The notes under the pieces were generated by a model that ran no database searches, had not been told where the DNA came from, and saw only the letters and a list, made by a program, of their open reading frames with translations. The position numbers were made by a program, and so were the translations under genes. Below, piece after piece: positions 1 to 64,000 of a DNA stretch of 64,000 nucleotides (positions are counted from its first letter, which is position 1; each line of letters opens with the position of its first letter). This DNA comes from Spirochaetia bacterium (GTDB lineage: Bacteria; Spirochaetota; Spirochaetia; DSM-2461). The stretch lies in contig CAXXIA010000002.1 of the NCBI GenBank assembly GCA_963666985.2, positions 1,792,001 to 1,856,000 on the forward strand, read 5' to 3'.

Positions 1-928
1 CCAATTTTAAAGCAGCAACTGTTTGCTCAGCTATGCCTAGTCCTTCTCGATCCGTTGAGTAATAGAACGTTACAATTTTTTTTGAATCAGAGCCAATCTG
101 GTGGTCTATATGAAAAGCAACTAACGCAAGATGCCAATAGTCGTTTAGCTTTGTGTCAAATCTTCCGGACTGGATTATTGGAGGAAAATAAATATTGTTA
201 AGAGCAAGAATAACAGAAATAGTTAGCGGTGATTGCACAACTCGATAAAATGCCAATGATAGTACTGGGTCTCGAAGAGAATTCACCTCATTCTGAAGTG
301 ATACAGCTTCTGCATATAGTGGACTAAAGTGAACGCCTATATTGACAAAGCGGAAAGTCTTGAACCAATGATGGGTAACAAATTGACGTATCTGTGGATT
401 GTAAAGGCGTACACGTTTCGTAGCGAATAAAAGATTGATAAATGACGGATATGCTGCCCGACGACTTGTAAATAGAAGGATTCTATCAATTGCATGAAGA
501 GTAATTGATAGAATGTTAACGCTGATTTTTGTGCTATTGTAATAATGTCGATGCAATCTCAAGGTTTTCTGAACTAACCATTTTAGCAAGAATGCTAAGT
601 TTGCGACGCGAGAAGATGCATTAAGCGATTCATTTAGTAATGAGTTACATTCTTGAAGTAACGTTTCACCATCTTCAATTGGAATAACGATTACGTTATC
701 ACCAATCTTTCCATATCGTTCTAGAATTCGAATCGCATTTGCATGAACATGGCGATCATGTTCTTCAATTTGGTCAAGTGCATCACGTATGAAATTATCT
801 TTAACACGACGAGAAATGGCAAATGCTCCAATTGACGACCCCAACAAAACACCAATAACACCAATAATGGTCCGAATTTGCTGTGCTAAGGATGCAAGAG
901 TTTCAATAACGCTGACTTCATCTGACAT
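1..928 (-). CDS. Hypothetical protein with N-terminal TM helix, runs off window start
   Basis: ATG at 928 (MSDEVSVIETLASLAQQIRTIIGVIGVLLGSSIGAFAISRR...); frame appears open toward position 1, hence absent from the ORF track. Confidence 0.65.
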   Translation of the reverse strand, partial: MSDEVSVIETLASLAQQIRTIIGVIGVLLGSSIGAFAISRRVKDNFIRDALDQIEEHDRHVHANAIRILERYGKIGDNVIVIPIEDGETLLQECNSLLNESLNASSRVANLAFLLKWLVQKTLRLHRHYYNSTKISVNILSITLHAIDRILLFTSRRAAYPSFINLLFATKRVRLYNPQIRQFVTHHWFKTFRFVNIGVHFSPLYAEAVSLQNEVNSLRDPVLSLAFYRVVQSPLTISVILALNNIYFPPIIQSGRFDTKLNDYWHLALVAFHIDHQIGSDSKKIVTFYYSTDREGLGIAEQTVAALKL

Positions 929-1072
929 ATTTTAAAATATACATGCTTGAAATCCATAACGATAGTAATTGATTTTACAAATACATGATTATCAGGCATC
1001 ACTTTAAATACTACTGAAGTTTATCGTGTGTTTTAGTAGATTTTTCGAGGGGGTAGATTTCTGTTTTTCTTC

Positions 1073-1285
1073 ATTAAACAGCTGTTGATGCGCTCCGGCC
1101 GCTAAAAGTGTTTAGCGGCCTTCGGGGCTCCGCCCAAATTTCGCTTTGGCTATGGTTCTTGCAGATGCGTTCTTGGAAGTTGTGTGATAGGCTCAAATGC
1201 GAACATGCTTTCTGTTGAAGTGCAAGAACACATGCCAACCGGCTTCGCCGGACGCGAAACTTCGCATACCAGCGGAACGTTTTAC
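1073..1285 (+). repeat. attC site 1
   Basis: ATTAAAC-AGCTGTTGATGCG...CGCATACCAGCGGAAC-GTTTTAC. Confidence 0.9.
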
Positions 1286-1436
1286 GAAAAAATCCAGAAG
1301 GTATTTTACCACGGCGGCGTCCGTGCCGCCGTGAATAGTGAGATGCCATTATCTTAGGATTTAATCAAGATTAAAGTAATATAATCAGTTTAAATGATCT
1401 ATCTAAAAATATGTCATAGATTCATATACCATTGCA

Positions 1437-2423
1437 TTATCTCAATATCCCTTCAGAGAAGCAAATGCGACTAACATCAAAATATGCATTATATTTTCTA
1501 ATTAAGTATGTGATATTATTGTATAGAAGAAGGTCATTTGTATTTCTAGGGCCTAGTATTATCTTTTTTATAATTCCAAAATCTGCACTTCGATTAGCAA
1601 TGTCTGTAGTCTCGTCCATATATGAAATGTTTTGGTAAAATGCTAATTTTGTGATAACCGCCAATTTTTTATTTCTACATATTATATCAATATTATTTCT
1701 GTCAAGTAACTCTTGTGGCAAGCAAAGATTCTTGAAAGGGTATAAAATCAAATATCGTATTTCCCTTTCTTCTTTATGGAATTTGTCCTTAATAATACTT
1801 GCGAATATTGCTAACAATTTGTATATTTCATATTCCTGACTCATCGTGAGTTTTTGTTTGAATAGTGTCTCAAAGCAAATATTTATTGTATCACCAAACT
1901 TTGCTATTTCATTCTCTGAAATGTTATTTTCTTTATCATAGTATTGTATTGGATATGTATAAATAAATTTCTTTCCTTGCAATTTTAATTTCATGGCTTC
2001 GAAGACACCACCACGATCGAAACCTATACAAACTCCATTCCCTACATCTCCATAATTCATCCATTGTTGATAATTGTCTGGAATTGTCGAAGTTGAAAAA
2101 ATAAATATATTACTTTCAATATTCCCTAAATTATGAAACTCTCTTTCCTTTTGTTCTCTATAGATCTTCCGAAGCCTATTACGAATAGTTTGTTTTTTTA
2201 CGATATATGTCAGAATCGTATTAATGCCGAAATTCACTTCATTAGGATCATTTAGCTCTTGGATATTTGAAAACCAAATAGTGCCTGACTTTAGAATGTT
2301 ATAGAACGATTCAAGTGATGTGTAATGAAATACATAATTACTAATAATTCTATACGAATCAAATTCACTAAAGACATTGTCGATTACATTCTTTGGTAAG
2401 TTCTCAAAAAGTTTATCTTCCAT
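1437..2423 (-). CDS. DUF2971 domain protein (defence-associated)
   Basis: HYTS, LNDPNE, QWxxYGD-GxGVCIGFD and K...EEREIR motifs. Confidence 0.8.
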   Translation of the reverse strand: MEDKLFENLPKNVIDNVFSEFDSYRIISNYVFHYTSLESFYNILKSGTIWFSNIQELNDPNEVNFGINTILTYIVKKQTIRNRLRKIYREQKEREFHNLGNIESNIFIFSTSTIPDNYQQWMNYGDVGNGVCIGFDRGGVFEAMKLKLQGKKFIYTYPIQYYDKENNISENEIAKFGDTINICFETLFKQKLTMSQEYEIYKLLAIFASIIKDKFHKEEREIRYLILYPFKNLCLPQELLDRNNIDIICRNKKLAVITKLAFYQNISYMDETTDIANRSADFGIIKKIILGPRNTNDLLLYNNITYLIRKYNAYFDVSRICFSEGILR

Positions 2424-2670
2424 TGTTCTTCCTAAATGCCAAAGTCTAAAATTGTCAGTTTTTCATTCTTTATAGCAAATAAAAAGTCTCATAGACTCAT
2501 AATGATATCGATTTGAATAGTGTAACACAGTTTACACAAAGAGAGCATAATAAATAGGAGACGCGATTATGAGCGAATGTTTGCATGTATGACAAATTAT
2601 ATCTACTAGTATCTGAAGGACCTCGTGTCCTTCAGATAAATATTTTGAATGGTTGATGTTGGATTTCTTC

Positions 2671-2877
2671 GTAAAACAGCTGTTGATGCGCTCCGGCGGT
2701 AACTATGTTACCGCCTTCGGGGCTCCGCCCAAATTTGCCTCTGTCATAGATTTTGCGAATGACCGATGGCTATGGTAAGATGAGTTGCAGTTAGTGGATG
2801 AGGCAGTGAAGAATCGCAAAATCTCCGCCAGTCGCTTCGCGAACGGCAAACATTCGCATAACAGCGGACCGTTTTAT
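2671..2877 (+). repeat. attC site 2
   Basis: Conserved attC arms. Confidence 0.9.
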
Positions 2878-3083
2878 GAAAAAAACCAGAAGGTATTTTA
2901 TCGCCTCGGCATCCGCCACGAAATGTTTCAATTTATGCAAAGATAGGCTAGGTTGATACAGAAAATATAGTTAGTTTTTAAAACATTATGAATCGCTAAA
3001 ATCAGTTGAATTGTGGCCAGTCACATCAATGTAGTTACTAATTTTCAAAGGTTATGAAAGAAATTGTTAGTTGCATATTTTTG

Positions 3084-5372
3084 TTATGTGTCACCATATA
3101 CTTTACTTATCGTTAAAGAATTGAACATATTGCGAATTTCGAGATCATCGTCTATGACATCATCATTTTTATTATTCGTATCAGATTTAAAATCTAAACT
3201 TTCATTTTTTTCAAAATCTAATTCAACAAGTTTCGACTCAAGGTCATTGATATCAGAGGTTAGATCAATTTCAAAATTAGTTTGGATATCTCGCAAATTA
3301 TTTAATAAAAACTCTGTATAATTATCGTCTGAATTAGAAATTTCATCTTCAATAATTTTATTTATAAGTTCTCGATTGTTATAGGTGCTAATAAAACTCA
3401 CAAACATGTTTTGATCGAGTTTCCTAAGGTCAGATAACTTTGAGAGATGAAAGGAAAATTCTGCTTTCTTAAATAAATTTGAAAAAACTTCATCAATCTC
3501 CAAACTAATTTTGTCAAAAACTGTAATCGTCACATTTACTAGAGAGTTAGAAAACATTACATTTTCATCGCATATTAGTTCGTTTAGCTGTAAAGCTATT
3601 TTCTCTCTGACAGATACATTGTCAACGTTGTTAACAATATATTCAAATATTTCGATTTTGCTATTCAATCTCCTTTCCCAACGAGTTTTCCCTCCAACAT
3701 ATCTTACAAATGCTAGAGATGTGCTTGTGAAGTCAATTAAATAACGATTAATTTGAGTAATAATAAGTTCTTTATTTAACTGGTTGAATTCGATCTTTTT
3801 ACTAATTCCATTAGTTTCCCCAATTGGAAGAAAACTAAATATGCTAAAATATTGGTTAATAATCATTGAAGAGAATATTATATCAGATTTTAAATAGTCT
3901 CTTGCCGATATGTGTTTTATCAAAAAATCATTTATTGAAGGATTGATAAAATCAATACCAACATTATTATATGAATCTTTTTTTGAAATAATAAAGGAAC
4001 CTTCAATTTCTTTGAAGATTTTCTTAAAAATTGCATCACTATATAACAAATCATATTTCTCTACATATTTCTTCGCAAAATTTATATAGGCATTTTCTAA
4101 ATCGTTGAGTAATACAGGAGAACCAAGCGAAGCCATAATGATAAGTAAATATTTTGATTCTTTAGAAATTTGATTTTCAAAAGCATGTTCCCAAACACTA
4201 ATAGGATTATTTAGATACTCAATGAAAGTGTTGAGAAATTGACTTGGGTTAATTGTTTTCCATTTCCCCCCGTCTAATATTGCTTCAATTACTCTTGGAT
4301 TGTAGTTTGGATGATTGATGATTTGAAAATATCTATTTTCATCAATTAAAACCTCCAAATATTCTGACGCAATATTTGAATAATAGAGATGATTATATAA
4401 GATTTGCGCTTTAATCAATTTTGTATAGCTATTAAGATCTAATATAAATTTTCCTAATTCAAATTGATTTCTATTAAGTAACTCATACTTGCTTTGAGCT
4501 TGTTTTAGGATATATTCCCTCGTTGTCATTATTAGTATTTTATTGTTTGAAGATTCAACCATTTCGATAAACTTATATAAAAGATTATCTTCATTTTTAG
4601 CAAGTTTATCTTCAAGAAAATTTCTTCCAAGAAAATCATCATAAATGAAAACTTGCTTCTTCCCCTCGTGAAACATGGTAATAGCATCATGAATAGATGT
4701 GTCAAGAGAAATTACTTCTTCATAATTCTTAGTTAACAATAAATATACAAGATACCTAGCTAGTGTTGTTTTTCCTATTCCTGGAATTCCAGATATTATC
4801 AAAAATTTATGTTCTTCAAGAATTTCCGTAGCTCTAAAAATACTTTCATTTTGTACAAATATTTTTACTGTATCTTTGATTTTTTGTAACTCAAACTGAG
4901 AAGAGTTAACAATTTTAGCATTGATAATTCTATTCAAGACATTTGTACTAGAAATCCATAACTTATAGTATTTTTGCTCAATTTCAGGATAAATCCCTAG
5001 TAAGTTATTGATGTCTTCGTTTCCATAAATGTGATCCACATCTATTATATACGGGTCAAGAAGAGATCTTATTTTGAACTTGTTCATTGGTGTTAAACCC
5101 AAGCTTGTGAATAAATAATAAGAATTGCATTCTAAATTTTCTATCTTATTTCTCTCTGTCTTCAAATTAGTTAGCAATAAATTAAGGTTTTTATATCTTT
5201 TACATTGAATAATATTCTTAAATTCTGTAGAACTACCAAACCTAAAGTCAATTCCTCCATCTCGTCCAGAAGTAAACGATTCAATATAAATTTTATGCTG
5301 AGCTTGCATCAAATCGCGAGATAGTTGTTCAAATTCAATTGGTGATAAAATCTCAAAATTATAATTTATCAT
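3084..5372 (-). CDS. Mrr-like restriction endonuclease fused to nSTAND3-type NTPase (Avs-like defence protein)
   Basis: FEQL..DL, GRDGGID and IQCKRY nuclease motifs; Walker A GIPGIGKT; IYDDFLG; TTREYI. Confidence 0.85.
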   Translation of the reverse strand: MINYNFEILSPIEFEQLSRDLMQAQHKIYIESFTSGRDGGIDFRFGSSTEFKNIIQCKRYKNLNLLLTNLKTERNKIENLECNSYYLFTSLGLTPMNKFKIRSLLDPYIIDVDHIYGNEDINNLLGIYPEIEQKYYKLWISSTNVLNRIINAKIVNSSQFELQKIKDTVKIFVQNESIFRATEILEEHKFLIISGIPGIGKTTLARYLVYLLLTKNYEEVISLDTSIHDAITMFHEGKKQVFIYDDFLGRNFLEDKLAKNEDNLLYKFIEMVESSNNKILIMTTREYILKQAQSKYELLNRNQFELGKFILDLNSYTKLIKAQILYNHLYYSNIASEYLEVLIDENRYFQIINHPNYNPRVIEAILDGGKWKTINPSQFLNTFIEYLNNPISVWEHAFENQISKESKYLLIIMASLGSPVLLNDLENAYINFAKKYVEKYDLLYSDAIFKKIFKEIEGSFIISKKDSYNNVGIDFINPSINDFLIKHISARDYLKSDIIFSSMIINQYFSIFSFLPIGETNGISKKIEFNQLNKELIITQINRYLIDFTSTSLAFVRYVGGKTRWERRLNSKIEIFEYIVNNVDNVSVREKIALQLNELICDENVMFSNSLVNVTITVFDKISLEIDEVFSNLFKKAEFSFHLSKLSDLRKLDQNMFVSFISTYNNRELINKIIEDEISNSDDNYTEFLLNNLRDIQTNFEIDLTSDINDLESKLVELDFEKNESLDFKSDTNNKNDDVIDDDLEIRNMFNSLTISKVYGDT

Positions 5373-5548
5373 ATTCTACTATTTCGGTAATGTGTAGAAT
5401 AACACTGAACGCTACATAGTACACATAAAGGTAGTATAGCATGGTTACAATGCGTAATATAGAATTTTATAAATTGTAGTTATATTTTATTTGCATCAGA
5501 ATCACGTCCTTATATGAAGATTGAATTAGCTCTAGGCGAGTTTTCTTC

Positions 5549-5757
5549 ATAAAACAGCTGTTGATGCGCTTCGGCGTCAACTGGCGTTGCCGCCTCCGGG
5601 GCTCCGCCCAAATTTGCCTCTATCATAGATTTTGCAGAAGGCTGGCGGCTGTGATAGGATGATTTTCAGTAAACGACTGCTGTTGTTCTGACAGGCAAAA
5701 TCTACGCCAGTCGCCTACGGCGAACGGCAAACTTCGCATACCAGCGGAACGTTTGAT
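5549..5757 (+). repeat. attC site 3
   Basis: Conserved attC arms. Confidence 0.9.
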
Positions 5758-5993
5758 GACAGAATTAATTTAGGAAATAGTTTTTCTCATTTTTATAAAA
5801 AAGAGGAGGCAATTCCCCTCACAAAAATCAATTTAAATTCGTGAAAAGCTCTGAAAGTTTTTGAGAAAAATCAAAGTGTTCCCTTTGTCGTGGTTGATTC
5901 TCCTGATATGAGCCTTGTTCAGTTGAATAAGAACAAGAGAGCCTTTTCACGGTGTTTGATCTTTATGGGCTTTGCTTAATTCCGTCATCAAAC
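5751..5993. repeat. ORF-less cassette family A, copy 1
   Basis: About 243 bp, near-identical to 9980-10222, 40174-40417 and 41905-42147; no ORF. Confidence 0.9.
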
Positions 5994-6255
5994 AGCTGTT
6001 GATACGCTCCGGCCGCTAAATCTCTTTAGCGGCCTTCGGGCCGAGAAGATGGTGTAATTTTAGTGTTATGATATTTGCAAAGAGGAAATCAAATTGAAAC
6101 GGCTCGGCCAAATTTCGCTTTGGCTGCTTTTGTTGAGATGTTTTGGTTCGTAATCTGTGGTAATGTTAAAAGCGAGTGGTTGTTCTGGTAATTCCGTGGG
6201 GCAGCCAACCGGCTACGCCGGACGCGAAACTTCGTATACCAGCGGAACGTTAATT
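5987..6255 (+). repeat. attC site 4 (long variant tied to family A)
   Basis: TTGATACG arm variant, 269 bp. Confidence 0.9.
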
Positions 6256-6274
6256 GAACTTCTGGAATTTGTCT

Positions 6275-7617
6275 TGAGCGACCAGGACATCCTTTACATT
6301 TTAGGTTCAGGACATCGTTTACACAAAACAAGCTTAAACGAAGCATTTGAATCCATCAACTGAAGGGAGAAAGGCATAGGTTTTCAAATCAATTTCTCCC
6401 AATCTGAGATTGTCAAACCATACGGTGAAGCTCTCATCCTCATTCTCCCGAAGTCCAACTTGGTATCCTGAAAAGACATAACTGACAAAGACTCTATGCC
6501 TGTCGATAGTAACGGCTCCCCGATTATTCACCATTCTCACCAGATACCCGGCCGGGTAGATCACCTGAGGGATTCGAGGAGGGAAAGGCCGATTGGACTT
6601 TGTGTAAATACTTCCGGGAGTCTGCATTTTGAGAGCTTCATGCGGACGAACACTGTTGAATTGATTTCTCCAAACATCAAAGTGTGCCTGATGTTCTGAG
6701 AGGTTCCCTTGAATCTGTCCCTGCAATTCGCGTTTGATATCGGCATGCATTCTTTCATGCCCTCCGTTTTCACAAGGCCTTCCTGGAGTGATGCGATCAA
6801 GTTCAATTCCCAAGGCCAGCCACCAAACACTTAAGCGGGTGAGTCCGAGTAATCCCTTCATGGAAGCAAAGGGTGGTCCGTTATCGGAGCGGATTACCCG
6901 AGGGATTCCATAGAGAGAAAAGAGCTTTTCGAACTCTGTTCTAACTTCTTGTGTGTCAGCCTTTTGGAGAGCTTTGATGGTGAAGATGTATTTGGAGTAT
7001 TCATCCCGAACCGTCAGAGGTTCACACTTTTCATTATCGGGAGTGTACCACCATCCTTTGAAGTCGACCGTCCAGATATCATTAGGGGCTTTGGCCTGCA
7101 GATGTGTTTGGATTCGGCTGCCTTTGGTCTGCTGCCGTTTCTTTCGATGATGAACCAGTCCTGCTTTATCAAGGATGCGTTTGACGGTGGTGAGGCTTGG
7201 GGGATTATTATGAGGATGGGTCTTCTGGTAGATCTCGAGAATCTTTTTTGGCCCCCAGCTGGAGTTGTGCAACGTCTTGATCCGGATAATACCGCATATA
7301 ACGTCTTCAGGCGTTTGGTTGGGGCTGCTGCGAGGTCTACGGGGTCGTTCCTTCAACCCGGCGAGCCCTTCCTGGATAAACCGGTTTTTCCATTTAAGGC
7401 CTGTCGGCCGGGAGATCCCGTACTCAGCACAGAGGTCTTTCATACAGACATGGGGATCCATGGCCTTGAGGGCGAACTCGAATTTGACGTCCATAATATT
7501 GGTCTCCTTCCACGGCATAACCAGCACCTCGATAAGGGAAAGTGCTGATCATTTTAGTTCTTGTCGTGTAAAGGATGTCCTGGTACTCTCGTGTAAACGA
7601 TGTCCTGAACCCGTACC
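6275..7617 (-). mobile_element. IS481-family insertion sequence, copy 1
   Basis: 1343 bp TGAGCG...GTACC; 4-bp TSD GTCT; subterminal repeated CAGGACATC(C/G)TTTACA boxes. Confidence 0.9.
6334..7527 (-). CDS. IS481-family DDE transposase
   Basis: MPWKE start, HTH, WTVDFKG, SDNGPPF and ENGGHERMH rve motifs. Confidence 0.93.
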   Translation of the reverse strand: MLVMPWKETNIMDVKFEFALKAMDPHVCMKDLCAEYGISRPTGLKWKNRFIQEGLAGLKERPRRPRSSPNQTPEDVICGIIRIKTLHNSSWGPKKILEIYQKTHPHNNPPSLTTVKRILDKAGLVHHRKKRQQTKGSRIQTHLQAKAPNDIWTVDFKGWWYTPDNEKCEPLTVRDEYSKYIFTIKALQKADTQEVRTEFEKLFSLYGIPRVIRSDNGPPFASMKGLLGLTRLSVWWLALGIELDRITPGRPCENGGHERMHADIKRELQGQIQGNLSEHQAHFDVWRNQFNSVRPHEALKMQTPGSIYTKSNRPFPPRIPQVIYPAGYLVRMVNNRGAVTIDRHRVFVSYVFSGYQVGLRENEDESFTVWFDNLRLGEIDLKTYAFLPSVDGFKCFV

Positions 7618-7659
7618 GTCTCTGCCTCGCCTTCCGTGGCTCGGCCTTGGAGATTTATA

Positions 7660-8769
7660 ATGAGTATAAAAGAAACAATTAAGGAACTGATAGCGACGAA
7701 GAGGGAAGGCGAGTATTGGGATTTTAAGAAAGAACCTCATTCAAACAACAGCGATCTTCTTCATGACATAATCTGTATGTCAAATGCATTAATCAAACAA
7801 GATAAATATATCATTGTTGGTGTTTCTGACCCTGCACAGGGTTGCATTATTGAAGGATTAAATTCAACAACAGCAAATCGAAAAACTCAAGCAAAAATCA
7901 TTGATTTCATTCAGCACTTAGATTTTGCCGGATCCATAAGGCCAGAGGTTGAAGTACATACGATCACGATAGATGGGAAAGATGTTGATGTAATCCGGAT
8001 ACTCGATAGACCAAACAAGCCATACTATCTTGCTAGTGATAAGGATGGAGTCAAAGCGAATTATATCTATACAAGAGTTGGTGATACGAATACTCCAAAG
8101 AACAAGTCTGCAGATATATATCACGTGGAGAAACTATGGAGGCAGAGGTTTTCATTAGACCAATCACCACTTGAAAGATATAACACGTTATTGAATCAGA
8201 AAGAGTCTTGGGTCATAGATATGGGCAATAAGGACTACGCATATCACCAACTGTTTCCAGAGTTCCGGATCGAGTTTTCAGAAACCCGGGAGGGATGGGA
8301 AACATACTCACATTACTATACAAATCCAAAATCGTTTTTTGGAGTTGCCTTTTTAAAATATTTTACAACAACACTATATGAAGTTCAGTACTGTTATGTA
8401 GATGAAATGCGATTGCCTCTTGTTGTACCAAAAATCGGTGTAATCAACTCTCAAAAAGGATATATATCATATTTCTACTTCCAAATGGATACAATCGAAT
8501 GGCGGCTAAATACTATCCTAGGATTGTCATTTCTGTATCAACGAGATCCTAGATATTTACCGTTCATTTTCTACAAAGATGAAGAAGAAAAAGACGCTTT
8601 TCATAGTCATGTAAAAAACATCGCAGAAGAACTCCTCACTAGAGAACCTGAGTCTTTTGAAATCGATAAACAGAAGCGAATCGAAGAAGACGGTAAGGGT
8701 TGTGGCATTACACCGCAAAATATTGGCCGACTAGTCCGTGAGCATATTTCATGGAAGTCATCACGATAG
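7660..8769 (+). CDS. AlbA_2/Schlafen-domain protein
   Basis: EGEYWDFK, DIICMSN and YIIVGV motifs; RBS GGAG before ATG 7660. Confidence 0.8.
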   Translation: MSIKETIKELIATKREGEYWDFKKEPHSNNSDLLHDIICMSNALIKQDKYIIVGVSDPAQGCIIEGLNSTTANRKTQAKIIDFIQHLDFAGSIRPEVEVHTITIDGKDVDVIRILDRPNKPYYLASDKDGVKANYIYTRVGDTNTPKNKSADIYHVEKLWRQRFSLDQSPLERYNTLLNQKESWVIDMGNKDYAYHQLFPEFRIEFSETREGWETYSHYYTNPKSFFGVAFLKYFTTTLYEVQYCYVDEMRLPLVVPKIGVINSQKGYISYFYFQMDTIEWRLNTILGLSFLYQRDPRYLPFIFYKDEEEKDAFHSHVKNIAEELLTREPESFEIDKQKRIEEDGKGCGITPQNIGRLVREHISWKSSR

Positions 8770-8823
8770 AGCCAGAGAGTACATCCTTGTACTCTCTGAA
8801 GTCTATACATGGCTCAGAAGTTC

Positions 8824-9035
8824 AATTAACAGCTGTTGATGCGCTCCGGCTGCTAACTTCGTTATCAGCCTCCGGGGCTCCGCCCAAATTTCGCTTTGGC
8901 ATGGCATCTTGCAGATGCGTTTCTGGAAGTTGTGTGATAGGCTGAAGAGCGAACAGGCTTTCTGTTAAAAGCAAGAGCGCATGCCAACCGGCTACGCCGG
9001 ACACGAAACATTCGCATAACAGCGGAACGTTAAAT
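8824..9035 (+). repeat. attC site 5
   Basis: Conserved attC arms. Confidence 0.9.
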
Positions 9036-9112
9036 GTCATTTAAGCTTTAAAGTCTTATCGAGTGAATAATTAGCAAAGTATTATAATTTTCTAGTTGTT
9101 TGAAATGCCTAC

Positions 9113-9141
9113 TTGAAATGCGTAACGTCACGGGTTACAAT
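9113..9141 (+). promoter_or_regulatory. higBA promoter with operator palindrome
   Basis: TTGAAA-17-TACAAT; GTAAC..GTTAC inverted repeat; ATG 8 nt after the -10 box (probably leaderless). Confidence 0.65.
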
Positions 9142-9149
9142 CATTTTCA

Positions 9150-9428
9150 ATGATCAAGTCGTTCAAACATAAAGGCCTTCAAGAATTCTTCTATACAGGA
9201 ACGAAGAAAGGAATCCAACCTGATCATGCCAGCAAGATTGCAAGGCTCCTTGATCGTCTTGATGCATCAGTATCCGCAATGGATATGAATCTTCCAGGAT
9301 TCCGTCTTCATCAGCTTTCGGGGCAAGAGAAGGATACCTGGTCTGTTTGGGTAAATGGAAACTGGCGTATTACCTTTGAGTTTCGTGGTGAAGATGCATA
9401 CGTAGTCGATTACAGAGACTATCACTGA
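9150..9428 (+). CDS. higB: HigB (RelE-family) toxin
   Basis: MIKSFKHKGL...LHQLSG...WSVWVNGNWRITF...DYH. Confidence 0.93.
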   Translation: MIKSFKHKGLQEFFYTGTKKGIQPDHASKIARLLDRLDASVSAMDMNLPGFRLHQLSGQEKDTWSVWVNGNWRITFEFRGEDAYVVDYRDYH

Positions 9429-9437
9429 GGTATAAAG

Positions 9438-9752
9438 ATGGAGAAAAGAAGAAAACCGACGCATCCTGGCGTCATCATTAAAGAAGATGTTCTTAAGCCG
9501 TTGAATCTTACGATCACAGATGCGGCTAAAGATCTTGGAGTAACACGAAAGGCACTGTCAGAGCTGATAAATGAAAGATCCGCACTTAGTCCTGATATGG
9601 CCGTTCGAATAGCCCGTGCGACGAAAACCAGTCCCGAAAGCTGGATGAATATGCAGCAGAAATTAGATTTGTGGGAATCGGAGCATAAGAATTTTAATAT
9701 TGTTCCGTTTCCTCATGTCGGCCAATATCATTCAGAAATCTTGGAAGGCTAA
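9438..9752 (+). CDS. higA: HigA antitoxin
   Basis: PTHPG, HTH-XRE, SPESWMNMQ. Confidence 0.93.
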   Translation: MEKRRKPTHPGVIIKEDVLKPLNLTITDAAKDLGVTRKALSELINERSALSPDMAVRIARATKTSPESWMNMQQKLDLWESEHKNFNIVPFPHVGQYHSEILEG

Positions 9753-9773
9753 TCTGGAAGCCGCTTGAACGAC

Positions 9774-9986
9774 ATTTAACAGCTGTTGATGCGCTCCGGC
9801 CGCTAAAAGTGTTTAGCGGCCTTCGGGGCTTCGCCCAAATTTCGCTTTGACCATGGTTCTTGCAGATGCGTTCCCGGAAGTTGTGTGATAGGCTCAAATG
9901 CGAACAGGCTTTCTGTTGAAGTGCAAGAACACATGCCAACCGGCTTCGCCGGACGCGAAACTTCGCATACCAGCAGCCCGTTTGAT
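9774..9986 (+). repeat. attC site 6
   Basis: Conserved attC arms. Confidence 0.9.
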
Positions 9987-10222
9987 GACAGAATTAATTT
10001 AAGAAATAGTTTTTCTCATTTTCTTAAAAAAGAGAAGGCAATTCTCCTCATAAATATCAATTTAAATTCGTGAAAAGCTCTGAAAGTTTTTGAGAAAAAT
10101 CAAAGTGTTCCAGTTGTCGAGGTTGATTCTCCTGATATGAGTCTTGTTCAGTTGAATAAGAACAAGAGAGCCTTTTCACGGTGTTTGATCTTTATGGGCT
10201 TTGCTTAATTCCGTCATCAAAC
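9980..10222. repeat. ORF-less cassette family A, copy 2
   Basis: Near-identical to 5751-5993. Confidence 0.9.
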
Positions 10223-10485
10223 AGCTGTTGATACGCTCCGGCCGCTAAATCTCTTTAGCGGCCTTCGGGCCGAGAAGATGGTTATTAGTTGAGTGTTATG
10301 ATATTTGCAAAGAGGAAATGAGATTGAAGCGGCTCGGCCAAATTTCGCTTTGGCTGCTTTTGTTGAGATGTCTTGGTTCGTAATCTGTGGTAATGTTAAA
10401 AGCGAGCGGAGGTTCTGGTAATTCCGTGGGGCAGCCAACCGGCTCCGCCGGACGCGAAACTTCGTATACCAGCGGGCCGTTAAGC
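10216..10485 (+). repeat. attC site 7 (long variant)
   Basis: Same variant as site 4. Confidence 0.9.
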
Positions 10486-10509
10486 AATATTTTCCGGTAA
10501 GATAATAAA

Positions 10510-11316
10510 ATGAAAGAAATAATTGAATTCTATAATACATTTAATGAAAGTGGCCGAATCACCGAGGAACAAACACTCGAATACATTCGAACCAAAGAGA
10601 TAATCTCAAGATATCTGGATAATTTCAAAACAGTCTTGGATATAGGAGGTGCCGCCGGTGCATATTCCTTTTGGTTGGCGTCATTAGGTTTCAGTGTAAG
10701 CCTCATTGATATTGTACCCAAGCATATAGAACAAGCAAAAGAATACTCCGCACAGAGTGGTATCACTTTGTCCTCTGCCGAAGTCGGAAACGCTCTTGAA
10801 CTTCCTTATGCAGAAGATTCATATGATATTGTTTTACTGATGGGTCCTTTGTATCACTTGCAAAAAAGGGAAGATCGAATCACTGCGATAAGAGAGGCGA
10901 AACGCGTCCTTCGGCCCAATGGATATCTGTTTATAGCAGCAATAACGAGATTCGCTGGTATATATGATGGCTTTCTACGAGGAATGATCGAAGATGAAAA
11001 GTATTGCAATATCATTAATCGAGATCTCGAAGATGGAAAACATACCCCAGGGAACACAGAATATTTTACAACATCCTTCTTTCATAAACCTGAAGAACTA
11101 TTGAATGAAATTTCTGAAGTTGGTTTTGAACAAAAGAAAATAATTGCAGTAGAAGGTTTTGCTGGCCTTATGCCAAACATTGATGAAAAGCTAAAAGACC
11201 AACAATATCGGGAGAAATTACTAAGCTATCTAAAACGTTTAGAAGAAGAAGAAAGTTTGATGGGGGCATCGATTCATTTCCTTGCCGTATGTCGGGGTAA
11301 GGTAAATATCGCTTAA
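10510..11316 (+). CDS. Class I SAM-dependent methyltransferase
   Basis: VLDIGGAAG, YDIVLLMGPLYHL and RVLRPNG motifs; stop lies inside the R'' box. Confidence 0.9.
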   Translation: MKEIIEFYNTFNESGRITEEQTLEYIRTKEIISRYLDNFKTVLDIGGAAGAYSFWLASLGFSVSLIDIVPKHIEQAKEYSAQSGITLSSAEVGNALELPYAEDSYDIVLLMGPLYHLQKREDRITAIREAKRVLRPNGYLFIAAITRFAGIYDGFLRGMIEDEKYCNIINRDLEDGKHTPGNTEYFTTSFFHKPEELLNEISEVGFEQKKIIAVEGFAGLMPNIDEKLKDQQYREKLLSYLKRLEEEESLMGASIHFLAVCRGKVNIA

Positions 11317-11521
11317 CAGCTGTTGATGCGCTCCGGCCGCTAAAGGTGTTTAGCGGCCTCCGGGGCTCCGCCCAAATTTCGCTTTGACATGGCTCTTGCA
11401 GATGCGTTCCTGAAAGTTGTGTGGTAGTCTGAAGAACGAACGGGCTTTCTGCTAAAAGCAAGAGCGCATGCCAACCGGCTTCGCCGGCCGCGAAACTTCG
11501 CATACCAGCGGGCCGTTAAAG
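11311..11521 (+). repeat. attC site 8
   Basis: Conserved attC arms. Confidence 0.9.
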
Positions 11522-11905
11522 GAAATTGGCAAAAAATGCGATCAAGCCTCGCCCTCGTGGCTCGGCCAGAGGGCAAGAGAATCTAGTAGAAAGATACTGT
11601 CTCGGCTTTTTTGATAAAACAATCAAACCTTTTTGAGTGAATTTCTATATATTAAAAATGCAGATAAGGCAATCTAGTTTTTTTACTTACAAGGATTCAC
11701 TTAACATAAAGAAAATACAACCAATCAGAAAAACAAGACTCCCAATAGATCCTATATAATTATGGAGTCGAATATTATCAATTAAAAAAGTAAGGCTTCC
11801 TACAGAAAATAGAATCCAACCAATTGACTCCAGTTTCTTCTTGTTTTTCAACTAACACCTCGAGTATTCGCTTCAGTAGATTTCACAAATTAATAGAGGG
11901 CTCGG

Positions 11906-12241
11906 TTATTGAGCCAGAACCTTTTGATTTTCGTCCTCTATGGCTTTCTCTACATATTTATTAAGAGAAAGGCCCATCCGTGTTGCTGCAAGAGATGCTT
12001 TACTATGGACTTCAGGATCAGTACGAACAAGAAATCTTCCCGAAAATGGCTTTTCCGGATTCTTTCCCCTCTCAGCACACCAATCCAGATAGAAATCAAC
12101 TGATTCAGCCATTGCCGTTTCCAACGCAGAAACAGATTCACCTTGGAATGTAATGATGTCTTTTAGTCCAACGACTTCACCGTGGAAAATCCTAGCTTCA
12201 TCATCGTATTCCACAACACCGGTATATCCTTTGTAGGTCAT
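11906..12241 (-). CDS. hicB: HicB antitoxin
   Basis: MTYKGY...ITFQGES...PEKPFSGRF. Confidence 0.92.
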   Translation of the reverse strand: MTYKGYTGVVEYDDEARIFHGEVVGLKDIITFQGESVSALETAMAESVDFYLDWCAERGKNPEKPFSGRFLVRTDPEVHSKASLAATRMGLSLNKYVEKAIEDENQKVLAQ

Positions 12242-12492
12242 GGCTTCACTCCCGCATTCATCAGAAACTTACGAATAGATTTCACAGCACCTTTATCCGT
12301 TTCCTTTCTCGGATGAGGTCGATGAACGATGATATCAACATCATTCAACGAGAAACCGACTCTTGAACCCGAACCTTCTTTCTTTTCAGCTCCTAAATGA
12401 ATTAGTAATGCTTCAATATCTCTCCAAGCAATGGATGAAAGTACAGGATCGGTGAAAATTGCTTGAAGGACTTTTCGATGCTTACTGTTCAC
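12238..12492 (-). CDS. hicA: HicA toxin
   Basis: EGSGSRV and HRPHP motifs; overlaps hicB start. Confidence 0.92.
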   Translation of the reverse strand: MNSKHRKVLQAIFTDPVLSSIAWRDIEALLIHLGAEKKEGSGSRVGFSLNDVDIIVHRPHPRKETDKGAVKSIRKFLMNAGVKP

Positions 12493-12626
12493 AAAATAAA
12501 GATATCACATTTTGATATCAGAATCAAGATTGGTAAATATTGCAACTGCTGTTTGAGATATCTTCCACTGGACATCCGTGTCCAGTGGAAGGATGGGGGA
12601 TTGCTTTCGGAATCTCTGCCAACTTC

Positions 12627-12834
12627 CTTTAACAGCTGTTGATGCGCTCCGGCTGATAACGGGGTTATCAGCCTTCGGGGCTTCGCCCAAATTCGTCTTT
12701 GTCAGAGATTTTGCTTGTGTCTCACGTTGTGGTAAGATGAGTAGCAGTTAGCGGATAAGGTTGTGAAGAATCGCAAAATCTCCGCCAACCGCTGGCGCGG
12801 ACGACGAACTTCGCATACCAGCGGGCCGTTAAGT
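12627..12834 (+). repeat. attC site 9
   Basis: Conserved attC arms. Confidence 0.9.
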
Positions 12835-12869
12835 GAATAGCCGAAATAATTAAAAGAGGTTGAACAATA

Positions 12870-14684
12870 ATGAATACACAAATTAATAAAATTATTAAAG
12901 AATACCTCAATCGTTCAGATGTAGATTTTGCCCTATTGATCAATGGAACATGGGGATGCGGAAAAACATATTATGTAAATAACGAAATGAGGTCATTGAT
13001 AGAAAAATCAAATAAACAAATCATTTACACATCACTAAATGGATATAGCGATTTTAACAGGTTGAAGCGTAGAATAACCTTTCAATTGCTTTACCGAAAT
13101 AAATCGGTTGATCAAGATTTAATAGATGGTCTTTTTGAAATTGGAGATAATATCCCACGGATAGGTTCTGCATTCAAAATTCTAAAAACAGCAAAAGACC
13201 TTATTGAATCAAAGAAAATTGAATCAGTAGACATTTCAGAGACTGTATTTGTTTTTGATGACTTAGAAAGAATCTCTGAAAGGGCTAACACGAAAGATTT
13301 CATCGGTCAAATTTATGAAAATTATACAAAAAAGGGCGGCAAGACCATTTTTGTGGCTGATGAAAAAAATATACGGGATGAGGATTATCATAGAATTAAA
13401 GAGAAAACAATACGAACAACAATTCAGTACACGCCTGATCACGAAAAACAATTAGCAAACTTTTTAGCACATTTTAGAGCAAAAAATAAGAATGTAAATA
13501 TTACTGAAATGCAGGGGACATTTATTGAATTGTTGAAGAAACTTGAAATTCGAAATATACGAACCGTTTCCTTTGTTCTGGATAATTTCCAAACCTGCAT
13601 TTCCGTTTTAAACAAAGAACAAACCGATAAGTATGGTAAATTCATATTTGAGAATATTGGAATTTTAACATCGGAAGTAACACTTGGAGAACTGACCACT
13701 AAAAACCTTGTTGATAAGAAGGAACTTGATAGAATAACGTCCAACCCGTTCTTTTGGGATTTACACAATAAAAAGGAAGAAGAAAAAACCTATGTTGAAA
13801 ATTTCTATGAACACTATAATCAGAGTCTCGGACTTCAGTATATATTTTTTGAATCTCTGTTTGACTATATTCTTACCGGTTACTTTGACCAAGAAAAATT
13901 TGTAAAAGAGTTGGAATACACATTTGAATCAAGTAAAAAACCAGAGGAAGAAGCGGCAATAGATTTTCTTGGAAACTTTAGAGAACTTGAGCATGATCAG
14001 CTTAAATATGGCCTTGAGAATCTTGTGAAATTTCTAGAAGAGGGTGTCTATCATTTATCAAAACTACCTCACCTTTACACTATGCTTTGCTTTTTCAAAG
14101 AACGTGAATACTTAGTTGGTTGGAAATGGAACATTGAAGACATAATTAATCGTGCTTTTCAAAAATCAGAACAGGATACAAAAAAAATACCAGCTGAGAT
14201 TGATCTTGAGATGGGGTTTCATGTTTTTGACGAAAGGCAAAAGAATAATGATTTCTATAAAGAATTGATTAAAAGAATAAGGGATAAATCGGAAGAGAAG
14301 AAATTCGATAATCGGAAAGAAAAAGTGAATATTATTTTTGATAAAGCTAAAAAAAATGAAAGATTCATTGACGACCTGAGAGAGTATGAACATTCAAAGC
14401 TTTTCGGCGATATTGTTGAGACGGGAGCGACTACTAGATTTTTTGACTTAAGTAACAAAGGAATACATGATTTTGAAGCTTATCTCTATAGTGAAATACT
14501 GCAGATCAGTAATGCTGGGCAATATGGATCTAGTCAGAAAGAGCCGCTTCAGGAGATTGTAAGAACATTATCAGAGGGAATATCAAACAGTAAATACGAC
14601 TCAATGCGAGTAAAGCGATTTGAGGAATTAATTGATTATATGAGTAGGGCTATTGCTCATCTTGAGAAAACTAAATCCGGTTGA
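12870..14684 (+). CDS. KAP-family P-loop NTPase
   Basis: ALLINGTWGCGKT, FVFDDLERI and NIRT motifs. Confidence 0.85.
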   Translation: MNTQINKIIKEYLNRSDVDFALLINGTWGCGKTYYVNNEMRSLIEKSNKQIIYTSLNGYSDFNRLKRRITFQLLYRNKSVDQDLIDGLFEIGDNIPRIGSAFKILKTAKDLIESKKIESVDISETVFVFDDLERISERANTKDFIGQIYENYTKKGGKTIFVADEKNIRDEDYHRIKEKTIRTTIQYTPDHEKQLANFLAHFRAKNKNVNITEMQGTFIELLKKLEIRNIRTVSFVLDNFQTCISVLNKEQTDKYGKFIFENIGILTSEVTLGELTTKNLVDKKELDRITSNPFFWDLHNKKEEEKTYVENFYEHYNQSLGLQYIFFESLFDYILTGYFDQEKFVKELEYTFESSKKPEEEAAIDFLGNFRELEHDQLKYGLENLVKFLEEGVYHLSKLPHLYTMLCFFKEREYLVGWKWNIEDIINRAFQKSEQDTKKIPAEIDLEMGFHVFDERQKNNDFYKELIKRIRDKSEEKKFDNRKEKVNIIFDKAKKNERFIDDLREYEHSKLFGDIVETGATTRFFDLSNKGIHDFEAYLYSEILQISNAGQYGSSQKEPLQEIVRTLSEGISNSKYDSMRVKRFEELIDYMSRAIAHLEKTKSG

Positions 14685-14695
14685 TTTGGCTATTC

Positions 14696-14903
14696 ACTTA
14701 ACAGCTGTTGATGCGCTCCGGCGTCAACTAGCGTTGACGTCTCCGGGGCTTCGCCCAAATTGAGCTTTGGCCTGCCATTTGCATTTATCAGTAAGCTACA
14801 AGTCATGCTACAATGCTTCATGCATTGGCCGATCGGCTGATGGCAAATGGCCGGCCAACTCCTGCGGAGTCGCTCAACTTCGCATAACAGCGGAACGTTA
14901 GCT
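14696..14903 (+). repeat. attC site 10 (divergent interior)
   Basis: Conserved ends with a unique internal arm. Confidence 0.88.
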
Positions 14904-14915
14904 GAAATCCTAAAA

Positions 14916-14955
14916 TTGACACTCAAGACATTTTGTATTACACTGCGTAATACAA
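14916..14955 (+). promoter_or_regulatory. vapBC promoter/operator
   Basis: TTGACA-17-TACACT; TTGTATTAC-5-GTAATACAA palindrome. Confidence 0.7.
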
Positions 14956-14971
14956 GCAAGGAGTGTTGAAG

Positions 14972-15220
14972 ATGCTTACTATTCGACTTCCCGAAGAAAT
15001 AGAATCACAGCTTGAGCTTATTACCACCTTGGAACATAAAACAAAGACGGAAATTATGAGGTCTGCACTTTCGGAATATCTCGGTAAACGACTTCCTGAG
15101 AAATCAGCGTATGAACTTGGAAAAGATTTTTTCGGTAAACATTCCAGTGATAATGGGGATCTCTCGACAACTTACAAAGACCGTTTGAAAAAGAAGCTCC
15201 ATGAAAAACATTCTCATTGA
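14972..15220 (+). CDS. RHH/CopG antitoxin (VapB-like)
   Basis: MLTIRLPEE...KTEIMRSAL; AGGAG RBS before ATG 14972 (track start 14963). Confidence 0.85.
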   Translation: MLTIRLPEEIESQLELITTLEHKTKTEIMRSALSEYLGKRLPEKSAYELGKDFFGKHSSDNGDLSTTYKDRLKKKLHEKHSH

Positions 15221-15611
15221 CGCCGGTCCGCTTATTGCCCTCTTTGATAAAAAAGATCGATATCACGAAAAAGCCGTTGAATATCTTCGGAACAGTTCTG
15301 ATCGTTTTGTAACTTCATGGCCTGTCCTCACAGAAGTTAGTCATATGCTGGATTTTTCTGTAGAAGCCCAAATTGATTTTCTTCGATGGTGTGAAAGAGG
15401 TGGATTAAGGATCGTAGACATCAAAGAGGATGAACTTAATCGTATTATTCAATTAACACAAACATATTCCAATGTCCCAATGGATTTGGCGGAATCCACA
15501 CTTGTCGTTTTAGCTGAACGACTTGGTATCAAAGAGATCGTTACGATAGACTCGGACTACTATGTTTACAGAACAGAGCGTAAAGAAATCCTTACGAATG
15601 TGTTTCTTTGA
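15201..15611 (+). CDS. vapC: PIN-domain toxin (VapC)
   Basis: ILIDAGPL, VLTE, MDLA and TIDSD motifs. Confidence 0.9.
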   Translation: MKNILIDAGPLIALFDKKDRYHEKAVEYLRNSSDRFVTSWPVLTEVSHMLDFSVEAQIDFLRWCERGGLRIVDIKEDELNRIIQLTQTYSNVPMDLAESTLVVLAERLGIKEIVTIDSDYYVYRTERKEILTNVFL

Positions 15612-15679
15612 ATTAAATTGAAATATTTTCAGATGCCAACATTTTAAGAAGATCTAATACGATTTTTTGCAGGAAACAA

Positions 15680-16120
15680 ATGATACGAAATCTTCAGGAA
15701 GAGGAATATTCAGTTTGGTTGGAGCTCGCTAAAGAAGTAGAGCCTCTTTTTGGCCCCATGGTACAAGAAGTTGATTTTCAAAGCGGAATAAGAAAAAGCA
15801 TAAGAAGTGGTAATGCTTTCTGTGTCACTAGCGAAGAAGATATCGTAGTTGGAATTGTTGCCATTGATAGAATAAACCGTGAGATTGTCTGGTTGGCAGT
15901 GAAGAGAGAATTCAGAAATAATCATTTTGGTGAAAGACTGATACAAAAGGCAATAAAAGAATTGGGCGAGGATAGAAAAATCCATGTCCAGACTTTTGCT
16001 CCGGGAATTGAAGTTGGAGAAAGTGCCCGGCGTCTTTATCAAAAGTTTGGATTTGTTGATTTTAAAGAGACAGGAAAGAATCCAGCGGGAAAAGAAACAA
16101 TCAAAATGGTTAGGATTTAG
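15680..16120 (+). CDS. GNAT N-acetyltransferase
   Basis: LAV..FRNNHFG and ARRLYQKFGF motifs. Confidence 0.88.
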   Translation: MIRNLQEEEYSVWLELAKEVEPLFGPMVQEVDFQSGIRKSIRSGNAFCVTSEEDIVVGIVAIDRINREIVWLAVKREFRNNHFGERLIQKAIKELGEDRKIHVQTFAPGIEVGESARRLYQKFGFVDFKETGKNPAGKETIKMVRI

Positions 16121-16177
16121 GTTATTTCCAGTCTGTGATTAAGGTCTTACTAATCAATGAAATGTGGAAAGGATTTC

Positions 16178-16385
16178 AGCTAACAGCTGTTGATGCGCTC
16201 CGGCCGCTAAAAGTGTTTAGCAGCCTCCGGGGCTTCGCCCAAATTTGCCTCTGTCACAGATTTTGCGTAAGGCTAGAGCTGTGCTAAAATGAGTTGCAGT
16301 TGGCGGATGATGGTGTAAAGATTCGCAAAATCTCCGCCAGTCGCTTCGCGAGCGGCAAACTTCGCATACCAGCGGAACGTTTTAT
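16178..16385 (+). repeat. attC site 11
   Basis: Conserved attC arms. Confidence 0.9.
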
Positions 16386-16517
16386 GAAAAAGCTAATCGA
16401 TTTAGATTACTTTAAAGCCTTCGACAGTACCTTTTCGGGCTTAGAAGACTTTCTTTCAGACTTAAAGCCACCCCTTAAGAGGTGGCTTCTCATAGTAAGC
16501 CATTTATATTCTAATTG

Positions 16518-17153
16518 CTAAATTTTGAATCCATAAGAAATATCAATATTTATAGATTCAAAATATGTATTATAGTCTTCATATTGTGTTGTTAAATCTG
16601 TACGGTAACGTAAACCGATATCAAGAGAGCCAGCATCGGTTGGAATGATGATACCAGCACCAAGACCTATTCCAATGAGGAATAAGGATCCATCCGAATC
16701 TTTAATGCTATATTCAGTTTCGTTATCTTCTGAGTCTGACCATTTGTATTTATCAAAGAAAATGTTGAAATCAAGGCCTGCTAATGCATAGATTCCGAAT
16801 TTTTCCAGATCGTATTGAAATCTCCCGTAAACAGGGATTTCTATTGAATTCATAACCCATTGATGCCAATAGTCAGAATAGTCGGTGTCCGTCATTCGTA
16901 TCGCTTGATGGACAAAAAGAGCTTCTACCTGCATTCCGAGCATAGGTGTAAACTGAAGTCTTGCAAATCCACCACCAGCAAAACTCAAGCTTAGTCTATC
17001 CTGCCAATTTTCACTATCTTTCCTAGCTTCCCAGTCGGCGCCTCTATAACTTGCATCACTAATAATAATTTTGGGGCCAACGAAGATATCCACTGCCGAT
17101 AAAGAAGAAGCCGCAATAAAGACACCGAGTAGAACAAAGAGGGCTTTTTTCAT
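16518..17153 (-). CDS. Outer-membrane beta-barrel (porin-family) protein
   Basis: Signal peptide, alternating beta-strand pattern, aromatic C-terminal strand SYGFKI. Confidence 0.75.
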   Translation of the reverse strand: MKKALFVLLGVFIAASSLSAVDIFVGPKIIISDASYRGADWEARKDSENWQDRLSLSFAGGGFARLQFTPMLGMQVEALFVHQAIRMTDTDYSDYWHQWVMNSIEIPVYGRFQYDLEKFGIYALAGLDFNIFFDKYKWSDSEDNETEYSIKDSDGSLFLIGIGLGAGIIIPTDAGSLDIGLRYRTDLTTQYEDYNTYFESINIDISYGFKI

Positions 17154-17290
17154 TATAACTTCCTTAAATCTGAATACTTTGTATAATTCATATCAATTAA
17201 GGTGCCTTAATGTAAAGCCTTATTCATTATTTTTTGCTATTGAAAACAGAGAGATAATCGGAGAATATGATGGTTTATCACAGCTTCTTC

Positions 17291-17498
17291 ATAAAACAGC
17301 TGTTAATGCGCTCCGGCCGCTAAAAGTGTTTAGCGGCCTGCGGGGCTTCGCCCAAATTTGCCTCTGTCACAGATTTTGCGTAAGTCTGTCTCTGTGGTAA
17401 GATGAGTTACAGTTAGCGGTTGAGGTTGTGAATAATCGCAAAATCTCCGCCAGTCGCTTCGCGAACGGCAAACTTCGCATACCAGCGGAACGTTTAAC
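17291..17498 (+). repeat. attC site 12
   Basis: Conserved attC arms. Confidence 0.9.
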
Positions 17499-17761
17499 GA
17501 AAAAGTCCAGGAGGCCATTCACCGTGGCGGCGTCCATGCCGCCACGAATTTGATCATTTAAATCGTCTAGAACCAATTTTTAGTTGAAGGGACAATAACT
17601 CTATATCTATTATCGTTGAGTGAAATAGCCATAAATCGAATTAATTGATAGTTCAGTTAAACCAACTACTACTTCTGAGATAGCTTCAAAAAGGAGTTCA
17701 CAGCAATGAAATACCTTCACTTAATATTTCCATTTATATTGGAAAAGGAAACGAATTAATT

Positions 17762-18583
17762 ATGGAGTTAAGGGAAATAGTAGAAAAGATAGAATTACCA
17801 ACAAGTGTTATAGAGGTTGTGTTGTCTTTCGAAAAGGAATTTCATTGGAAAGAAATCCAATCATTCTTCAAAACTATTCATAATCCAGATACCTGGAAGC
17901 AAAGTGTAAATGAAATCGAAATTGAGTTGGGTGATGACCCAAATGGTCTAAAAATGCTTACGTTTATGCTCTTGTGTGCGGCAGAATCTATTGAAGAATA
18001 TCGAAAAAAGGGTATCAGTGATGAGATCTTCATAGACACAATGAGATTTTGCACTAGATTTACGAAAGAGCACCACCAGATTTATGGACATTACGCCTTT
18101 ACGTGGGGTTGGTGGCTTCCAAGGCAGATATCTCTTCATGAATTTAGAATCGGTACGCTTGAATATGAAATGATAATGAAAGACGGAGAGAAAAAGATAA
18201 ACATTCATATCCCGTCAGATGCCGATATCGACAAGGAAAACTTAGGAAAATCCTATCAAAGTGCAAGAGCTTTCTTCAGTAAATATTTCCCAGAGTATAG
18301 TGATGCTAGTATGGTGTGCGAATCTTGGATGCTTGCACCAAAGTTGCAGGAAATACTCCCTGAAGCTTCGAATATCATTGGTTTCCAGAAAGCATTCGAA
18401 ATAGTGCGGATAGATGAAGAAAGTAACGGATGCCTCAGATGGGTATACGGAAGGGATGATATTCCGTTTTCAGAATTGTCAGAAAAAACTTCACTGCAGA
18501 GGAATATCAAGAAGCTATTATTACAAGGTGAAAGGATAGGTGAAGCATTTGGAATACTGAAGGAGAATCCCTGGAATAAGTAA
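17762..18583 (+). CDS. GNAT-like acyltransferase domain protein (DUF5596-like)
   Basis: FRIGTLEYE, IHIP, CESWML, SNIIGFQ and TSLQR motifs. Confidence 0.7.
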   Translation: MELREIVEKIELPTSVIEVVLSFEKEFHWKEIQSFFKTIHNPDTWKQSVNEIEIELGDDPNGLKMLTFMLLCAAESIEEYRKKGISDEIFIDTMRFCTRFTKEHHQIYGHYAFTWGWWLPRQISLHEFRIGTLEYEMIMKDGEKKINIHIPSDADIDKENLGKSYQSARAFFSKYFPEYSDASMVCESWMLAPKLQEILPEASNIIGFQKAFEIVRIDEESNGCLRWVYGRDDIPFSELSEKTSLQRNIKKLLLQGERIGEAFGILKENPWNK

Positions 18584-18655
18584 AGATGAAAGTGAAAGCA
18601 TCTGAATCACGTCCTGTGATTCAGATGCAGTTTTGGGGTCTAGCAGGACTTCTTC

Positions 18656-18868
18656 GTTAAACAGCTGTTGATGCGCTCCGGCGTCAACTGGCGTTGCCGC
18701 CTCCGGGGCTTCGCCCAAATTTCGCTTTGGCTATGGCTCTTGCAGATGCAGCCTCAAAAGTGTTGTGATACCATCAAAGGCGAGCAAGGCATTGCTGTAA
18801 AAGTGCAAGAGCGCATGCCAACCGGCTTCGCCGGGCGCGAAACTTCGCATAACAGCAGAACGTTAAAT
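18656..18868 (+). repeat. attC site 13
   Basis: Conserved attC arms. Confidence 0.9.
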
Positions 18869-19963
18869 GAAATAAAAAGGCAAAACTGAGCGACCAGGAC
18901 ATCCTTTACATTTTAGGTTCAGGACATCGTTTACACAAAACAAGCTTAAACGAAGCATTTGAATCCATCAACTGAAGGGAGAAAGGCATAGGTTTTCAAA
19001 TCAATTTCTCCCAATCTGAGATTGTCAAACCATACGGTGAAGCTCTCATCCTCATTCTCCCGAAGTCCAACTTGGTATCCTGAAAAGACATAACTGACAA
19101 AGACTCTATGCCTGTCGATAGTAACGGCTCCCCGATTATTCACCATTCTCACCAGATACCCGGCCGGGTAGATCACCTGAGGGATTCGAGGAGGGAAAGG
19201 CCGATTGGACTTTGTGTAAATACTTCCGGGAGTCTGCATTTTGAGAGCTTCATGCGGACGAACACTGTTGAATTGATTTCTCCAAACATCAAAGTGTGCC
19301 TGATGTTCTGAGAGGTTCCCTTGAATCTGTCCCTGCAATTCGCGTTTGATATCGGCATGCATTCTTTCATGCCCTCCGTTTTCACAAGGCCTTCCTGGAG
19401 TGATGCGATCAAGTTCAATTCCCAAGGCCAGCCACCAAACACTTAAGCGGGTGAGTCCGAGTAATCCCTTCATGGAAGCAAAGGGTGGTCCGTTATCGGA
19501 GCGGATTACCCGAGGGATTCCATAGAGAGAAAAGAGCTTTTCGAACTCTGTTCTAACTTCTTGTGTGTCAGCCTTTTGGAGAGCTTTGATGGTGAAGATG
19601 TATTTGGAGTATTCATCCCGAACCGTCAGAGGTTCACACTTTTCATTATCGGGAGTGTACCACCATCCTTTGAAGTCGACCGTCCAGATATCATTAGGGG
19701 CTTTGGCCTGCAGATGTGTTTGGATTCGGCTGCCTTTGGTCTGCTGCCGTTTCTTTCGATGATGAACCAGTCCTGCTTTATCAAGGATGCGTTTGACGGT
19801 GGTGAGGCTTGGGGGATTATTATGAGGATGGGTCTTCTGGTGTCAGCACCGGTGATAAATTTCCTGAAAACACCGGAATAAGATTTCCGGTTTTGAGCCA
19901 ATAAAAACGGGCGAGTATCCCTAAGATGGAGTAACCATACACCCATCGAAAAGGACACTGCCC

Positions 19964-21217
19964 GTGAAGCTCCAGGAGAAACGCATGCACCAGGCTCAAG
20001 TGCTGGCCAAGGAAGGGTACAAGCAGTACCGAATCGCCGAAATACTCGGCGTTACCGACCGAACGGTTCGAAATTACCTCAGCGGACACAGTCCCAAAAT
20101 GAGCCCCAGGAAGAAACGGAAGAGCAAGCTCGACCACTTCAAATCCCATATTCGCAGTGTACTTGAGGAGGAACCGCTCTTCAATTGCGAGGTGCTTTAT
20201 AAGAATCTTTGCGCCATGGGTTACACCGGAGGAATCACCATCCTCCGTGATTTCGCCAAAGAGACCCGAGATGAGATTCAGAGAGAAGTAGTTCGCCGCT
20301 TCGAAACCCAGGCCGGCTACCAGGCACAGATGGACTGGAAGATATTGCCGAAGGAACACTGGCGAGGCGTCTACGCCTTCGTCATGGTCCTCGGCTACAG
20401 CCGGACTCCCTATGTGAGATTCACCACCGATATGACCAGCGGCACACTGCTGGCCTGCCACCAGAAAGCCTTTGAGTATTTTGGCGGTGTTCCTCAGACT
20501 GTATTGTACGACAACATGAAAACAGCATGGGTCCACGACGGAGAAGAGTGGAAGACCAACTCCCGGTTACTGGAGTTCGCTTCCTCCTACGGTTTCTCTC
20601 CAAGACGATGCGCCGTCAGGCGTCCCCAGACCAAAGGAAAAGTAGAGAGGTTCATCGACTACCTTTCGGGTAACTTCCTTTCTCAGGCACGGCGTAGTGG
20701 CCTGAAGACGATCGAAGAACTCAATGACGCCATTCTGCCCTGGCTGACTGAAGTTCAGCAGAAAGAGCTCCGGGACTACCAGGAAAGTCGTGCCCAGCGA
20801 TATGAGGTGGAGAAATCCTTCCTGCAACCGGCACCGCCAGAGGGAGCTTTTGACTACCGTGACAGCATTCAGCTCATTGTCAGTCGAGAAGGCTCAGTCA
20901 CCTACAAGACTAACAAGTACAGCGTGCCGCCTGTATTGGTTGGTAAGAAGCTGACGCTGAAAATCGATGCGCTTTCCATGCAGGGGGAAATCCTCAATGG
21001 GAAGGTTTCCATACGGCTATTCAATCTCCTTCCAGCTGGCTCCCGGCAGAAGGATATCCGCAATGAAGATCGGGAAGCACTCTTTACCCTGTGGGAGAAG
21101 CAGCGTAAGAAGTCGGCGAAAAAACCAGTCCGGAAGCAACAAGATGAGCAGACCATCGTCGATATCAGAAATCCTGCCTACTATGAGCGCTTTGTCGCTG
21201 TGGGAGTCTCGGTATGA
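19964..21217 (+). CDS. istA: IS21 transposase IstA
   Basis: RFET..GYQAQMDW, YDNMKT and PQTKGKVER motifs. Confidence 0.95.
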   Translation: MKLQEKRMHQAQVLAKEGYKQYRIAEILGVTDRTVRNYLSGHSPKMSPRKKRKSKLDHFKSHIRSVLEEEPLFNCEVLYKNLCAMGYTGGITILRDFAKETRDEIQREVVRRFETQAGYQAQMDWKILPKEHWRGVYAFVMVLGYSRTPYVRFTTDMTSGTLLACHQKAFEYFGGVPQTVLYDNMKTAWVHDGEEWKTNSRLLEFASSYGFSPRRCAVRRPQTKGKVERFIDYLSGNFLSQARRSGLKTIEELNDAILPWLTEVQQKELRDYQESRAQRYEVEKSFLQPAPPEGAFDYRDSIQLIVSREGSVTYKTNKYSVPPVLVGKKLTLKIDALSMQGEILNGKVSIRLFNLLPAGSRQKDIRNEDREALFTLWEKQRKKSAKKPVRKQQDEQTIVDIRNPAYYERFVAVGVSV

Positions 21218-21978
21218 ATATCAAACTTGAGACCGTCACCGAGAGAATGAATTCGCTGGGTATGAGTTTCATGTCCGCAGGACTGGAATCCTTCCTGGCA
21301 GAACCCCGCCGGCAGGAACAGACGGTACTGGATATCGTTGCCGACTTGATGGAACTTGAATACATCCCCCGTAAAGAACGGAGCGCCAAGAGCCGCTTGA
21401 AGCTTTCAGGAATGCCGGCAGTGAAAAGGCTGGAAGACTTCGACAGGGGGTGGCTCAAAGGTGGTATCACCAACCGCCAGTTTGACGAGCTCTCCTCTCT
21501 GGCCTTCATCGAGCGAAAGGAGAACGTCATTCTCATGGGTCCCAGCGGCCTGGGAAAATCTCATCTGATGCTGGCCCTGGGGCACAAGGCCTGCATGGAG
21601 GGATTCACCACCTACCATACCACCTGCATCGACCTCATTGAGAACCTGGTTCTTGCCCGAGAGAACAACCGGCTCAAGCGTCGGCTGGTATGGCTCCGAA
21701 AACCGCACCTGCTTCTCATCGATGAAGTCGGTTACGAGAAGCTGACACCCGAACAGGCTAATCTTTTCTTCCAGGTTGTGAATGCCCGGTATGAACAGGG
21801 GAGTATGATCATTACGACGAACAAGCCATTTGGCAGATGGGCGGAGATAATGAGTGATGAGGCTGTTGCCAGTGCAACCCTGGACCGTCTGCTTCACCAT
21901 GCTCATATCCTGAGTCTTCAAGGAGACTCGTACCGAATGAAGGATCGGTTGAAAGCGGGAGTCGTTGACTTCCTTTGA
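21214..21978 (+). CDS. istB: IS21 helper ATPase IstB
   Basis: GPSGLGKSHL, LIDEVGY, LDRLLHH and GDSYR motifs. Confidence 0.95.
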   Translation: MNIKLETVTERMNSLGMSFMSAGLESFLAEPRRQEQTVLDIVADLMELEYIPRKERSAKSRLKLSGMPAVKRLEDFDRGWLKGGITNRQFDELSSLAFIERKENVILMGPSGLGKSHLMLALGHKACMEGFTTYHTTCIDLIENLVLARENNRLKRRLVWLRKPHLLLIDEVGYEKLTPEQANLFFQVVNARYEQGSMIITTNKPFGRWAEIMSDEAVASATLDRLLHHAHILSLQGDSYRMKDRLKAGVVDFL

Positions 21979-22447
21979 CGCCCAAAACCGGAAAAACTAA
22001 ATCGGTGAAATCCGGAAATGTTTCGTCGGTGTTGACATCTGGTAGATCTCGAGAATCTTTTTTGGCCCCCAGCTGGAGTTGTGCAACGTCTTGATCCGGA
22101 TAATACCGCATATAACGTCTTCAGGCGTTTGGTTGGGGCTGCTGCGAGGTCTACGGGGTCGTTCCTTCAACCCGGCGAGCCCTTCCTGGATAAACCGGTT
22201 TTTCCATTTAAGGCCTGTCGGCCGGGAGATCCCGTACTCAGCACAGAGGTCTTTCATACAGACATGGGGATCCATGGCCTTGAGGGCGAACTCGAATTTG
22301 ACGTCCATAATATTGGTCTCCTTCCACGGCATAACCAGCACCTCGATAAGGGAAAGTGCTGATCATTTTAGTTCTTGTCGTGTAAAGGATGTCCTGGTAC
22401 TCTCGTGTAAACGATGTCCTGAACCCGTACCAAACAGGAATGAAGAA

Positions 22448-22975
22448 ATGAGTCCAGAAACGATTGCATTTATCTCACTAATTGTCGCATTTATTTCGGT
22501 TCTAATTTCTATTAGGGGTAATAGAATTGCACGGAAGAGCCTCTCGCTTTCACAAAAGCAAGATGAAGACTTAAATCGTGAAATTGTAGGATACCTTATT
22601 GATGGTATTCGTTGGAACTCAAATAAAAATAGCTACATTTCATTTGCTGTTTCTTACACAAACACGGCAACTGCTAAGAATACATTTACTAATTTCATGC
22701 TTGAAATAGAATTTTATGATGAGCAGAAGAAATTTGGGAAAATAAAATTAGATCCAAAAAGAAAAGAAATCCCCAACCAAATTTCTGAAAAATTGTCTGA
22801 GATGGAACTACCTATCAATATCGGAGATCGTGAAACGATATCTGGTTGGATAACTTTTCAATTACCAACAATGACTGGTTTAAATATTGAGCAATATAAA
22901 ATTCTAGCAGAAACAGCAAATCATCAAATAGTTGAAATTGACTCTATTCTTGTTTCGAAAGTGGTGGAGAGATGA
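22448..22975 (+). CDS. Hypothetical protein with N-terminal TM anchor and beta-rich domain
   Basis: ATG 22448 (MSPETIAFISLIVAF); the longer track ORF runs into the IS end. Confidence 0.7.
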   Translation: MSPETIAFISLIVAFISVLISIRGNRIARKSLSLSQKQDEDLNREIVGYLIDGIRWNSNKNSYISFAVSYTNTATAKNTFTNFMLEIEFYDEQKKFGKIKLDPKRKEIPNQISEKLSEMELPINIGDRETISGWITFQLPTMTGLNIEQYKILAETANHQIVEIDSILVSKVVER

Positions 22976-23517
22976 GTGAAGAAATGCATTTGTCAATAAT
23001 TGCCGATGGAGCTATTGCTTCAACACAAATTGGTGATGGACGACTTATTCCAGTGCTAATTCTAGAGTGCAATGAAGGAAATAACTTTAAAAGGCTAGTT
23101 GAAATTCAAGAATCGACGAAAACAGGTGATGCAATTGTACGATGGGGATATCAATTACATAGTAAAAGGTATGTACGACTAAATGTATCTTTCTCAAAGC
23201 CAATGGAAATCGAGATCAATATAACTTTTGATCTTAGAAAATACGCTATGGTTGTTGATGGTATTCAAATTGTCAAATCAGTTTATTTACAGCCAGGACA
23301 AATGGGAGATCGTGTATCTTCAACGATGGATCACCCAAAGATTGTCATTGAAATACCCGAAAAAACAAGACTTGCAAATTGGGACTTAATTGTTCTTAGC
23401 AATATAAAAAGGAGGTTAAGAAAGAAAATTAGTTCAAGAAAGTCTCTAAAGAAGGCAGCTCGCGATCATTTGGAAAAGGGACGCGAAGTCTTTTTGAAAA
23501 GAATGGCGGTTGAATAG
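22972..23517 (+). CDS. Hypothetical protein
   Basis: 181 aa; ATGA overlap with upstream gene; ends just before attC. Confidence 0.75.
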   Translation: MSEEMHLSIIADGAIASTQIGDGRLIPVLILECNEGNNFKRLVEIQESTKTGDAIVRWGYQLHSKRYVRLNVSFSKPMEIEINITFDLRKYAMVVDGIQIVKSVYLQPGQMGDRVSSTMDHPKIVIEIPEKTRLANWDLIVLSNIKRRLRKKISSRKSLKKAARDHLEKGREVFLKRMAVE

Positions 23518-23525
23518 TTTATTTC

Positions 23526-23733
23526 ATTTAACAGCTGTTGATGCGCTCCGGCGATAATCAGGGATTATCGCCTCCGGGCCTTCGGCCAAATTTGCCTCTG
23601 TCATAGATTTTGCGTAAGGCTGCTGTTGTGGTAAGATGAGTTGTAGTTTGCGGTTGAGGTTGTGAAGAATCGCAAAATCTCCGCCAGTCGCTTGAGCGAA
23701 CGGCAAACTTCGCATACCAGCGGGCCGTTTGGC
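23526..23733 (+). repeat. attC site 14
   Basis: Conserved attC arms. Confidence 0.9.
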
Positions 23734-23763
23734 GAACTTGCTCAAAAGAAAAATATTTTCATA

Positions 23764-23796
23764 TTGAAAGGTAGTACTTATGTATAGTACTATAAT
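23764..23796 (+). promoter_or_regulatory. hicAB promoter/operator
   Basis: TTGAAA-18-TACTAT; TAGTACT-7-AGTACTA palindrome. Confidence 0.55.
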
Positions 23797-23799
23797 TTT

Positions 23800-24057
23800 G
23801 TGACGAGTAAGAACCGAAAGACACTCGAGGCCATTTTCCAACGACCAACATCATCGAATATCAAATGGAAGGACATCGAGACCCTTTTTCTTTCTCTCGG
23901 TGGGGAAATCTCCGAAGGCTCGGGTTCTCGCGTACGAGTAAAACTCAATGGAGAAAGAGCTGTCTTTCATCGGCCTCATCCTCAGCCAACGACGGATAAA
24001 GGGGCGGTTGAGTCTGTAAAAAGATTTTTGAAGAACGCAGGAGTCAAAGATGCTTGA
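23800..24057 (+). CDS. hicA: HicA toxin
   Basis: EGSGSRVR and FHRPHP motifs. Confidence 0.92.
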   Translation: MTSKNRKTLEAIFQRPTSSNIKWKDIETLFLSLGGEISEGSGSRVRVKLNGERAVFHRPHPQPTTDKGAVESVKRFLKNAGVKDA

Positions 24058-24385
24058 GTATAAAGGTTATATAGGAACAGTCACATTGGATTCAGACGCT
24101 CATATCTTTCATGGCGATGTCATTAATACTCGAGATGTTATTACCTTTCAAGGTCGGTCAATCGATGAATTGGAGCAGGCTTTTCATGGTTCGATCGATG
24201 ACTATCTGGAATGGTGCAAGGAAGATGGTTTGGAACCGGAAAAACCATACTCTGGTCGATTCAATTTACGTATTTCTCCTGAACTTCACAGAGAGGTGGC
24301 CATTCAAGCCAAAAAGGAAAAAATGTCAATTAACAGCTTCGTGGAAAAAGCTGTTAAGGACGAATTGTCTCTGAGTCACTCATAA
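24050..24385 (+). CDS. hicB: HicB antitoxin
   Basis: MLEYKGY...PEKPYSGRFNLR. Confidence 0.92.
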   Translation: MLEYKGYIGTVTLDSDAHIFHGDVINTRDVITFQGRSIDELEQAFHGSIDDYLEWCKEDGLEPEKPYSGRFNLRISPELHREVAIQAKKEKMSINSFVEKAVKDELSLSHS

Positions 24386-24386
24386 G

Positions 24387-24803
24387 ATGTTTAATCTGAC
24401 ACAGAAAGCAGCAAAACATTTCAAAGAAGTATATTCATCACTAGAAGGGCGATCAGGAAATTTCTGGCGTTTGGATACTGTATATATTAATCACAGAAAA
24501 ATATTAATGTGTGTACATGAACCGACTTTGTTTACTCATTTATTTTATGGAACCGAATATAAAACGTATGAACCAATAGTCAGAAAATTAAAGGATTATC
24601 ATCCTTGGTTTATGGATGGGTTCAGTGTTGGAAAGGGACTGAATAGAAGAGTTGGTGGTTCAATGACGGATATGAAAATTTCAATGAAATACTATTCAGA
24701 AAAAACACTTAAAGAACTCGAGGAAGAAATTAATCAAACGCCTTATTCATATCTTGAACATGGAGTTCCAGAATCTGAGCTTCAGGAATTTGTATTAAGA
24801 TAA
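24387..24803 (+). CDS. Hypothetical protein (DUF6933-like)
   Basis: W....INHRK, NRRVGGSMTD and INQTPYS pattern; starts 1 bp after hicB. Confidence 0.6.
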   Translation: MFNLTQKAAKHFKEVYSSLEGRSGNFWRLDTVYINHRKILMCVHEPTLFTHLFYGTEYKTYEPIVRKLKDYHPWFMDGFSVGKGLNRRVGGSMTDMKISMKYYSEKTLKELEEEINQTPYSYLEHGVPESELQEFVLR

Positions 24804-24814
24804 AAAGCAAGTTC

Positions 24815-25022
24815 GCCAAACAGCTGTTGATGCGCTCCGGCCGCTAAAAGTGTTTAGCGGCCTCCGGGGCTACGCCCAAATTTGCCTCTGTCATAGATTT
24901 TGCGTATGTCTGACGTTGTGGTAAGATGAGTTGCAGTTAGCGGTTAAGGTTGTGAAGAATCGCAAAATCTCCGCCAGTCGCTTTGCGAACGGCAAACTTC
25001 GCATACCAGCGGACCGTTTAAT
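24815..25022 (+). repeat. attC site 15
   Basis: Conserved attC arms. Confidence 0.9.
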
Positions 25023-25088
25023 GAATATTCGATGTATTTATGAATGTTCTAAGGTGCAATATTAGTAGCAATTTCAGGAGCTAACTCT

Positions 25089-26309
25089 ATGACGAGTTTT
25101 ATAATATCCAACGCCGCGGACCCTTCTGAATCCTCTATAGAAATTTCCAAAGAGAGATATCTCGAGTACACAGATGAGTCGAGATTTGCTTCGCTTTTTT
25201 CTCTATCCGACGAGGCAATTGAATCCATAAAGAGTTGGCCATGTCTTATTACTACTGAGGGTCGTAGTTCTGAAATCATAAGATTGGTAAAAATCACATC
25301 GATCCTCGAAACCAATTCGGCGTTTCAAGTAGCTTTTCAAGTATTGCCATTAAAAAAACCACTTACTAACGGATTGGTATGGAAAGAAAGGCACCGTCTT
25401 GGTCTCGAAGAGTTCGAATTCAACCGGTATCATTGGACAATAAAAACAAGCAATATTTTCGAAGTGCTTCTCGATGAGAGCTTTGTTGGATCATCACAAA
25501 TAGAAGCGTTTCCAGAAATGGAAGTTCCTTCCCCAATACGATCAGATCTGATAGCCGCTAAGAATATTATTTCTGAATGGAGTCATACAGAAATAGATGA
25601 CTTCCTCTTAGAGGCCGGAGTTGTCGGTTTGAATGCAGATCGTTCCATCGGAAGTAGACATGATCGCGTAAACACTATTCTTCGATCAGTATTAAAAAAG
25701 CCATGGTTAAAAACAGCTGAGAACCGATTGTTTTCTAGCTTTATGATTGAAAAGGCGGGTGCTGGAGTAACAGATCAAAATCCAGAAGCGAATGACGAAC
25801 AACGGGTGCCTGACGAACCCGTAAAGGAATTGGGGCTAGATTTTCCGATATCGTCAGAAACACCAACAGCAGTTTCGACTCGAGTATTTGTTGTTCATGG
25901 GCGTAATGATGTCATTAGAAATCAAATAGTTACTTTCTTATCAGAAATAGGGCTAGATCCAATCGTTTTACACGAGCAGGCAAATATGGGCCGCCATTTG
26001 CTTACGAAGTTCATAGATGAAGCCGATTTAGCCTCTTTTGCCGTGGTCATAATGACAAACGATGATGAAGGTGGTCTTTTAGATGAAGGAAAGAAGCCAC
26101 GGGCACGTCAAAATGTAATATTTGAATTGGGATACTTCATCGCACACTTGGGCCAGAGGAAAGTCTGTGCGTTAATATCTCCAGGCCTTGAGACTCCTTC
26201 GGATTTCGATGGCATTGTATATGTTCCTATAGATGAGCAAGAAGATTGGAAAAAAACACTTCATCGTGAATTAGCTGCAGTAGGTATTCCCGTAAAGGTT
26301 CCTAAGTGA
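25089..26309 (+). CDS. Protein with C-terminal TIR-like nucleotide-binding domain (CAP12/PycTIR type)
   Basis: VFVVHGR, LHEQ, RARQNVIFELGYF and PSDFDGIVY motifs. Confidence 0.85.
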   Translation: MTSFIISNAADPSESSIEISKERYLEYTDESRFASLFSLSDEAIESIKSWPCLITTEGRSSEIIRLVKITSILETNSAFQVAFQVLPLKKPLTNGLVWKERHRLGLEEFEFNRYHWTIKTSNIFEVLLDESFVGSSQIEAFPEMEVPSPIRSDLIAAKNIISEWSHTEIDDFLLEAGVVGLNADRSIGSRHDRVNTILRSVLKKPWLKTAENRLFSSFMIEKAGAGVTDQNPEANDEQRVPDEPVKELGLDFPISSETPTAVSTRVFVVHGRNDVIRNQIVTFLSEIGLDPIVLHEQANMGRHLLTKFIDEADLASFAVVIMTNDDEGGLLDEGKKPRARQNVIFELGYFIAHLGQRKVCALISPGLETPSDFDGIVYVPIDEQEDWKKTLHRELAAVGIPVKVPK

Positions 26310-26333
26310 TTATTTATAGCAATCTGAATATTC

Positions 26334-26548
26334 ATTAAACAGCTGTTGATGCGCTCCGAATACATTTGCATGCAAATGTATTCTCCGGGGCTTCGCCCAA
26401 ATTTCGCTTTGGCGATGGTTCTTGCAGATGCGTTCCTAGAAGTTGTGTGATAGGCTCAAATGCGAACAGGTTTTCCGTTGAAGTGCAAGAACGCATGCCA
26501 ACCGGCTACGCCGGCCGCGAAACTTCGCATACCAGCGGAACGTTATGT
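26334..26548 (+). repeat. attC site 16
   Basis: Conserved attC arms. Confidence 0.9.
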
Positions 26549-26598
26549 GCTTTTTCGTTTTTCCAGTTAATAACATTAATTGCCATAAGGAGGGAGAA

Positions 26599-27051
26599 AT
26601 GGGCATCAATTATCAATTAAAAGCAGAAAAAGGCAAAATCGAAGATGAATTAAATTCCGCAATTAACAGGCTTATTTCTGGCTGCGAAAAGCTTGATATG
26701 GCTTTAGCCTTCGAAATCTTCTCAGATTCATCTGAGTTCTTGATGATGGGAACGGATGGAAGCCTTTGTGATTATCAGACTTACTTGAAAAACAATATCG
26801 ACTATTTATCCGGTTGTGAAAGTTTTAAGTTGATAACGTTTGATCGAAAAATACGAATCATAAACAGTGAGGTAGCTATCTTCTCATGGGCTTATGGGGT
26901 TGAGGCAAAATTAAGAACGGGAGATATTGATATTATTGATAATGCAGGAGCTTCTTTTGTCTTCCGAAAAATAGAGAATACATGGAAGGTTGTATATTAT
27001 CATGAGTCATCAGTACCTCCGAAAAGAAACTCTCCACCAAGAGAATCATGA
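26599..27051 (+). CDS. NTF2/SnoaL-like protein
   Basis: C-terminal FVFRK..TWKVVYYHES; RBS AGGAGG before ATG 26599. Confidence 0.8.
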   Translation: MGINYQLKAEKGKIEDELNSAINRLISGCEKLDMALAFEIFSDSSEFLMMGTDGSLCDYQTYLKNNIDYLSGCESFKLITFDRKIRIINSEVAIFSWAYGVEAKLRTGDIDIIDNAGASFVFRKIENTWKVVYYHESSVPPKRNSPPRES

Positions 27052-27550
27052 CGATTGAAATCCAAGTGTAAATAAGGGATTACACAGAACGTCTCGCAAG
27101 TATCGCTTTCTGTTGCTGTTTATAGTGATGTCGGAATCAGAATATATGGAAAATGAAATAGTAATAGATAAAAAATCCAGCCGGGCGATTTGGGCTCTAT
27201 AGTGGAATTGCATGGCAACTATTACAGCAAGCATTTTGGCTATAACATAACCTTTGAACCATATGTTGCTTTACCTCTTGCTAAGAAGAAAGCAAAAACT
27301 GCGCAGTTGAGATGGTTTATCCTTGATGGAAGTCTCCAAGGAAAAGGCATTGGAAATCAACTAATGAGATTTTCTATTGATTTTGCAAGAGAAAAAGGAT
27401 TTTACAAGCTGATTCTCTGGACGGTAAGGGATCTAAAAAGTGCGATTCATCTGTACGAAAAGAATCTTTTTTTTGCTTAAGAAAGAAGTTTCCCACAAGA
27501 TTTGGGGGGTGGAATTGACGGAACAACACTATGAATTGAAGTTGAAATAG
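27048..27550 (+). pseudogene. Frameshifted GNAT acetyltransferase remnant
   Basis: AQLRWF..QGKGIG..AIHLYEK fragment with broken 5' and 3' frames. Confidence 0.65.
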
Positions 27551-27616
27551 GGTTAATTCCGAATACTCTGTTTAAGAAGATGAACTCTCAATAAAGACAA
27601 ATATGAGGGAAAAAGC

Positions 27617-27824
27617 ACATAACAGCTGTTGATGCGCTCCGGCCGCTAAAAGTGTTTAGCGGCCTCCGGGGCTTCGCCCAAATTTGCCTCTGTCATAGAT
27701 TTTGCGTAAGTCTGTCTCTGTGGTATTATAAGTTGCAGTTAGCGATTGAGATTGTAAAATTTCGCAAAATCTCCGCCAGTCGCTACGCGAACGGCAAACT
27801 TCGCATAACAGCGGGCCGTTTGAT
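27617..27824 (+). repeat. attC site 17
   Basis: Conserved attC arms. Confidence 0.9.
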
Positions 27825-27842
27825 GAACTTTTCGCTTTGAAG

Positions 27843-29185
27843 TGAGCGACCAGGACATCCTTTACATTTTAGGTTCAGGACATCGTTTACACAAAACAAG
27901 CTTAAACGAAGCATTTGAATCCATCAACTGAAGGGAGAAAGGCATAGGTTTTCAAATCAATTTCTCCCAATCTGAGATTGTCAAACCATACGGTGAAGCT
28001 CTCATCCTCATTCTCCCGAAGTCCAACTTGGTATCCTGAAAAGACATAACTGACAAAGACTCTATGCCTGTCGATAGTAACGGCTCCCCGATTATTCACC
28101 ATTCTCACCAGATACCCGGCCGGGTAGATCACCTGAGGGATTCGAGGAGGGAAAGGCCGATTGGACTTTGTGTAAATACTTCCGGGAGTCTGCATTTTGA
28201 GAGCTTCATGCGGACGAACACTGTTGAATTGATTTCTCCAAACATCAAAGTGTGCCTGATGTTCTGAGAGGTTCCCTTGAATCTGTCCCTGCAATTCGCG
28301 TTTGATATCGGCATGCATTCTTTCATGCCCTCCGTTTTCACAAGGCCTTCCTGGAGTGATGCGATCAAGTTCAATTCCCAAGGCCAGCCACCAAACACTT
28401 AAGCGGGTGAGTCCGAGTAATCCCTTCATGGAAGCAAAGGGTGGTCCGTTATCGGAGCGGATTACCCGAGGGATTCCATAGAGAGAAAAGAGCTTTTCGA
28501 ACTCTGTTCTAACTTCTTGTGTGTCAGCCTTTTGGAGAGCTTTGATGGTGAAGATGTATTTGGAGTATTCATCCCGAACCGTCAGAGGTTCACACTTTTC
28601 ATTATCGGGAGTGTACCACCATCCTTTGAAGTCGACCGTCCAGATATCATTAGGGGCTTTGGCCTGCAGATGTGTTTGGATTCGGCTGCCTTTGGTCTGC
28701 TGCCGTTTCTTTCGATGATGAACCAGTCCTGCTTTATCAAGGATGCGTTTGACGGTGGTGAGGCTTGGGGGATTATTATGAGGATGGGTCTTCTGGTAGA
28801 TCTCGAGAATCTTTTTTGGCCCCCAGCTGGAGTTGTGCAACGTCTTGATCCGGATAATACCGCATATAACGTCTTCAGGCGTTTGGTTGGGGCTGCTGCG
28901 AGGTCTACGGGGTCGTTCCTTCAACCCGGCGAGCCCTTCCTGGATAAACCGGTTTTTCCATTTAAGGCCTGTCGGCCGGGAGATCCCGTACTCAGCACAG
29001 AGGTCTTTCATACAGACATGGGGATCCATGGCCTTGAGGGCGAACTCGAATTTGACGTCCATAATATTGGTCTCCTTCCACGGCATAACCAGCACCTCGA
29101 TAAGGGAAAGTGCTGATCATTTTAGTTCTTGTCGTGTAAAGGATGTCCTGGTACTCTCGTGTAAACGATGTCCTGAACCCGTACC
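27843..29185 (-). mobile_element. IS481-family copy 3
   Basis: 1343 bp; 3-bp duplication AAG. Confidence 0.9.
27902..29095 (-). CDS. IS481-family transposase
   Basis: Identical protein to 6334-7527. Confidence 0.93.
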   Translation of the reverse strand: MLVMPWKETNIMDVKFEFALKAMDPHVCMKDLCAEYGISRPTGLKWKNRFIQEGLAGLKERPRRPRSSPNQTPEDVICGIIRIKTLHNSSWGPKKILEIYQKTHPHNNPPSLTTVKRILDKAGLVHHRKKRQQTKGSRIQTHLQAKAPNDIWTVDFKGWWYTPDNEKCEPLTVRDEYSKYIFTIKALQKADTQEVRTEFEKLFSLYGIPRVIRSDNGPPFASMKGLLGLTRLSVWWLALGIELDRITPGRPCENGGHERMHADIKRELQGQIQGNLSEHQAHFDVWRNQFNSVRPHEALKMQTPGSIYTKSNRPFPPRIPQVIYPAGYLVRMVNNRGAVTIDRHRVFVSYVFSGYQVGLRENEDESFTVWFDNLRLGEIDLKTYAFLPSVDGFKCFV

Positions 29186-29269
29186 AAGTCGTTTTATCTT
29201 GTCTGAGTTAGAAGGAATGTTTTTCTTATTGTGAAAATGATATTTCTTATGCCAGCGAATCTATTCAAA

Positions 29270-29420
29270 TTATACGGTAATCATTTTTTGATTCTTTTTA
29301 AGAATCTTCGTTAAGGATTCTCCCCAGTATTTTACTTCAATTCCAACATCTTCAAGAAGAGCCGTAACTCCAAGTTGATCGGCGCAAGCCTTACACTCAG
29401 AAACCTTTGCACCATTCTTG
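29270..29420 (-). pseudogene. 3' fragment of a DsrE-family gene
   Basis: Translates KNGAKVSECKACADQLGVTALLEDVGIEVKYWGESLTKILKKNQKMITV* with no start. Confidence 0.5.
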
Positions 29421-29421
29421 C

Positions 29422-29802
29422 TCAATTGCTACCCGATAGAATCATATTAATAATTCCTTCTTCAGTTTCGGGTATATCATAATCTCCAGTGAGTTTCCCA
29501 GGATAGTGATACGCAATCCCCTCTTTCTCATTTCTTTCGAGACAATCTAAAAGCTGTTCAGTGCTATTTTTCTTAATAAATCTGGCAAATGCTCTTATTC
29601 GTATTTTATCCAGCATACTTCCATTACATGGAAATTCATCGCATTCCCAACAACCATTGAGTTCTCTTTCTTTGCAACAGCGAAGATTTTTACACCATTC
29701 CTTATTTGCACAACCATCGTTACGGCATCCAAGACAATCTGCATTCTCACTGCAAACAGCACAACCAAGACCGCAATATGCAATGCCTTTTTGTCTATCC
29801 AT
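29422..29802 (-). CDS. DUF3795 Cys-rich protein
   Basis: IAYCGLGCAVC, CLGC, CC....GCWECDEFPC motifs. Confidence 0.85.
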   Translation of the reverse strand: MDRQKGIAYCGLGCAVCSENADCLGCRNDGCANKEWCKNLRCCKERELNGCWECDEFPCNGSMLDKIRIRAFARFIKKNSTEQLLDCLERNEKEGIAYHYPGKLTGDYDIPETEEGIINMILSGSN

Positions 29803-29830
29803 ACACTTTATCTCTTTTAAGAAATCTGAA

Positions 29831-30157
29831 TTATCGTAATTGACGATTCAACAAAATATCTTCAACATTTCTGCGTCCGTCCATGACGGCCATAATAAAA
29901 ATCTTTTGCTGTTCTACCCGGTAAATCACTCGCCATGGAGAGATAATAATCTCACGATATCGATAAACATTCAGATCCTTCAATTCGGGAACAACGCGTC
30001 CGTGTTGTGGGAAATCAGTCAGTCTGGATACTTCGGTTTCGATTTCATCAAGAATCTTACGAGCAATGCTGATTGAGTCTATTTTGATATACTCAATGAT
30101 TTCAAAGAGATCTTCACGGGCAGTTTTGGTCCAGAAAATCCGAAACGATTTAGGCAT
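29831..30157 (-). CDS. RelE/ParE-family toxin
   Basis: AREDLFEIIEYI, FPQHGRVVPE, WRVIYRV and DGRR motifs. Confidence 0.9.
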   Translation of the reverse strand: MPKSFRIFWTKTAREDLFEIIEYIKIDSISIARKILDEIETEVSRLTDFPQHGRVVPELKDLNVYRYREIIISPWRVIYRVEQQKIFIMAVMDGRRNVEDILLNRQLR

Positions 30158-30425
30158 TTTCTAAAAGGTTCCGAGCGTCTTGAAAGACAGAGGCATGTTC
30201 TACAAGTTCGTTGTTTTCGGTATCTCTTTCGCCTGCAGCCATAAGTTTAAGAATCCCAAGGCTATTTCTCATATCTTGATAAGACTTTGTATCCATAAGG
30301 ACAGCTTTCGCTTCACCATTTTGAGTTATCACAATAGGGCTATGAGTTTCATTAACGCGTTTGAGCGTATCGGCGGCATGAGTCTTGATATATGAAATTG
30401 GCTTAATATCTTCCGAAACATTCAT
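30150..30425 (-). CDS. Phd/YefM-family antitoxin
   Basis: DIKPISYIK...PIVITQNGEAKAVL. Confidence 0.9.
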   Translation of the reverse strand: MNVSEDIKPISYIKTHAADTLKRVNETHSPIVITQNGEAKAVLMDTKSYQDMRNSLGILKLMAAGERDTENNELVEHASVFQDARNLLENA

Positions 30426-30509
30426 AGTGTTCTCCCAACCTATCTAGTCTTTATATGTTACTCTAAAAAGACTGGCGAGGCAATGTGAGAGTGTGAGTAG
30501 GAAAAGTTC

Positions 30510-30717
30510 ATCAAACAGCTGTTGATGCGCTCCGGCCGCTAAAGGTGTTTAACGGCCTTCGGGGCTTCGCCCAAATTTGCCTCTGTCACAGATTTTGCGA
30601 GAGGCTAGGGCTGTGGTAAGATGAATGGGAGTAAGCGGATGAGGTTGTGAAGAATCGCAAAATCTCCGCCAGTCGCTTCGCGAGCGGCAAACTTCGCATA
30701 CCAGCAGAACGTTAAGT
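30510..30717 (+). repeat. attC site 18
   Basis: Conserved attC arms. Confidence 0.9.
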
Positions 30718-30807
30718 GCAATTGCCCTGCCTCTTTTTTAAGAGGTAATAAATGGTGAAAAGCCGACATCCGTGTCGGCTAAGACAAAAATAAAAAGGAG
30801 ATACCAT

Positions 30808-33800
30808 TTGTCTAAAGTCAATCAAATAGAAAAGGCTATTAGAGAACTTGAGGGCGGCAAATTTCAGAAACTATGTGACTCTTTCATTACTGTTAAAGAA
30901 AATGTTGAAATAACAAGTGTTGGTAGCCACGTAGGGACTTATAAAACGGTTAAAGGTACTCCAGACTCATATTATACAAAAGAAAACGGTCAGTTTGTTT
31001 TCATTGAATATACAACAACACAAAAAAAAGATTTACTTGAAAAAATACTTGATGATATAAAAAAGTGTTTTGATATAAGCAAGACAGAAATTCCAAAAGA
31101 ACAAATCGATAGAATTATATATTGCCATATAGATAAACTTGAGGCTGCGGAAAAAAGAAAGGTAATAAAGCTTTGCCAAGAAAATGGTTGTGATTTTGTA
31201 AATTATGATGTTAGTTCTCTTTCTTTTGAGTTGGCTCATTCCTATCCGCAAGTTGCAAATGATGTATTAGGCATTTCGACAGATACTCAACAGGTCCTCA
31301 TACCAGAAAAGTTTATTGAAGAAAAATCAAGGACTATAACTCTCAAGAATAGTTTTTTTCACCGCGAAGATGAAAAGGAACAAATTAAGGCAGCCTTAGA
31401 AATTTATGACTTAATCGTTATTACAGGAGATGCTGGAACTGGAAAAACTAGGATTGCTCTTGAGCTAATATCTGAATATTTAAAAGAATATCCAAATTAT
31501 TTTTGTTGTTGTATTGAAAATAGATATGCTACTTTAGAAGATGATTTTCTAAATTTATATAATTCTCATGATAATATTCTATTATTACTCGATGACTCCA
31601 ATAGAATTGCACAATTGAGCATGATACTTAGTTTTGTCAATCAAAAGCCGCAAAAGCTGAAACTGATTCTTACAGTTAGAAATTATGCAATAAATACTGT
31701 AATAGAAGCTATACGAGATAAAACATTTAAAACAATAGATATAAAAAAATTCAATAGAGGACAAATCAAAGAATTAATTTCTGATGAAAGTATTGGTGTG
31801 AAAAATCCAGTATTTATTGATAGAATCTGTGATATATCAAAAGGTAATGCACGCCTAGCAATTATGGCTGCTTCTGTTGCTATTGATGAAAATAACTTAT
31901 CATCTTTATCAAACACAATTAATTTTTATGATAAGTTTTTTAAAGACCTAAACAGAATCTTTTTGGATAGAAGTAACGAAAACATTAAAAAGACTTTAGG
32001 AATTGTTGCCTATTTCCATATAATAGATAAAAATTTACCTCCAACTGATCTATACACAAATTTTGAAATTTCAGAAACGGACTTTTGGGATTCTATTTAT
32101 GAACTCTATAATTATGAAATAGTTGACTTATATGAAAATCAAGTTTGTAAAATCAATGATCAAATTATTGCTACTTATTATTTCTATAAAATAGTTTTCG
32201 ACGAGAAATTGTTGAAAGTGGAAAGCTTTTTGTTATATTACTTCCCCAAATATTCAGAAAGAATGAGGGAAGCTATATTTCCTTCAGCTAATACTTTTGA
32301 TTTTCAAAAAATATTAGATGTATTAAAGATCCCAGTTGAATCTCAATGGGATTTTCTACTTAAATCGGATGAATATGAGACCTTATACGAATTTGCAAAT
32401 ACTTTTTACTTTGTAATTCCAAATAAAGTTTTAATCTATATTAATAAGATAATCGACTCAATTGATGGCGATTCAGATAAATTGATTTTTGAAACGAATT
32501 ATCATGGTGTAAATGAAAAGCTATATGAACTTTTAAGAAAATTTGCAAGTTTTAATTCAGATAGCGTGAAAATCTCAATTCAGTTAGCATGTCGATATTT
32601 TTTGAAATGTAATTCCAAAGCTCACGATTTCTACGAGTATTCTGTATATAGTTTTGGGTTTAATCCAAGTATAATCCATTACTCTACAGATATTCAGAAA
32701 ACATTTTTTTATACTCTTTTCGATCAAGCAGAGAAAAATGATCTGCTTAATGATGTAATTGTAGTTATAGCACCACAATTCTTAAAAATGGATCATGAAA
32801 ATTCATATACAGAAGGGATGCAGTATACTATTTCATTCTTTGGGCTACCTTTTAATAGAATGGTTCAAGAATTACATGAAATTATACTTAACTATTTAAG
32901 TAGCTTATCTGTAGATAGATATATAATCTTTCTTGAAAGATATATAAGAAAAATGCGATCAATACATTTAAAAAATACCAAAGAATTGAAGAAAGCATTA
33001 TTATTTGACTCCGACTTTATTCTTGCCTTTGTTGAAAAAACATTCAATTTCGATGACTTAAAGTATAGTATCATTTTTAATAATTACAAAGATTTACTAG
33101 AGCTATATAAAGTCAGTAATAAAGATCTTGATTCTATTGCCGAAAAAGCATCTACAGAATTATATAAAGTGTATTTGACATTGAACATTGATAGAATTGA
33201 ACGTCGGGAACTTCGGTCCGAAGGTAAATCGTATCAAGAAATCGAAGAAATTCATAAAAATGAAATTGCGTCTGCTATAACTAATTATGAGCTTAAAGAT
33301 TTTAAAATTCTGTTTGAATACATTGAGAAAGAAATATTAAGAAATCCTGAGCAAAACAATTACTTTCTTTCATCATCTGCTGTTAAGATTTTAGAGATTC
33401 TAACAAAAAAGAAGAAACTATTTTTTGAGGTCATAGAATTTATTATGACTCAAGAGAATAATCTCAAAATCTCCTTCCATTCTATACCATATATTTTTAT
33501 TAAGGAAAATCCATCTAACCATCTAGAGTTATATAATTTAATTAAAGATAAGCAGTACTACAACAATCATCAATGGATATATAGCTTTTTCTCAGCACTA
33601 CCAGAATCACAAATTTCTGAGTTCTATTATAATGAATTTGAAACTTTTCTAAATAGTATAGTTGTAAACTGGAATATTTTTTTTGATTGTATTATCAAAT
33701 TTGACAATTTTAAAAAGGGATCATTTATAAAGTTTATGACATTACTATATGAAAACAGGTTAACCAATAATATTAGCTTCTCAATAATTCTAAACCCATA

Positions 33801-34548
33801 TTCAGACTATAGAAAAAATATTTTCTCCTTATTTGAAGAAGATGAAAGTTTATTTGAAAGTATATATCTTTATGAAATACAAAGAGATGCATCTGAAGAT
33901 CTTGATGGCTTCTTTATTAAACATTTTCTTATGAAGGATCCCAACTTCATTGTTAAATACTTGGATACCATTTATTCTAAAGATATTCATATTTCAGATT
34001 ATATAAGTCATTCTGATCTATCTAGTGTTTGGGAATTAGATAATTATTATGATATTATGGATATAGCAACTAATTTCATATTATCTAAAGACTCCTTTAT
34101 AATGGATAGTTGCTTTCTTAACGTCTTTTTTGAACCAAAGAATACTAATAATAAAAACATAGAGAATATAAAAAGTAAGCAAATCAATTTCTTAAATATG
34201 TATATAGAATCGAACTATACAAAATTCAAATCTATTAATTTAATATTTAAACCAATCAAAAAGTTCTTTTGGGATATAATGCCTGATTTTGCATTTTCTT
34301 TTTTGGAAAAATCGAACTCTATCGAAGCAATAAAATCAATAAGTTTTAACTATGAGATGTATTCTGGAGGAGATACATTTCTTCCAGTATTCAATAAAAT
34401 GCTTTCTTTTTGGGAAGAATTGCGTTTAAAGCTTGATGATCTTAAGTTTATTGAAATCAGAGAATTTGTCATTGAACAAATTGATAATTGGAGAGAACAA
34501 ATTTCAAGTGAGAAGAAAAAACAATTTATAGGACATTTATATTATTGA
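30808..34548 (+). CDS. PD-(D/E)XK-like nuclease fused to STAND NTPase with long helical C-terminus (Avs-like)
   Basis: FQKLCD, GTPDSY and IEYTT motifs; Walker A GDAGTGKT; LLLDD; LTVR; GNARLA; RBS AAGGAG before TTG 30808 (track start 30772). Confidence 0.8.
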   Translation: MSKVNQIEKAIRELEGGKFQKLCDSFITVKENVEITSVGSHVGTYKTVKGTPDSYYTKENGQFVFIEYTTTQKKDLLEKILDDIKKCFDISKTEIPKEQIDRIIYCHIDKLEAAEKRKVIKLCQENGCDFVNYDVSSLSFELAHSYPQVANDVLGISTDTQQVLIPEKFIEEKSRTITLKNSFFHREDEKEQIKAALEIYDLIVITGDAGTGKTRIALELISEYLKEYPNYFCCCIENRYATLEDDFLNLYNSHDNILLLLDDSNRIAQLSMILSFVNQKPQKLKLILTVRNYAINTVIEAIRDKTFKTIDIKKFNRGQIKELISDESIGVKNPVFIDRICDISKGNARLAIMAASVAIDENNLSSLSNTINFYDKFFKDLNRIFLDRSNENIKKTLGIVAYFHIIDKNLPPTDLYTNFEISETDFWDSIYELYNYEIVDLYENQVCKINDQIIATYYFYKIVFDEKLLKVESFLLYYFPKYSERMREAIFPSANTFDFQKILDVLKIPVESQWDFLLKSDEYETLYEFANTFYFVIPNKVLIYINKIIDSIDGDSDKLIFETNYHGVNEKLYELLRKFASFNSDSVKISIQLACRYFLKCNSKAHDFYEYSVYSFGFNPSIIHYSTDIQKTFFYTLFDQAEKNDLLNDVIVVIAPQFLKMDHENSYTEGMQYTISFFGLPFNRMVQELHEIILNYLSSLSVDRYIIFLERYIRKMRSIHLKNTKELKKALLFDSDFILAFVEKTFNFDDLKYSIIFNNYKDLLELYKVSNKDLDSIAEKASTELYKVYLTLNIDRIERRELRSEGKSYQEIEEIHKNEIASAITNYELKDFKILFEYIEKEILRNPEQNNYFLSSSAVKILEILTKKKKLFFEVIEFIMTQENNLKISFHSIPYIFIKENPSNHLELYNLIKDKQYYNNHQWIYSFFSALPESQISEFYYNEFETFLNSIVVNWNIFFDCIIKFDNFKKGSFIKFMTLLYENRLTNNISFSIILNPYSDYRKNIFSLFEEDESLFESIYLYEIQRDASEDLDGFFIKHFLMKDPNFIVKYLDTIYSKDIHISDYISHSDLSSVWELDNYYDIMDIATNFILSKDSFIMDSCFLNVFFEPKNTNNKNIENIKSKQINFLNMYIESNYTKFKSINLIFKPIKKFFWDIMPDFAFSFLEKSNSIEAIKSISFNYEMYSGGDTFLPVFNKMLSFWEELRLKLDDLKFIEIREFVIEQIDNWREQISSEKKKQFIGHLYY

Positions 34549-34719
34549 AAAGGTGGGTGTAAATGAAAAACTGCCGTAGAACTAACAAATGAAACTGACA
34601 AAAAATGCAGCTAATGCGGGCTTCAAATCAATTAAAAACGGATATAAAAAGAGAATCAAAGTTTTCAAGCTCGCCATCCGTGGCTCACTTGAAAAGAAAA
34701 AAAGGGGCAGGGCAATTGC

Positions 34720-34929
34720 ACTTAACAGCTGTTGATGCGCTCCGGCGGTAACGAGGTTACCGCCTCCGGGGCTTCGCCCAAATTTCGCTTTGGCGATGGT
34801 TCTTGCGGATGCGTTCCTGCAAGTTGTGTGATAGGCTCAAATACGAACAGGCTTTCTGCTGAAGTGCAAGAACGCATGCCAACCGGCTACGCCGGACGCG
34901 AAACTTCGCATACCAGCGGAACGTTTTAC
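34720..34929 (+). repeat. attC site 19
   Basis: Conserved attC arms. Confidence 0.9.
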
Positions 34930-35027
34930 GAAAAAATCCAAAGGCAATTTACCGTGGCGGCGTCCGTGCCGCCACGAATAGTTTGATGTAATTAAAAAAG
35001 AATTATTTAAAGTTAAGAGAATTCGAA

Positions 35028-35089
35028 AAATAACGCCCGCATAACCTGTTTTTGCGAAGCAAAAAATCTGGTTCATGCGTTTGTTATAC
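35028..35089 (-). repeat. Short classical attC (62 bp) on the minus strand, nested in a cassette
   Basis: Minus strand: GTATAAC AAACG CATGAACC ... GGTTATG CGGGC GTTATTT; begins 11 bp after the pAgo stop. Confidence 0.8.
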
Positions 35090-35100
35090 AGCACTTTTTC

Positions 35101-38100
35101 CTACATGAAATATCGAAAATCATATGCTTGATCATATATTGCTTCTTCCTGTTTTGCCATTCTGGAAAGGACTTTTGCAAAATCAAGTGTTACTGGCAAA
35201 GTTTTATATAAACTATCCCCGCTATTCCAGTTCATCTTGGATAGCATTAGGATCTCTTTTGCAAGAATATCACCAGATGCTTTACCATAGAATCTCTGTA
35301 TGATAAGGGGAACAGGTATTCCTCTTCCGCCTTTGTAATAATTTAATCTGCCTTTTAATTCATCTTGAATTACACATCCATGTGTCCATAAGAGGAAAGT
35401 GTCTGAAGTTAACGAAATCACCGTCCCTCTTTTAATTGCGAAATTTTCAGGGCCACTTTTGATATTGTTATTAAATCGGATTGCTCGCCACGAACAATAC
35501 TCTTGGATTTGAAGTAATTCTATATCATCGATTCCCTCTAAAGCCTGTGTAAATCCAGTAATTTCTTCACGAGTAAAAGGTGTTGTTTTATGAACAACAA
35601 TACGGTTTAGTTTGGCTGTTGGATCACATTTATAATATTGTTCCCGAAGAGAGCTCATCATGGCACGTGCTTCATCTTTCTTCATGAAAGGGTTTTTCCC
35701 AAAATAGCCCGGATCATCTATTTTTCGTAATAATAAACGTATTCCAGTACCTGTAGAGTCAAAAAGTTGACTACAGCCAATACAAATTCCTTTTGATTTT
35801 GATTGAGCATAACTAACACCAACAAACGCCGTTGAATCATTAAGGGTAACAGGTTGCCAAAGAGAACCGGAAGCTTTTGCATATAAACTTGTGGACAATC
35901 CCCAGCGGACTTTGCATGGGTCATAATATTTTATAGATTTATCCTCAATAAACTGAAGCTTTACAGATTTATCTGTTGCATATAATTTTAATGCGTCATG
36001 CAAATTGAAATCATCGTTAGGATCATCACTTTCACGAAATCCAGAAAAGATTGACGGTATATAAATGACAGCAATATCGAAGTTATGACAAGTTGATATT
36101 TTATCAATAAATGATTTCATCAGATCTAAGAAAGCAGCTATATTCAAGATTTTTGCTTTATCTTGATCGTATGTAATAACATAAGAGGTATCGTCTTCCG
36201 AAGGAATTAATATCCCTCGTTTATATACCTGTTCAAAGCCATTGAATAATTGCAGAAACCCATCTTTCTGATTCTTGGGAGAGTGCTTTTGATTGAGAGA
36301 ATTTAGGTGAGATAGTATTTTAGTAATTTGCTGTTTCGGTGAAATAATCAAAAGTTTAATGGAATCTCGTATTAATTTATCCTTTGAGTATGAGTAATCA
36401 ATTGGTCCAAATTTATTGATTCCGAGAAGTTGATTAATGGCTGTGTGTGTCTTATCTTTTACATCGAAAAGCATTTGTGGTTCATCAAATTGATATGCAT
36501 TCAACGATGGCCATTCAGGTTTTCTGTTTATTCCACCACAACTCATGAAAACACTAATAAAGTTTAGTGTAGATCTATTATAACTGAATGAAATAGTTTG
36601 CTCATTATTCTTTTTTAACTTCTTATTCCAGTATTTTAATTTTTCATCATACTGTTTGTTGTATATGCCAGACATTATTTTATTTATAATTTGTTGCTTT
36701 GTAAGTTTATCAACATCAGTTCCGTTAATATGTTGAAGAAAAACAGTTGGCACAATAGAAAGGTAATAATTTCCATTGTAGACTGATAAAGCAATTTCGA
36801 ATCCATCATTTACGTTGTAATTATTTTCATATACATCTTTTTTACTTGGATCATAATATTTATTTTTTCCAAAAGAGATTAATCCTAATTTATTTACAAG
36901 GTGAGTCTTTATTAGCTCATAAAGCATGCCTGTATAAATAGAATCATGTTTATATAATATTTTGTTTGGAATTACTTCTTCACTTATTTCGGATAAAATA
37001 TGCTTCTTGAATACATCTTGAATCCTTTCTTCAATACCGAAACAATAGATTCTGCTCGAAAAAAGGGCAGCGATTATATCATTCTCACCAATAACTTCTT
37101 TTAATTCCTTCCATGAAGTGATATCGGTATCAAAGACTTTGCACTGTGGAAGGCCCGTAGATAAAAATGTATTTGTTTTTATAAAAGAATCTATTTGCTG
37201 ATTGGAGAATGACAAAGGCATCTTTCTCTTAGGAAAATCTATCCAACGATCTTCTATTTGTGCATTAGGTTTATCCTGCATCTTATAGCATTGATACATA
37301 AACTCATCAAACCCAGGTATTTCAACGACACAAGATGATTCGGAGATTGTGCATGCGCTCTCCATTAAAGTAGAAACTCTATCTGATAGATCACTCCCTA
37401 TTGGAATCATCCATACAAGACCATATTTTAGGAAATCCTCTTCACCAATATGTTCTTCAATGACTTTCATAATTGATTCGTCACAACCGGAATAACCAAT
37501 AAAAACAAGACCTGTTCCATATAAACGGCTTTTAAATTGCATTTGCATAGAATTTTCAAGATCTTTCAGCTCAGTAGAAGTGTTTTTTATTTTGTCATAT
37601 CTATAATCCCCATGTAATTTAAAAATAGAAGGAAACGATCTATCAACACAATTTTGAATCCCGTCTTTATTTGCCGAACTAAAAACAGTAAAGCTATGTT
37701 CAGGGCGAATTGTTTTTATTCCGGATTCTATTAATTCATCAAAATTCGTTGTCCAAATGTTCTGTATCTTTTTACCTATAAACAGTTCGGCCAAGCATAA
37801 ATGACCTAATGACGGTGCGATATCTCTGACTTTATATTGTACAAATTGTTCCCTTGCTACGCTAGTTGTATGGCATAATTCAAAGTAGTGGGAATATTCA
37901 TTTGATTCATAAAGTGAGGGGTGTCTGCCTTGTGAATCAAAATATTTCTGCAATTTCAGCTGTGCTGTTTTTGATTGTAGGTCTCTGAATTCTTCTTTTG
38001 AAGTACCAGTTTCAGTACAATAAATATTTCGTTTGAATTCCCAGGTTAATCCACCACCTGTTGGTATTCCTGCTTGAGCTGATGAGCCTGAACCAAGAAA

Positions 38101-38172
38101 GATATCTATACACCCATCATTCATAACGTTGAAATTGCGTAAAAATGTAGGCATATCATTCTTTCTTATCAT
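35101..38172 (-). CDS. SIR2-APAZ-short prokaryotic Argonaute fusion (fused SPARSA type)
   Basis: SIR2 motifs GSGSS..AGIPTG, TTNFD, KLHGD and FIGYSG; C-terminal MID-PIWI (LYAKA, VVHKT, RGT, LSKMNWN, LPVTL); first catalytic Asp replaced (FVGVSY). Confidence 0.9.
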   Translation of the reverse strand: MIRKNDMPTFLRNFNVMNDGCIDIFLGSGSSAQAGIPTGGGLTWEFKRNIYCTETGTSKEEFRDLQSKTAQLKLQKYFDSQGRHPSLYESNEYSHYFELCHTTSVAREQFVQYKVRDIAPSLGHLCLAELFIGKKIQNIWTTNFDELIESGIKTIRPEHSFTVFSSANKDGIQNCVDRSFPSIFKLHGDYRYDKIKNTSTELKDLENSMQMQFKSRLYGTGLVFIGYSGCDESIMKVIEEHIGEEDFLKYGLVWMIPIGSDLSDRVSTLMESACTISESSCVVEIPGFDEFMYQCYKMQDKPNAQIEDRWIDFPKRKMPLSFSNQQIDSFIKTNTFLSTGLPQCKVFDTDITSWKELKEVIGENDIIAALFSSRIYCFGIEERIQDVFKKHILSEISEEVIPNKILYKHDSIYTGMLYELIKTHLVNKLGLISFGKNKYYDPSKKDVYENNYNVNDGFEIALSVYNGNYYLSIVPTVFLQHINGTDVDKLTKQQIINKIMSGIYNKQYDEKLKYWNKKLKKNNEQTISFSYNRSTLNFISVFMSCGGINRKPEWPSLNAYQFDEPQMLFDVKDKTHTAINQLLGINKFGPIDYSYSKDKLIRDSIKLLIISPKQQITKILSHLNSLNQKHSPKNQKDGFLQLFNGFEQVYKRGILIPSEDDTSYVITYDQDKAKILNIAAFLDLMKSFIDKISTCHNFDIAVIYIPSIFSGFRESDDPNDDFNLHDALKLYATDKSVKLQFIEDKSIKYYDPCKVRWGLSTSLYAKASGSLWQPVTLNDSTAFVGVSYAQSKSKGICIGCSQLFDSTGTGIRLLLRKIDDPGYFGKNPFMKKDEARAMMSSLREQYYKCDPTAKLNRIVVHKTTPFTREEITGFTQALEGIDDIELLQIQEYCSWRAIRFNNNIKSGPENFAIKRGTVISLTSDTFLLWTHGCVIQDELKGRLNYYKGGRGIPVPLIIQRFYGKASGDILAKEILMLSKMNWNSGDSLYKTLPVTLDFAKVLSRMAKQEEAIYDQAYDFRYFM

Positions 38173-38189
38173 ATAACAACCCTCTATCC

Positions 38190-38669
38190 TTATAACTCCA
38201 TCAAATCATTCCAATTATTCCGTAGGTACAATTCAATTCCTCTTCCAGGAGCATATTGCGGGTATTTTTCGAGAAAACTGTTCTTGGCATTTATATAACT
38301 GGTATTTGAAATTTCATTTTTTCTTGCAAGATAAACAAGACCGATTGAAGGAGATCGTGAAAAACCTTGATTGCAGTGGATAAGAATCGGTTTCACTGAT
38401 AAGTATTTCTCAATAAAATCAAAGGATGATTTCATAATTGGATGAGTAAATTTAGGAAGAAACTCTCTTTCCATATCTACCATATTTAGATAAAGATGAT
38501 CGGTTGTCACAAAAACAAGATAGTTTGGATGCGTCGAAGACAAATTCCCTCTATAACCAACACCTTTCTGATGACATGTTTTACAAGCATGTATTATTGC
38601 GATATCTGAACGGTTATTTAAACAATCTGAATCATCACCAATATAAATATTGTAATTAATTTTGGTCAT
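38190..38669 (-). CDS. Dual-specificity/tyrosine-phosphatase-like protein
   Basis: HCNQGFSRS (HCxxGxxRS); ends 17 bp upstream of the pAgo start; ATG 38669 preferred over track start 38687. Confidence 0.82.
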   Translation of the reverse strand: MTKINYNIYIGDDSDCLNNRSDIAIIHACKTCHQKGVGYRGNLSSTHPNYLVFVTTDHLYLNMVDMEREFLPKFTHPIMKSSFDFIEKYLSVKPILIHCNQGFSRSPSIGLVYLARKNEISNTSYINAKNSFLEKYPQYAPGRGIELYLRNNWNDLMEL

Positions 38670-38939
38670 ACTCCATCCTTTATTCAATAAACTTATATCT
38701 CTTTCTTTTCCCTCTGAATGAATTTTTCAAAGATTCTGTCCGTATGACATTATATATTATGTACTTTGTCGATAATTCGTAAAATCTGTATAAAATTGTG
38801 CAAAAATGTCATATAAGGAGAATATCAAGTATAAATTATGTAGTAAACTGTTAAGTGAATTAGAGTTCATACTAAGTCCATCAGAATCACGTCCTGTGAT
38901 TCTGATGCATTTTTTATTGGCTCTTGGCTGGATTTCATC

Positions 38940-39076
38940 GTAAAACAGATGTTATGAGGTTCCGGCTGGCTATCGCCAACCTTCACCCAAATTGGCTTTT
39001 GTCATGTTGTTTGCGAGGCAAACAACACGCCAACCCTCCGGGTCAGCCAACTTCTCATAACATCGGGCCGTTAAAT
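38940..39076 (+). repeat. attC site 20 (short divergent variant, 137 bp)
   Basis: AAC AGATG TTATGAG...CTCATAA CATCGGGCC GTT. Confidence 0.8.
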
Positions 39077-39205
39077 GACAAAACAAAAATTTAATTCCCC
39101 GCTGCACCGTCCTGGTGCAGCGATTCGAAAGCAAAGAATTAATATCAAATTATTGAGGCCACACGGTTTATCCTAATCGCTTTTGGTTTTTCTAAAGCAG
39201 ATTTC

Positions 39206-39234
39206 TTGTCAATACTATCAAAATGTAGTATTAT
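39206..39234 (+). promoter_or_regulatory. TA promoter/operator
   Basis: TTGTCA-17-TATTAT; AATACTA..TAGTATT inverted repeat. Confidence 0.6.
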
Positions 39235-39246
39235 ATATGATACCAA

Positions 39247-39669
39247 ATGATTAAAACGATTGTTTTAGATACGAATGTACTTCTCTCTGGTTTGAAATCA
39301 AATCGGGGATACTCGTATAAGCTTCTTGAACAATTACCAACGAGAAGATTTGAAGTCTGTATTTCGGTTCCGTTGATTTTTGAATATGAATCGGTACTTC
39401 TCAATCATCGTAAGACAATTGGGATGACTGAAAGCGATATCAAGTCTGTCATTGATTATTTGTGCCTGATCGGTCGAAAGACGAGTATCTACTATCTTTG
39501 GCGTCCATTTCTCAAGGATCCGTTTGACGACCATGTTTTAGAAGTGGCTGTAAACTCGAAAAGTCAGCATATCGTCACTCATAACACGAAAGATTTTCAG
39601 AATGTTGAACAGTTTGGAATCAGCGTTCTGACACCGAAAGAGTTTCTGGAAAAGGAGAAGATCAAATGA
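39247..39669 (+). CDS. PIN-family TA toxin
   Basis: VLDTNV, EY, DPFDD..LE and THNTKDF motifs. Confidence 0.9.
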   Translation: MIKTIVLDTNVLLSGLKSNRGYSYKLLEQLPTRRFEVCISVPLIFEYESVLLNHRKTIGMTESDIKSVIDYLCLIGRKTSIYYLWRPFLKDPFDDHVLEVAVNSKSQHIVTHNTKDFQNVEQFGISVLTPKEFLEKEKIK

Positions 39670-39899
39670 GTTCATTGAGTGTTCGTCTTCCTGAGTCCCT
39701 TCATAATAGTCTTCGCGAAATTTCAAAGAAGGATCATGTGTCTATAAATCAATTCATCTCAAGCGCAGTTGCAGAGAAGATAACGGCTCTTGAGACAGAG
39801 AAGTATCTTGAGACTCGAGCGAAATCTGGCTCTGTGGATGCTTTCAAGGCTGTTTTGTCTAAGGTTCGAGATATTGAGCCTGATGAAGGTGATAGCTAG
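39666..39899 (+). CDS. RHH (HicB-like) antitoxin
   Basis: LSVRLPESLH...VSINQFI..AVAEK. Confidence 0.88.
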   Translation: MSSLSVRLPESLHNSLREISKKDHVSINQFISSAVAEKITALETEKYLETRAKSGSVDAFKAVLSKVRDIEPDEGDS

Positions 39900-39969
39900 G
39901 GATAGGAAAGCACTTGAAGAACATCGTGTTCTCCAAGTGAATGGCAAGGTTCAAGTTCTTTATTTCGTC

Positions 39970-40180
39970 ATTTAACAGCTGTTGATGCGCTCCGGCGTCA
40001 ACTGGCGTTGCCGCCTCCGGGCCTACGGCCAAATTTCGCTTTGGCGATGGTTCTTGCAGATGCGTTCCTGAAAGTGGTGTGATAAGCTGACGAGTGAACA
40101 GGCTTTCTGTTGAAGTGCAAGAACGCATGCCAACCGGCTTCGCCGGACACGAAACTTCGCATACCAGCGGGCCGTTTGAT
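39970..40180 (+). repeat. attC site 21
   Basis: Conserved attC arms. Confidence 0.9.
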
Positions 40181-40417
40181 GACAGAATTAATTTAGGAAA
40201 GAGTTTTTCTCATTTTTTAAAAGAAGAGGAGGCAATTTCTCTCACAAATATCAATTTAAATTCGTGAAAAGCTCTGAAAGTTTTTTGAGAAAAATCAAAG
40301 TGCTCCAGTTGTCAAGGTTGATTTTCCTGATATGAGTCTTGTTCAGTTGAATAAGAACAAGAGAGCCTTTTCACGGTGTTTGATCTTTATGGGCTTTGCT
40401 TAATTCCGTCATCAAAC
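40174..40417. repeat. ORF-less cassette family A, copy 3
   Basis: Highly similar to 5751-5993. Confidence 0.9.
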
Positions 40418-40679
40418 AGCTGTTGATACGCTCCGGCCGCTAAATCTCTTTAGCGGCCTTCGGGCCGAGAAGAGGGTTTAGTTTTAGTGTTATGACATTT
40501 GCTAAGAGGAAATGAGATTGAAACGGCTCGGCCAAATTTCGCTTTGGCTGCTTTTGTAGAGATGTTTTGGTTCGTAATCTGTGGTAATGTTAAAAGCGAG
40601 CGGAGGTTTTGGTAATTCCGTGGGGCAGCCAACCGGCTACGCCGGACGCGAAACTTCGTATAACAGCGGAACGTTTGAT
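40411..40679 (+). repeat. attC site 22 (long variant)
   Basis: Same variant as site 4. Confidence 0.9.
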
Positions 40680-40701
40680 GAACAACACAAAAGGGAATTA
40701 C

Positions 40702-41679
40702 ATGAGAAATATTGCTATCTTAGTCTTCGGTCTTTTAGTTTTTTTTAGTTGCACTACAACTGATTTGGGGAATATATCTAGTCGTAATGAGCAAAGTATA
40801 ACACAAGAAGAAGCAACTGAAATAAATGTTGGTACATATTCTCCTTGTGAAGACTTCTTGATGAAAAATAGAATAGAGGGCTTAAGGATAGATAAAATTG
40901 AACGAGAAATTAACTATAATGGTAGAATTGATAATATTGATATCACATACAACTACAATTCAAATGGTAGAATTGAATCGATCTTTCGTCTGAATACATC
41001 TGGCGAATTGAGTTATTCAGTGAATGCTAATCTTTATTATTATTCCAACACAGATGAATTGGTTGGTTGGACAACTTTTAATATACTTGATGTTGATGAA
41101 AGAAATATAAATTTTGATAGCATATCAGATGAAGAATTACCGGTAAATCTTCAATACATTATTACGGCTATAATAGATAGTAATTCAAGTGATGTAATTT
41201 ACAATTTTAGCAAACTTAATGAGAATCATAACTGGACTAGACCAATTAATAAAAATCAATTTTATCAACTAGACTATCATGTTTATTCAATTGAAGAAAA
41301 TCAGAATGCTATCGAAGAAACAACGTTCTTGTTTAGAGACAATATTTACTCATATTCAATTCCAGTTCTTGCAGGAGAGAATAATTATGTTCCAGCAGAA
41401 ATAGTAGAAATAAATTCTACAAGCAATTCTGAGCAAATAGTCAATATACTTATAGGAGAGCAGTCCTACAACATTGAAAGATTAAGAAATAACGAAAATG
41501 AATTTGTATCAACTTGTAGAAATAGTAAAAACGAAGTTGTAATGATAAGAATAAATGATTTTTTTGAAGAACAAAATATTCAAACAATTCGAACAGAGAC
41601 AGCAGATGGAGTTTTTTCTATTACAGATACAATATTCTGGGACGAAGTTGATTCAAACTACTCGTTCTTTCCCTTCTAG
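40702..41679 (+). CDS. Putative lipoprotein
   Basis: MRNIAILVFGLLVFFS-C spirochaete-type lipobox. Confidence 0.75.
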   Translation: MRNIAILVFGLLVFFSCTTTDLGNISSRNEQSITQEEATEINVGTYSPCEDFLMKNRIEGLRIDKIEREINYNGRIDNIDITYNYNSNGRIESIFRLNTSGELSYSVNANLYYYSNTDELVGWTTFNILDVDERNINFDSISDEELPVNLQYIITAIIDSNSSDVIYNFSKLNENHNWTRPINKNQFYQLDYHVYSIEENQNAIEETTFLFRDNIYSYSIPVLAGENNYVPAEIVEINSTSNSEQIVNILIGEQSYNIERLRNNENEFVSTCRNSKNEVVMIRINDFFEEQNIQTIRTETADGVFSITDTIFWDEVDSNYSFFPF

Positions 41680-41700
41680 CAATATAATTGAATGTTGTTC

Positions 41701-41911
41701 ATCAAACAGCTGTTGATGCGCTCCGGCGTCAACTAGCGTTGCCGCCTCCGGGGCTTCGCCCAAATTTCGTTTTGGCCATGGTTCTTGCAGATGCGTTCCT
41801 GGAAGTTGTGTGATAGGCTCAAATACGAACAGGCTTTCTGATGAAGTGCAAGAACACATGCCAACCGGCTGCGCCGGACACGAAACTTCGCATACCAGCG
41901 GAACGTTTGAT
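41701..41911 (+). repeat. attC site 23
   Basis: Conserved attC arms. Confidence 0.9.
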
Positions 41912-42147
41912 GACAGAATTAATTTAGGAAATAGTTTTTCTCATTTTTTAAAAAAAGAGAAGGCAATTCCCCTCACAAATATCAATTTAAATTCGTGAAA
42001 AGCTCTGAAAGTTTTTGAGAAAAATCAAAGTGTTCCAGTTGTCGAGGTTGATTCTCCTGATATGAGTCTTGTTCAGTTGAATAAGAACAAGAGAGCCTTT
42101 TCACGGTGTTTGATCTTTATGGGCTTTGCTTAATTCCGTCATCAAAC
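41905..42147. repeat. ORF-less cassette family A, copy 4
   Basis: Highly similar to 5751-5993. Confidence 0.9.
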
Positions 42148-42410
42148 AGCTGTTGATACGCTCCGGCCGCTAAATCTCTTTAGCGGCCTTCGGGCCGAGA
42201 AGATGGTTATTAGTTGAGTGTTATGATATTTGCAAAGAGGAAATGAGATTGAAACGGCTCGGCCAAATTTCGCTTTGGCTGCTTTTGTTGAGATGTTTTG
42301 GTTCGTAATCTGTGGTAATGTTAAAAGCGAGCGGAGGTTCTGGTAATTCCGTGGGGCAGCCAACCGGCTCCGCCGGACGCGAAACTTCGCATACCAGCGG
42401 AACGTTAAAG
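42141..42410 (+). repeat. attC site 24 (long variant)
   Basis: Same variant as site 4. Confidence 0.9.
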
Positions 42411-43250
42411 GAAATTCGGACGACGGAATAAAAAGGGTCTCTTTTTTGAAGTGTTTTTCTATGGCAGGCCTTTCCCCTTCATTTGAACAAGTAACAGAAA
42501 CAGAATCCCTTTGAGTGGTCAGATCTTTTTAACAGGCCTTCCTTCTCTTTGAACGAAACAGGTCGTTTTGATGCGGCTTTCTCCTCACCCCCCTGCGCCT
42601 TTGAGATCATCTTCAAGAAAAAAGCCAAAAGCATCGGAATAAAACTCGCTTCGGGATCAGAAGCACTTAGTGATAAGGCGGTCGGTTCGGGAGAACTTGT
42701 GTCGTGAAGGTTTATGGTATTTAACGATAATGGGAATCGCTCATGAGAAAATCCTTATCCGTTGATGGTTATCGCTTCGGGAAATGAGGCGCTTCCGGTT
42801 TGATCGGTTCGCGAGAAAAGGGGTGGTAGCCAGAGAAAAATGAAGGGATGGAGATGAGAAGAATGGAGATTGTTTTCTCCGTGGTTTTGCCTTTGAGAAG
42901 AAGGCTGAATGCTTTAAGAGAATACCGGTGTAGAAGGAGAAGACGAACATTCTGATTTACAGAATCCGTCCTGAGAGAAAGAGGTCGGGAAAGGCGAATT
43001 GCATCGGATGATGGCCTGAGTAAAGTGATGAGGCGATGAAAGGGAGAATCGGGGTCAGTATGAGAGAATGGATAAGAGATTCCGTTAAATGAGTAAAAAG
43101 CGGAAGAGGGAAGTCTGTAAAAGGATGAATGAAGAAAAGATGAGAAGGAGAAGGGCAAGAAGAATCGAAACAAAGTGTCAGGTAAAACGGCGAGGAGGGG
43201 TGAGGAGAAGGAGATGTCTTTATAGATGCGTCGTCCGAACTTCCTTTAAC
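42404..43250. repeat. ORF-less purine-skewed cassette family B, copy 1
   Basis: About 845 bp; similar to 43449-44291 and 54553-57603; no conserved ORF. Confidence 0.85.
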
Positions 43251-43455
43251 AGCTGTTGATGCGCTCCGGCCGCTAAAGGTGTTTAGCGGCCTGCGGGGCT
43301 TCGCCCAAATTTCGTTTTGGCAATGGCTCTTGCAGATGCGTTTCTGAAAGTGGTGTGATAGAGTAAAGAGCGAACTGGCTTTCTGCTAAAAGCAAGAGCG
43401 CATGCCAACCGGCTACGCCGGACGCGAAACTTCGCATACCAGCGGACCGTTAAAG
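43244..43455 (+). repeat. attC site 25
   Basis: Conserved attC arms. Confidence 0.9.
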
Positions 43456-44291
43456 GAAATTCGGACGACGGAATAAAAAGGTCTTTTTAAGGTGTTTTTT
43501 TCTATGGCAGGCCTTTCCCCTTCATTTGAACAAGTAACAGAAACAGAATTTCTTTGAGTGTTCAGATCTTTTTAACAGGCCTTCCTTCTCTTTGAACAAA
43601 ACAGGTCGTTTTGATACGGCTTTCTCCTCACCCCCCTGCGCCTTTGAGATCATCTTCAAGAAAAAAGCCAAAAGCATCGGAATAAAACTCGCTTCGGGAT
43701 CAGAAGCACTTAGTGATAAGGCGGTCGGTTCGGGAGAACTTGTGTCGTGAAGGTTTATGGTTTTTAACGATTATGGGAATCGCTCATGAGAAAATTCTTA
43801 TCCGTTGATGGTTATCGCTTCGGGAAATGAGGCGCTTCCGGTTTGATAGGTTCGCGAGAAAAGGGGTGGTAGCCTGAGAAGAATGAAGGGATGGAGATGA
43901 GAAGAATGGAGATTGTTTTCTCCGTGGTTTTGCCTTTGAGAATAAGGCTGAATGCTTTGGAGAATACCGGTGTAGAAGGAGAAGACGAACATTCGGATTT
44001 ACAGAATCCGTCCTGAGAGAAAGAGGTCGGGAAAGGCGAATTGCATCGGATGAAGGCCTGAGTAAAGTGATGAGGTGATGAAAGGAAGAATCAGGGTCAG
44101 TATGAGAGAATGGATAGATATTCCGTTAAATGAGTAAAAAGCGGAAGAGGGAAGTCTGTAAAAGGATGAATGAAGAAAAGATGAGAAGGAGAAGGGCAAG
44201 AAGAATCGAAAAAAAGTGTCAGGTAAAACGGCGAGGAGGGGTGAGGGGAAGGAGAGGTTTTTATAGATGCGTCGTCCGAACTTCCTTTAAC
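43449..44291. repeat. ORF-less cassette family B, copy 2 (tandem)
   Basis: Close paralogue of 42404-43250 with indels. Confidence 0.85.
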
Positions 44292-44492
44292 AGCTGTTGA
44301 TGCGCTTCGGCCGCTAAAGGTGTTTAGCGGCCTGCGGGGCTCCGCCCAAATTTGCCTCTGTCATAGATTTTGCTTAAGTCTGTCGCTATGGTAAGATGAG
44401 TTGTAGTTAGCGGTTGAGGCTGTGAAGATTCGCAAAATCTCCGCCAGTCGCTTCGCGAGCGGCAAACTTCGCATACCAGCGGGCCGTTTTGT
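44285..44492 (+). repeat. attC site 26
   Basis: Conserved attC arms. Confidence 0.9.
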
Positions 44493-44529
44493 GAACAAAC
44501 CAGAAATTGAACCCAAGTCCTCTTAACGT

Positions 44530-44558
44530 TTGAGTTTGCTTTTTACATGTGCTATTAT
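44530..44558 (+). promoter_or_regulatory. Retron promoter
   Basis: TTGAGT-17-TATTAT with extended -10 TG; predicted start near 44565, the 5' end of the ncRNA. Confidence 0.6.
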
Positions 44559-44564
44559 TTTCTT

Positions 44565-44697
44565 GTCCTTAGCAAGAAGCCTCGGCTTCATTCGGTTGGT
44601 GTATAGCCGACCTGAGCGAATTGTTAGATATCTTCGCAAGAAGAGTCCTTTTATTGAGAATAAAAGGACTCTTCTTCCTCATGCCCTTAGTAAGGAC
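44565..44697 (+). ncRNA. Retron msr-msd RNA
   Basis: Terminal IR GTCCTTA/TAAGGAC; putative branching G at 44572 in TTAG context; two small msr stems; perfect 18-bp msd stem at 44638-44676. Confidence 0.82.
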
Positions 44698-44701
44698 TTT
44701 T

Positions 44702-45625
44702 ATGAATTGGAAGAATAATCCCAATTACCTAATAGCCAAAAGGGATTTTACGTTAGCGTTTTCCACGCGATTGTTAACAAATCTATACTATTCAATGCCA
44801 AAAATTGTTTTTATTTGTGGTGGCAAGCCGACAAATTTCGTTAATCGCGAGAAGATCGAGAGATACTTTGAAAAAAATCTAGAGAGATTCTTAACCTTCC
44901 GCGCTGAGAATGCCTGGAATGTAATACAGGAAAATTTAAGAGGTACAAATGCACTAGAATTGGAAGAATGGTTAGCAGATTTTTCAGATGTTGTAATTAT
45001 ACTAGTCGAGAGCTTTGGGACAGTTGCAGAGCTTGGCGCTTTCTCTATGAATTCAATACTAAGAAAAAAGGTTCTTCCAATTTTAGATACAAAATATGAA
45101 GGAGATGATTCTTTTATAAATACTGGACCAATAAAGTGGATCGATAAAGAGTCCAAATATTCTCCTTCGATATATGTTGATTTTAGTCTGATTTTGACGT
45201 GCATGGACGAGGTTGAACAAAGAATATCAAAGCGATATTGGGAGTATCACAACGTATCCAGGACCTATGGAAAATATGGATATACCAAAAAAGTTCTTCT
45301 CTATTTCTTTATTTATGTTTTGGCCTCATTAGGGCCGATTGACATTGATGAGATAGTTGAAATAACAAATAATCTTATCTCGTATCAAGATAAGAAAAAT
45401 ATTCAGTTTATCGTATCTATCGGTGTAGCCCTAAAGATTTTTCAAAAACGTAGTGTAATGGGCAATGTGTACTATACCTGCTCAAACTATCGGAAGCTTT
45501 TCTCAAGTCCAATCACTAAAGACCACCTGAAAAGGATTCAAAATATTCGAGCGAGAAATTTATCGTCACTACTGAAAATTAAGGACTTTGTAAAAGTTAT
45601 GGACTCGGCGAATGTCAATAGTTGA
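44702..45625 (+). CDS. Retron type II-A effector (St85/RcaT-like NDT-fold plus wHTH)
   Basis: IVFICGG, RAE, LEEWLADFSD and LVESFGTVAELGAF motifs; AAGGA RBS before ATG 44702. Confidence 0.85.
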   Translation: MNWKNNPNYLIAKRDFTLAFSTRLLTNLYYSMPKIVFICGGKPTNFVNREKIERYFEKNLERFLTFRAENAWNVIQENLRGTNALELEEWLADFSDVVIILVESFGTVAELGAFSMNSILRKKVLPILDTKYEGDDSFINTGPIKWIDKESKYSPSIYVDFSLILTCMDEVEQRISKRYWEYHNVSRTYGKYGYTKKVLLYFFIYVLASLGPIDIDEIVEITNNLISYQDKKNIQFIVSIGVALKIFQKRSVMGNVYYTCSNYRKLFSSPITKDHLKRIQNIRARNLSSLLKIKDFVKVMDSANVNS

Positions 45626-46538
45626 ATTAATTTCGAAACAAATGTTACTAGAGGAAGATTATCTCCTCACAATATCAAAAAGTTCGTCTGCAAGATACAA
45701 ACGTTTCACTATTAAAAAACGGAATGGCGGTGATCGAGTAATTTACCAACCTTCAAAAGAATTGAAATCAATTCAAAGAGTTCTTCTCGATATGTTTTTG
45801 TCTAAACTTCCTATTCACTCTTATGCATATGCATACAAGAGTGGAACAACCACAAGAGATTGTCTTCAAAATCATTCGGAGAACAAATATTTTCTTAAAC
45901 TTGATATGCAAGACTTTTTTTACAGTATAACAAATAGCGATCTCGACAAATACTTTAAAGATATTAGGAGGGAAGACATTATACACCTCTCATCTTGTGA
46001 TATAACTTTTATCAAAGATATTTGTTGTTTTAACAAAAGACTTGTAATCGGAGCCGTTACATCTCCAACATTATCAAATGCAGTTTGTTTTAATCTAGAT
46101 CAAAAGATATCACTACTCTGTGAAAGTCTGGAGGTTGAATATAGTAGATATGCCGATGATTTAATTTTTTCCACAATGAAAAGAAATGCGTTATCAAAGC
46201 TTCCTATTCAGATTGAAGCTTTACTAAAGAAAATTTCTTATCCAAGCGCGTTACGTTTGAATCATAACAAAACTCGATATTATTCGCATAATAATGCAGT
46301 AAAGATATTAGGTCTTAAAATTACTAACACCGCAGAAATTTCGATTGGCCGACAAAAAAAACGCGAAATTAGAAGTAAAGTGTACAAGTGGAATCACCTC
46401 AATCCCGATGAAAAAAAGCATCTTCAAGGATTTTTGGCTTATTGCAGAAGTGTAGATCCGGTCTTCATTGATGAGTTGTGTCTAAAATATAAAGCAGAGC
46501 GAATTAACGATATAATCCATTATAGTGGAAAAGGCTAA
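45612..46538 (+). CDS. Retron reverse transcriptase
   Basis: KKRNGGDRVIYQP, KLDMQDFF, GAVTSPTLSN, YSRYADD and ILGL motifs. Confidence 0.92.
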   Translation: MSIVELISKQMLLEEDYLLTISKSSSARYKRFTIKKRNGGDRVIYQPSKELKSIQRVLLDMFLSKLPIHSYAYAYKSGTTTRDCLQNHSENKYFLKLDMQDFFYSITNSDLDKYFKDIRREDIIHLSSCDITFIKDICCFNKRLVIGAVTSPTLSNAVCFNLDQKISLLCESLEVEYSRYADDLIFSTMKRNALSKLPIQIEALLKKISYPSALRLNHNKTRYYSHNNAVKILGLKITNTAEISIGRQKKREIRSKVYKWNHLNPDEKKHLQGFLAYCRSVDPVFIDELCLKYKAERINDIIHYSGKG

Positions 46539-46582
46539 AATTTTTTCTGGGCTTGTTACAAAGGTAATCTAGGCGTTTGTTC

Positions 46583-46799
46583 ACAAAACAGCTGTTGATG
46601 CGCTCCAGCTGATAACGAGGTTATCAGCCTCCGGGCCTTCGGCCAAATTTCGTTTTGGCGATGGCTCTTGCAGATGCGTTTCCGAAAGTGATGTGATACC
46701 ATCAAAGGCGAACAAAGCATTGCAGTAGAAGAGCAAGAGCACATGCCAACCGGCTTTCAGCCGGACACGAAACATTCGCATAACAGCGGAACGTTAAGC
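46583..46799 (+). repeat. attC site 27
   Basis: Conserved attC arms. Confidence 0.9.
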
Positions 46800-46817
46800 G
46801 TATTGCCATTTAGTGTT

Positions 46818-48160
46818 TGAGCGACCAGGACATCCTTTACATTTTAGGTTCAGGACATCGTTTACACAAAACAAGCTTAAACGAAGCATTTGAATCCATC
46901 AACTGAAGGGAGAAAGGCATAGGTTTTCAAATCAATTTCTCCCAATCTGAGATTGTCAAACCATACGGTGAAGCTCTCATCCTCATTCTCCCGAAGTCCA
47001 ACTTGGTATCCTGAAAAGACATAACTGACAAAGACTCTATGCCTGTCGATAGTAACGGCTCCCCGATTATTCACCATTCTCACCAGATACCCGGCCGGGT
47101 AGATCACCTGAGGGATTCGAGGAGGGAAAGGCCGATTGGACTTTGTGTAAATACTTCCGGGAGTCTGCATTTTGAGAGCTTCATGCGGACGAACACTGTT
47201 GAATTGATTTCTCCAAACATCAAAGTGTGCCTGATGTTCTGAGAGGTTCCCTTGAATCTGTCCCTGCAATTCGCGTTTGATATCGGCATGCATTCTTTCA
47301 TGCCCTCCGTTTTCACAAGGCCTTCCTGGAGTGATGCGATCAAGTTCAATTCCCAAGGCCAGCCACCAAACACTTAAGCGGGTGAGTCCGAGTAATCCCT
47401 TCATGGAAGCAAAGGGTGGTCCGTTATCGGAGCGGATTACCCGAGGGATTCCATAGAGAGAAAAGAGCTTTTCGAACTCTGTTCTAACTTCTTGTGTGTC
47501 AGCCTTTTGGAGAGCTTTGATGGTGAAGATGTATTTGGAGTATTCATCCCGAACCGTCAGAGGTTCACACTTTTCATTATCGGGAGTGTACCACCATCCT
47601 TTGAAGTCGACCGTCCAGATATCATTAGGGGCTTTGGCCTGCAGATGTGTTTGGATTCGGCTGCCTTTGGTCTGCTGCCGTTTCTTTCGATGATGAACCA
47701 GTCCTGCTTTATCAAGGATGCGTTTGACGGTGGTGAGGCTTGGGGGATTATTATGAGGATGGGTCTTCTGGTAGATCTCGAGAATCTTTTTTGGCCCCCA
47801 GCTGGAGTTGTGCAACGTCTTGATCCGGATAATACCGCATATAACGTCTTCAGGCGTTTGGTTGGGGCTGCTGCGAGGTCTACGGGGTCGTTCCTTCAAC
47901 CCGGCGAGCCCTTCCTGGATAAACCGGTTTTTCCATTTAAGGCCTGTCGGCCGGGAGATCCCGTACTCAGCACAGAGGTCTTTCATACAGACATGGGGAT
48001 CCATGGCCTTGAGGGCGAACTCGAATTTGACGTCCATAATATTGGTCTCCTTCCACGGCATAACCAGCACCTCGATAAGGGAAAGTGCTGATCATTTTAG
48101 TTCTTGTCGTGTAAAGGATGTCCTGGTACTCTCGTGTAAACGATGTCCTGAACCCGTACC
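46818..48160 (-). mobile_element. IS481-family copy 4
   Basis: 1343 bp; TSD TGTT. Confidence 0.9.
46877..48070 (-). CDS. IS481-family transposase
   Basis: Identical protein to 6334-7527. Confidence 0.93.
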   Translation of the reverse strand: MLVMPWKETNIMDVKFEFALKAMDPHVCMKDLCAEYGISRPTGLKWKNRFIQEGLAGLKERPRRPRSSPNQTPEDVICGIIRIKTLHNSSWGPKKILEIYQKTHPHNNPPSLTTVKRILDKAGLVHHRKKRQQTKGSRIQTHLQAKAPNDIWTVDFKGWWYTPDNEKCEPLTVRDEYSKYIFTIKALQKADTQEVRTEFEKLFSLYGIPRVIRSDNGPPFASMKGLLGLTRLSVWWLALGIELDRITPGRPCENGGHERMHADIKRELQGQIQGNLSEHQAHFDVWRNQFNSVRPHEALKMQTPGSIYTKSNRPFPPRIPQVIYPAGYLVRMVNNRGAVTIDRHRVFVSYVFSGYQVGLRENEDESFTVWFDNLRLGEIDLKTYAFLPSVDGFKCFV

Positions 48161-48209
48161 TGTTGAGTGTTTTTACAATTGGCTAATATTTTGAAAGTAC
48201 GAGGAAAAT

Positions 48210-49154
48210 ATGGAAGAAAAAAAGCATCGAGGAACAATCTCTATAAAAAATTTGATGTTATTTTTAGTAGTATTCATTCTAGGACTCGTTACTAATCAAA
48301 TTATATCACAAGTTCTTAGCGGTGAGGTAACTACTTTTACCACTTTAGATCTTATAAATTTTGTTGTAACAATATTGCTTTCAGCGGCATCTATTGTTTT
48401 AGCTGTCACTTCTATTTTGCTGGGAAAAACTGCTGAAGAAGAATTAAATCGAAAGACTACTGAGAGCATTCGTCTTCAAAACGAGGTTTTTATGCGAACG
48501 AATGAAGTTTTAAATAGAATTGAATCTTCCACTGGCGTAACAGAAAAGAGGATAGAAGATATAATTTCAGGTCGAGTTGGAGACATTTCAAGCAGAATTG
48601 CACACATTGCTACAAGTAGGAGTAATAAGTCAAAAAAAGAGATTGAGAATGAAGTTAAACAATCAATTGTCAGTGGTCTGAAAAAGGATAATGAAAAGAC
48701 TGAAGAGGAAAGGGCGATTGAGAAGATTGAGAAGGAAAGAGTAGAGAGATATAAAAATTTTCATCAGTTAATTTTGAGAGCATTTGCAAATCGAGATGAT
48801 ACCTATGTAATAAAAACGTTACACGGAAGTTTTCAATCAGAGAGTGAAGGATTGTTTGATGGTGTGTACAAGGTTGGGGATAAAATTATTGGTGTAAGTG
48901 CAATGCTGATTGAATTAGAAAGACCAGAAACTATATCAGAATACATAATGAAAATTGCTAAAGAAATTATAAACGGGGAAACTAGTCAGGTCTATTTATT
49001 TCTTTACGATGCAAAGGAAGAAGCTTTTACAGAATACTATAAAAAAGAACTAGAAATACTAAAAGGCAATCCCAGCGAAAGAATTCATTTTTATTCTAGT
49101 AATTGCGATCAGGTTGAAAGTCTGATAAGTAAACTTGAAATAGCAAAAGTATAA
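48210..49154 (+). CDS. Hypothetical protein: 2 N-terminal TM helices, coiled coil, alpha/beta C-terminal domain
   Basis: 314-aa ORF with RBS GAGG, fills the cassette. Confidence 0.8.
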   Translation: MEEKKHRGTISIKNLMLFLVVFILGLVTNQIISQVLSGEVTTFTTLDLINFVVTILLSAASIVLAVTSILLGKTAEEELNRKTTESIRLQNEVFMRTNEVLNRIESSTGVTEKRIEDIISGRVGDISSRIAHIATSRSNKSKKEIENEVKQSIVSGLKKDNEKTEEERAIEKIEKERVERYKNFHQLILRAFANRDDTYVIKTLHGSFQSESEGLFDGVYKVGDKIIGVSAMLIELERPETISEYIMKIAKEIINGETSQVYLFLYDAKEEAFTEYYKKELEILKGNPSERIHFYSSNCDQVESLISKLEIAKV

Positions 49155-49165
49155 TGAAGCAATAC

Positions 49166-49374
49166 GCTTAACAGCTGTTGATGCGCTCCGGCCGCTAAAA
49201 GTGTTTAGCGGCCTTCGGGGCTTCGCCCAAATTCGTCTCTGTCATAGATTTTGCGAATGGCTGGCGAGTATGATAGGATGTCTTTCAGTAAACGGTTGCA
49301 ATTGTTCTGAGAGGCAAAATCTTTGCCAGCCGCTTCGCGGACGACGAACTTCGCATAACAGCGGGCCGTTTGGC
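49166..49374 (+). repeat. attC site 28
   Basis: Conserved attC arms. Confidence 0.9.
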
Positions 49375-49410
49375 GAAATTTCCAAAAGGCCTTTTTTTAT
49401 CTCTATAACG

Positions 49411-50397
49411 TTAGTCTACAGAGTAAGAAAGAAGGCCACTAGCTAAATCTGCCAGATAGATAAAGTTTCCATCACCCCAAACTCCATAGGCTGAATTGCA
49501 TTGGTCGTCGGAATCAATAAATTTCAGGTTACCCGAAGAATCAGCTTTATAGGAGAGAAGGCCACCGAAGTTATTTGCCAGATAGAGGTAGTCTCCATCA
49601 CCCCAAACTTCCATGGCGTTACCGCCCTGGTCGTCGGAATCGATAAATTCCAAGTTACCCGAAGAATCAACCTTATAGGAGAGAAGGCCACTACGGCTAT
49701 TTGCCAGATAGATGAATTCTCCATCACTCCAAACGCCATAGGCGTAACCGCCTTGATCGTCGGAATCGATAAATTCCAGGTTACCAGAAGAATCAACCTT
49801 ATAGGAGAGAAGGCCACTGCTGTAATTTGCCAGATAGATAAAGTCACCATCACCCCAAACGCCCCAGGCTGAACCGCCTTGGTCGTCAGAATCGATAAAT
49901 TCCAGGTTACCAGAAGAATCCACCATATAAGAGAGGAGACCACTATCGCTATTTGCCAAATAGATGAAGTCACCATCACCCCAAACTCCCACTGCATGAC
50001 CGCCTTGGTCGTCAGAATCGATAAATTCCAAGTTACCTGATGAATCTACATTATAGGAGAGTAGGCCACTTTCACCATCTGCCAGATAGATGTAATCTCC
50101 ATCACCCCAAACTTCAACGGCGGTTCCGCCCTTATCATCGGAATCAATAAATTCTAGATTGCCTGACGAATCTACCTTATAGGAGAGAAGGCCAATTGGG
50201 CCATTTGCAAGATAGATGAAGTCTCCATCACCCCAAACTCCATAGCCAATACCGCCTATGTCGTTGGAATCGATGAAGGTTAGATAACCTGATTTCTCGT
50301 TGTCTACATCGGATGATGGATTGCTACATCCTGCAGCGAAAATAATAAGTACCACAGAAAGAATAACATAAAAGATTTTATGTAAGGGTTGTTTCAT
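49411..50397 (-). CDS. LVIVD-like repeat beta-propeller lipoprotein
   Basis: Lipobox AAG-C; seven 42-aa repeats (GVWGDGDFIYLA...GLLSY.VDSSGNLEFIDSDD). Confidence 0.82.
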   Translation of the reverse strand: MKQPLHKIFYVILSVVLIIFAAGCSNPSSDVDNEKSGYLTFIDSNDIGGIGYGVWGDGDFIYLANGPIGLLSYKVDSSGNLEFIDSDDKGGTAVEVWGDGDYIYLADGESGLLSYNVDSSGNLEFIDSDDQGGHAVGVWGDGDFIYLANSDSGLLSYMVDSSGNLEFIDSDDQGGSAWGVWGDGDFIYLANYSSGLLSYKVDSSGNLEFIDSDDQGGYAYGVWSDGEFIYLANSRSGLLSYKVDSSGNLEFIDSDDQGGNAMEVWGDGDYLYLANNFGGLLSYKADSSGNLKFIDSDDQCNSAYGVWGDGNFIYLADLASGLLSYSVD

Positions 50398-50657
50398 TAC
50401 CCCCTCCATTAACACAGATTAACCCTTAAGGAAATATAAATATATCTAATTATATATGTTGCAATAACGAACATTAACACACCCCTATGAAATAAAACAA
50501 GAGTATTGTCGATAAGGCCTTTATAGGGATAAAAAACGCGTATACGCCGATGGTCTTCCTAAAGAATTATCATCGCTTTTCATCTATATTATATGGAAAT
50601 CAAGAAGCTTTTAGTTTTAGGGCAAAACGATAAGAGGACGTTCAGATCGGAAACTTC

Positions 50658-50867
50658 GCCAAACAGCTGTTGATGCGCTCCGAATACATTTGCATGCAAA
50701 TGTATTCTCCGGGGCTTCGCCCAAATTTGCCTCTGTTACAGATTTTGCGAGAGGCTGCGACCGTGGTAAGATGAGTTGCAGTATGCGGATGAGGTTGTGA
50801 AGAATCGCAAAATCTCCGCCAGTCGCTACGCGAACGGCAAACTTCGCATACCAGCGGCCCGTTTAAT
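50658..50867 (+). repeat. attC site 29
   Basis: Conserved attC arms. Confidence 0.9.
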
Positions 50868-50933
50868 GAAAAAGCCAGAAGGCATTTCACCGCCTCGGCA
50901 TCCATGCCTCGGCGAGTAGATTGAATTAGGAGT

Positions 50934-51206
50934 ATGAAAACTATGAATGTAAGAGACATTCTCATTGTCAAAAAAGCAAAGAAAATAGAGAACTTCGATC
51001 CTATTGTCCTTGGAACACAGACGCTCACCAATGTGAGCAAAGAACAAACTGATAAGGATGCTAGTTCCCATAACGGATTTGAGTTAGGTACACAAACTAG
51101 AACATTTACTCAAGAAGAAATGACAGACAGTGATACAGACAGAATACAACTTGGTACTCAGACTGTGACGAAACATATGGCTGAGGGTACAGACGAAGAT
51201 CGATGA
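50934..51206 (+). CDS. Graspetide (ATP-grasp RiPP) precursor with three cores
   Basis: Three copies of LGTQTxTxxxxExTDxD after a leader; start may be ATG 50943. Confidence 0.85.
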   Translation: MKTMNVRDILIVKKAKKIENFDPIVLGTQTLTNVSKEQTDKDASSHNGFELGTQTRTFTQEEMTDSDTDRIQLGTQTVTKHMAEGTDEDR

Positions 51207-52150
51207 TTCTTCTAGTTACAAATACCGAAGATAAAACAGCTGACTACCTAGAGAGAAATACAAAGAATTCCTTCTTACGTTTCAATACTGAGAAATTTCT
51301 GACAGAGTATAAACTCTCGTATTCGAACAGTGGATTCGAACTACAACATGTCTTATCAGGGAAAATTGTCACAAATCAGAATTTAAAAGGAGTGATCTAT
51401 CGTAGACCAACTTATCCTGACGTGTCAGCTGATGACGGATCCACGAAGCTTCAAGAAGAATTGAGGAATGAAGCTCGAATAATATACGAATCAATACTAG
51501 GTAGTATTGATACAAGATGGATCAGTGAACCATATAGCGTGAGGAAAGCAGAAAATAAACTACTACAACTCAAGTATGCAAGAAATGTAGGTCTTTCAAC
51601 ACCAAAAACAATTGTGTCAAATGATAAAAACCAGGTAGAGGAGTTTTTACGAACGGCAAATTCAAGGTTGTGCATTAAGCCTATGCATCTTGGCATATTC
51701 GAGATAAAAGACGAAATCTACATACCATACAATACAATAATTTCTTATGAAGATATTTCTGCAGTTGATAACTATCCAACCTTGATACAAGAATATGTCG
51801 AAAAACAATATGAAGTTAGGGTGGTTATAATCGGAGAAGCCGTTTTTTCTATCAGAATAGATTCTCAAAAGAATGCTGATACGAAATTTGACTGGAGAAC
51901 AAATAACTGTATGGCTGTTGAATACTCAATTACAGAAATACCTTTTGAAATAGAGAATAAATGTAAGCAGTTAATGAGTGAATTTAATGTAAATTTCGCT
52001 TCAATGGATCTTGCCATCAATGAGAACGGAGAATATGTGTTTCTAGACTTGAACCCTAACGGTCAATGGGCTTGGCTAGACGAATTATTGAATTTAAACA
52101 TGACTAACGCCTTCATCGATTTTTTCGACAAAGGAGATAAATATGTTTGA
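51203..52150 (+). CDS. MvdC/MvdD-type ATP-grasp peptide macrocyclase
   Basis: AENKLLQL, PKTIVSN, QEYVEK.YEVRV, IDSQ, DWR and FLDLNPNGQWAWL motifs. Confidence 0.9.
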   Translation: MILLVTNTEDKTADYLERNTKNSFLRFNTEKFLTEYKLSYSNSGFELQHVLSGKIVTNQNLKGVIYRRPTYPDVSADDGSTKLQEELRNEARIIYESILGSIDTRWISEPYSVRKAENKLLQLKYARNVGLSTPKTIVSNDKNQVEEFLRTANSRLCIKPMHLGIFEIKDEIYIPYNTIISYEDISAVDNYPTLIQEYVEKQYEVRVVIIGEAVFSIRIDSQKNADTKFDWRTNNCMAVEYSITEIPFEIENKCKQLMSEFNVNFASMDLAINENGEYVFLDLNPNGQWAWLDELLNLNMTNAFIDFFDKGDKYV

Positions 52151-52676
52151 TCCAGTTCATATCTTGGAAGAAAAAAATAATAGCACCCTAAGTCGATATG
52201 AATCATTTTACTCAAAGCAAAATTCCATTTTCACTTTAATGACGCTACTTGTTACGGTTTTTCTTTTTCTTGCCGGCGAACATTTTCCAGCTGTCAATTC
52301 TTTGTTTACAGTTACTGATAACACTTGTTTCGAAATGGTACTAGCCGTATCTATTACAATTACATTTGTTGTTGTACTTATTTTCTTCTTCAATTTGCTA
52401 TTTCAAATTCTCTCCGGACTCAAGCCAATTGTTTTCTCTGAATTGGACTATGAAGCTATCGATGAATTCAACAAAGGCAAAGAAGAGAAGGCATATAAGA
52501 TATTGATAAAAGACATGAAGAATGTGATTGATAGTAACCAGGAGGCAATAAACGAGAAATATAATGTTTTTCTAAAAGTGAAGTCCAATTTTACAATATT
52601 TCTCTTCGTATATATGTTTTTGGTTGTTCTTGTCTTTGTCGCGACTTTTTATGCAGGAATTAATGCTGGCAGCTGA
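52143..52676 (+). CDS. 3-TM membrane protein (Pycsar PycTM/DUF5706-like architecture)
   Basis: K-TM1-TM2-P, soluble loop, N....K, TM3 layout; overlaps ligase stop. Confidence 0.6.
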   Translation: MFDPVHILEEKNNSTLSRYESFYSKQNSIFTLMTLLVTVFLFLAGEHFPAVNSLFTVTDNTCFEMVLAVSITITFVVVLIFFFNLLFQILSGLKPIVFSELDYEAIDEFNKGKEEKAYKILIKDMKNVIDSNQEAINEKYNVFLKVKSNFTIFLFVYMFLVVLVFVATFYAGINAGS

Positions 52677-52747
52677 CTATCTCATTAGCATCTGAAGCAC
52701 ATCGTGTGCTTCAGATGAATTTATGAAGTTTTTTAGCTGGCTTCGTC

Positions 52748-52961
52748 ATTAAACAGCTGTTGATGCGCTCCGGCGATAATCGGGGATTATCGCCTCCGGG
52801 GCTCCGCCCAAATTTCGTTTTGTCATGGCTCTTGCAGATGCAGTTCCGTAAGTGATGTGATACAGTCAAAGAAGAACATGGTGTTGCTGTAGAAGAGCAA
52901 GAGCACATGCCAACCGGCTTTGCCGGACACGAAACGTTCGCATAACAGCGGGCCGTTAAAT
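52748..52961 (+). repeat. attC site 30
   Basis: Conserved attC arms. Confidence 0.9.
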
Positions 52962-53013
52962 GTAATGCCCAATTTGACTTGTAGCAATATATAATAACTT
53001 ACAGGAGATAATA

Positions 53014-53613
53014 ATGAAGAAGCAGTTAGTTTTATTAATTTCGATTGTAATCATTAATTCATTCCTGCATGCGGAGGAGTTTCAATTTAGAGGATTAGAC
53101 TTTAGTACTTTGTACTCTGATGTAGTTAAACAGGAAGGAGAGCCTGATGAAAAAGTAGATTCCTCTTCAGCAAATATGATGGGTGATTACTACATTTTGT
53201 ATAACAAAAAACAAGTGGCTGAATATGAAGCACAGATGGAAATTGAATTCGAAGATGATGTCATAATAGTTGGCACGTACAAATTTAGTTTTACTCAAAA
53301 TAGATTAAATGGAGGTGCAAGCGATCCTCGTAATTATTTTAACGCATACAACAGCTTGGTTTCTAAACTTCAAAGTAAATATGGTGAGCCAATTATAAGT
53401 GACGTTGTAGAAACATTTGAAAGAGGTACGTCGGAAATGTATATAAATCAACTTATTGATATGTCTCCATATAATACAATTTGGGAAATTTCAGACGGAG
53501 CTATTATGTTAAAAATGAATTATAGTAACAAATGGGATTTATATTTAATATATATTTCTCCAAGAATATACTCCCAAATAAAACAAAGACAAAACAGTAC
53601 AGAAGGATTGTAA
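53014..53613 (+). CDS. Secreted hypothetical protein
   Basis: Signal peptide; FRGL and L.SKYGEP motifs. Confidence 0.75.
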   Translation: MKKQLVLLISIVIINSFLHAEEFQFRGLDFSTLYSDVVKQEGEPDEKVDSSSANMMGDYYILYNKKQVAEYEAQMEIEFEDDVIIVGTYKFSFTQNRLNGGASDPRNYFNAYNSLVSKLQSKYGEPIISDVVETFERGTSEMYINQLIDMSPYNTIWEISDGAIMLKMNYSNKWDLYLIYISPRIYSQIKQRQNSTEGL

Positions 53614-53615
53614 TC

Positions 53616-54293
53616 ATGCCGCAAAAGGCATGGATTTTCGTAAAATTTGGCCAGAGGAAATATTTAGAGGAAATTCAAAAAGGAATTTTGTATATGAACT
53701 CTTGGCAATATTTTAAATATTTAGAGAATGAAGCTCAGAAAGATATTTATGAAGGTTCTTTGATTTGGTTAAATCCAAGTATTAGCACTATTAAAATCGG
53801 CGATCGAGTTCTTACAAGAGAAAATGGTACTTTATGTGCTTCTCTCTCTTTTCCAATGGAATCAATAAAAATATTTTGTATGAGTGTTATTTGTAGAGGC
53901 GATCAGATTCGTTCGGATTTTAAAATATTCGACGATAGAATGAGGAATTTTGGGGATAGTTTTCTAGTAATCTATAATGCAAATAGATTTCTTAAAAGAG
54001 TTGATAAAGCATTGGAAATAAATTTGAAAAAAGAGATCTTTGTTTCAGCTGATTATGGAAAAGTTGAATATTTCAAACCGAATGAATATGATGGAGATGT
54101 TGGACCTTTTAGGAAAATTGATTATTATAAATATCAAAAAGAATTTCGTATAGTTATTTGTAAATCATCAAAAAAGCCATTTAAATTATCAGTGGGATCA
54201 CTAGAAGATATTTCTATTTTAGATTCTGTCTCAAATTTTATAAATGTGGTAAAACAAAAACGGGATTTATCAGGATTTAATTTGTTATTTTAG
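53616..54293 (+). CDS. Hypothetical protein, possibly DUF2971-related
   Basis: ATG 53616; IFCMS, FG, VEY and FRK..Y.YQKEFRI motifs. Confidence 0.65.
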   Translation: MPQKAWIFVKFGQRKYLEEIQKGILYMNSWQYFKYLENEAQKDIYEGSLIWLNPSISTIKIGDRVLTRENGTLCASLSFPMESIKIFCMSVICRGDQIRSDFKIFDDRMRNFGDSFLVIYNANRFLKRVDKALEINLKKEIFVSADYGKVEYFKPNEYDGDVGPFRKIDYYKYQKEFRIVICKSSKKPFKLSVGSLEDISILDSVSNFINVVKQKRDLSGFNLLF

Positions 54294-54346
54294 CATCTTT
54301 AGTAATCCCAAAGGGTTAATATATTATTGAAAAAATTGGGCACTAC

Positions 54347-54559
54347 ATTTAACAGCTGTTGATGCGCTCCGGCGTCAACTCGCGTTGCCGCCTCCGGGCC
54401 TTCGGCCAAATTTCGCTTTGGCCATGGCTCTTGCGAATGCAGATCGAGGAGTGATGTGATACAATCAAAGGCGAACACGGCATTGCTGTAGAAGAGCAAG
54501 AGCGCATGCCAACCGGCTCCGCCGGACGCGAAACTTCGCATAACAGCGGAACGTTAAAG
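54347..54559 (+). repeat. attC site 31
   Basis: Conserved attC arms. Confidence 0.9.
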
Positions 54560-55245
54560 GAAATTTCGGACGACGGAATAAAAGGGGATTCTTTTTTTAG
54601 AGGTGTTTTTCATGGCAACCTCATTCTTTACATTTGAATAAGTAACAGAAACGGACTTTCTTTGAGTGTTCATATTTTTTTAACAGGCCTTCCTTCTCTT
54701 TGAAAGAAACAGGTCGTTTTGATGCGGCTTTCTCCTCACCCCCCTGCGCCTTTGAGATCATCTTCAACCAAGAAGCTAAAAGCATCGGAACAAAACTCAC
54801 TTCGGGATCAGAAGCACTTAGTGATAAAACGCTCAGTTCGAGAGAAGTTGTGTCGTGAAGGTATATGGTTTTTAACGATTATAGGAATCGCTCATGAGAA
54901 AATACTTATCCGTTGATGGTTGTTGCTTCGGGAAATGAGTCGCTCCTGGTTTGATTGGTTCGCGAGAAATGGGGTGGTAGCCAGAGACGAATGAATGGAT
55001 GGAGGTAAGAGAAATGGAGATTGTTTTCTCCGTGGTTTTGCCTTTGAGAATAATGCTGAATGCTTCGGATAATACTGGTGTAGATGATGAAGGAGAAGAA
55101 GAGGATTTGAAGGAATCCGTCTTGTCAGCACCGGTGATAAATTTCCTGAAAACACCGGAATAAGATTTCCGGTTTTGAGCCAATAAAAACGGGCGAGTAT
55201 CCCTAAGATGGAGTAACCATACACCCATCGAAAAGGACACTGCCC

Positions 55246-56499
55246 GTGAAGCTCCAGGAGAAACGCATGCACCAGGCTCAAGTGCTGGCCAAGGAAGGGT
55301 ACAAGCAGTACCGAATCGCCGAAATACTCGGCGTTACCGACCGAACGGTTCGAAATTACCTCAGCGGACACAGTCCCAAAATGAGCCCCAGGAAGAAACG
55401 GAAGAGCAAGCTCGACCACTTCAAATCCCATATTCGCAGTGTACTTGAGGAGGAACCGCTCTTCAATTGCGAGGTGCTTTATAAGAATCTTTGCGCCATG
55501 GGTTACACCGGAGGAATCACCATCCTCCGTGATTTCGCCAAAGAGACCCGAGATGAGATTCAGAGAGAAGTAGTTCGCCGCTTCGAAACCCAGGCCGGCT
55601 ACCAGGCACAGATGGACTGGAAGATATTGCCGAAGGAACACTGGCGAGGCGTCTACGCCTTCGTCATGGTCCTCGGCTACAGCCGGACTCCCTATGTGAG
55701 ATTCACCACCGATATGACCAGCGGCACACTGCTGGCCTGCCACCAGAAAGCCTTTGAGTATTTTGGCGGTGTTCCTCAGACTGTATTGTACGACAACATG
55801 AAAACAGCATGGGTCCACGACGGAGAAGAGTGGAAGACCAACTCCCGGTTACTGGAGTTCGCTTCCTCCTACGGTTTCTCTCCAAGACGATGCGCCGTCA
55901 GGCGTCCCCAGACCAAAGGAAAAGTAGAGAGGTTCATCGACTACCTTTCGGGTAACTTCCTTTCTCAGGCACGGCGTAGTGGCCTGAAGACGATCGAAGA
56001 ACTCAATGACGCCATTCTGCCCTGGCTGACTGAAGTTCAGCAGAAAGAGCTCCGGGACTACCAGGAAAGTCGTGCCCAGCGATATGAGGTGGAGAAATCC
56101 TTCCTGCAACCGGCACCGCCAGAGGGAGCTTTTGACTACCGTGACAGCATTCAGCTCATTGTCAGTCGAGAAGGCTCAGTCACCTACAAGACTAACAAGT
56201 ACAGCGTGCCGCCTGTATTGGTTGGTAAGAAGCTGACGCTGAAAATCGATGCGCTTTCCATGCAGGGGGAAATCCTCAATGGGAAGGTTTCCATACGGCT
56301 ATTCAATCTCCTTCCAGCTGGCTCCCGGCAGAAGGATATCCGCAATGAAGATCGGGAAGCACTCTTTACCCTGTGGGAGAAGCAGCGTAAGAAGTCGGCG
56401 AAAAAACCAGTCCGGAAGCAACAAGATGAGCAGACCATCGTCGATATCAGAAATCCTGCCTACTATGAGCGCTTTGTCGCTGTGGGAGTCTCGGTATGA
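55246..56499 (+). CDS. istA: IS21 transposase IstA
   Basis: Identical protein to 19964-21217. Confidence 0.95.
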   Translation: MKLQEKRMHQAQVLAKEGYKQYRIAEILGVTDRTVRNYLSGHSPKMSPRKKRKSKLDHFKSHIRSVLEEEPLFNCEVLYKNLCAMGYTGGITILRDFAKETRDEIQREVVRRFETQAGYQAQMDWKILPKEHWRGVYAFVMVLGYSRTPYVRFTTDMTSGTLLACHQKAFEYFGGVPQTVLYDNMKTAWVHDGEEWKTNSRLLEFASSYGFSPRRCAVRRPQTKGKVERFIDYLSGNFLSQARRSGLKTIEELNDAILPWLTEVQQKELRDYQESRAQRYEVEKSFLQPAPPEGAFDYRDSIQLIVSREGSVTYKTNKYSVPPVLVGKKLTLKIDALSMQGEILNGKVSIRLFNLLPAGSRQKDIRNEDREALFTLWEKQRKKSAKKPVRKQQDEQTIVDIRNPAYYERFVAVGVSV

Positions 56500-57260
56500 A
56501 TATCAAACTTGAGACCGTCACCGAGAGAATGAATTCGCTGGGTATGAGTTTCATGTCCGCAGGACTGGAATCCTTCCTGGCAGAACCCCGCCGGCAGGAA
56601 CAGACGGTACTGGATATCGTTGCCGACTTGATGGAACTTGAATACATCCCCCGTAAAGAACGGAGCGCCAAGAGCCGCTTGAAGCTTTCAGGAATGCCGG
56701 CAGTGAAAAGGCTGGAAGACTTCGACAGGGGGTGGCTCAAAGGTGGTATCACCAACCGCCAGTTTGACGAGCTCTCCTCTCTGGCCTTCATCGAGCGAAA
56801 GGAGAACGTCATTCTCATGGGTCCCAGCGGCCTGGGAAAATCTCATCTGATGCTGGCCCTGGGGCACAAGGCCTGCATGGAGGGATTCACCACCTACCAT
56901 ACCACCTGCATCGACCTCATTGAGAACCTGGTTCTTGCCCGAGAGAACAACCGGCTCAAGCGTCGGCTGGTATGGCTCCGAAAACCGCACCTGCTTCTCA
57001 TCGATGAAGTCGGTTACGAGAAGCTGACACCCGAACAGGCTAATCTTTTCTTCCAGGTTGTGAATGCCCGGTATGAACAGGGGAGTATGATCATTACGAC
57101 GAACAAGCCATTTGGCAGATGGGCGGAGATAATGAGTGATGAGGCTGTTGCCAGTGCAACCCTGGACCGTCTGCTTCACCATGCTCATATCCTGAGTCTT
57201 CAAGGAGACTCGTACCGAATGAAGGATCGGTTGAAAGCGGGAGTCGTTGACTTCCTTTGA
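56496..57260 (+). CDS. istB: IS21 ATPase IstB
   Basis: Identical protein to 21214-21978. Confidence 0.95.
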   Translation: MNIKLETVTERMNSLGMSFMSAGLESFLAEPRRQEQTVLDIVADLMELEYIPRKERSAKSRLKLSGMPAVKRLEDFDRGWLKGGITNRQFDELSSLAFIERKENVILMGPSGLGKSHLMLALGHKACMEGFTTYHTTCIDLIENLVLARENNRLKRRLVWLRKPHLLLIDEVGYEKLTPEQANLFFQVVNARYEQGSMIITTNKPFGRWAEIMSDEAVASATLDRLLHHAHILSLQGDSYRMKDRLKAGVVDFL

Positions 57261-57596
57261 CGCCCAAAACCGGAAAAACTAAATCGGTGAAATCCGGAAA
57301 TGTTTCGTCGGTGTTGACACGTCTTGAGAGAAAGTGGTCGGAAGAGGCGAATTGCATCGGATGATGGCCTGAATAAAGTGATAAGGCGATGAAAGGGAGA
57401 ATAGCGTTGAGTATGAGAGAATGGAGAGATGTTCGGATGAATTGGTCAAAAACGAAAGAGGGAAGTCTGTAAAAGGGTGAATGAAGAAAAGATGAAAAGG
57501 AGAAGGCCAAGAGGAATCCGATTAAGGGGTTCAGGTAAAAAACGGCGAGGAGGGGTGAGGAGAAGGAGGTTATTATAGATGTGTCGTCCGAACTTC

Positions 57597-57868
57597 CTTT
57601 AACAGCTGTTGATGCGCTCCGGCCGCTAAAGGTGTTTAGCGGCCTTGGGCCGAGCGATGGGAAACTATGAGTTTTATGATTTTTGTAAAAGGGAAAAATC
57701 AAATTGGTTTGGCTCGGCCAAATTTCGCTTTGGCAATGGCTCTTGCAGATGCGTTCTTGGAAGTTGTGTGATAGGCTGAAGAGCGAACGGGTTTTCTGCT
57801 AAAAGCAAGAGCACATGCCAACCGGCTACGCCGGCCGCGAAACTTCGCATACCAGCGGGCCGTTTCCT
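57597..57868 (+). repeat. attC site 32 (long)
   Basis: Conserved arms plus an extra internal hairpin shared with site 34. Confidence 0.9.
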
Positions 57869-57934
57869 GAAATCTGTTTGAATTCATGAGTTTCTAGCCA
57901 CGCCATCATGGCGCGCTGTAGTTAGCTAGGTTGT

Positions 57935-57963
57935 TTGACTTGTGATATCATATTTGATATTAT
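57935..57963 (+). promoter_or_regulatory. hicAB promoter/operator
   Basis: TTGACT-17-TATTAT; ATATCA-4-TGATAT palindrome. Confidence 0.65.
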
Positions 57964-57983
57964 TCTATAGTGAGAGTCACTTC

Positions 57984-58235
57984 ATGCCGAATATCGAATC
58001 ATTAGACCTGAGTAATCCCAGGAATGTTAAGTTCAAGGACCTGAAGAGACTCTGTGAGTATCATTTCGGCGAAGGTCGAAACACAGGTGGTAGCCACTTA
58101 GTCTTTCCAACTCCGTGGAAAGGGGATCCATTTATCAATATTCAACCTAGTAAGCGGGATAAGAAGATGGCGGTGCCGTATCAAGTTAAAAATGTTAGAG
58201 ACGCTATAGAAAAGAAAAAGGAATTAGGTCTTTAA
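57984..58235 (+). CDS. hicA: HicA-like toxin
   Basis: NPRNVKFKDL..LC..FG, GSH.VF.TPW.GDP.INIQ and YQVK motifs. Confidence 0.85.
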   Translation: MPNIESLDLSNPRNVKFKDLKRLCEYHFGEGRNTGGSHLVFPTPWKGDPFINIQPSKRDKKMAVPYQVKNVRDAIEKKKELGL

Positions 58236-58236
58236 A

Positions 58237-58839
58237 ATGAATGTTGCAGACAAGTATTCTATTCGCTCGTTCTGGTCGGACGATGATGAAAGCTTCATTT
58301 CTGTATGTTCTGAGTTTCCATCTCTTTCGGCTGTAGGAGATACGAGAGAAGAAGCCACAGATGAAATGTTGACTCTTTTAGAGTTTGTAATCGGTGAGTT
58401 GGAGAAAGAAGGAAAAGAATTACCTAAACCTATCGCATCAAGAGAATTGAAGGGAAACATCCTTCTAAGGGTAGATCCTTTTCAACACCGTAGAGTGCTT
58501 AATATAGCAGAAGAGTCAAAAAGATCCATGAATCAGACACTTAATCTTCTCATTTCTCTTGGGATTGAGAAGTACAATGGTGAAATTGCAGATGGTAAAA
58601 CACAATCAGCGATTGAAGAGCTTCGAGCAGATCTTAAGGTTCACGATTTTCAAATGACATCTGCACTTGCACGTAATAAAGCAGAAGATGATCGCGTTCC
58701 CGATAAAACTAATTTTATTCCAATTGCAAAATTCACTCGCTCCTCAAAAGATTTCTACAATTATAATTTTCCTTTCTTAAATCAGAATTTGCCAAGAGGA
58801 AATAATGATATCGATACTGACGAACGATTGGAGATGTGA
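58237..58839 (+). CDS. hicB: HicB-like antitoxin with about 90-aa C-terminal extension
   Basis: WSDDDESF...EFPSLS..GDT.EEA; RHH domain; extra tail. Confidence 0.82.
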   Translation: MNVADKYSIRSFWSDDDESFISVCSEFPSLSAVGDTREEATDEMLTLLEFVIGELEKEGKELPKPIASRELKGNILLRVDPFQHRRVLNIAEESKRSMNQTLNLLISLGIEKYNGEIADGKTQSAIEELRADLKVHDFQMTSALARNKAEDDRVPDKTNFIPIAKFTRSSKDFYNYNFPFLNQNLPRGNNDIDTDERLEM

Positions 58840-59537
58840 GAATGGCTGAGATAAGATCGGTACAATGTACAGATATTTTACTGTATTACCCGGATGAATT
58901 TCAAACCAACTCGCTTGTATCGCAGAATTTCTTGGTAGAAGTTCAAGAGAAGTTTTCTCTCACTTTGGGCGTTCCTCCAATAGCAGTTCAAACAAATCAA
59001 AGCCCAGTTGTCTTTACAGGGGGAATCTACAAATACGAAGATAAAGAGTATCCCATCGAGAATCTTCAAATAGAAAATCGAAAAGTTACAATTGCGGGGC
59101 AGTGCGAGACGTCAATTTTAAACTCATTTTACTCAGAGTTTCTTGTTGTTGTGGACAAATACGATCCTAGGCAAACACCTTCCCAACATAAGAGCCTAGT
59201 TCATACCAATGAGACTGTAGCGGTTTGTAAATTCGACAAACCCTTTTCTGCATTTCTTAGTACTGGACTAGTCTCAGAAATTCCCGAAGCCTTGCATACT
59301 AAAATTAACAACCATGGTGGAATAGTCATTGTGGAACCTTACTCAGTAAAATATAAAATCAAATATCGAGATGTACCTGAAAAAATAGTTGATAATAAAA
59401 TCCAATTAGTAGACAAGTTTCTTACATTTGAAGTTCGTGAGAAAACGTCAATTACTGAGTGTATTATTTTTACTGTATCTCCGTGTGATTTTGACACACA
59501 CATGAAGTTGATAGAAACCGTAGAAAAAATGCTCTAG
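58836..59537 (+). CDS. Hypothetical protein translationally coupled to hicAB
   Basis: 233-aa ORF overlapping the hicB stop. Confidence 0.75.
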   Translation: MRMAEIRSVQCTDILLYYPDEFQTNSLVSQNFLVEVQEKFSLTLGVPPIAVQTNQSPVVFTGGIYKYEDKEYPIENLQIENRKVTIAGQCETSILNSFYSEFLVVVDKYDPRQTPSQHKSLVHTNETVAVCKFDKPFSAFLSTGLVSEIPEALHTKINNHGGIVIVEPYSVKYKIKYRDVPEKIVDNKIQLVDKFLTFEVREKTSITECIIFTVSPCDFDTHMKLIETVEKML

Positions 59538-59623
59538 GCTGGCTTGGTTTTCAAGATTGATTTTTATGATTCATCCGCTACCTTCATGTACTGGGTGAAG
59601 AGGTCTCTCCACAAACAGACTTC

Positions 59624-59838
59624 AGGAAACAGCTGTTGATGCGCTCCGAATACATTTGCAAGCAAATGTATTCTCCGGGGCTCCGCCCAAATTTCGCTTT
59701 GGACATGGTTCTTGCAGATGCGTCTCTGGAAGAGATGTGATACATTCAAATGCGAACAGGCTTTCTGTTGAAGTGCAAGAACGCATGCCAACCGGCTTCG
59801 CCGGACGCGAAACTTCGTATACCAGCGGAACGTTTTAC
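59624..59838 (+). repeat. attC site 33
   Basis: Conserved attC arms. Confidence 0.9.
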
Positions 59839-59929
59839 GAAAAAATCCAAAGGCATTTTACCGTGGCGGCGTCCGTGCCGCCCCGAATAGTTTCATATAA
59901 TGGAAATAGAAATATTTAAAGTTAATCTA

Positions 59930-59983
59930 ATACAACGTCTCCATAACGAGCCGACTCGGTCTCTGTTCATGGCATTGTTATAT
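59930..59983 (-). repeat. Short classical attC (54 bp) on the minus strand, nested in a cassette
   Basis: Minus strand: ATATAAC AATGC CATGAAC ... GTTATG GAGAC GTTGTAT; begins 4 bp after the S8 protease stop. Confidence 0.75.
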
Positions 59984-59987
59984 GGTA

Positions 59988-62219
59988 TTAATTCCGTACA
60001 CGTGCTCTATCTGAAATTCTTAGATCACTTCTATTCCATCCAAGAGAATTCATTTCCTTTACCATCTCATTAAATATAGGTATGTTTTTTTCATGATCTC
60101 TTACACTAACTAATAAAGCAAACTTTTGAGGCTCTAATTGCATATTATGTGTTTCAAATCTTCTCTGAAGATTCAACTTCAGCCTCCAGATGTCACCACT
60201 ACACCCCCGAGGAAAAATTCTTCTATATACTTTCACTGGGGACCATTTAAATCCGTGTTCGATTTGTTCTGATTCATATAATTTATTGATATCTTTAGGA
60301 TCAATTGGAACTTTCTTTGAATGTTTTCCATTTTTAAAAATTCCTAATGAGACTTCAATATTTGATCGGCAATACTCTGCTAGAAATGACGAGTCAGTAG
60401 GTGGTGAATATACCAAAGTCATTAATAATTCTCCATGGAACTTACCGTCAGCTCGTAATGATTCGGGTAGAGGAAAAGGTTGGCGGCTAAATTCTAAAGA
60501 ATCATATAATTCTCCCTCAAAAATCATAGTGCAAGTAAATGGATCACCAGTTAAGAATTTAATTGGTTCAAGCGGTTTTCCAAAACCATAGTATTTTACT
60601 TCTTCTGCAGTTCGTATTGGTGAATCTAGTACCGCACTATGAATGACCAAAGCCTTTATTAATTCTTTTGAAATATCACCAGATATTAATTTTGTGTACT
60701 GTGAAGCTATACTTGAAACTATAGGTGTAGAGAAACTAGTCCCAATATTTTCAGAATGCTTTGAGTCTGCAGAAACCGAAAGAACACCTGTTTGAGAATA
60801 GTTACCATTTTTATCACAATTTCCACCATAATGAATAATTTCTGGTTTTGGAATGAAACTCGGTCCGGGGCCTCTTCTAGAAAAAGGGGAAGGCTCTTCA
60901 TTTCGAACTAAAGTAATTGGTGTAAATTTATGTGTTATTGAACCAACAGATAACGCCCGAGATGAATCACCAGGTGTAGAAATTCTATCATCAATACTTA
61001 TATCACTAGGTGGCCAGTTTCGGAGAGGTATATTTGTGTAATTACCTGCTGATATTACAAATAATACATTATAAGTATCTTGTAATTCATCAAAATAACT
61101 TGCTAGTGAAGAATATGAGAACGAATCAGTAGGCGTTGAGGCTCCTAAAGAAAGATTCCAAATACGTACATAAGGAAATGATTTTATAGAATCTTCAATG
61201 GTCTCTTTGAGATCCTCTTCTGAAATTCCATTTTTGGGAGATAAAGCGCGGATGTCAATGATTTTAGCATGTACATTAGGGAAACGTGGATCGGAGTGGT
61301 TTAAACTATGATTATTAGCTATTAATCCTCCGACAAAAGAACCATGCTCAAAATCCGTTTCTTTATCTATAATCCTTTTTTTCCTAGCAACAACCCAATC
61401 CGATAGAGCTTTATTGTCATCATGAATACCTGTATCAATAATTCCAACTATTGGGTAATCGACTGATTTATCAGGTTTTGGAAAGAGTTGCTCATGCAAA
61501 TCTCCAATTGTTATATTAGTCGTTTTTAATGTTTCATATTGAGGGAACAAAGACACAGTTCTAACAGGAGGGAAAATGCATAATTTTGGAATTGTTTGAT
61601 TGTCATTAATTTCTGCCTTATATACAATTTGGTTTTTCCCATAGTTAATTTTTTTATATTTTAGAATGCCAATTTCTTCAAATACAGATAATAAACATTT
61701 ATTAATTTTATTATTTAACTCAGTATCCTTAAAATCGAATAAACTAATTTTTATCTCTCTGAAATTTTCAATAGAAATACTTGAATCAATACGATCAAAT
61801 TGAGAATAATCTAAAAAGCTTTCAAGTGATGAGATATTTGCGATATTTTCTTTTGTAGTCCCTTCCTCTATAATTCTATTCAGTTTTTCAAGACCGATCT
61901 CATTTACTCTTATTAGAAGCTTTCCAAATCCATAATCACCAATAATTGGACATGTAGAGTTATTTAATAGCGATGATGGACGATGACTTTTTGCAATAGC
62001 CTCTTTCTTTAATTCAACTCGTGCAATATTAGGTATGTTTGGCCATTTATGAAATGTTTTTTTATATTTCTGGTTAATGCTTGAAATTTGATTTGAATAT
62101 AATGAGCGCAATGACGGTGTAACATTTGAAAAAACTTTTTTAGGACCGCCAGATGAATAGGGCTTATGGTGATCTCGTTCAGAAATCGTAATTACCTGAA
62201 GGGGATATTCATCTGACAT
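59988..62219 (-). CDS. ietS: S8 subtilisin-like protease (IetS-like)
   Basis: Catalytic triad IIDTG, HGSFV and GTSFSTP; NLSLG; SAGN; KPE. Confidence 0.85.
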   Translation of the reverse strand: MSDEYPLQVITISERDHHKPYSSGGPKKVFSNVTPSLRSLYSNQISSINQKYKKTFHKWPNIPNIARVELKKEAIAKSHRPSSLLNNSTCPIIGDYGFGKLLIRVNEIGLEKLNRIIEEGTTKENIANISSLESFLDYSQFDRIDSSISIENFREIKISLFDFKDTELNNKINKCLLSVFEEIGILKYKKINYGKNQIVYKAEINDNQTIPKLCIFPPVRTVSLFPQYETLKTTNITIGDLHEQLFPKPDKSVDYPIVGIIDTGIHDDNKALSDWVVARKKRIIDKETDFEHGSFVGGLIANNHSLNHSDPRFPNVHAKIIDIRALSPKNGISEEDLKETIEDSIKSFPYVRIWNLSLGASTPTDSFSYSSLASYFDELQDTYNVLFVISAGNYTNIPLRNWPPSDISIDDRISTPGDSSRALSVGSITHKFTPITLVRNEEPSPFSRRGPGPSFIPKPEIIHYGGNCDKNGNYSQTGVLSVSADSKHSENIGTSFSTPIVSSIASQYTKLISGDISKELIKALVIHSAVLDSPIRTAEEVKYYGFGKPLEPIKFLTGDPFTCTMIFEGELYDSLEFSRQPFPLPESLRADGKFHGELLMTLVYSPPTDSSFLAEYCRSNIEVSLGIFKNGKHSKKVPIDPKDINKLYESEQIEHGFKWSPVKVYRRIFPRGCSGDIWRLKLNLQRRFETHNMQLEPQKFALLVSVRDHEKNIPIFNEMVKEMNSLGWNRSDLRISDRARVRN

Positions 62220-62229
62220 AATAATGCTC

Positions 62230-63321
62230 CTATTTTAATAGATTTGATATTTTCCCAACTGAATAATTAAATATCTCACTAATTACTTCATAAGTAAAAT
62301 ATTTGGGGTTAACAGCTCTAAGATGCTTAATAACTGAAATCTCACTAGTATCAATTTGATTGTTGGAAGCCTTAAATAAATCTATGATTGTGTCGCGTAA
62401 ATTGATTTTCTCATAATTATTTACAATTTTATTTCTAATATTATTCTCAATAATATTTTTAATCTCCGATCCGGATAATCCATCTGACGCAATCGAAAGA
62501 AGGATATTATTTTTTTCATCAATAAATCCGTGAGAATATTTGTTTATTATTTTACTTCTAGTTTCGTCATTTGGTAATGTAATATTTAATTTAAAGTTAA
62601 ATCTTCTCCAGACAGCGGGATCAAGTAAATGTTCATGATTTGTCGCTGCTAATAGAATAGTATACGAATCCAAAGCATCGATATTTTGTAATAAACTAAC
62701 TACAACCCTTTTTAATTCACCTAATTCGTTGTGATCATCCCTGACTTTAGCAAGAGAATCGAACTCATCTAGAAAAAGAATGCAAGGACGTGAGTTAACA
62801 TATTCAAATAATTGTCTAATATTTTTAGCAGTACTTCCTAAATATGAAGAAATTAGTGTATCACTTCTGGATACTATGAGCGGTAATTTTAGTTGGGAAG
62901 CGATATAGTGTGCTAATTCAGTTTTACCACACCCTGGAGGGCCATATATTAGCATTGACGGTGAAATACCAACACCATCTTTAAGAAGTTGATCTGATGC
63001 TTTTACATATTTTATAAAATTTTGTATGTCTATTGTAATATGATCGTCTAAATACACCTCAACATTTTGTGTGAAATATTTCTCATCAGCTAATGAGGAT
63101 TTTGATTCTTGATCTATTGGAATAGGTTTAATACTAAGATCTTGGGTAAATAAATTATTGGTTTTGATATTGTTTATTTTATTAATAATTCGCGTAGATG
63201 ACCCTGTATCACCTTGAATAGCTAAATTTTCTGAAAGTAATTTACTATATGATATGATTTTATCTTTATCTAATTGAAGACCGCCTTCAATTATCTTTAG
63301 AACTTCTGATAAATATTGCAT
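62230..63321 (-). CDS. ietA: AAA+ ATPase (IetA-like)
   Basis: GPPGCGKT, FLDEFDS, ELGELKRVV and LDPAVWRRF motifs; ATG 63321 with GAGGGA RBS. Confidence 0.85.
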   Translation of the reverse strand: MQYLSEVLKIIEGGLQLDKDKIISYSKLLSENLAIQGDTGSSTRIINKINNIKTNNLFTQDLSIKPIPIDQESKSSLADEKYFTQNVEVYLDDHITIDIQNFIKYVKASDQLLKDGVGISPSMLIYGPPGCGKTELAHYIASQLKLPLIVSRSDTLISSYLGSTAKNIRQLFEYVNSRPCILFLDEFDSLAKVRDDHNELGELKRVVVSLLQNIDALDSYTILLAATNHEHLLDPAVWRRFNFKLNITLPNDETRSKIINKYSHGFIDEKNNILLSIASDGLSGSEIKNIIENNIRNKIVNNYEKINLRDTIIDLFKASNNQIDTSEISVIKHLRAVNPKYFTYEVISEIFNYSVGKISNLLK

Positions 63322-63624
63322 TATTCCCTCTTGTGAAAATATATACCAATTCGTGAAAAAATGCAATATATAATGAAAATGTATCATAATATGTGAAAAA
63401 AATAAGCTATATATGAAATATCCTTCTCGATATAACATTATAGATTATCTACTTTGTCGGTAATTCGTAAAATCTGTATAAATTATACAAAAATGTCTTT
63501 TAAGCAGCATAGCAAGTATAAATTATGTAGAAAACATTAAAAGAATTAACGTTTACATTAGTCCATCAGAATCATGTCCTGTGATTCTGATGGTGTTTTT
63601 ATTGGCTCTTTTCTGGATTTCATC

Positions 63625-63895
63625 GTAAAACAGCTGTTGATGCGCTGCGGACGCTAACGAGGTTTGCGTCCTTGGGCCGAGCGATGGGAAACTATGAGTT
63701 TTATGATTTCTGTAAAAGGGAAAAATCAAATTGGTTCGGCTCGGCCAAATTTCGCTTTGGCGATGGCTCTTGCAGATGCGTTCCTGGAAGTTGTGTGATA
63801 GTCTGAAGAGAGAACAGGCTTTCTGCTAAAAGCAAGAGCGCATGCCAACCGGCTACGCCGGTCGCGAAACTTCGCATACCAGCGGAACGTTAATT
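63625..63895 (+). repeat. attC site 34 (long)
   Basis: Conserved attC arms. Confidence 0.9.
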
Positions 63896-63913
63896 GAAAT
63901 ACGGAATGGAGGT

Positions 63914-64000
63914 TGAGCGACCAGGACATCCTTTACATTTTAGGTTCAGGACATCGTTTACACTAAACAAGTTTAAACGAAGCATTTGAACCCATCAACA
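63914..64000 (-). mobile_element. IS481-family copy 5 (variant, truncated by window end)
   Basis: Same end sequence TGAGCGACCAGGACATCC with a few substitutions. Confidence 0.85.

Follow-up and report, generated by a model that had tools for sequence, protein, structure and literature searches.

The closest precedent for the element described here is the insertion of IS1202/ISAba32 elements beside Xer sites. According to the available text of the preprint on this family (bioRxiv 10.1101/2022.12.17.520857), the ISAba32 subgroup of the IS1202 family targets Xer (xrs/pdif) sites, which it abuts at 5-6 bp, a distance equal to that of its own target duplication; attC and integrons are unmentioned in that text, and how a one-gene DDE transposase comes to insert in one orientation and at a fixed distance is stated there, for ISAba32, to be an open question. 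Homing to attC in one orientation is known for the IS1111-attC group (ISKpn4, ISPst6) and for group IIC-attC introns. IS1111 members combine a DEDD transposase with a seekRNA and occupy a specific place in the attC site (available part of PMC11187229), and group IIC-attC introns are retroelements (available part of PMC3001079). Among Tn7-like elements, TnsD targeting includes tRNA- and CRISPR-array-targeting elements, as described in the accessible portion of PMC11837452. Regarding the IS481 family, the preprint text describes terminal inverted repeats of IS3/IS481 that start with 5'-TGT at both ends, and target duplications of 2-15 bp, mostly 6 bp, are given in the available text of PMC10045372. 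No published report of IS481 elements targeting attC or tRNA was found in the literature, ISfinder entries lying outside the scope of the search, and such targeting is not described in the available parts of PMC3789691, PMC12444791 and PMC4889954.

Here, a 1.34-kb IS481-like element is described that is present in 13 copies in a spirochaetal genome, 10 of them within one integron array. Insertion just behind an intact attC would represent a third, mechanistically distinct route by which mobile elements exploit integrons, and the habit is widespread in spirochaete arrays.

Placement of the element in the integron array

The window, that is, the whole stretch of 64,000 nucleotides that was analysed, contains five copies of the element and the attC sites preceding them:

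5986..6255 (approximate bounds), plus strand: attC-type repeat upstream of copy 1, crossover G at 6249
6275..7617, minus strand: element copy 1, subtype A, 1343 bp, intact
6271-6274 and 7618-7621: target duplication of copy 1, 4 bp
18655..18868, plus strand: attC upstream of copy 2, G at 18862
18887..22431, minus strand: element copy 2, subtype A, duplication AAAC, split by an IS21 element
19842..22037, plus strand: IS21-family element (istA/istB) nested within copy 2
27616..27824, plus strand: attC upstream of copy 3, G at 27818
27843..29185, minus strand: element copy 3, subtype A, 3-bp duplication
46582..46799, plus strand: attC upstream of copy 4, G at 46793
46818..48160, minus strand: element copy 4, subtype A, duplication TGTT
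63624..63895, plus strand: attC upstream of copy 5, G at 63889
63914..64000, minus strand: right end of copy 5, subtype B, duplication AGGT; the copy reaches window-equivalent position 65253

A preliminary description of this DNA had reported that the element inserts 25-26 bp downstream of attC crossover points in a single orientation. The five distances from the attC G (6249, 18862, 27818, 46793 and 63889) to the element starts (6275, 18887, 27843, 46818 and 63914) proved exact, the transposase lies on the minus strand in all five copies, and the duplications GTCT, AAAC, AAG and TGTT were found as claimed, with AGGT added by the fifth copy. The duplication of copy 3 is corroborated by an empty paralogous cassette (contig C2, position 1911589). 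Neither the interruption of copy 2 by IS21 nor the subtype status of copy 5, which shares 85% DNA and 89% protein identity with subtype A, appeared in that description.

Genome-wide mapping, run as the check that might contradict this picture, revealed no copy at a variable distance or orientation. Indeed, 10 of the 13 copies lie 25-26 bp 3' of an attC crossover G in a single orientation, in an array with 87 attC ends, and the three remaining copies, located off the array, keep the ruler to an attC-end-like motif. The chance of such a placement per insertion is 1.8e-5 genome-wide and 5.5e-4 within the array. An internal control is provided by two further IS families of this array, whose seven copies all lie 179-1312 bp past the previous attC G and occur in both orientations. 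Target duplications measure 3-5 bp, with a mode of 4, and 10 of 12 complete copies carry their own exact duplication in unrelated flanks. Past the crossover G, the first and second cuts fall at 21/25 (six insertions), 22/26 (two), 22/25 (one) and 21/26 (one), so that all four possible combinations are represented.

The proposal that cassette leaders act as a safe harbour held in part: an ORF starts downstream of the insertion, at +31 to +72, in five of the nine full array copies, the other four having no plus-strand ORF under the rule applied. Against it, 10 of 43 unoccupied cassettes have an ORF start within 25 bp, and one off-array copy disrupts a gene at codon 5. The last array copy bridges two different leaders, revealing a flank swap, and many such swaps are found in relatives; same-register copies in many leaders can also rearrange arrays without integrase. 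The contigs of four runs, a material that drops rare forms, contained no circle junction and no end-to-end joint. A near-identical element is fully covered by one wetland contig; its flank there lies in the expected register but, at 23 nt, is too short to count.

At the array head lies a divergent, integron-integrase-like gene encoding a 277-aa tyrosine recombinase. The protein scores 220 bits against TIGR02249 (cut-off 265) and 224.6 bits against NF040815 (cut-off 220), leaving profile positions ~178-240 unmatched.

Transposase, element ends and relation to known systems

The features of the element are given for copy 1:

6334..7518, minus strand: transposase, 394 aa from ATG, with an in-frame GTG at 7527
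6364..6546, minus strand: C-terminal all-beta domain, residues 325-385
~6517-6528, minus strand: hairpin N331-N332-R333-G334 of the protein, putative target reader
6275..6324, plus strand: right end, target-proximal, 8-nt tip (5'-TG)
7566..7617, minus strand: left end, target-distal, 10-nt tip (5'-GG)

The single transposase ORF occupies 1185 of 1343 bp. The protein comprises two N-terminal helical/HTH domains, a DDE core (D152-D212-E255, with K262 seven residues past the E) and a C-terminal beta-barrel, and matches the Pfam families rve, rve_3, HTH_32 and HTH_28. Modelling of the C-terminal domain, suggested in the preliminary description, yielded a beta-barrel with an IstA-like fold, but the domain folded alone reached a pLDDT of only 51.5 and that model was discarded. 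Both fold and profile match IstA through the C-terminal domain; the VIA-align rows cover residues 68-309 and so barely test that domain. The non-coding ends (~60 and ~100 bp) consist mostly of repeats. Each end carries two transposase-binding-type repeats 25 bp apart, at positions 9 and 34 of the right end and 11 and 36 of the left end, and the tips, 5'-TGA and 5'-GGT, are fixed by exact duplications in 10 copies. The ends are thus asymmetric, and the one with the 8-nt tip faces the target. An outward promoter suspected by eye in the left end was not supported by a promoter scan, which gave 0.

The element resembles the IS481 family in its single ORF, HTH domains, rve/rve_3 DDE core and lysine seven residues after the glutamate. 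The IS481 profile NF033577 is the best of five NCBIfam families, at 203.1 bits, under its cut-off of 224, and relatives at ~40% identity that are annotated as "IS481 family transposase" by NCBI fall in neighbouring clades. Unlike IS481, with TGT at both ends, the element has TGA/GGT tips and ends with two internal repeats at offsets 8 and 10, and its 3-5 bp duplication lies inside the IS481 range but is not the usual length. With ISAba32 it shares being a one-gene DDE element related to IS481, inserted beside, not inside, a tyrosine-recombinase site of gene cassettes, at a fixed distance and orientation. The two differ in family, since NF033594 gives the element 33.8 of 250 bits and IS1202 has Q in place of K262 seven residues after the catalytic E. 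They also differ in target, which here is attC, with 21-22 free bases between site and first cut. Moreover, whereas the ISAba32 authors, in the available text, argue against sequence alone, non-attC sites here show a linear motif. In contrast to the IS1111-attC group and the IIC introns, the element inserts with a target duplication and without disrupting attC; its fold is DDE, not the DEDD of the IS1111-attC group, and no guide-like match was found. The preliminary comparison with Tn7 applies to the geometry but not to the machinery: this is a 1.34-kb, one-gene element without TnsA, TnsC ATPase or TnsD/TniQ, and thus, unlike IS21 and Tn7, it encodes no AAA+ ATPase (TnsC/IstB).

Target motif and competing explanations

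All 13 copies lie 25-26 bp from the motif C[AC]GC[GT]GnnCG-N6-G, which in 10 cases is located at an attC end; for copy 1 it is found at:

6240..6256, plus strand: target motif at the attC 3' end, 26 bp from G 6249 to copy 1

The three off-array copies have an attC-end-like motif at exactly 25, 25 and 26 bp. When a weight matrix derived solely from the 87 attC ends of the array was applied, its maxima fell at these same offsets among 52 tested (p 6.7e-5, 2.5e-4 and 2.6e-3). These sites lack the TT of GTT, and an L/R hairpin sought at the three of them was not found, the pairing runs being 6, 2 and 3 (background sites reach a run of 6 in 10.75%). The maintenance of motif and ruler at hairpin-less sites argues for reading of a linear DNA motif and not of a hairpin or IntI, although within this genome the case rests on three sites. 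The preliminary description had left sequence, hairpin and bound protein as alternatives for recognition of the attC end; that recognition is supported, with the sequence a better candidate than the hairpin or bound IntI.

We therefore consider, from sequence data, that this is probably an active IS481-like element whose lone transposase picks its target via a short linear dsDNA motif at the attC 3' end. The motif would be read as double strand, coinciding in this host with the attC 3' end, and the element ends would be joined at distances of 21-22 and 25-26 bp past the crossover G. An IstA/TnsB-like multimer may be bound at the two repeats of each end, with a flexibly tethered C-terminal beta-barrel gripping the motif through the putative hairpin (N331/R333) and the asymmetry of the ends setting orientation. 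The two strand cuts appear to wobble by one base independently, as expected with a remote recognition site. In this way the element would home to cassette leaders, usually leaving attC and cassette ORF intact. Two related ideas were discarded. Targeting of a mimic of the element's own repeat (CAG-N5-CGTT) has the wrong geometry for an end-like site, the off-array consensus retains GCnG, which is missing from the repeat, and the repeats of relatives are unlike their targets; a periodicity of 7 bp suspected within the motif, with G at -7, 0 and +7, is not shared by the relatives.

Matches to the degenerate motif with G+7 number 311 off the array and 72 within it. That 10 of 13 copies nevertheless lie within the array means that the motif must be supplemented by graded affinity, by selection or by a host factor. 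This array excess, far above the motif-count prediction, favours recruitment of the transposase, via its C-terminal barrel, by a host protein bound to the attC end, either IntI or some other factor with sequence specificity, which would parallel the recruitment of IstA/TnsB by IstB/TnsC and that by XerC/D proposed for ISAba32. In the available text of PMC11208146, the IstA barrel binds its partner IstB and donor DNA, not target sequence, making the homologous barrel a protein-docking domain in IS21; the preprint text on IS1202 leaves such recruitment open for xrs targeting, and the upstream letters of the motif differ considerably from host to host and between attC sites used by a single transposase. 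Nevertheless, IntI is an unlikely anchor off the array because GTT and hairpin are missing there (another dsDNA-binding factor would still fit), and in the rhizobial clade the T-arm-like motifs used lie outside complete tRNA genes, so that we regard this explanation as rather unlikely. Recognition of the folded attC cruciform or single-stranded hairpin, with the ruler measured from the hairpin base, seems improbable. The bottom strand of the copy 2 attC does fold well as a cruciform, with R and L boxes paired and unpaired bases present, and an attC-like bottom-strand fold reached z = -5.0 at one site. After two looser hairpin scores failed to separate attC from background, a strict L/R pairing test was used, which 6 of 10 occupied array sites pass (background 0/400 at that score), the test itself missing 4 of 10 array attC sites; it is also passed by 19 of 36 relatives' sites, hand-picked, vs 1.5% of background, and the heptamer-adjacent clade could likewise respond to unusual DNA structure. 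Yet the three off-array copies keep motif and distance without a partner arm, and the preference for one spacer variant at occupied sites (9/10 vs 29/78; Fisher p 0.002, post hoc) is a sequence effect.

An RNA guide, in the manner of the seekRNA that attC-targeting IS1111 members use (available text of PMC11187229), would allow target motifs to differ between clades, as they do, but is very improbable considering that the element contains no target match longer than 6-8 nt, that the longest is 7 nt in three relatives vs 7.8-7.9 for shuffles, and that the ends are short, mostly repeats, and the enzyme DDE, not DEDD. The absence of any targeting, the pattern instead resulting from selection among random insertions or from the copying of a single ancient insertion (along with its cassette or through recombination), is hardly credible. 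Leader insertions are tolerated and flanks are swapped or, in relatives, shared, but this model is already contradicted by the data: the complete copies mostly carry their own exact duplications in unrelated flanks, the other two IS families scatter, and off-array copies hold the ruler, one even breaking a gene.

Relatives and their landmarks

There are at least 7,347 homologues, and mapping in relatives revealed an attC-following, mostly spirochaetal clade. In an unselected metagenome set, of which all 80 loci were examined, CGTT lies 18-21 bp from the tip in 46 of 61 readable left flanks vs 2 of 58 right flanks, and 45 of the 46 CGTT-bearing flanks are distinct; one match (L204) is outside the clade and may be due to chance. 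The attC group forms one side of a branch in a quick tree (20 rows, SH-aLRT 98). N331 and R333 are invariant in its 58 proteins but not in 12 heptamer-group or 9 tRNA-group proteins, and a clade found 14-15 bp behind attC lacks them; since the link concerns one clade, it is not independent evidence. An automated classification scored 76 of the 89 N[ND]RG loci that could be read as attC-type, and none of 37 others, but it misplaced some element ends and is not relied on here. The target letters shared clade-wide are only CG(TT), G+7 and A+10, with CGTT fixed by site picking, which would have required every transposase to become adapted to the attC of its own host. In relatives, many copies have no duplication or have a proximal flank in common with another copy (2 distinct of 4 in G377, 3 of 5 in G365), and raw counts therefore overstate independent insertions.

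Other clades follow attC at 14-15 bp, lie at 34-36 bp from the T-arm motif of tRNAs, or adjoin 7-mer repeats; the 36 attC-type and 32 heptamer-survey loci were hand-picked after their flanks were seen, and nothing relevant on heptamer-repeat targeting was found in the literature. The same-genus G012 elements (47% identity) are not attC-adjacent, and two Leptospira plasmid elements of a further clade, read by eye, have no CGTT at the matching place. In rhizobial relatives, a T-arm-like motif precedes the right repeat by 44-46 nt in 10 of 13 plasmid loci, lying within an ARAGORN tRNA at three loci only; outside whole tRNA genes it again appears to be a linear motif. It is possible, although we advance it tentatively, that these elements constitute a large subfamily of IS481-like DDE integrases, each a single protein directed to specific sites, in which the C-terminal beta-barrel is an exchangeable reader retuned during evolution to different safe landmarks (attC ends at 14-15, 18-21 or 25-26 bp, a T-arm motif at 34-36 bp, 7-mer tracts), enabling Tn7-like oriented targeting without ATPase, selector or guide RNA. 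Specificity might then be moved by swapping one 60-residue domain. The family makes the question raised for ISAba32 testable, offering a defined motif and ruler, natural variants at other motifs and candidate residues, and a site-directed integrase of 394 residues would be of interest as a tool. In the closest relative (L133, 62% identity), the right end lies 26 bp behind a clear attC that retains 8 of 9 motif positions.

Spacing of the element behind attC ends

Thirteen copies of the element, a 1.34-kb insertion sequence with a single gene, were found in the 4.86-Mb host genome (G000, 3 contigs): nine of subtype A (identity 99.9-100%; an IS21 splits one of them), three of subtype B (approximately 85% identity to subtype A) and one 133-bp right-end fragment. 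Ten of the 13 are housed in one array on contig C2, which comprises 87 attC-type ends on the same strand, and each lies 25-26 bp downstream of the crossover G (position 0 of the attC 3'-end motif, C[AC]GC[GT]GnnCG-N6-G) in a single orientation. The preliminary description had reported five of them in the window, with the attC G at 6249, 18862, 27818, 46793 and 63889, distances of 26, 25, 25, 25 and 25 bp, and a minus-strand transposase; positions and distances proved exact, the strand was borne out for all five, and the regularity extends to every array copy. Exact 3-5 bp target duplications with unrelated flanks border 10 of the 12 complete copies, the other two showing a duplication with a one-base mismatch and a flank swap, in which the two flanks come from different cassette leaders. 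The 3-bp duplication of copy 3 was confirmed by an empty paralogous cassette. One strand cut is made at +21 or +22 and the other at +25 or +26; all four combinations are represented. The flank-swapped copy is the last in the array (G000:C2:1933553-1934892); it has no duplication, and its distal flank begins at +22 in a leader of another family. This suggests that the end of the array was truncated or rearranged by a deletion between two copies.

The array is headed by a divergent tyrosine recombinase:

G000:C2:1777145-1777939 (L001:1204-2037), minus strand, 277 aa, integron-integrase profile

This protein scores below the TIGR02249 cut-off and only slightly above that of NF040815, so calling the array an integron owes more to its layout and the structure of its sites than to the score of the integrase. 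Profile positions ~178-240, which we take to be the expected place of the integron-specific insertion, find no match in it. Folding the bottom strand of one attC site gave a cruciform (z = -5.0) in which the R and L boxes pair and some bases stay unpaired. Under a strict pairing rule, 6/10 occupied array sites pass at a score reached by 0/400 background sites, the rule missing the other four. Occupied sites prefer one spacer variant (9/10 vs 29/78, a post hoc comparison). An unusual length of ~195-260 bp marks the attC sites of the window (the one at 5986-6255 and the repeats throughout), which contain GC-rich hairpins; some are spaced ~440 bp apart with no long ORF in between.

Target recognition

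The three copies outside the array decide between the targeting models:

C1:1274631, off-array copy
C2:730735, off-array copy
C2:3078803, off-array copy

All three sites carry C-9, G-7, C-6, G-4, C-1, G0 and G+7 in the attC register; GTT and the partner arm were looked for there and are absent from all three. A weight matrix trained on array attC ends only, with 52 offsets tested per site, reached its maxima at offsets 25, 25 and 26 (p = 6.7e-5, 2.5e-4 and 2.6e-3, with 9.4 million non-array positions as background). One copy interrupts a gene at codon 5 and another cuts into two convergent genes where their 3' ends overlap, indicating that these sites are not selected harbours. The copy at G000:C1:1274631-1275998 has three left-end repeats, not two, and the 302-aa ORF that it interrupts at codon 5 has a lipoprotein-like start.

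The two ends of the element are unequal. On the right, next to the target, the tip measures 8 nt (5'-TG); on the left, away from the target, it measures 10 nt (5'-GG). Behind either tip come two repeats, 25 bp apart. The AlphaFold model of the transposase (137 sequences, pLDDT 90.1) comprises, from the N-terminus, two helical domains, then the DDE core and, at residues 325-385, an all-beta domain. Its best structural matches are IstA (IS21), CAST TnsB and retroviral intasomes, and the profile match to IstA spans positions 198-392. According to the accessible part of PMC11208146, the barrel of IS21 IstA has a flexible tether and serves to bind either IstB or donor DNA; as the element has no ATPase, we infer that its barrel would be free for reading target DNA. 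Direct reading of the linear motif by the transposase, probably via the barrel hairpin, is the explanation that we consider probable. Spacing, orientation, motif and unequal ends are observed directly. As to subunit roles and reading residues, one subunit in an IstA/TnsB-like multimer would probably grip the motif with its hairpin, strand transfer would take place ~21-26 bp away, and the unequal ends would fix orientation.

In G000 the degenerate motif has 311 occurrences outside the array and 72 inside it, which speaks against reading of a short motif alone; the preference for the array must come from better matches, selection or a host factor. A host protein anchoring the element at the attC end could supply this preference, and we regard it as rather unlikely. 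Recognition of the folded attC hairpin is very improbable, given that the partner arm is missing from every off-array site. The attC-homing IS1111 elements are RNA-guided, as stated in the available portion of PMC11187229; for the present element a guide-like target match was looked for inside the element and not found, and an RNA guide is scarcely credible. The lack of any targeting can practically be dismissed, since two other IS families, with seven copies in this array, stand at 179-1312 bp from the preceding attC G, which argues that the array itself does not impose the 25-26 bp spacing.

Relatives and their targets

All 80 loci of a metagenome set were examined. CGTT with its G 26-29 nt ahead of the first end repeat (~18-21 bp to the tip) was found in 46/61 readable left flanks, 45 of them distinct, and in only 2/58 right flanks, L180 and L133. 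The latter, the closest full-length relative (62% identity), has its right end 26 bp past a clear attC with 8/9 motif positions. The 15 left-flank misses include these two right-proximal elements and four members of other clades; most of the remainder look attributable to miscalled ends or gaps in the assembly. Among 36 clade members hand-picked from 76 genome loci, 35 have CGTT or CATT at 26-29 and 19 passed the strict pairing test. In two near-complete genomes all intact copies (4/4 and 5/5) lie at 28-29 inside ~100-repeat arrays; they have only 2 and 3 distinct proximal flanks and many lack duplications, and thus represent fewer independent insertion events, suggesting rearrangement between copies. 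Very large cassette arrays occur at G377:C1:2.285-2.40 Mb and G365:C1 from 2.287 Mb (105 and 99 same-strand attC-like pattern matches).

The attC group forms one side of a branch with SH-aLRT 98 (quick tree, 47 chosen rows). Residues N331 and R333 of the barrel hairpin are invariant across its 58 labelled proteins, which is not the case for the heptamer group or the tRNA group; as the attC group is one clade, this amounts to a lead and not to proof. Compared with other clade members, the window element, L133, L037 and L180 have the transposase gene flipped with respect to the two tips, short and long; even so, it is still the short tip that points to the target.

Other groups adjoin different sites:

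L085-L088, L091, L092, L095, L098, L120, L121, L127: 14-15 bp attC clade
L215, L216, L218, L274, L275, L277-L281: rhizobial T-arm-like motif
L029, L039-L045, L050, L051, L058, L063, L067, L069, L074, L152, L154, L187: heptamer repeats

The first, a separate clade (~35% identity), lies 14-15 bp past attC-type ends and has its left end next to them (8/12 loci by pattern); two copies away from attC retain CG at 15 bp, and attC homing may have arisen twice. Rhizobial plasmid members have a T-arm-like motif 44-46 nt ahead of the right repeat at 10/13 loci, the other three being unreadable; the right tip lies 34-36 bp from the motif, often without a whole tRNA gene (present at only 3 loci). Relatives in Verrucomicrobiota, Myxococcota and others adjoin 7-mer tandem repeats via the short-tip right end (18/24 right flanks vs 5/24 left, hand-picked). 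The elements of genome G012 were examined for attC adjacency and none showed it, so not every relative shows a target. Tentatively, the subfamily might be a set of site-directed integrases that work with one protein and whose target module can be swapped.

IS481 is the best family match and neighbours are annotated as such, but the element scores below the family cut-off and its tips read TGA and GGT instead of TGT. The preliminary description had called it Tn7-like; the resemblance to Tn7/TnsD holds for targeting geometry (accessible part of PMC11837452), but the element has no ATPase and lies outside the Tn7 family. ISAba32-type IS1202 elements likewise adjoin a recombinase site (bioRxiv 10.1101/2022.12.17.520857, as far as available), but the element falls outside IS1202. 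No report of IS481 elements targeting attC was found in the literature surveyed, thin in subscription journals and exclusive of ISfinder, where an overlooked entry is possible. Insertion behind attC is a real, clade-wide targeting habit, apparently undescribed so far.

Cassette contents of the window

Many cassettes look like anti-phage or conflict-type systems, including STAND NTPases, a KAP NTPase, CAP12/Pycsar TIR, SIR2-like proteins and a subtilase + AAA pair:

3084-5372, candidate anti-phage/conflict-type cassette
12870-14684, candidate anti-phage/conflict-type cassette
25089-26309, candidate anti-phage/conflict-type cassette
30772-34548, candidate anti-phage/conflict-type cassette
35101-38172, candidate anti-phage/conflict-type cassette
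59988-63438, candidate anti-phage/conflict-type cassette

In the cassette at 44621-46538, a 334-aa ORF without assigned role overlaps a 308-aa reverse transcriptase (RVT_1), a layout that we read as retron-like. An ORF of six 126-bp repeats, LVIVD/beta-propeller-like, lies on the minus strand at 49411-50415.

Follow-up and report, generated by a model that had tools for sequence, protein, structure and literature searches.

Integron theory provides one attI site and one Pc promoter per array, and the available sections of a recent account describe distant cassettes as silent until they reach the first position; in the same sections, sedentary integrons carry defence cargo, as do the cassettes studied here (10.1101/2024.07.02.601686). 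According to the accessible parts of two reports, the large arrays of Treponema and Vibrio integrons include short ORF-less cassettes that can promote on either strand (PMC6557892; 10.1101/2023.11.21.568050). Recognition of the extrahelical bases of attC is ascribed to the additional domain of IntI in the available part of another paper (PMC7790495). Our literature search found no description of a cassette nested in a carrier cassette.

The window, i.e. the whole 64-kb stretch of spirochaete DNA that was analysed, lies in a cassette array with 88 attC sites. The host integrase has 277 aa and scores below the TIGR02249 cut-off. Its IntI-specific region contains 49 residues versus 91 in IntI1 and in seven canonical family enzymes, so that 42 of the 91 residues (I2 helix region) are missing. 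Neither a canonical IntI nor a remnant of one was detected in the 93%-complete assembly, where this short integrase is the sole IntI-like enzyme. An 88-cassette array would be run by an integrase lacking a domain held necessary for attC recombination.

Two cassettes, hereafter carriers 1 (34923-38946) and 2 (59832-63631), are both flanked by host-type attC sites. The original prediction had described them as cassettes with unrelated cargo and homologous ends, and its coordinates were exact: 170 of 198 columns are identical between the right ends (38748-38946 versus 63436-63631) and 93 of 111 between the left ends, and the cargos have no DNA similarity to each other. Their features are the following.

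34720-34929, plus strand: host-type attC upstream of carrier 1, part of the previous cassette; its R' GTT (34923-34925) opens carrier 1.
34923-35033, plus strand: left arm of carrier 1, with the terminal inverted repeat, a GC-rich hairpin common to ordinary cassettes (34953-34976) and ~45 bp of carrier-specific sequence; its last bases are the TT that follows the inner crossover.
35028-35089, minus strand: the 62-nt inner attC, of classical type, that belongs to cargo 1; its R' crossover G is at 35034, and its arms match attC sites resident in L072 and L073.
35034-38747, minus strand: whole nested cassette 1, entry G/TC (the slash marks the crossover).
35101-38172, minus strand: defence cargo 1, a predicted fusion of 1023 aa between a SIR2 domain and a long pAgo (PADLOC PDLC02420, 1273 bits; pAgo PDLC02384, E 4e-203; Pfam SIR2_2).
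38190-38687, minus strand: ORF resembling a dual-specificity phosphatase, the first gene of cargo 1, called at 165 aa (PF00782, E 1e-7, 32.3 bits, below the Pfam cut-off of 33.5).
38748-38878, minus strand: dock of carrier 1, a candidate attI-like acceptor with putative promoter; crossover G at 38748, TATAAT at 38754-38749.
38879-38946, plus strand: outer right end of carrier 1, common to ordinary cassettes, with a terminator-like hairpin and T-run (38879-38907) and a terminal repeat ending in the host R''.
38940-39076, plus strand: host-type attC of carrier 1, a rare 127-nt subtype that also follows the third carrier.
59832-59935, plus strand: left arm of carrier 2.
59930-59983, minus strand: the 54-nt inner attC, also classical, that belongs to cargo 2; it has its R' crossover G at 59936, and its arms match the L066 attC, with the central loop missing.
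59988-62219, minus strand: predicted IetS subtilase, 743 aa, defence cargo 2 (PADLOC PDLC02197, E 1e-255).
62230-63438, minus strand: predicted IetA AAA ATPase, 402 aa as called (PADLOC PDLC02196, E 8e-133); the true start is probably near 63321, since the profile match opens at residue 40.
63436-63562, minus strand: dock of carrier 2, with its crossover G at 63436 and a TATAAT at 63442-63437; a candidate attI-like acceptor.
63563-63631, plus strand: outer right end of carrier 2, with a terminator-like hairpin (63563-63593) and terminal repeat.
63625-63895, plus strand: host-type attC of carrier 2, a 261-nt subtype unlike that of carrier 1.

A third carrier was recovered outside the window (G000:C2:1917201-1920106), with a type IIG-like restriction-modification gene as cargo; its right end is identical to that of carrier 1 at 193 of 198 positions and breaks at the same point. 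The shared ends define a carrier in part only. The outer ~60 bp on the left and ~70 bp on the right, hairpins included, are also found on ordinary cassettes without an inner attC, and what is specific to the carrier amounts to just ~130 bp at the right end and ~45 bp at the left. The carrier backbone, of ~310 bp, holds no integrase ORF, and no intI lies inside or next to any carrier. Like a host-lineage cassette, the carrier is bounded by host attC sites, has complementary ends and occupies several (three) array positions. It would act as a platform without integrase and is not a complete integron. An origin of the carrier from a group II intron or an IS was rejected, the backbone showing no matching ORF or ends. 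Cassette 2871-5555, considered as a fourth, decayed carrier, was likewise discarded: it offered half-site likeness alone and was picked up by no model.

Carriers of this kind could stem from repeated capture, with no exchange in place, if blocks made of attI, one cassette and 45 bp of flank had been lifted from a small donor integron with a single, changing cassette, and each repackaged in host-type ends. The hairpin ends would suit such an origin, being a generic chassis round unrelated cargo in the host array and in G004, G019 and L014, and so would carrier 2, which diverges directly after the inner crossover and closes with a different host attC subtype. Against it, carriers 1 and 3 are 97% identical across dock, hairpin and terminal repeat and end in the same host attC subtype, present at just 3 of the 88 array positions, yet their cargos are unrelated. 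This near-identical backbone and rare subtype point to one ancestor whose cargo changed later. With no donor integron found in the genus and family genomes or in the class sample, we regard repeated capture as improbable, and exchange of cargo within a standing carrier is the reading pursued below.

The inner sites had been predicted to be short, classical attC sites of another family than those of the array. As proposed there, they were scored with a covariance model, built here on 15 attC sites of other genomes (10 from class 1 plasmids and 5 similar), the window sequence being excluded. The model ranked 35028-35089 (minus strand) first in the 64 kb, with 29.9 bits and E 2e-5, and 59930-59983 (minus strand) second, with 20.2 bits and E 0.007, both E-values being rough; it gave a full-length match at none of the 34 host attC sites of the window. 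All three inner sites align over their full length, with R''-5 nt-L''...L'-5/6 nt-R' geometry and the extra base at L'' position 4. They are thus classical by the model, but not all short, since the third has 135 nt. Genome-wide (4.86 Mb), with 150 of 1132 candidates scored, the full-length classical matches were exactly these three; unfiltered searches, which covered the window and 95.5 kb more of the array, agreed. The bottom-strand fold of site 1 had z = -4.1 (0 of 200 shuffles as good) and that of the third site z -4.55; for site 2, z was -2.3 (4 of 200 shuffles as good), the R box being open in the lowest-energy fold.

All three carriers break at the same G of a G/TT, which different cassettes have used in all three copies; the fixed breakpoint predicted from two carriers thus held in the third. 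The entry bases after the G complement the R'' of the inner attC itself at 6/7 (carrier 1), 7/7 (carrier 2) and 9/9 positions (third carrier), the trace expected of attI x attC insertion, as had also been proposed for the first two, and the chance of such a complement in all three is ~2e-5 with variable positions alone counted. The entry core of cargo 1 reads G/TC, one change from G/TT, and nested cassette 1 may be locked in by it. In relatives, arrays with a canonical IntI contain attC sites that match the inner ones (82% over 134 nt for the third). Moreover, cargo 1 (35032-38737) occurs at ~92% identity without the carrier in metagenome run X4, from an independent study. This 3819-nt contig holds the same short attC and no carrier left arm, and the match has its 3' boundary exactly at the attC GTT; on the 5' side it stops 10 nt inside the predicted end, so that the 5' cargo boundary is not independently supported. 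Trimming of the short inner attC by the carrier was ruled out for site 1, the free copy in X4 differing by one base in length. Taken together, the third copy, the attC model, the homologous attC sites that accompany canonical IntI in relatives and the carrier-free cargo 1 support the conclusion that each cargo is a classical cassette of foreign origin that entered by integron-type recombination, always at the same G/TT, and sustain the IntI-type insertion signature of the original prediction.

Searches for the carrier ends, also suggested there, yielded the third carrier with its other cargo; neither an empty nor a two-cassette carrier was found in the host genome, the relatives or the collections searched. 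Beyond outer-hairpin or chance matches, carrier copies were absent from 13 genus and 37 family genomes, and none was detected in a 401-genome class sample, a search with 2 candidates scored per genome that missed carrier 2 itself. The three exact dock patterns gave 0 matches in genome, metagenome and viral collections, and the left-hairpin pattern gave seven loci (six GC-rich chance matches and one spirochaete contig without dock). Runs X3, X5 and X6 contained pieces of cargo and short attC or hairpin matches with no dock, such contigs showing presence and not absence. Nine loci with SIR2-pAgo relatives (33-68% identity) showed no matching carrier and no convincing attC. For cargo 2 no close copy was found, the sole IetS relative (44% identity) lying on a short contig, and Rfam gave no match in the window.

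The dock had been proposed to be an attI-like acceptor. A profile made of hand-picked attI sites of relatives over a 20-nt window put the docks in 1st and 2nd place among 5246 GTT sites of the array, and a 30-nt window placed them 2nd and 30th. A blind profile of Gibbs-picked sites ranked the three docks 11th, 12th and 17th of 8033, i.e. in the top 0.25%, for the sequence left of the G. By the profile that suits the docks, the host's own attI had a near-median score. Of 149,224 GTT sites in the genome, the 25 best-scoring included none of the docks, and the whole ~130-bp segment compared with 17 intI-attI regions gave a best p of 0.03 in 51 comparisons, which is not significant. Three of the seven testable training sites were confirmed 9/9 by their first cassette (one partial, one mismatch, two with no detected attC). 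The attI resemblance varies with the training set, and it is moderately supported, from profile ranks, that the dock is an attI-like acceptor, resembling attI of the canonical lineage and not that of the host. The inward promoter proposed with it, like expression anywhere in the array, found no support: a TATAAT does abut the crossover, but promoter-like sites in the carrier ends are at chance level (3 versus 2.7 and 3 versus 2.5 expected) and do not include this TATAAT.

These data bear on a secondary-site explanation, in which an ordinary gene-less cassette with a favoured GTT served as attG-like hotspot; a canonical IntI would have inserted there three times, and selection would have kept the insertions near an AT-rich promoter-like stretch, with no attI ancestry or routine exchange. 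According to the accessible part of a report, IntI uses genomic GWT hotspots at near-attI rates, and cassettes near a promoter are expressed (10.1101/2022.09.11.507474). The non-significant whole-segment comparison is in line with this, as is the AT-richness of the dock, which inflates profile scores (AT-matched fractions 0.002-0.05). The three classical matches of the genome all sit at one dock site, however, and the rank of the sequence left of the G by the blind profile also argues against a chance hotspot. The GWT core is present, whereas the CRGM motif at +6 to +9, defined for IntI1 only and hence for another enzyme, is absent from all three right halves. We consider the hotspot explanation unlikely and retain the attI-like dock.

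The original prediction implied that the host IntI loads the carriers. The short integrase would then both move the carrier via the long sites and insert classical cassettes at the dock; in favour of this, it has no IntI-like companion in the assembly, and classical attC sites also occur in the short-integrase arrays of G028, G029 and G034. G029 and G034 encode a canonical IntI too, nevertheless (G028 has none over the cut-off), and no classical attC in the forward direction closes any of the 88 array positions. The 42 missing residues and a host attI unlike the dock make the host enzyme an unlikely loader, and the double role assigned to it appears quite improbable. Canonical IntI over the TIGR02249 cut-off is present in 24 of 38 family genomes; G029 and G030 each hold one together with an integrase of the host's short clade, and G004 and G019 each hold one together with host-type cassette ends.

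We favour, at somewhat better than even confidence, two nested integron lineages: a mini-integron without integrase, loaded in trans by a canonical IntI and moved by the host integrase. The outer unit would be a cassette of ~310 bp that holds no gene and belongs to the host array, with its patch-less short integrase and long atypical attC, and inside it, facing backwards, would lie an attI-like site of the canonical lineage. A canonical IntI once in the same cell would have loaded and swapped cargo in trans, and the host integrase would move the carrier, once loaded, in the same way as other cassettes. The dock would supply a Pc-like promoter, so that large defence cassettes could be expressed far from the array promoter. 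The reversed orientation would separate the two site types. It would also place the bottom strand of the inner attC on the template of the lagging strand, as suggested by the GC skew, which becomes positive just before the array, and by the available part of PMC5371416. The cargos are probably frozen at present, because the assembly lacks a canonical IntI.

More tentatively, and short of even confidence, carriers may be an evolved adapter between incompatible integron systems, a mobile attI-plus-promoter that provides large sedentary arrays with position-independent, exchangeable slots for the expression of defence cassettes. Such adapters might be general in spirochaete arrays in several independent designs, reversed here and forward within the loops of host attC sites in G028, G029 and G034. 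If this is true, a cassette with its own dock would allow several large defence systems to be active simultaneously at any array position, one gene-capture system could store and move the genes of another, and cassette traffic would have a concrete route between integron lineages with mismatched sites and enzymes.

As in CALINs served in trans, where cassettes without neighbouring integrase are mobilisable by an IntI elsewhere (available part of PMC4889954), no integrase accompanies the carriers. An empty carrier would be an ORF-less cassette of the Treponema/Vibrio type, with a putative promoter; the accessible part of PMC6557892 mentions neither a recombination dock nor a nested cassette. 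attG insertions and SALINs (10.1101/2022.09.11.507474, in its available part) are likewise single classical cassettes away from an integrase, at a GWT site and expressed there from a resident promoter; the carriers differ by one site used three times in copies of a mobile unit, attI-like and without the IntI1 CRGM. Delta-attI-type cassettes also have an attI piece within a cassette array, and there recombination with IntI1 was shown. In them, the attI piece takes the place of the cassette attC, located downstream of the gene and oriented with the array, whereas in the carriers inner and host attC are both intact, and the attI-like site is found in reversed orientation, upstream of a foreign cassette that is complete, in an intact host cassette and seemingly of another integrase lineage. 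The dock resembles a canonical integron platform in taking classical-attC cassettes at one G/TT with R''-matching entry; unlike it, it has no intI beside it, holds one cassette per dock, and is itself part of a cassette of a second lineage, in reversed orientation.

As the original prediction had stated, two cassettes of the window have homologous ends around unrelated cargo (170/198 identical positions at the right ends, 93/111 at the left ends). A genome search recovered a third carrier outside the window, whose right end is identical to that of carrier 1 at 193/198 positions and ends at the same G.

34923-38946: carrier 1, host-type cassette holding reversed cargo 1 (phosphatase-like ORF and SIR2-pAgo)
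35028-35089, minus strand: inner attC of cargo 1 (site 1)
38748-38878, minus strand: dock of carrier 1, the attI-like acceptor
59832-63631: carrier 2, holding cargo 2 (IetA-IetS)
59930-59983, minus strand: inner attC of cargo 2 (site 2)
63436-63562, minus strand: dock of carrier 2
C2:1917201-1920106 (contig coordinates): third carrier, holding a 761-aa N6-methyltransferase nearest to type IIG restriction-modification enzymes, with inner attC site 3

The bases following the G had been proposed to be complementary to the inner attC's R'', and they are so at 6/7, 7/7 and 9/9 positions in the three carriers, a complementarity expected by chance at about 2e-5 when only positions varying between copies are counted. 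The core of carrier 1 is GTC. Carrier 2 diverges immediately past the inner crossover and also differs in its host attC subtype. Other cargos had been expected at the same G, and the third carrier, with a different cargo, breaks there too. No empty or double-loaded carrier was found in this genome, in relatives' genomes or in wider sequence collections. Likewise, relatives' genomes and wider genome and metagenome searches yielded no carrier copy beyond this genome. The reversed Mrr-nSTAND3 cassette at window 2871-5555 has ends of the chassis type. Past its stop codon lies a half-site similar to the third inner attC, and directly after an extended -10-like motif comes an 8/9 match to the R'' of this half-site. 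The half-site was scored by no attC model; the cassette is possibly a decayed fourth nesting.

The outer 60-70 bp of each carrier end, including terminal repeat and hairpin, are 74-90% shared with ordinary cassettes of the array and with cassettes lacking an inner attC in two relatives' genomes (G004 and G019) and at locus L014. Carrier-specific DNA comes to only about 130 bp at the right end and 45 bp at the left end. On the plus strand the right hairpin resembles a terminator; the left one did not score as such. Searching with the cassette-end motif gave a Spirochaetaceae contig as the sole non-chance match, and the host is accordingly regarded as a presumptive spirochaete. Many unrelated cassettes have two hairpins in common, one about 30 nt from their left end, the other at a distance of about 40 nt from their right end (window 1279, 17492-18662 and 50861-52754; loci L095, L096, L103 and L014), both with GGA or CGA in the loop on the minus strand; we take the GGA loop to be reminiscent of CsrA sites. 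That unrelated cargo is framed by one chassis may be informative about the way cassettes arise.

The inner sites are classical attC sites. Folding of their bottom strands gave z = -4.1, -2.3 and -4.55 (sites 1, 2 and 3), and a covariance model of 15 attC sites, all from beyond this genome, gives its two highest scores in 64 kb to the two window sites. Site 3 is the sole match of this model with E < 1 in the additional 95.5 kb of array. With a model of 15 family attC sites, not independent since two are close kin of the inner sites, the three inner sites are the only full-length matches genome-wide (150/1132 candidates scored). Near relatives, from the attC sites of other family genomes, are those of L072 and L073 for site 1, of L066 for site 2, and of L069 and L064 for site 3 (82% over 134 nt). 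L064, L066, L069 and L072 adjoin canonical intI genes; L073 adjoins a short recombinase, and its genome has a canonical one as well.

Carrier 1 was compared with four sequencing runs. In X4, a marine metagenome from another study, a 3819-nt contig matches 35032-38737 with 290 differing letters and 3 gaps (about 92%). The match stops at the GTT of the inner attC, the next 83 letters being unlike the carrier left arm; at the opposite end it breaks off 10 nt short of the predicted cargo start, and the 29 letters beyond resemble an IS end. Thus, the 3' boundary of cargo 1 is independently confirmed, the 5' boundary not. A second X4 contig matches 35032-35089 alone and represents the same attC family in a different cassette. 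Taken together, the insertion signature in three carriers and one cargo seen free indicate that, as judged from sequence, the nesting is real. The loose end of the first contig has a 10-letter word in common with the ends of identical 397-aa rve transposase elements (window 6334-7527, 27902-29095 and 46877-48070), inserted 19-26 nt past cassette starts, suggesting the same targeting of such starts.

The host array, which contains the whole window (G000:C2:1792001-1856000), spans ~158 kb, includes duplicated cassettes and has 88 attC sites, all of them long (127-267 nt). These sites have an asymmetric spacer (1 vs 5 nt) and lack the classical extra base. At the array head lies a divergent 277-aa tyrosine recombinase (L017:234-1067 = G000:C2:1777133-1777966), whose match to TIGR02249 is confined to positions 2-177 and 240-314, below cut-off. 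Alignment gave 49 residues in its IntI-specific region, as against 91 in IntI1 and seven canonical family enzymes, the IntI patch being wholly absent. In the available text of the sources, this patch is the part recognising attC extrahelical bases (PMC7790495) and also defines IntI (PMC9668308). Relatives of the short integrase head arrays in G028 and G029 as well; the literature searched yielded no description of a 277-aa patch-less integrase running such an array.

Several other features of the array were noted. A 243-bp gene-less cassette occurs eight times (window 5752-5993, 9980-10222, 40174-40417, 41906-42147 and four others) and a ~845-bp family in about 7 copies, both unrelated to the carrier. 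The cassette at window 44486-46589 encodes a 334-aa ORF of unknown kind as well as a reverse transcriptase; ahead of them, a stretch rich in hairpins (44521-44629) has a weak attC score (E 0.07) and is more likely a retron ncRNA than an attC. Central loops of host-type attC (window 38996-39052 and others) are homologous to those of classical family attC sites, with different arms, hinting at shared ancestry of the two site types. Two integrase genes have an attC immediately upstream on the same strand: a host-type attC ahead of canonical IntI (L061:9722-10866, G012) and a classical one ahead of a short recombinase (L073:9253-10337, G029).

To characterize the dock, an attI profile was derived from 16 crossovers picked by eye, with the carriers already seen, from 18 canonical loci with a complete 5' end; L036 and L043 were omitted, having no clear site. 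For seven picks the first cassette allowed a check: three matched at 9/9 and one at 6/7, one was a mismatch and two had no detected attC. Among 5246 array GTT sites, carriers 3 and 2 take ranks 1 and 2 with a 20-nt window, ranks 2 and 11 with 12 nt, and ranks 2 and 30 with 30 nt. The upstream sequence of carrier 1 is that of carrier 3, and the attI of the host itself has a profile score close to the median. Run blind over the full set of 18 loci, a Gibbs sampler recovered 11/16 of the hand-picked sites; its profile ranks the docks 11th, 12th and 17th of 8033, and outside the top 25 of 149,224 GTT sites genome-wide. The whole 130-bp dock aligned to 17 intI-attI regions with a best p = 0.03 among 51 comparisons, the nearest being L033, from the same genus, with the crossover almost in register. 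Profile ranks are high and whole-segment alignments weak; the dock therefore looks like a canonical-lineage attI, from which it may descend. The inward promoter originally proposed there gains no support from promoter consensus matches, which are at chance level; the crossover TATAAT may belong to the AT-rich attI motif instead of being a -10 box.

Canonical IntI scores over cut-off in 24/38 family genomes, and neither the enzyme nor a remnant was found in this assembly, which is 93% complete and consists of 3 contigs without any N. G029 and G030 hold canonical IntI together with an enzyme of the host's clade; the two systems therefore meet in one cell. A canonical IntI, later lost or only passing through, would have loaded the cargo in trans. 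The carrier itself would move as a host cassette, given that it occurs at three positions, that its ends are complementary and that carriers 1 and 3 share the rare 127-nt attC subtype. GC skew becomes positive around 1.7 Mb of C2, which would place host attC bottom strands on the template of the leading strand and the reversed inner ones on that of the lagging strand. In the available text of PMC5371416, large sedentary arrays have attC bottom strands on the leading strand's template, and the lagging strand's template favours folding. On balance we lean towards this trans-loaded attI-dock mechanism, with recombination and transcription putative.

Classical attC sites also lie within host-type sites in forward direction in G028, G029 and G034, so that cross-lineage nesting occurs beyond this genome too; this is a second geometry of nesting. 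Complete classical attC were noted inside or just past a host-type attC left arm at L078:13809-14068, L099:468-712 and G029:C1:5021656, 5025230 and 5027806, and a leader with a TATAAT-like hexamer precedes those of G028 and G029. By its sequence organization, the carrier probably behaves like an integron that has no integrase and is itself carried as a cassette, and is not a complete integron. No attI-like dock nested in a second-lineage cassette was found described in the main texts of a literature lying largely outside subscription journals, nor in the available portions of PMC3607928, PMC8876359, PMC8352920 and 10.1101/2024.07.02.601686. All parts are of known kinds and their arrangement appears undescribed. 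From the available text of each source, the nearest described things are delta-attI-type cassettes (PMC12901181), from which the carrier differs, attG hotspots and SALINs (10.1101/2022.09.11.507474), the dock not being an attG by the IntI1 definition, ORF-less promoter cassettes (PMC6557892) and CALINs served in trans (PMC4889954).

Follow-up and report, generated by a model that had tools for sequence, protein, structure and literature searches.

A graspetide cluster borne on an integron cassette, with a membrane protein remotely related to PycTM: a candidate peptide-gated anti-phage module

A small gene cluster found in the window, as the whole stretch of 64,000 nucleotides analysed here is called, bears on the biological role of graspetides. 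A graspetide precursor, an ATP-grasp ligase and a membrane protein are encoded side by side in a compact, self-contained unit of 1.9 kb, and the question raised by this locus is what its peptide does and for what purpose the membrane protein accompanies it. An earlier interpretation made from the letters alone (the sequence-only reading) held that the three overlapping genes fill one cassette of a defence-rich integron array, and that the cyclised peptide may remain inside the cell and gate a membrane effector of PycTM-like layout.

The status of the unit as a cassette can be judged from its two flanks:
50655 to 50868, + strand: upstream attC-type repeat of ~210 bp, the final bases of which are the core site (crossover 50862/50863) that opens the cassette
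52747 to 52960, + strand: downstream attC-type repeat, whose inverse core at 52747-52753 closes the cassette
The graspetide cassette is delimited by the core site at 50862 and the inverse core at 52747-52753, whose sequences are exact reverse complements, and along the array the opening core is complementary to the closing inverse core in 49 of 65 successive site pairs, as against 3 of 65 for pairing within the same site. The repeat of ~210 bp recurs over ~155 kb of the contig, with 66 sites located by motif; the bottom strand of the downstream repeat folds with z = -4.97 (against 200 shuffles), and the integrase, a tyrosine recombinase (E 5.5e-41), lies at the head of the array and is oriented away from it. 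With complementary core and inverse core across it and an integrase at the array head, the graspetide unit is a true integron cassette. The genes inside all lie on the + strand and overlap by 4 nt (precursor and ligase) and 8 nt (ligase and membrane gene), and the description of three overlapping genes in one cassette is borne out by the reading-frame coordinates together with the complementarity of the core sites. Neither an ABC exporter nor a protease is encoded within the cassette, as had been stated, and promoter signals show no excess in it (6 found, 7.4 expected from shuffles).

According to passages of one preprint (bioRxiv 10.1101/2024.07.02.601686), compact defence systems are stored in integrons. 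The array examined here likewise deserves the term defence-rich that had been applied to it, with retron, STAND, SIR2, TIR, restriction and S8 plus AAA cassettes found alongside non-defence ones. Among the 77 ORFs scanned out of 105 listed (the remainder being shadow frames, non-array genes or previously scanned ORFs), those of defence type include nSTAND3, Schlafen, Cap12-TIR, SIR2, NACHT and SoFic, in addition to DpnII with a methylase, an N6 methylase, TIR with caspase, an S8 protease with AAA and a retron reverse transcriptase, and Thoeris-like, STAND and restriction cassettes are also present; the non-defence cassettes comprise toxin-antitoxin, acetyltransferase, methyltransferase and lipoprotein genes. 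The graspetide cassette itself is AT-rich, with 35% G+C in a genome of 51%, and its ligase is absent at E<=1e-20 from the 60 relatives searched (13 of the same genus; several genomes incomplete).

The first gene of the cassette encodes the peptide:
50934 to 51206, + strand: graspetide precursor, 90 aa as called, with a short leader and three cores (open reading frame, core register)
51009 to 51059, + strand: core 1, residues 26-42 (core register)
51084 to 51134, + strand: core 2, residues 51-67 (core register)
51150 to 51200, + strand: core 3, residues 73-89 (core register)
The three cores quoted in the sequence-only reading are all present at these positions, and aligned with 18 relatives they share a single register, TxTxTxxxxExxDxD, in which each core has three Thr, three acidic residues and variable inner positions. 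From known graspetide chemistry and this composition, ester ring closure from Thr to Asp/Glu is predicted within the cores. The ATG at 50943 (87 aa product) is a more probable start codon than that at 50934, because the former lies 10 nt behind AGGAG and the latter only 1 nt; the start at 50943 also agrees with those of the closest relatives' precursors. Makarova et al. 2022 (PMC8939145), in the portion covered here, group core types 3, 5 and 6 in precursor cluster 13, and the register of the window precursor is that of the group-6 rows of this cluster; two precursors in the cluster-13 alignment are those of loci L069 and L016, the latter having the core register of the window. The window precursor lacks the PxIxxY/F leader motif; its short leader is common to loci L001, L225 and L237, and the precursor is therefore a variant of the thuringinin branch (cluster 13).

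The second gene encodes the candidate ring-closing enzyme:
51203 to 52150, + strand: MvdD-like ATP-grasp ligase, 315 aa (Pfam, NCBIfam, solved ligases)
Its assignment as an MvdD-like ATP-grasp ligase holds, with Pfam ATPgraspMvdD matched above its cut-off (E 1.2e-6) and solved graspetide ligases of the MdnB/C type matched at best E 1.8e-31. The NCBIfam ribosomal-peptide maturases match it as well, all under their cut-offs (best E 2.7e-57; TIGR04187 gives 194 bits, with a cut-off of 350). The catalytic motifs are all located, namely the K in KxxQL, KP, QEY, DWR and D...ExN, but the Glu of ExN is replaced by Asp282, a position at which most relatives carry Glu (73 of 78 genome ligases, with Asp in 1 of the 78 and in 3 of 80 metagenome matches). 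The ligase tree, built by a quick method, places the window ligase on a long branch without support. A microviridin type was rejected, the cluster having a single ligase and other cores, with scores under the TIGR04184/5 cut-offs.

The third gene encodes the membrane protein:
52143 to 52676, + strand: 177-aa three-helix membrane protein, remote PycTM relative (profiles, model, hydrophobicity)
The sequence-only reading treated this gene as one unit with the ligase, and the two are indeed conserved together. The membrane gene adjoins the ligase in 66 of 80 loci from named genomes (54 of the 66 served to build the membrane-family profile and 12 were not used) and, among 80 metagenome loci, none of which entered the profile, in 65 of the 68 that have at least 550 nt downstream. 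The 14 genome loci without it comprise nine actinobacterial loci of another graspetide branch, four of Patescibacteria type and one cut by a contig end, and no effector swap was seen in this set, in which the slot holds this membrane family or the locus is of another graspetide branch. Pairwise identities of ligase and membrane protein are correlated over 54 loci (rho 0.61, p 0.001 by permutation), which, at the level of sequence, shows joint inheritance and not contact. Chance open reading frames were rejected on the conservation across loci.

The window protein is a divergent member, with 9-18% identity to the members of the family, whose relatives were gathered via ligase neighbourhoods; a single-sequence search with it returned only itself. 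A profile built without the window protein ranks it first of 35,917 genome reading frames (E 2.8e-4, the next at 0.21), and in direct alignment it shows 28% identity to the membrane proteins of L225 and L237. The window, L001, L225/L226 and L237 constitute a compact sub-branch characterised by a short leader, Asp in ExN and a short membrane protein. The three-gene unit itself is widespread, being found in Bacteroidota, Bacillota, Pseudomonadota, Nitrospirota, Spirochaetota and other groups, with cross-phylum neighbours on the ligase tree. Of 10 viral contigs, five carry it as cargo, in one case next to a baseplate-J gene, and another viral-contig copy sits between genes that we take to be a repressor and a late-control gene; the unit also occurs in an annotated phage, and the ligase in eight plasmid records, the one opened containing the full trio.

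Three hydrophobic stretches (about 27-46, 61-91 and 148-170) and an all-helical model with pLDDT 92 confirm the description as a 177-aa protein with three transmembrane segments. The modelled helices (2-56, 62-92, 104-110 and 114-176) form a three-helix bundle with long extramembrane extensions. The best conserved family residues, R18 (52 of 55 members), K25, N132, N137 and K139, lie outside the membrane and probably face the cytoplasm, because their side carries the positive charges. No catalytic Cys, His or Ser stands in the conserved columns of the family, and the three helices are accompanied by no ATPase. The C-terminal extensions of nine long family members contain no Pfam domain at 1e-8 and hence no fused effector.

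The kinship of this family is indicated by several comparisons. At E<=0.05, three PADLOC PycTM models match 15, 10 and 8 of the 55 family members, with a best value of 1.1e-6 and well ahead of any other model, and the window protein by itself matches a fourth PADLOC PycTM model at E 0.0023. In a profile-profile comparison of the family with eight Pfam PycTM proteins, three of which adjoin cyclase-like genes, a probability of 88.6 and an E of 2.7e-6 were obtained over 44 columns. Weak matches of the family profile point the same way, with 5 of 5 that were picked for long alignments being Pfam PycTM above cut-off, while the remaining ones span single helices; in a language-model search, 8 of 30 matches fell in a set whose cluster carries PycTM on 10% of members (score 0.92). 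The order of elements is the same in a model of a cyclase-linked PycTM and in that of the window protein. The family profile matches 6,303 clusters (50% identity), a total that also counts ligase-less relatives and some PycTM proteins. Pfam PycTM itself gives no match to the window protein at E<=1 and is missing from the 25 families listed for the 55 members, and the aromatic motif that PycTM carries in the loop joining helices 2 and 3 is not conserved in the graspetide family. Judged by sequence comparison, the family is a remote relative or sister family of PycTM, so that of the earlier claim of a layout like PycTM/DUF5706, remote homology stands (PADLOC, profile-profile) and membership of Pfam PycTM does not. 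Pfam PycTM genes also occur alone amid housekeeping genes (15 loci, L081-L095), and the fold therefore does not imply cell death.

Searches for other relatives of the membrane protein gave little. No transporter or immunity family was matched by the window protein, or consistently by the family, in Pfam and NCBIfam over 55 members (best MFS_1, 2/55), where such a match would have spoken against an effector. Foldseek of the model against the PDB returned nothing specific, VIA-align wide against the PDB generic helical bundles (best Z 11.8), and comparison with viral models nothing specific; when the family profile was run against the sequences of solved structures, designed repeats and unrelated membrane helices were the only matches.

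A second line of evidence comes from relatives of the membrane protein that lack a ligase. Family-profile searches of 401, 301 and 301 genomes from three phyla returned graspetide loci together with such ligase-less relatives, and a filter for small ORFs (start codon ATG, length 25-95 aa, polar composition, two or more Pro, position close to the stop of the membrane gene) detected a small polar peptide ORF after the membrane gene in 10 of 20 ligase-less loci with a long match; this filter was fixed after the test loci had been viewed, two PycTM-like loci and one contig-end locus being excluded. Under the same filter a small ORF is called for 8 of 253 control genes, for 3 of 207 island neighbours and for none of the 62 membrane genes of graspetide loci, and by eye, counting other start codons and fused tails, a small ORF is present in about 16 of the 20. 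Because the ligase-less relatives precede a small polar ORF at this frequency (10/20 vs 8/253 and 0/62), the membrane protein appears, on sequence evidence, to need a peptide partner. The basic module may thus consist of two genes, membrane protein and small peptide, with the graspetide precursor replacing the peptide and the ligase as an add-on.

Such a peptide slot is compatible with a gated effector and also with a dedicated exporter. The second option, in which the membrane protein exports the peptide or serves as a maturation scaffold, the cores leave the cell to serve as protease inhibitors or signals and the island location reflects mobility only, accords with a membrane protein that is always paired with a peptide, as expected of a dedicated exporter, and that occurs where known transporters are absent. 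The characterised graspetides are protease inhibitors, and a cluster 18 of 198 uncharacterised membrane proteins specific to thuringinin loci has been proposed to act in transport, both according to the sections of PMC8939145 considered; Additional files 9 and 10 of that paper, as covered, hold no matching rows for the membrane protein, and its assignment to cluster 18, by description and context, is tentative. However, as set out above, no transporter family is matched consistently, the protein has three helices, no ATPase and no conserved catalytic Cys/His/Ser, and its nearest known family, PycTM, is an effector. The surroundings argue in the same direction. On either side of the unit in 65 of the 66 loci, the closest two ORFs with a length of 110 aa or more were taken as neighbours, giving 234 genes. 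One of these is an MFS gene (L058), whereas ABC exporters, C39 peptidases, HlyD and cyclases are all absent from the 234, as are leader peptidases; the loci are mostly Gram-negative, with no outer-membrane channel gene close by. An exporter or scaffold is for these reasons considered unlikely.

Small membrane proteins encoded behind bacteriocin genes are often immunity proteins, and the window protein could by analogy protect its host against a toxic, secreted graspetide. The 234 neighbours, however, offer no export route, the conserved residues lie on the predicted cytoplasmic side and no immunity family is matched, and this explanation is regarded as very improbable.

The same neighbourhoods bear on defence. 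As a control, four central ORFs each were taken from regions set at fixed positions in other parts of these contigs (143 genes, 37 of 40 regions), and PADLOC was applied at E<=1e-30 to the first 150 of the 234 neighbours. Defence genes make up 19 of 150 neighbours as against 2 of 143 controls (p 1.5e-4), or by locus 14 of 41 against 2 of 37 regions (p 1.8e-3), p-values that overstate the significance because the loci are related; without one group II intron enzyme, 18 genes in 13 loci are left. Pfam defence domains, on a list that was author-made after the hits were known and from which toxin-antitoxin domains were left out, occur in 28 of 234 neighbour genes (21/65 loci) and in 3 of 143 control genes (2/37 regions). 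The expected enrichment in defence islands is thus observed against random positions of the same genomes and not against other mobile cargo, of any kind of which island enrichment would be expected. Counted by hand, integrases, transposases or recombinases adjoin 11 of 65 loci and none of 37 control regions, and genes without a Pfam match number 115 of 234 among neighbours and 35 of 143 among controls. In 44 of 65 loci the nearest neighbours include no recognised defence gene, and some copies, including L022, L068, L237 and a plasmid copy, lie between housekeeping genes.

Mobility of this kind would also be expected of a selfish module, toxin-antitoxin-like or signalling from element to element, that stabilises cassettes, prophages and islands with no anti-phage effect. 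Its patchy, mobile and AT-rich character, the absence from the 60 relatives, the integrase neighbours and the abundance of addiction cassettes in integron arrays are consistent with it; a three-gene, ATP-consuming antitoxin would nevertheless be costly for plain addiction, and defence systems proper are enriched even with toxin-antitoxin domains left out, which makes this alternative decidedly improbable. The defence-gene enrichment serves equally a proposal in which the unit is anti-phage but acts through the peptide itself. The peptide would then inhibit a protease or assembly protein of the phage inside the cell, and the membrane protein would tether the ligase and the peptide or provide a scaffold for them. 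Several cores with variable inner residues suit a binder of varied targets, and protease inhibition is a known activity of the graspetide class, but both the PycTM kinship and the pairs of ligase-less membrane protein and plain peptide are left unexplained, and the peptide as weapon is rated as rather improbable.

Comparison with known systems places the unit more precisely. The gene set is already catalogued, in the part of PMC8939145 covered, as a thuringinin-branch graspetide cluster, and clusters of this branch resemble the window unit in having a precursor with several Thr...Glu-x-x-Asp-x-Asp cores, a single ATP-grasp ligase and a single uncharacterised membrane protein, with no known transporter. 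The window sub-branch differs in its leader of about 24-27 aa without PxIxxY/F, in DxN for ExN in the ligase and in a shorter membrane protein, which lacks both the C-terminal tail and the N-terminal extension of 40 aa, and the window unit is an integron cassette. Pycsar (PycC plus PycTM) also combines a small enzyme gene with a related three-helix inner-membrane protein of the same helix order, and likewise occurs in integrons and islands (L096, L097), whereas the partner in the window unit is a peptide ligase and no cyclase is found in the cassette or among the 234 neighbours; Pycsar proper was rejected for want of a cyclase. Panoptes (OptS/OptE) and other decoy-guard systems are alike in the proposed logic only, a constitutive small product shutting a membrane effector (PMC13712596, in part); the ligand there is a cyclic nucleotide, and no sequence kinship is claimed. 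The word 'defense' is absent from the main text of PMC8939145, the membrane partner is not discussed in the covered portions of a 2026 survey (PMC13097080), and a link between graspetides and PycTM is absent from those of PMC13069673, PMC11118758 and bioRxiv 10.64898/2026.08.04.741601. In the articles covered, there is no report of an anti-phage role or of a PycTM link for these clusters. Anti-phage lanthipeptide clusters, as far as their descriptions were covered, are another case of a RiPP cluster with an anti-phage role, with other chemistry and other genes. We know of no PycTM-like partner in them. The new elements are the kinship with PycTM, the defence-gene enrichment measured against a control, the slot for a peptide partner and the compact form as an integron cassette.

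Taken alone, a defence role of the unit is judged somewhat probable. The fuller proposal, in which the unit is an anti-phage module whose intracellular ring-closed peptide gates the PycTM-related membrane effector, is put forward tentatively, at slightly short of an even chance. Ester rings from Thr to Asp/Glu would be formed in the precursor cores by the ligase, and the cyclised product, retained in the cytoplasm, would gate the membrane protein. Once active during infection, the membrane protein would break the inner-membrane barrier of the cell. According to the portion of PMC13712596 covered, inner-membrane disruption is the activity of PycTM, and Panoptes acts through loss of a repressor. 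Repression is mildly favoured over activation, with a constitutive peptide holding the effector shut and infection leading to capture, cleavage or loss of the peptide, by which the effector would be freed. Release by capture or cleavage is thinkable because graspetides are protease-binding peptides, and the control logic would be that of Panoptes with a peptide replacing the nucleotide. Ring closure should stabilise the peptide, making it a poor fit for a labile antitoxin. The inference of a peptide-gated membrane effector in defence, drawn in the sequence-only reading, thus gains from co-conservation, PycTM homology and defence-gene enrichment, while the unit as such turns out to have been catalogued already.

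A wider and more doubtful generalisation would cast thuringinin-branch graspetides as signals or decoys in a widespread immune system and not as secreted products, with a PycTM-like effector under the control of a ribosomal peptide that is plain and proline-rich in the two-gene form or macrocyclised by the ATP-grasp ligase in the three-gene form. The peptide would then occupy the position of the cyclic nucleotides of Pycsar and Panoptes. If this were true, a large RiPP branch would gain an intracellular immune role, and a peptide-gated effector would join the nucleotide-gated ones.

The window belongs to a chromosomal super-integron, which comprises an integrase of 277 aa (G000:C2:1777133-1777966 on the window's own genome, minus strand) and a cassette array extending to about position 1934000. 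The attC sites of this super-integron are unusually long, at about 210 bp, and its array is heavily invaded by insertion sequences and contains several cassettes as duplicates. Its cassettes include the following.

Window 3084-5372, minus strand: nSTAND3 protein, defence-type
Window 25089-26309: Cap12-type TIR protein, defence-type
Window 35101-38172, minus strand: SIR2 protein, defence-type
Window 44621-46538: retron-type, a 334-aa gene and an overlapping reverse transcriptase gene in one cassette
Window 49411-50415, minus strand: lipoprotein with tandem LVIVD/beta-propeller repeats
Window 59988-63438, minus strand: AAA and S8 protease, defence-type
L220:6437-7806: ThsB-TIR and caspase, defence-type

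The reverse transcriptase belongs to the retron St85 family (NCBIfam, above cut-off), and the lipoprotein cassette lies directly upstream of the graspetide cassette in the opposite orientation. Five large or medium cassette genes (window 12870-14684, 30772-34548, 48210-49154 and 53617-54293; L218:16634-19018) have no Pfam match at 1e-8 and are candidates for unknown defence genes.

Two genomes from the same class as the window each carry a pair of a cyclase and PycTM that directly adjoins an integron-type integrase (loci L096 and L097). Cyclase-free Pfam PycTM genes (L081-L095, L198-L201, L203, L206, L216) are either solitary amid housekeeping genes or fused behind a domain that we take, from its sequence, to be HD-like.

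Loci L058, L062, L066 and L105 encode single-core precursors with a C-terminal DDDPD-type acidic run and Cys-Tyr (two such precursors at L105), and the membrane protein encoded with them is of a four-helix type. The membrane gene is absent from the Patescibacteria-type ligase loci L014, L070, L078 and L080, and a TPR-like ORF follows the ligase locus at L078.

Relatives of the membrane protein lacking an adjoining ligase are paired with a small ORF at L106, L107, L109, L111, L112, L170, L174-L177, L180 and L192-L196. This ORF, of 33-72 aa, is polar, often proline-rich, and situated behind the membrane-protein gene or fused to it; it carries an internal repeat at L174, and three small polar ORFs stand in tandem at L175. 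The ligase-less relative and its small polar ORF look like an undescribed two-gene module.
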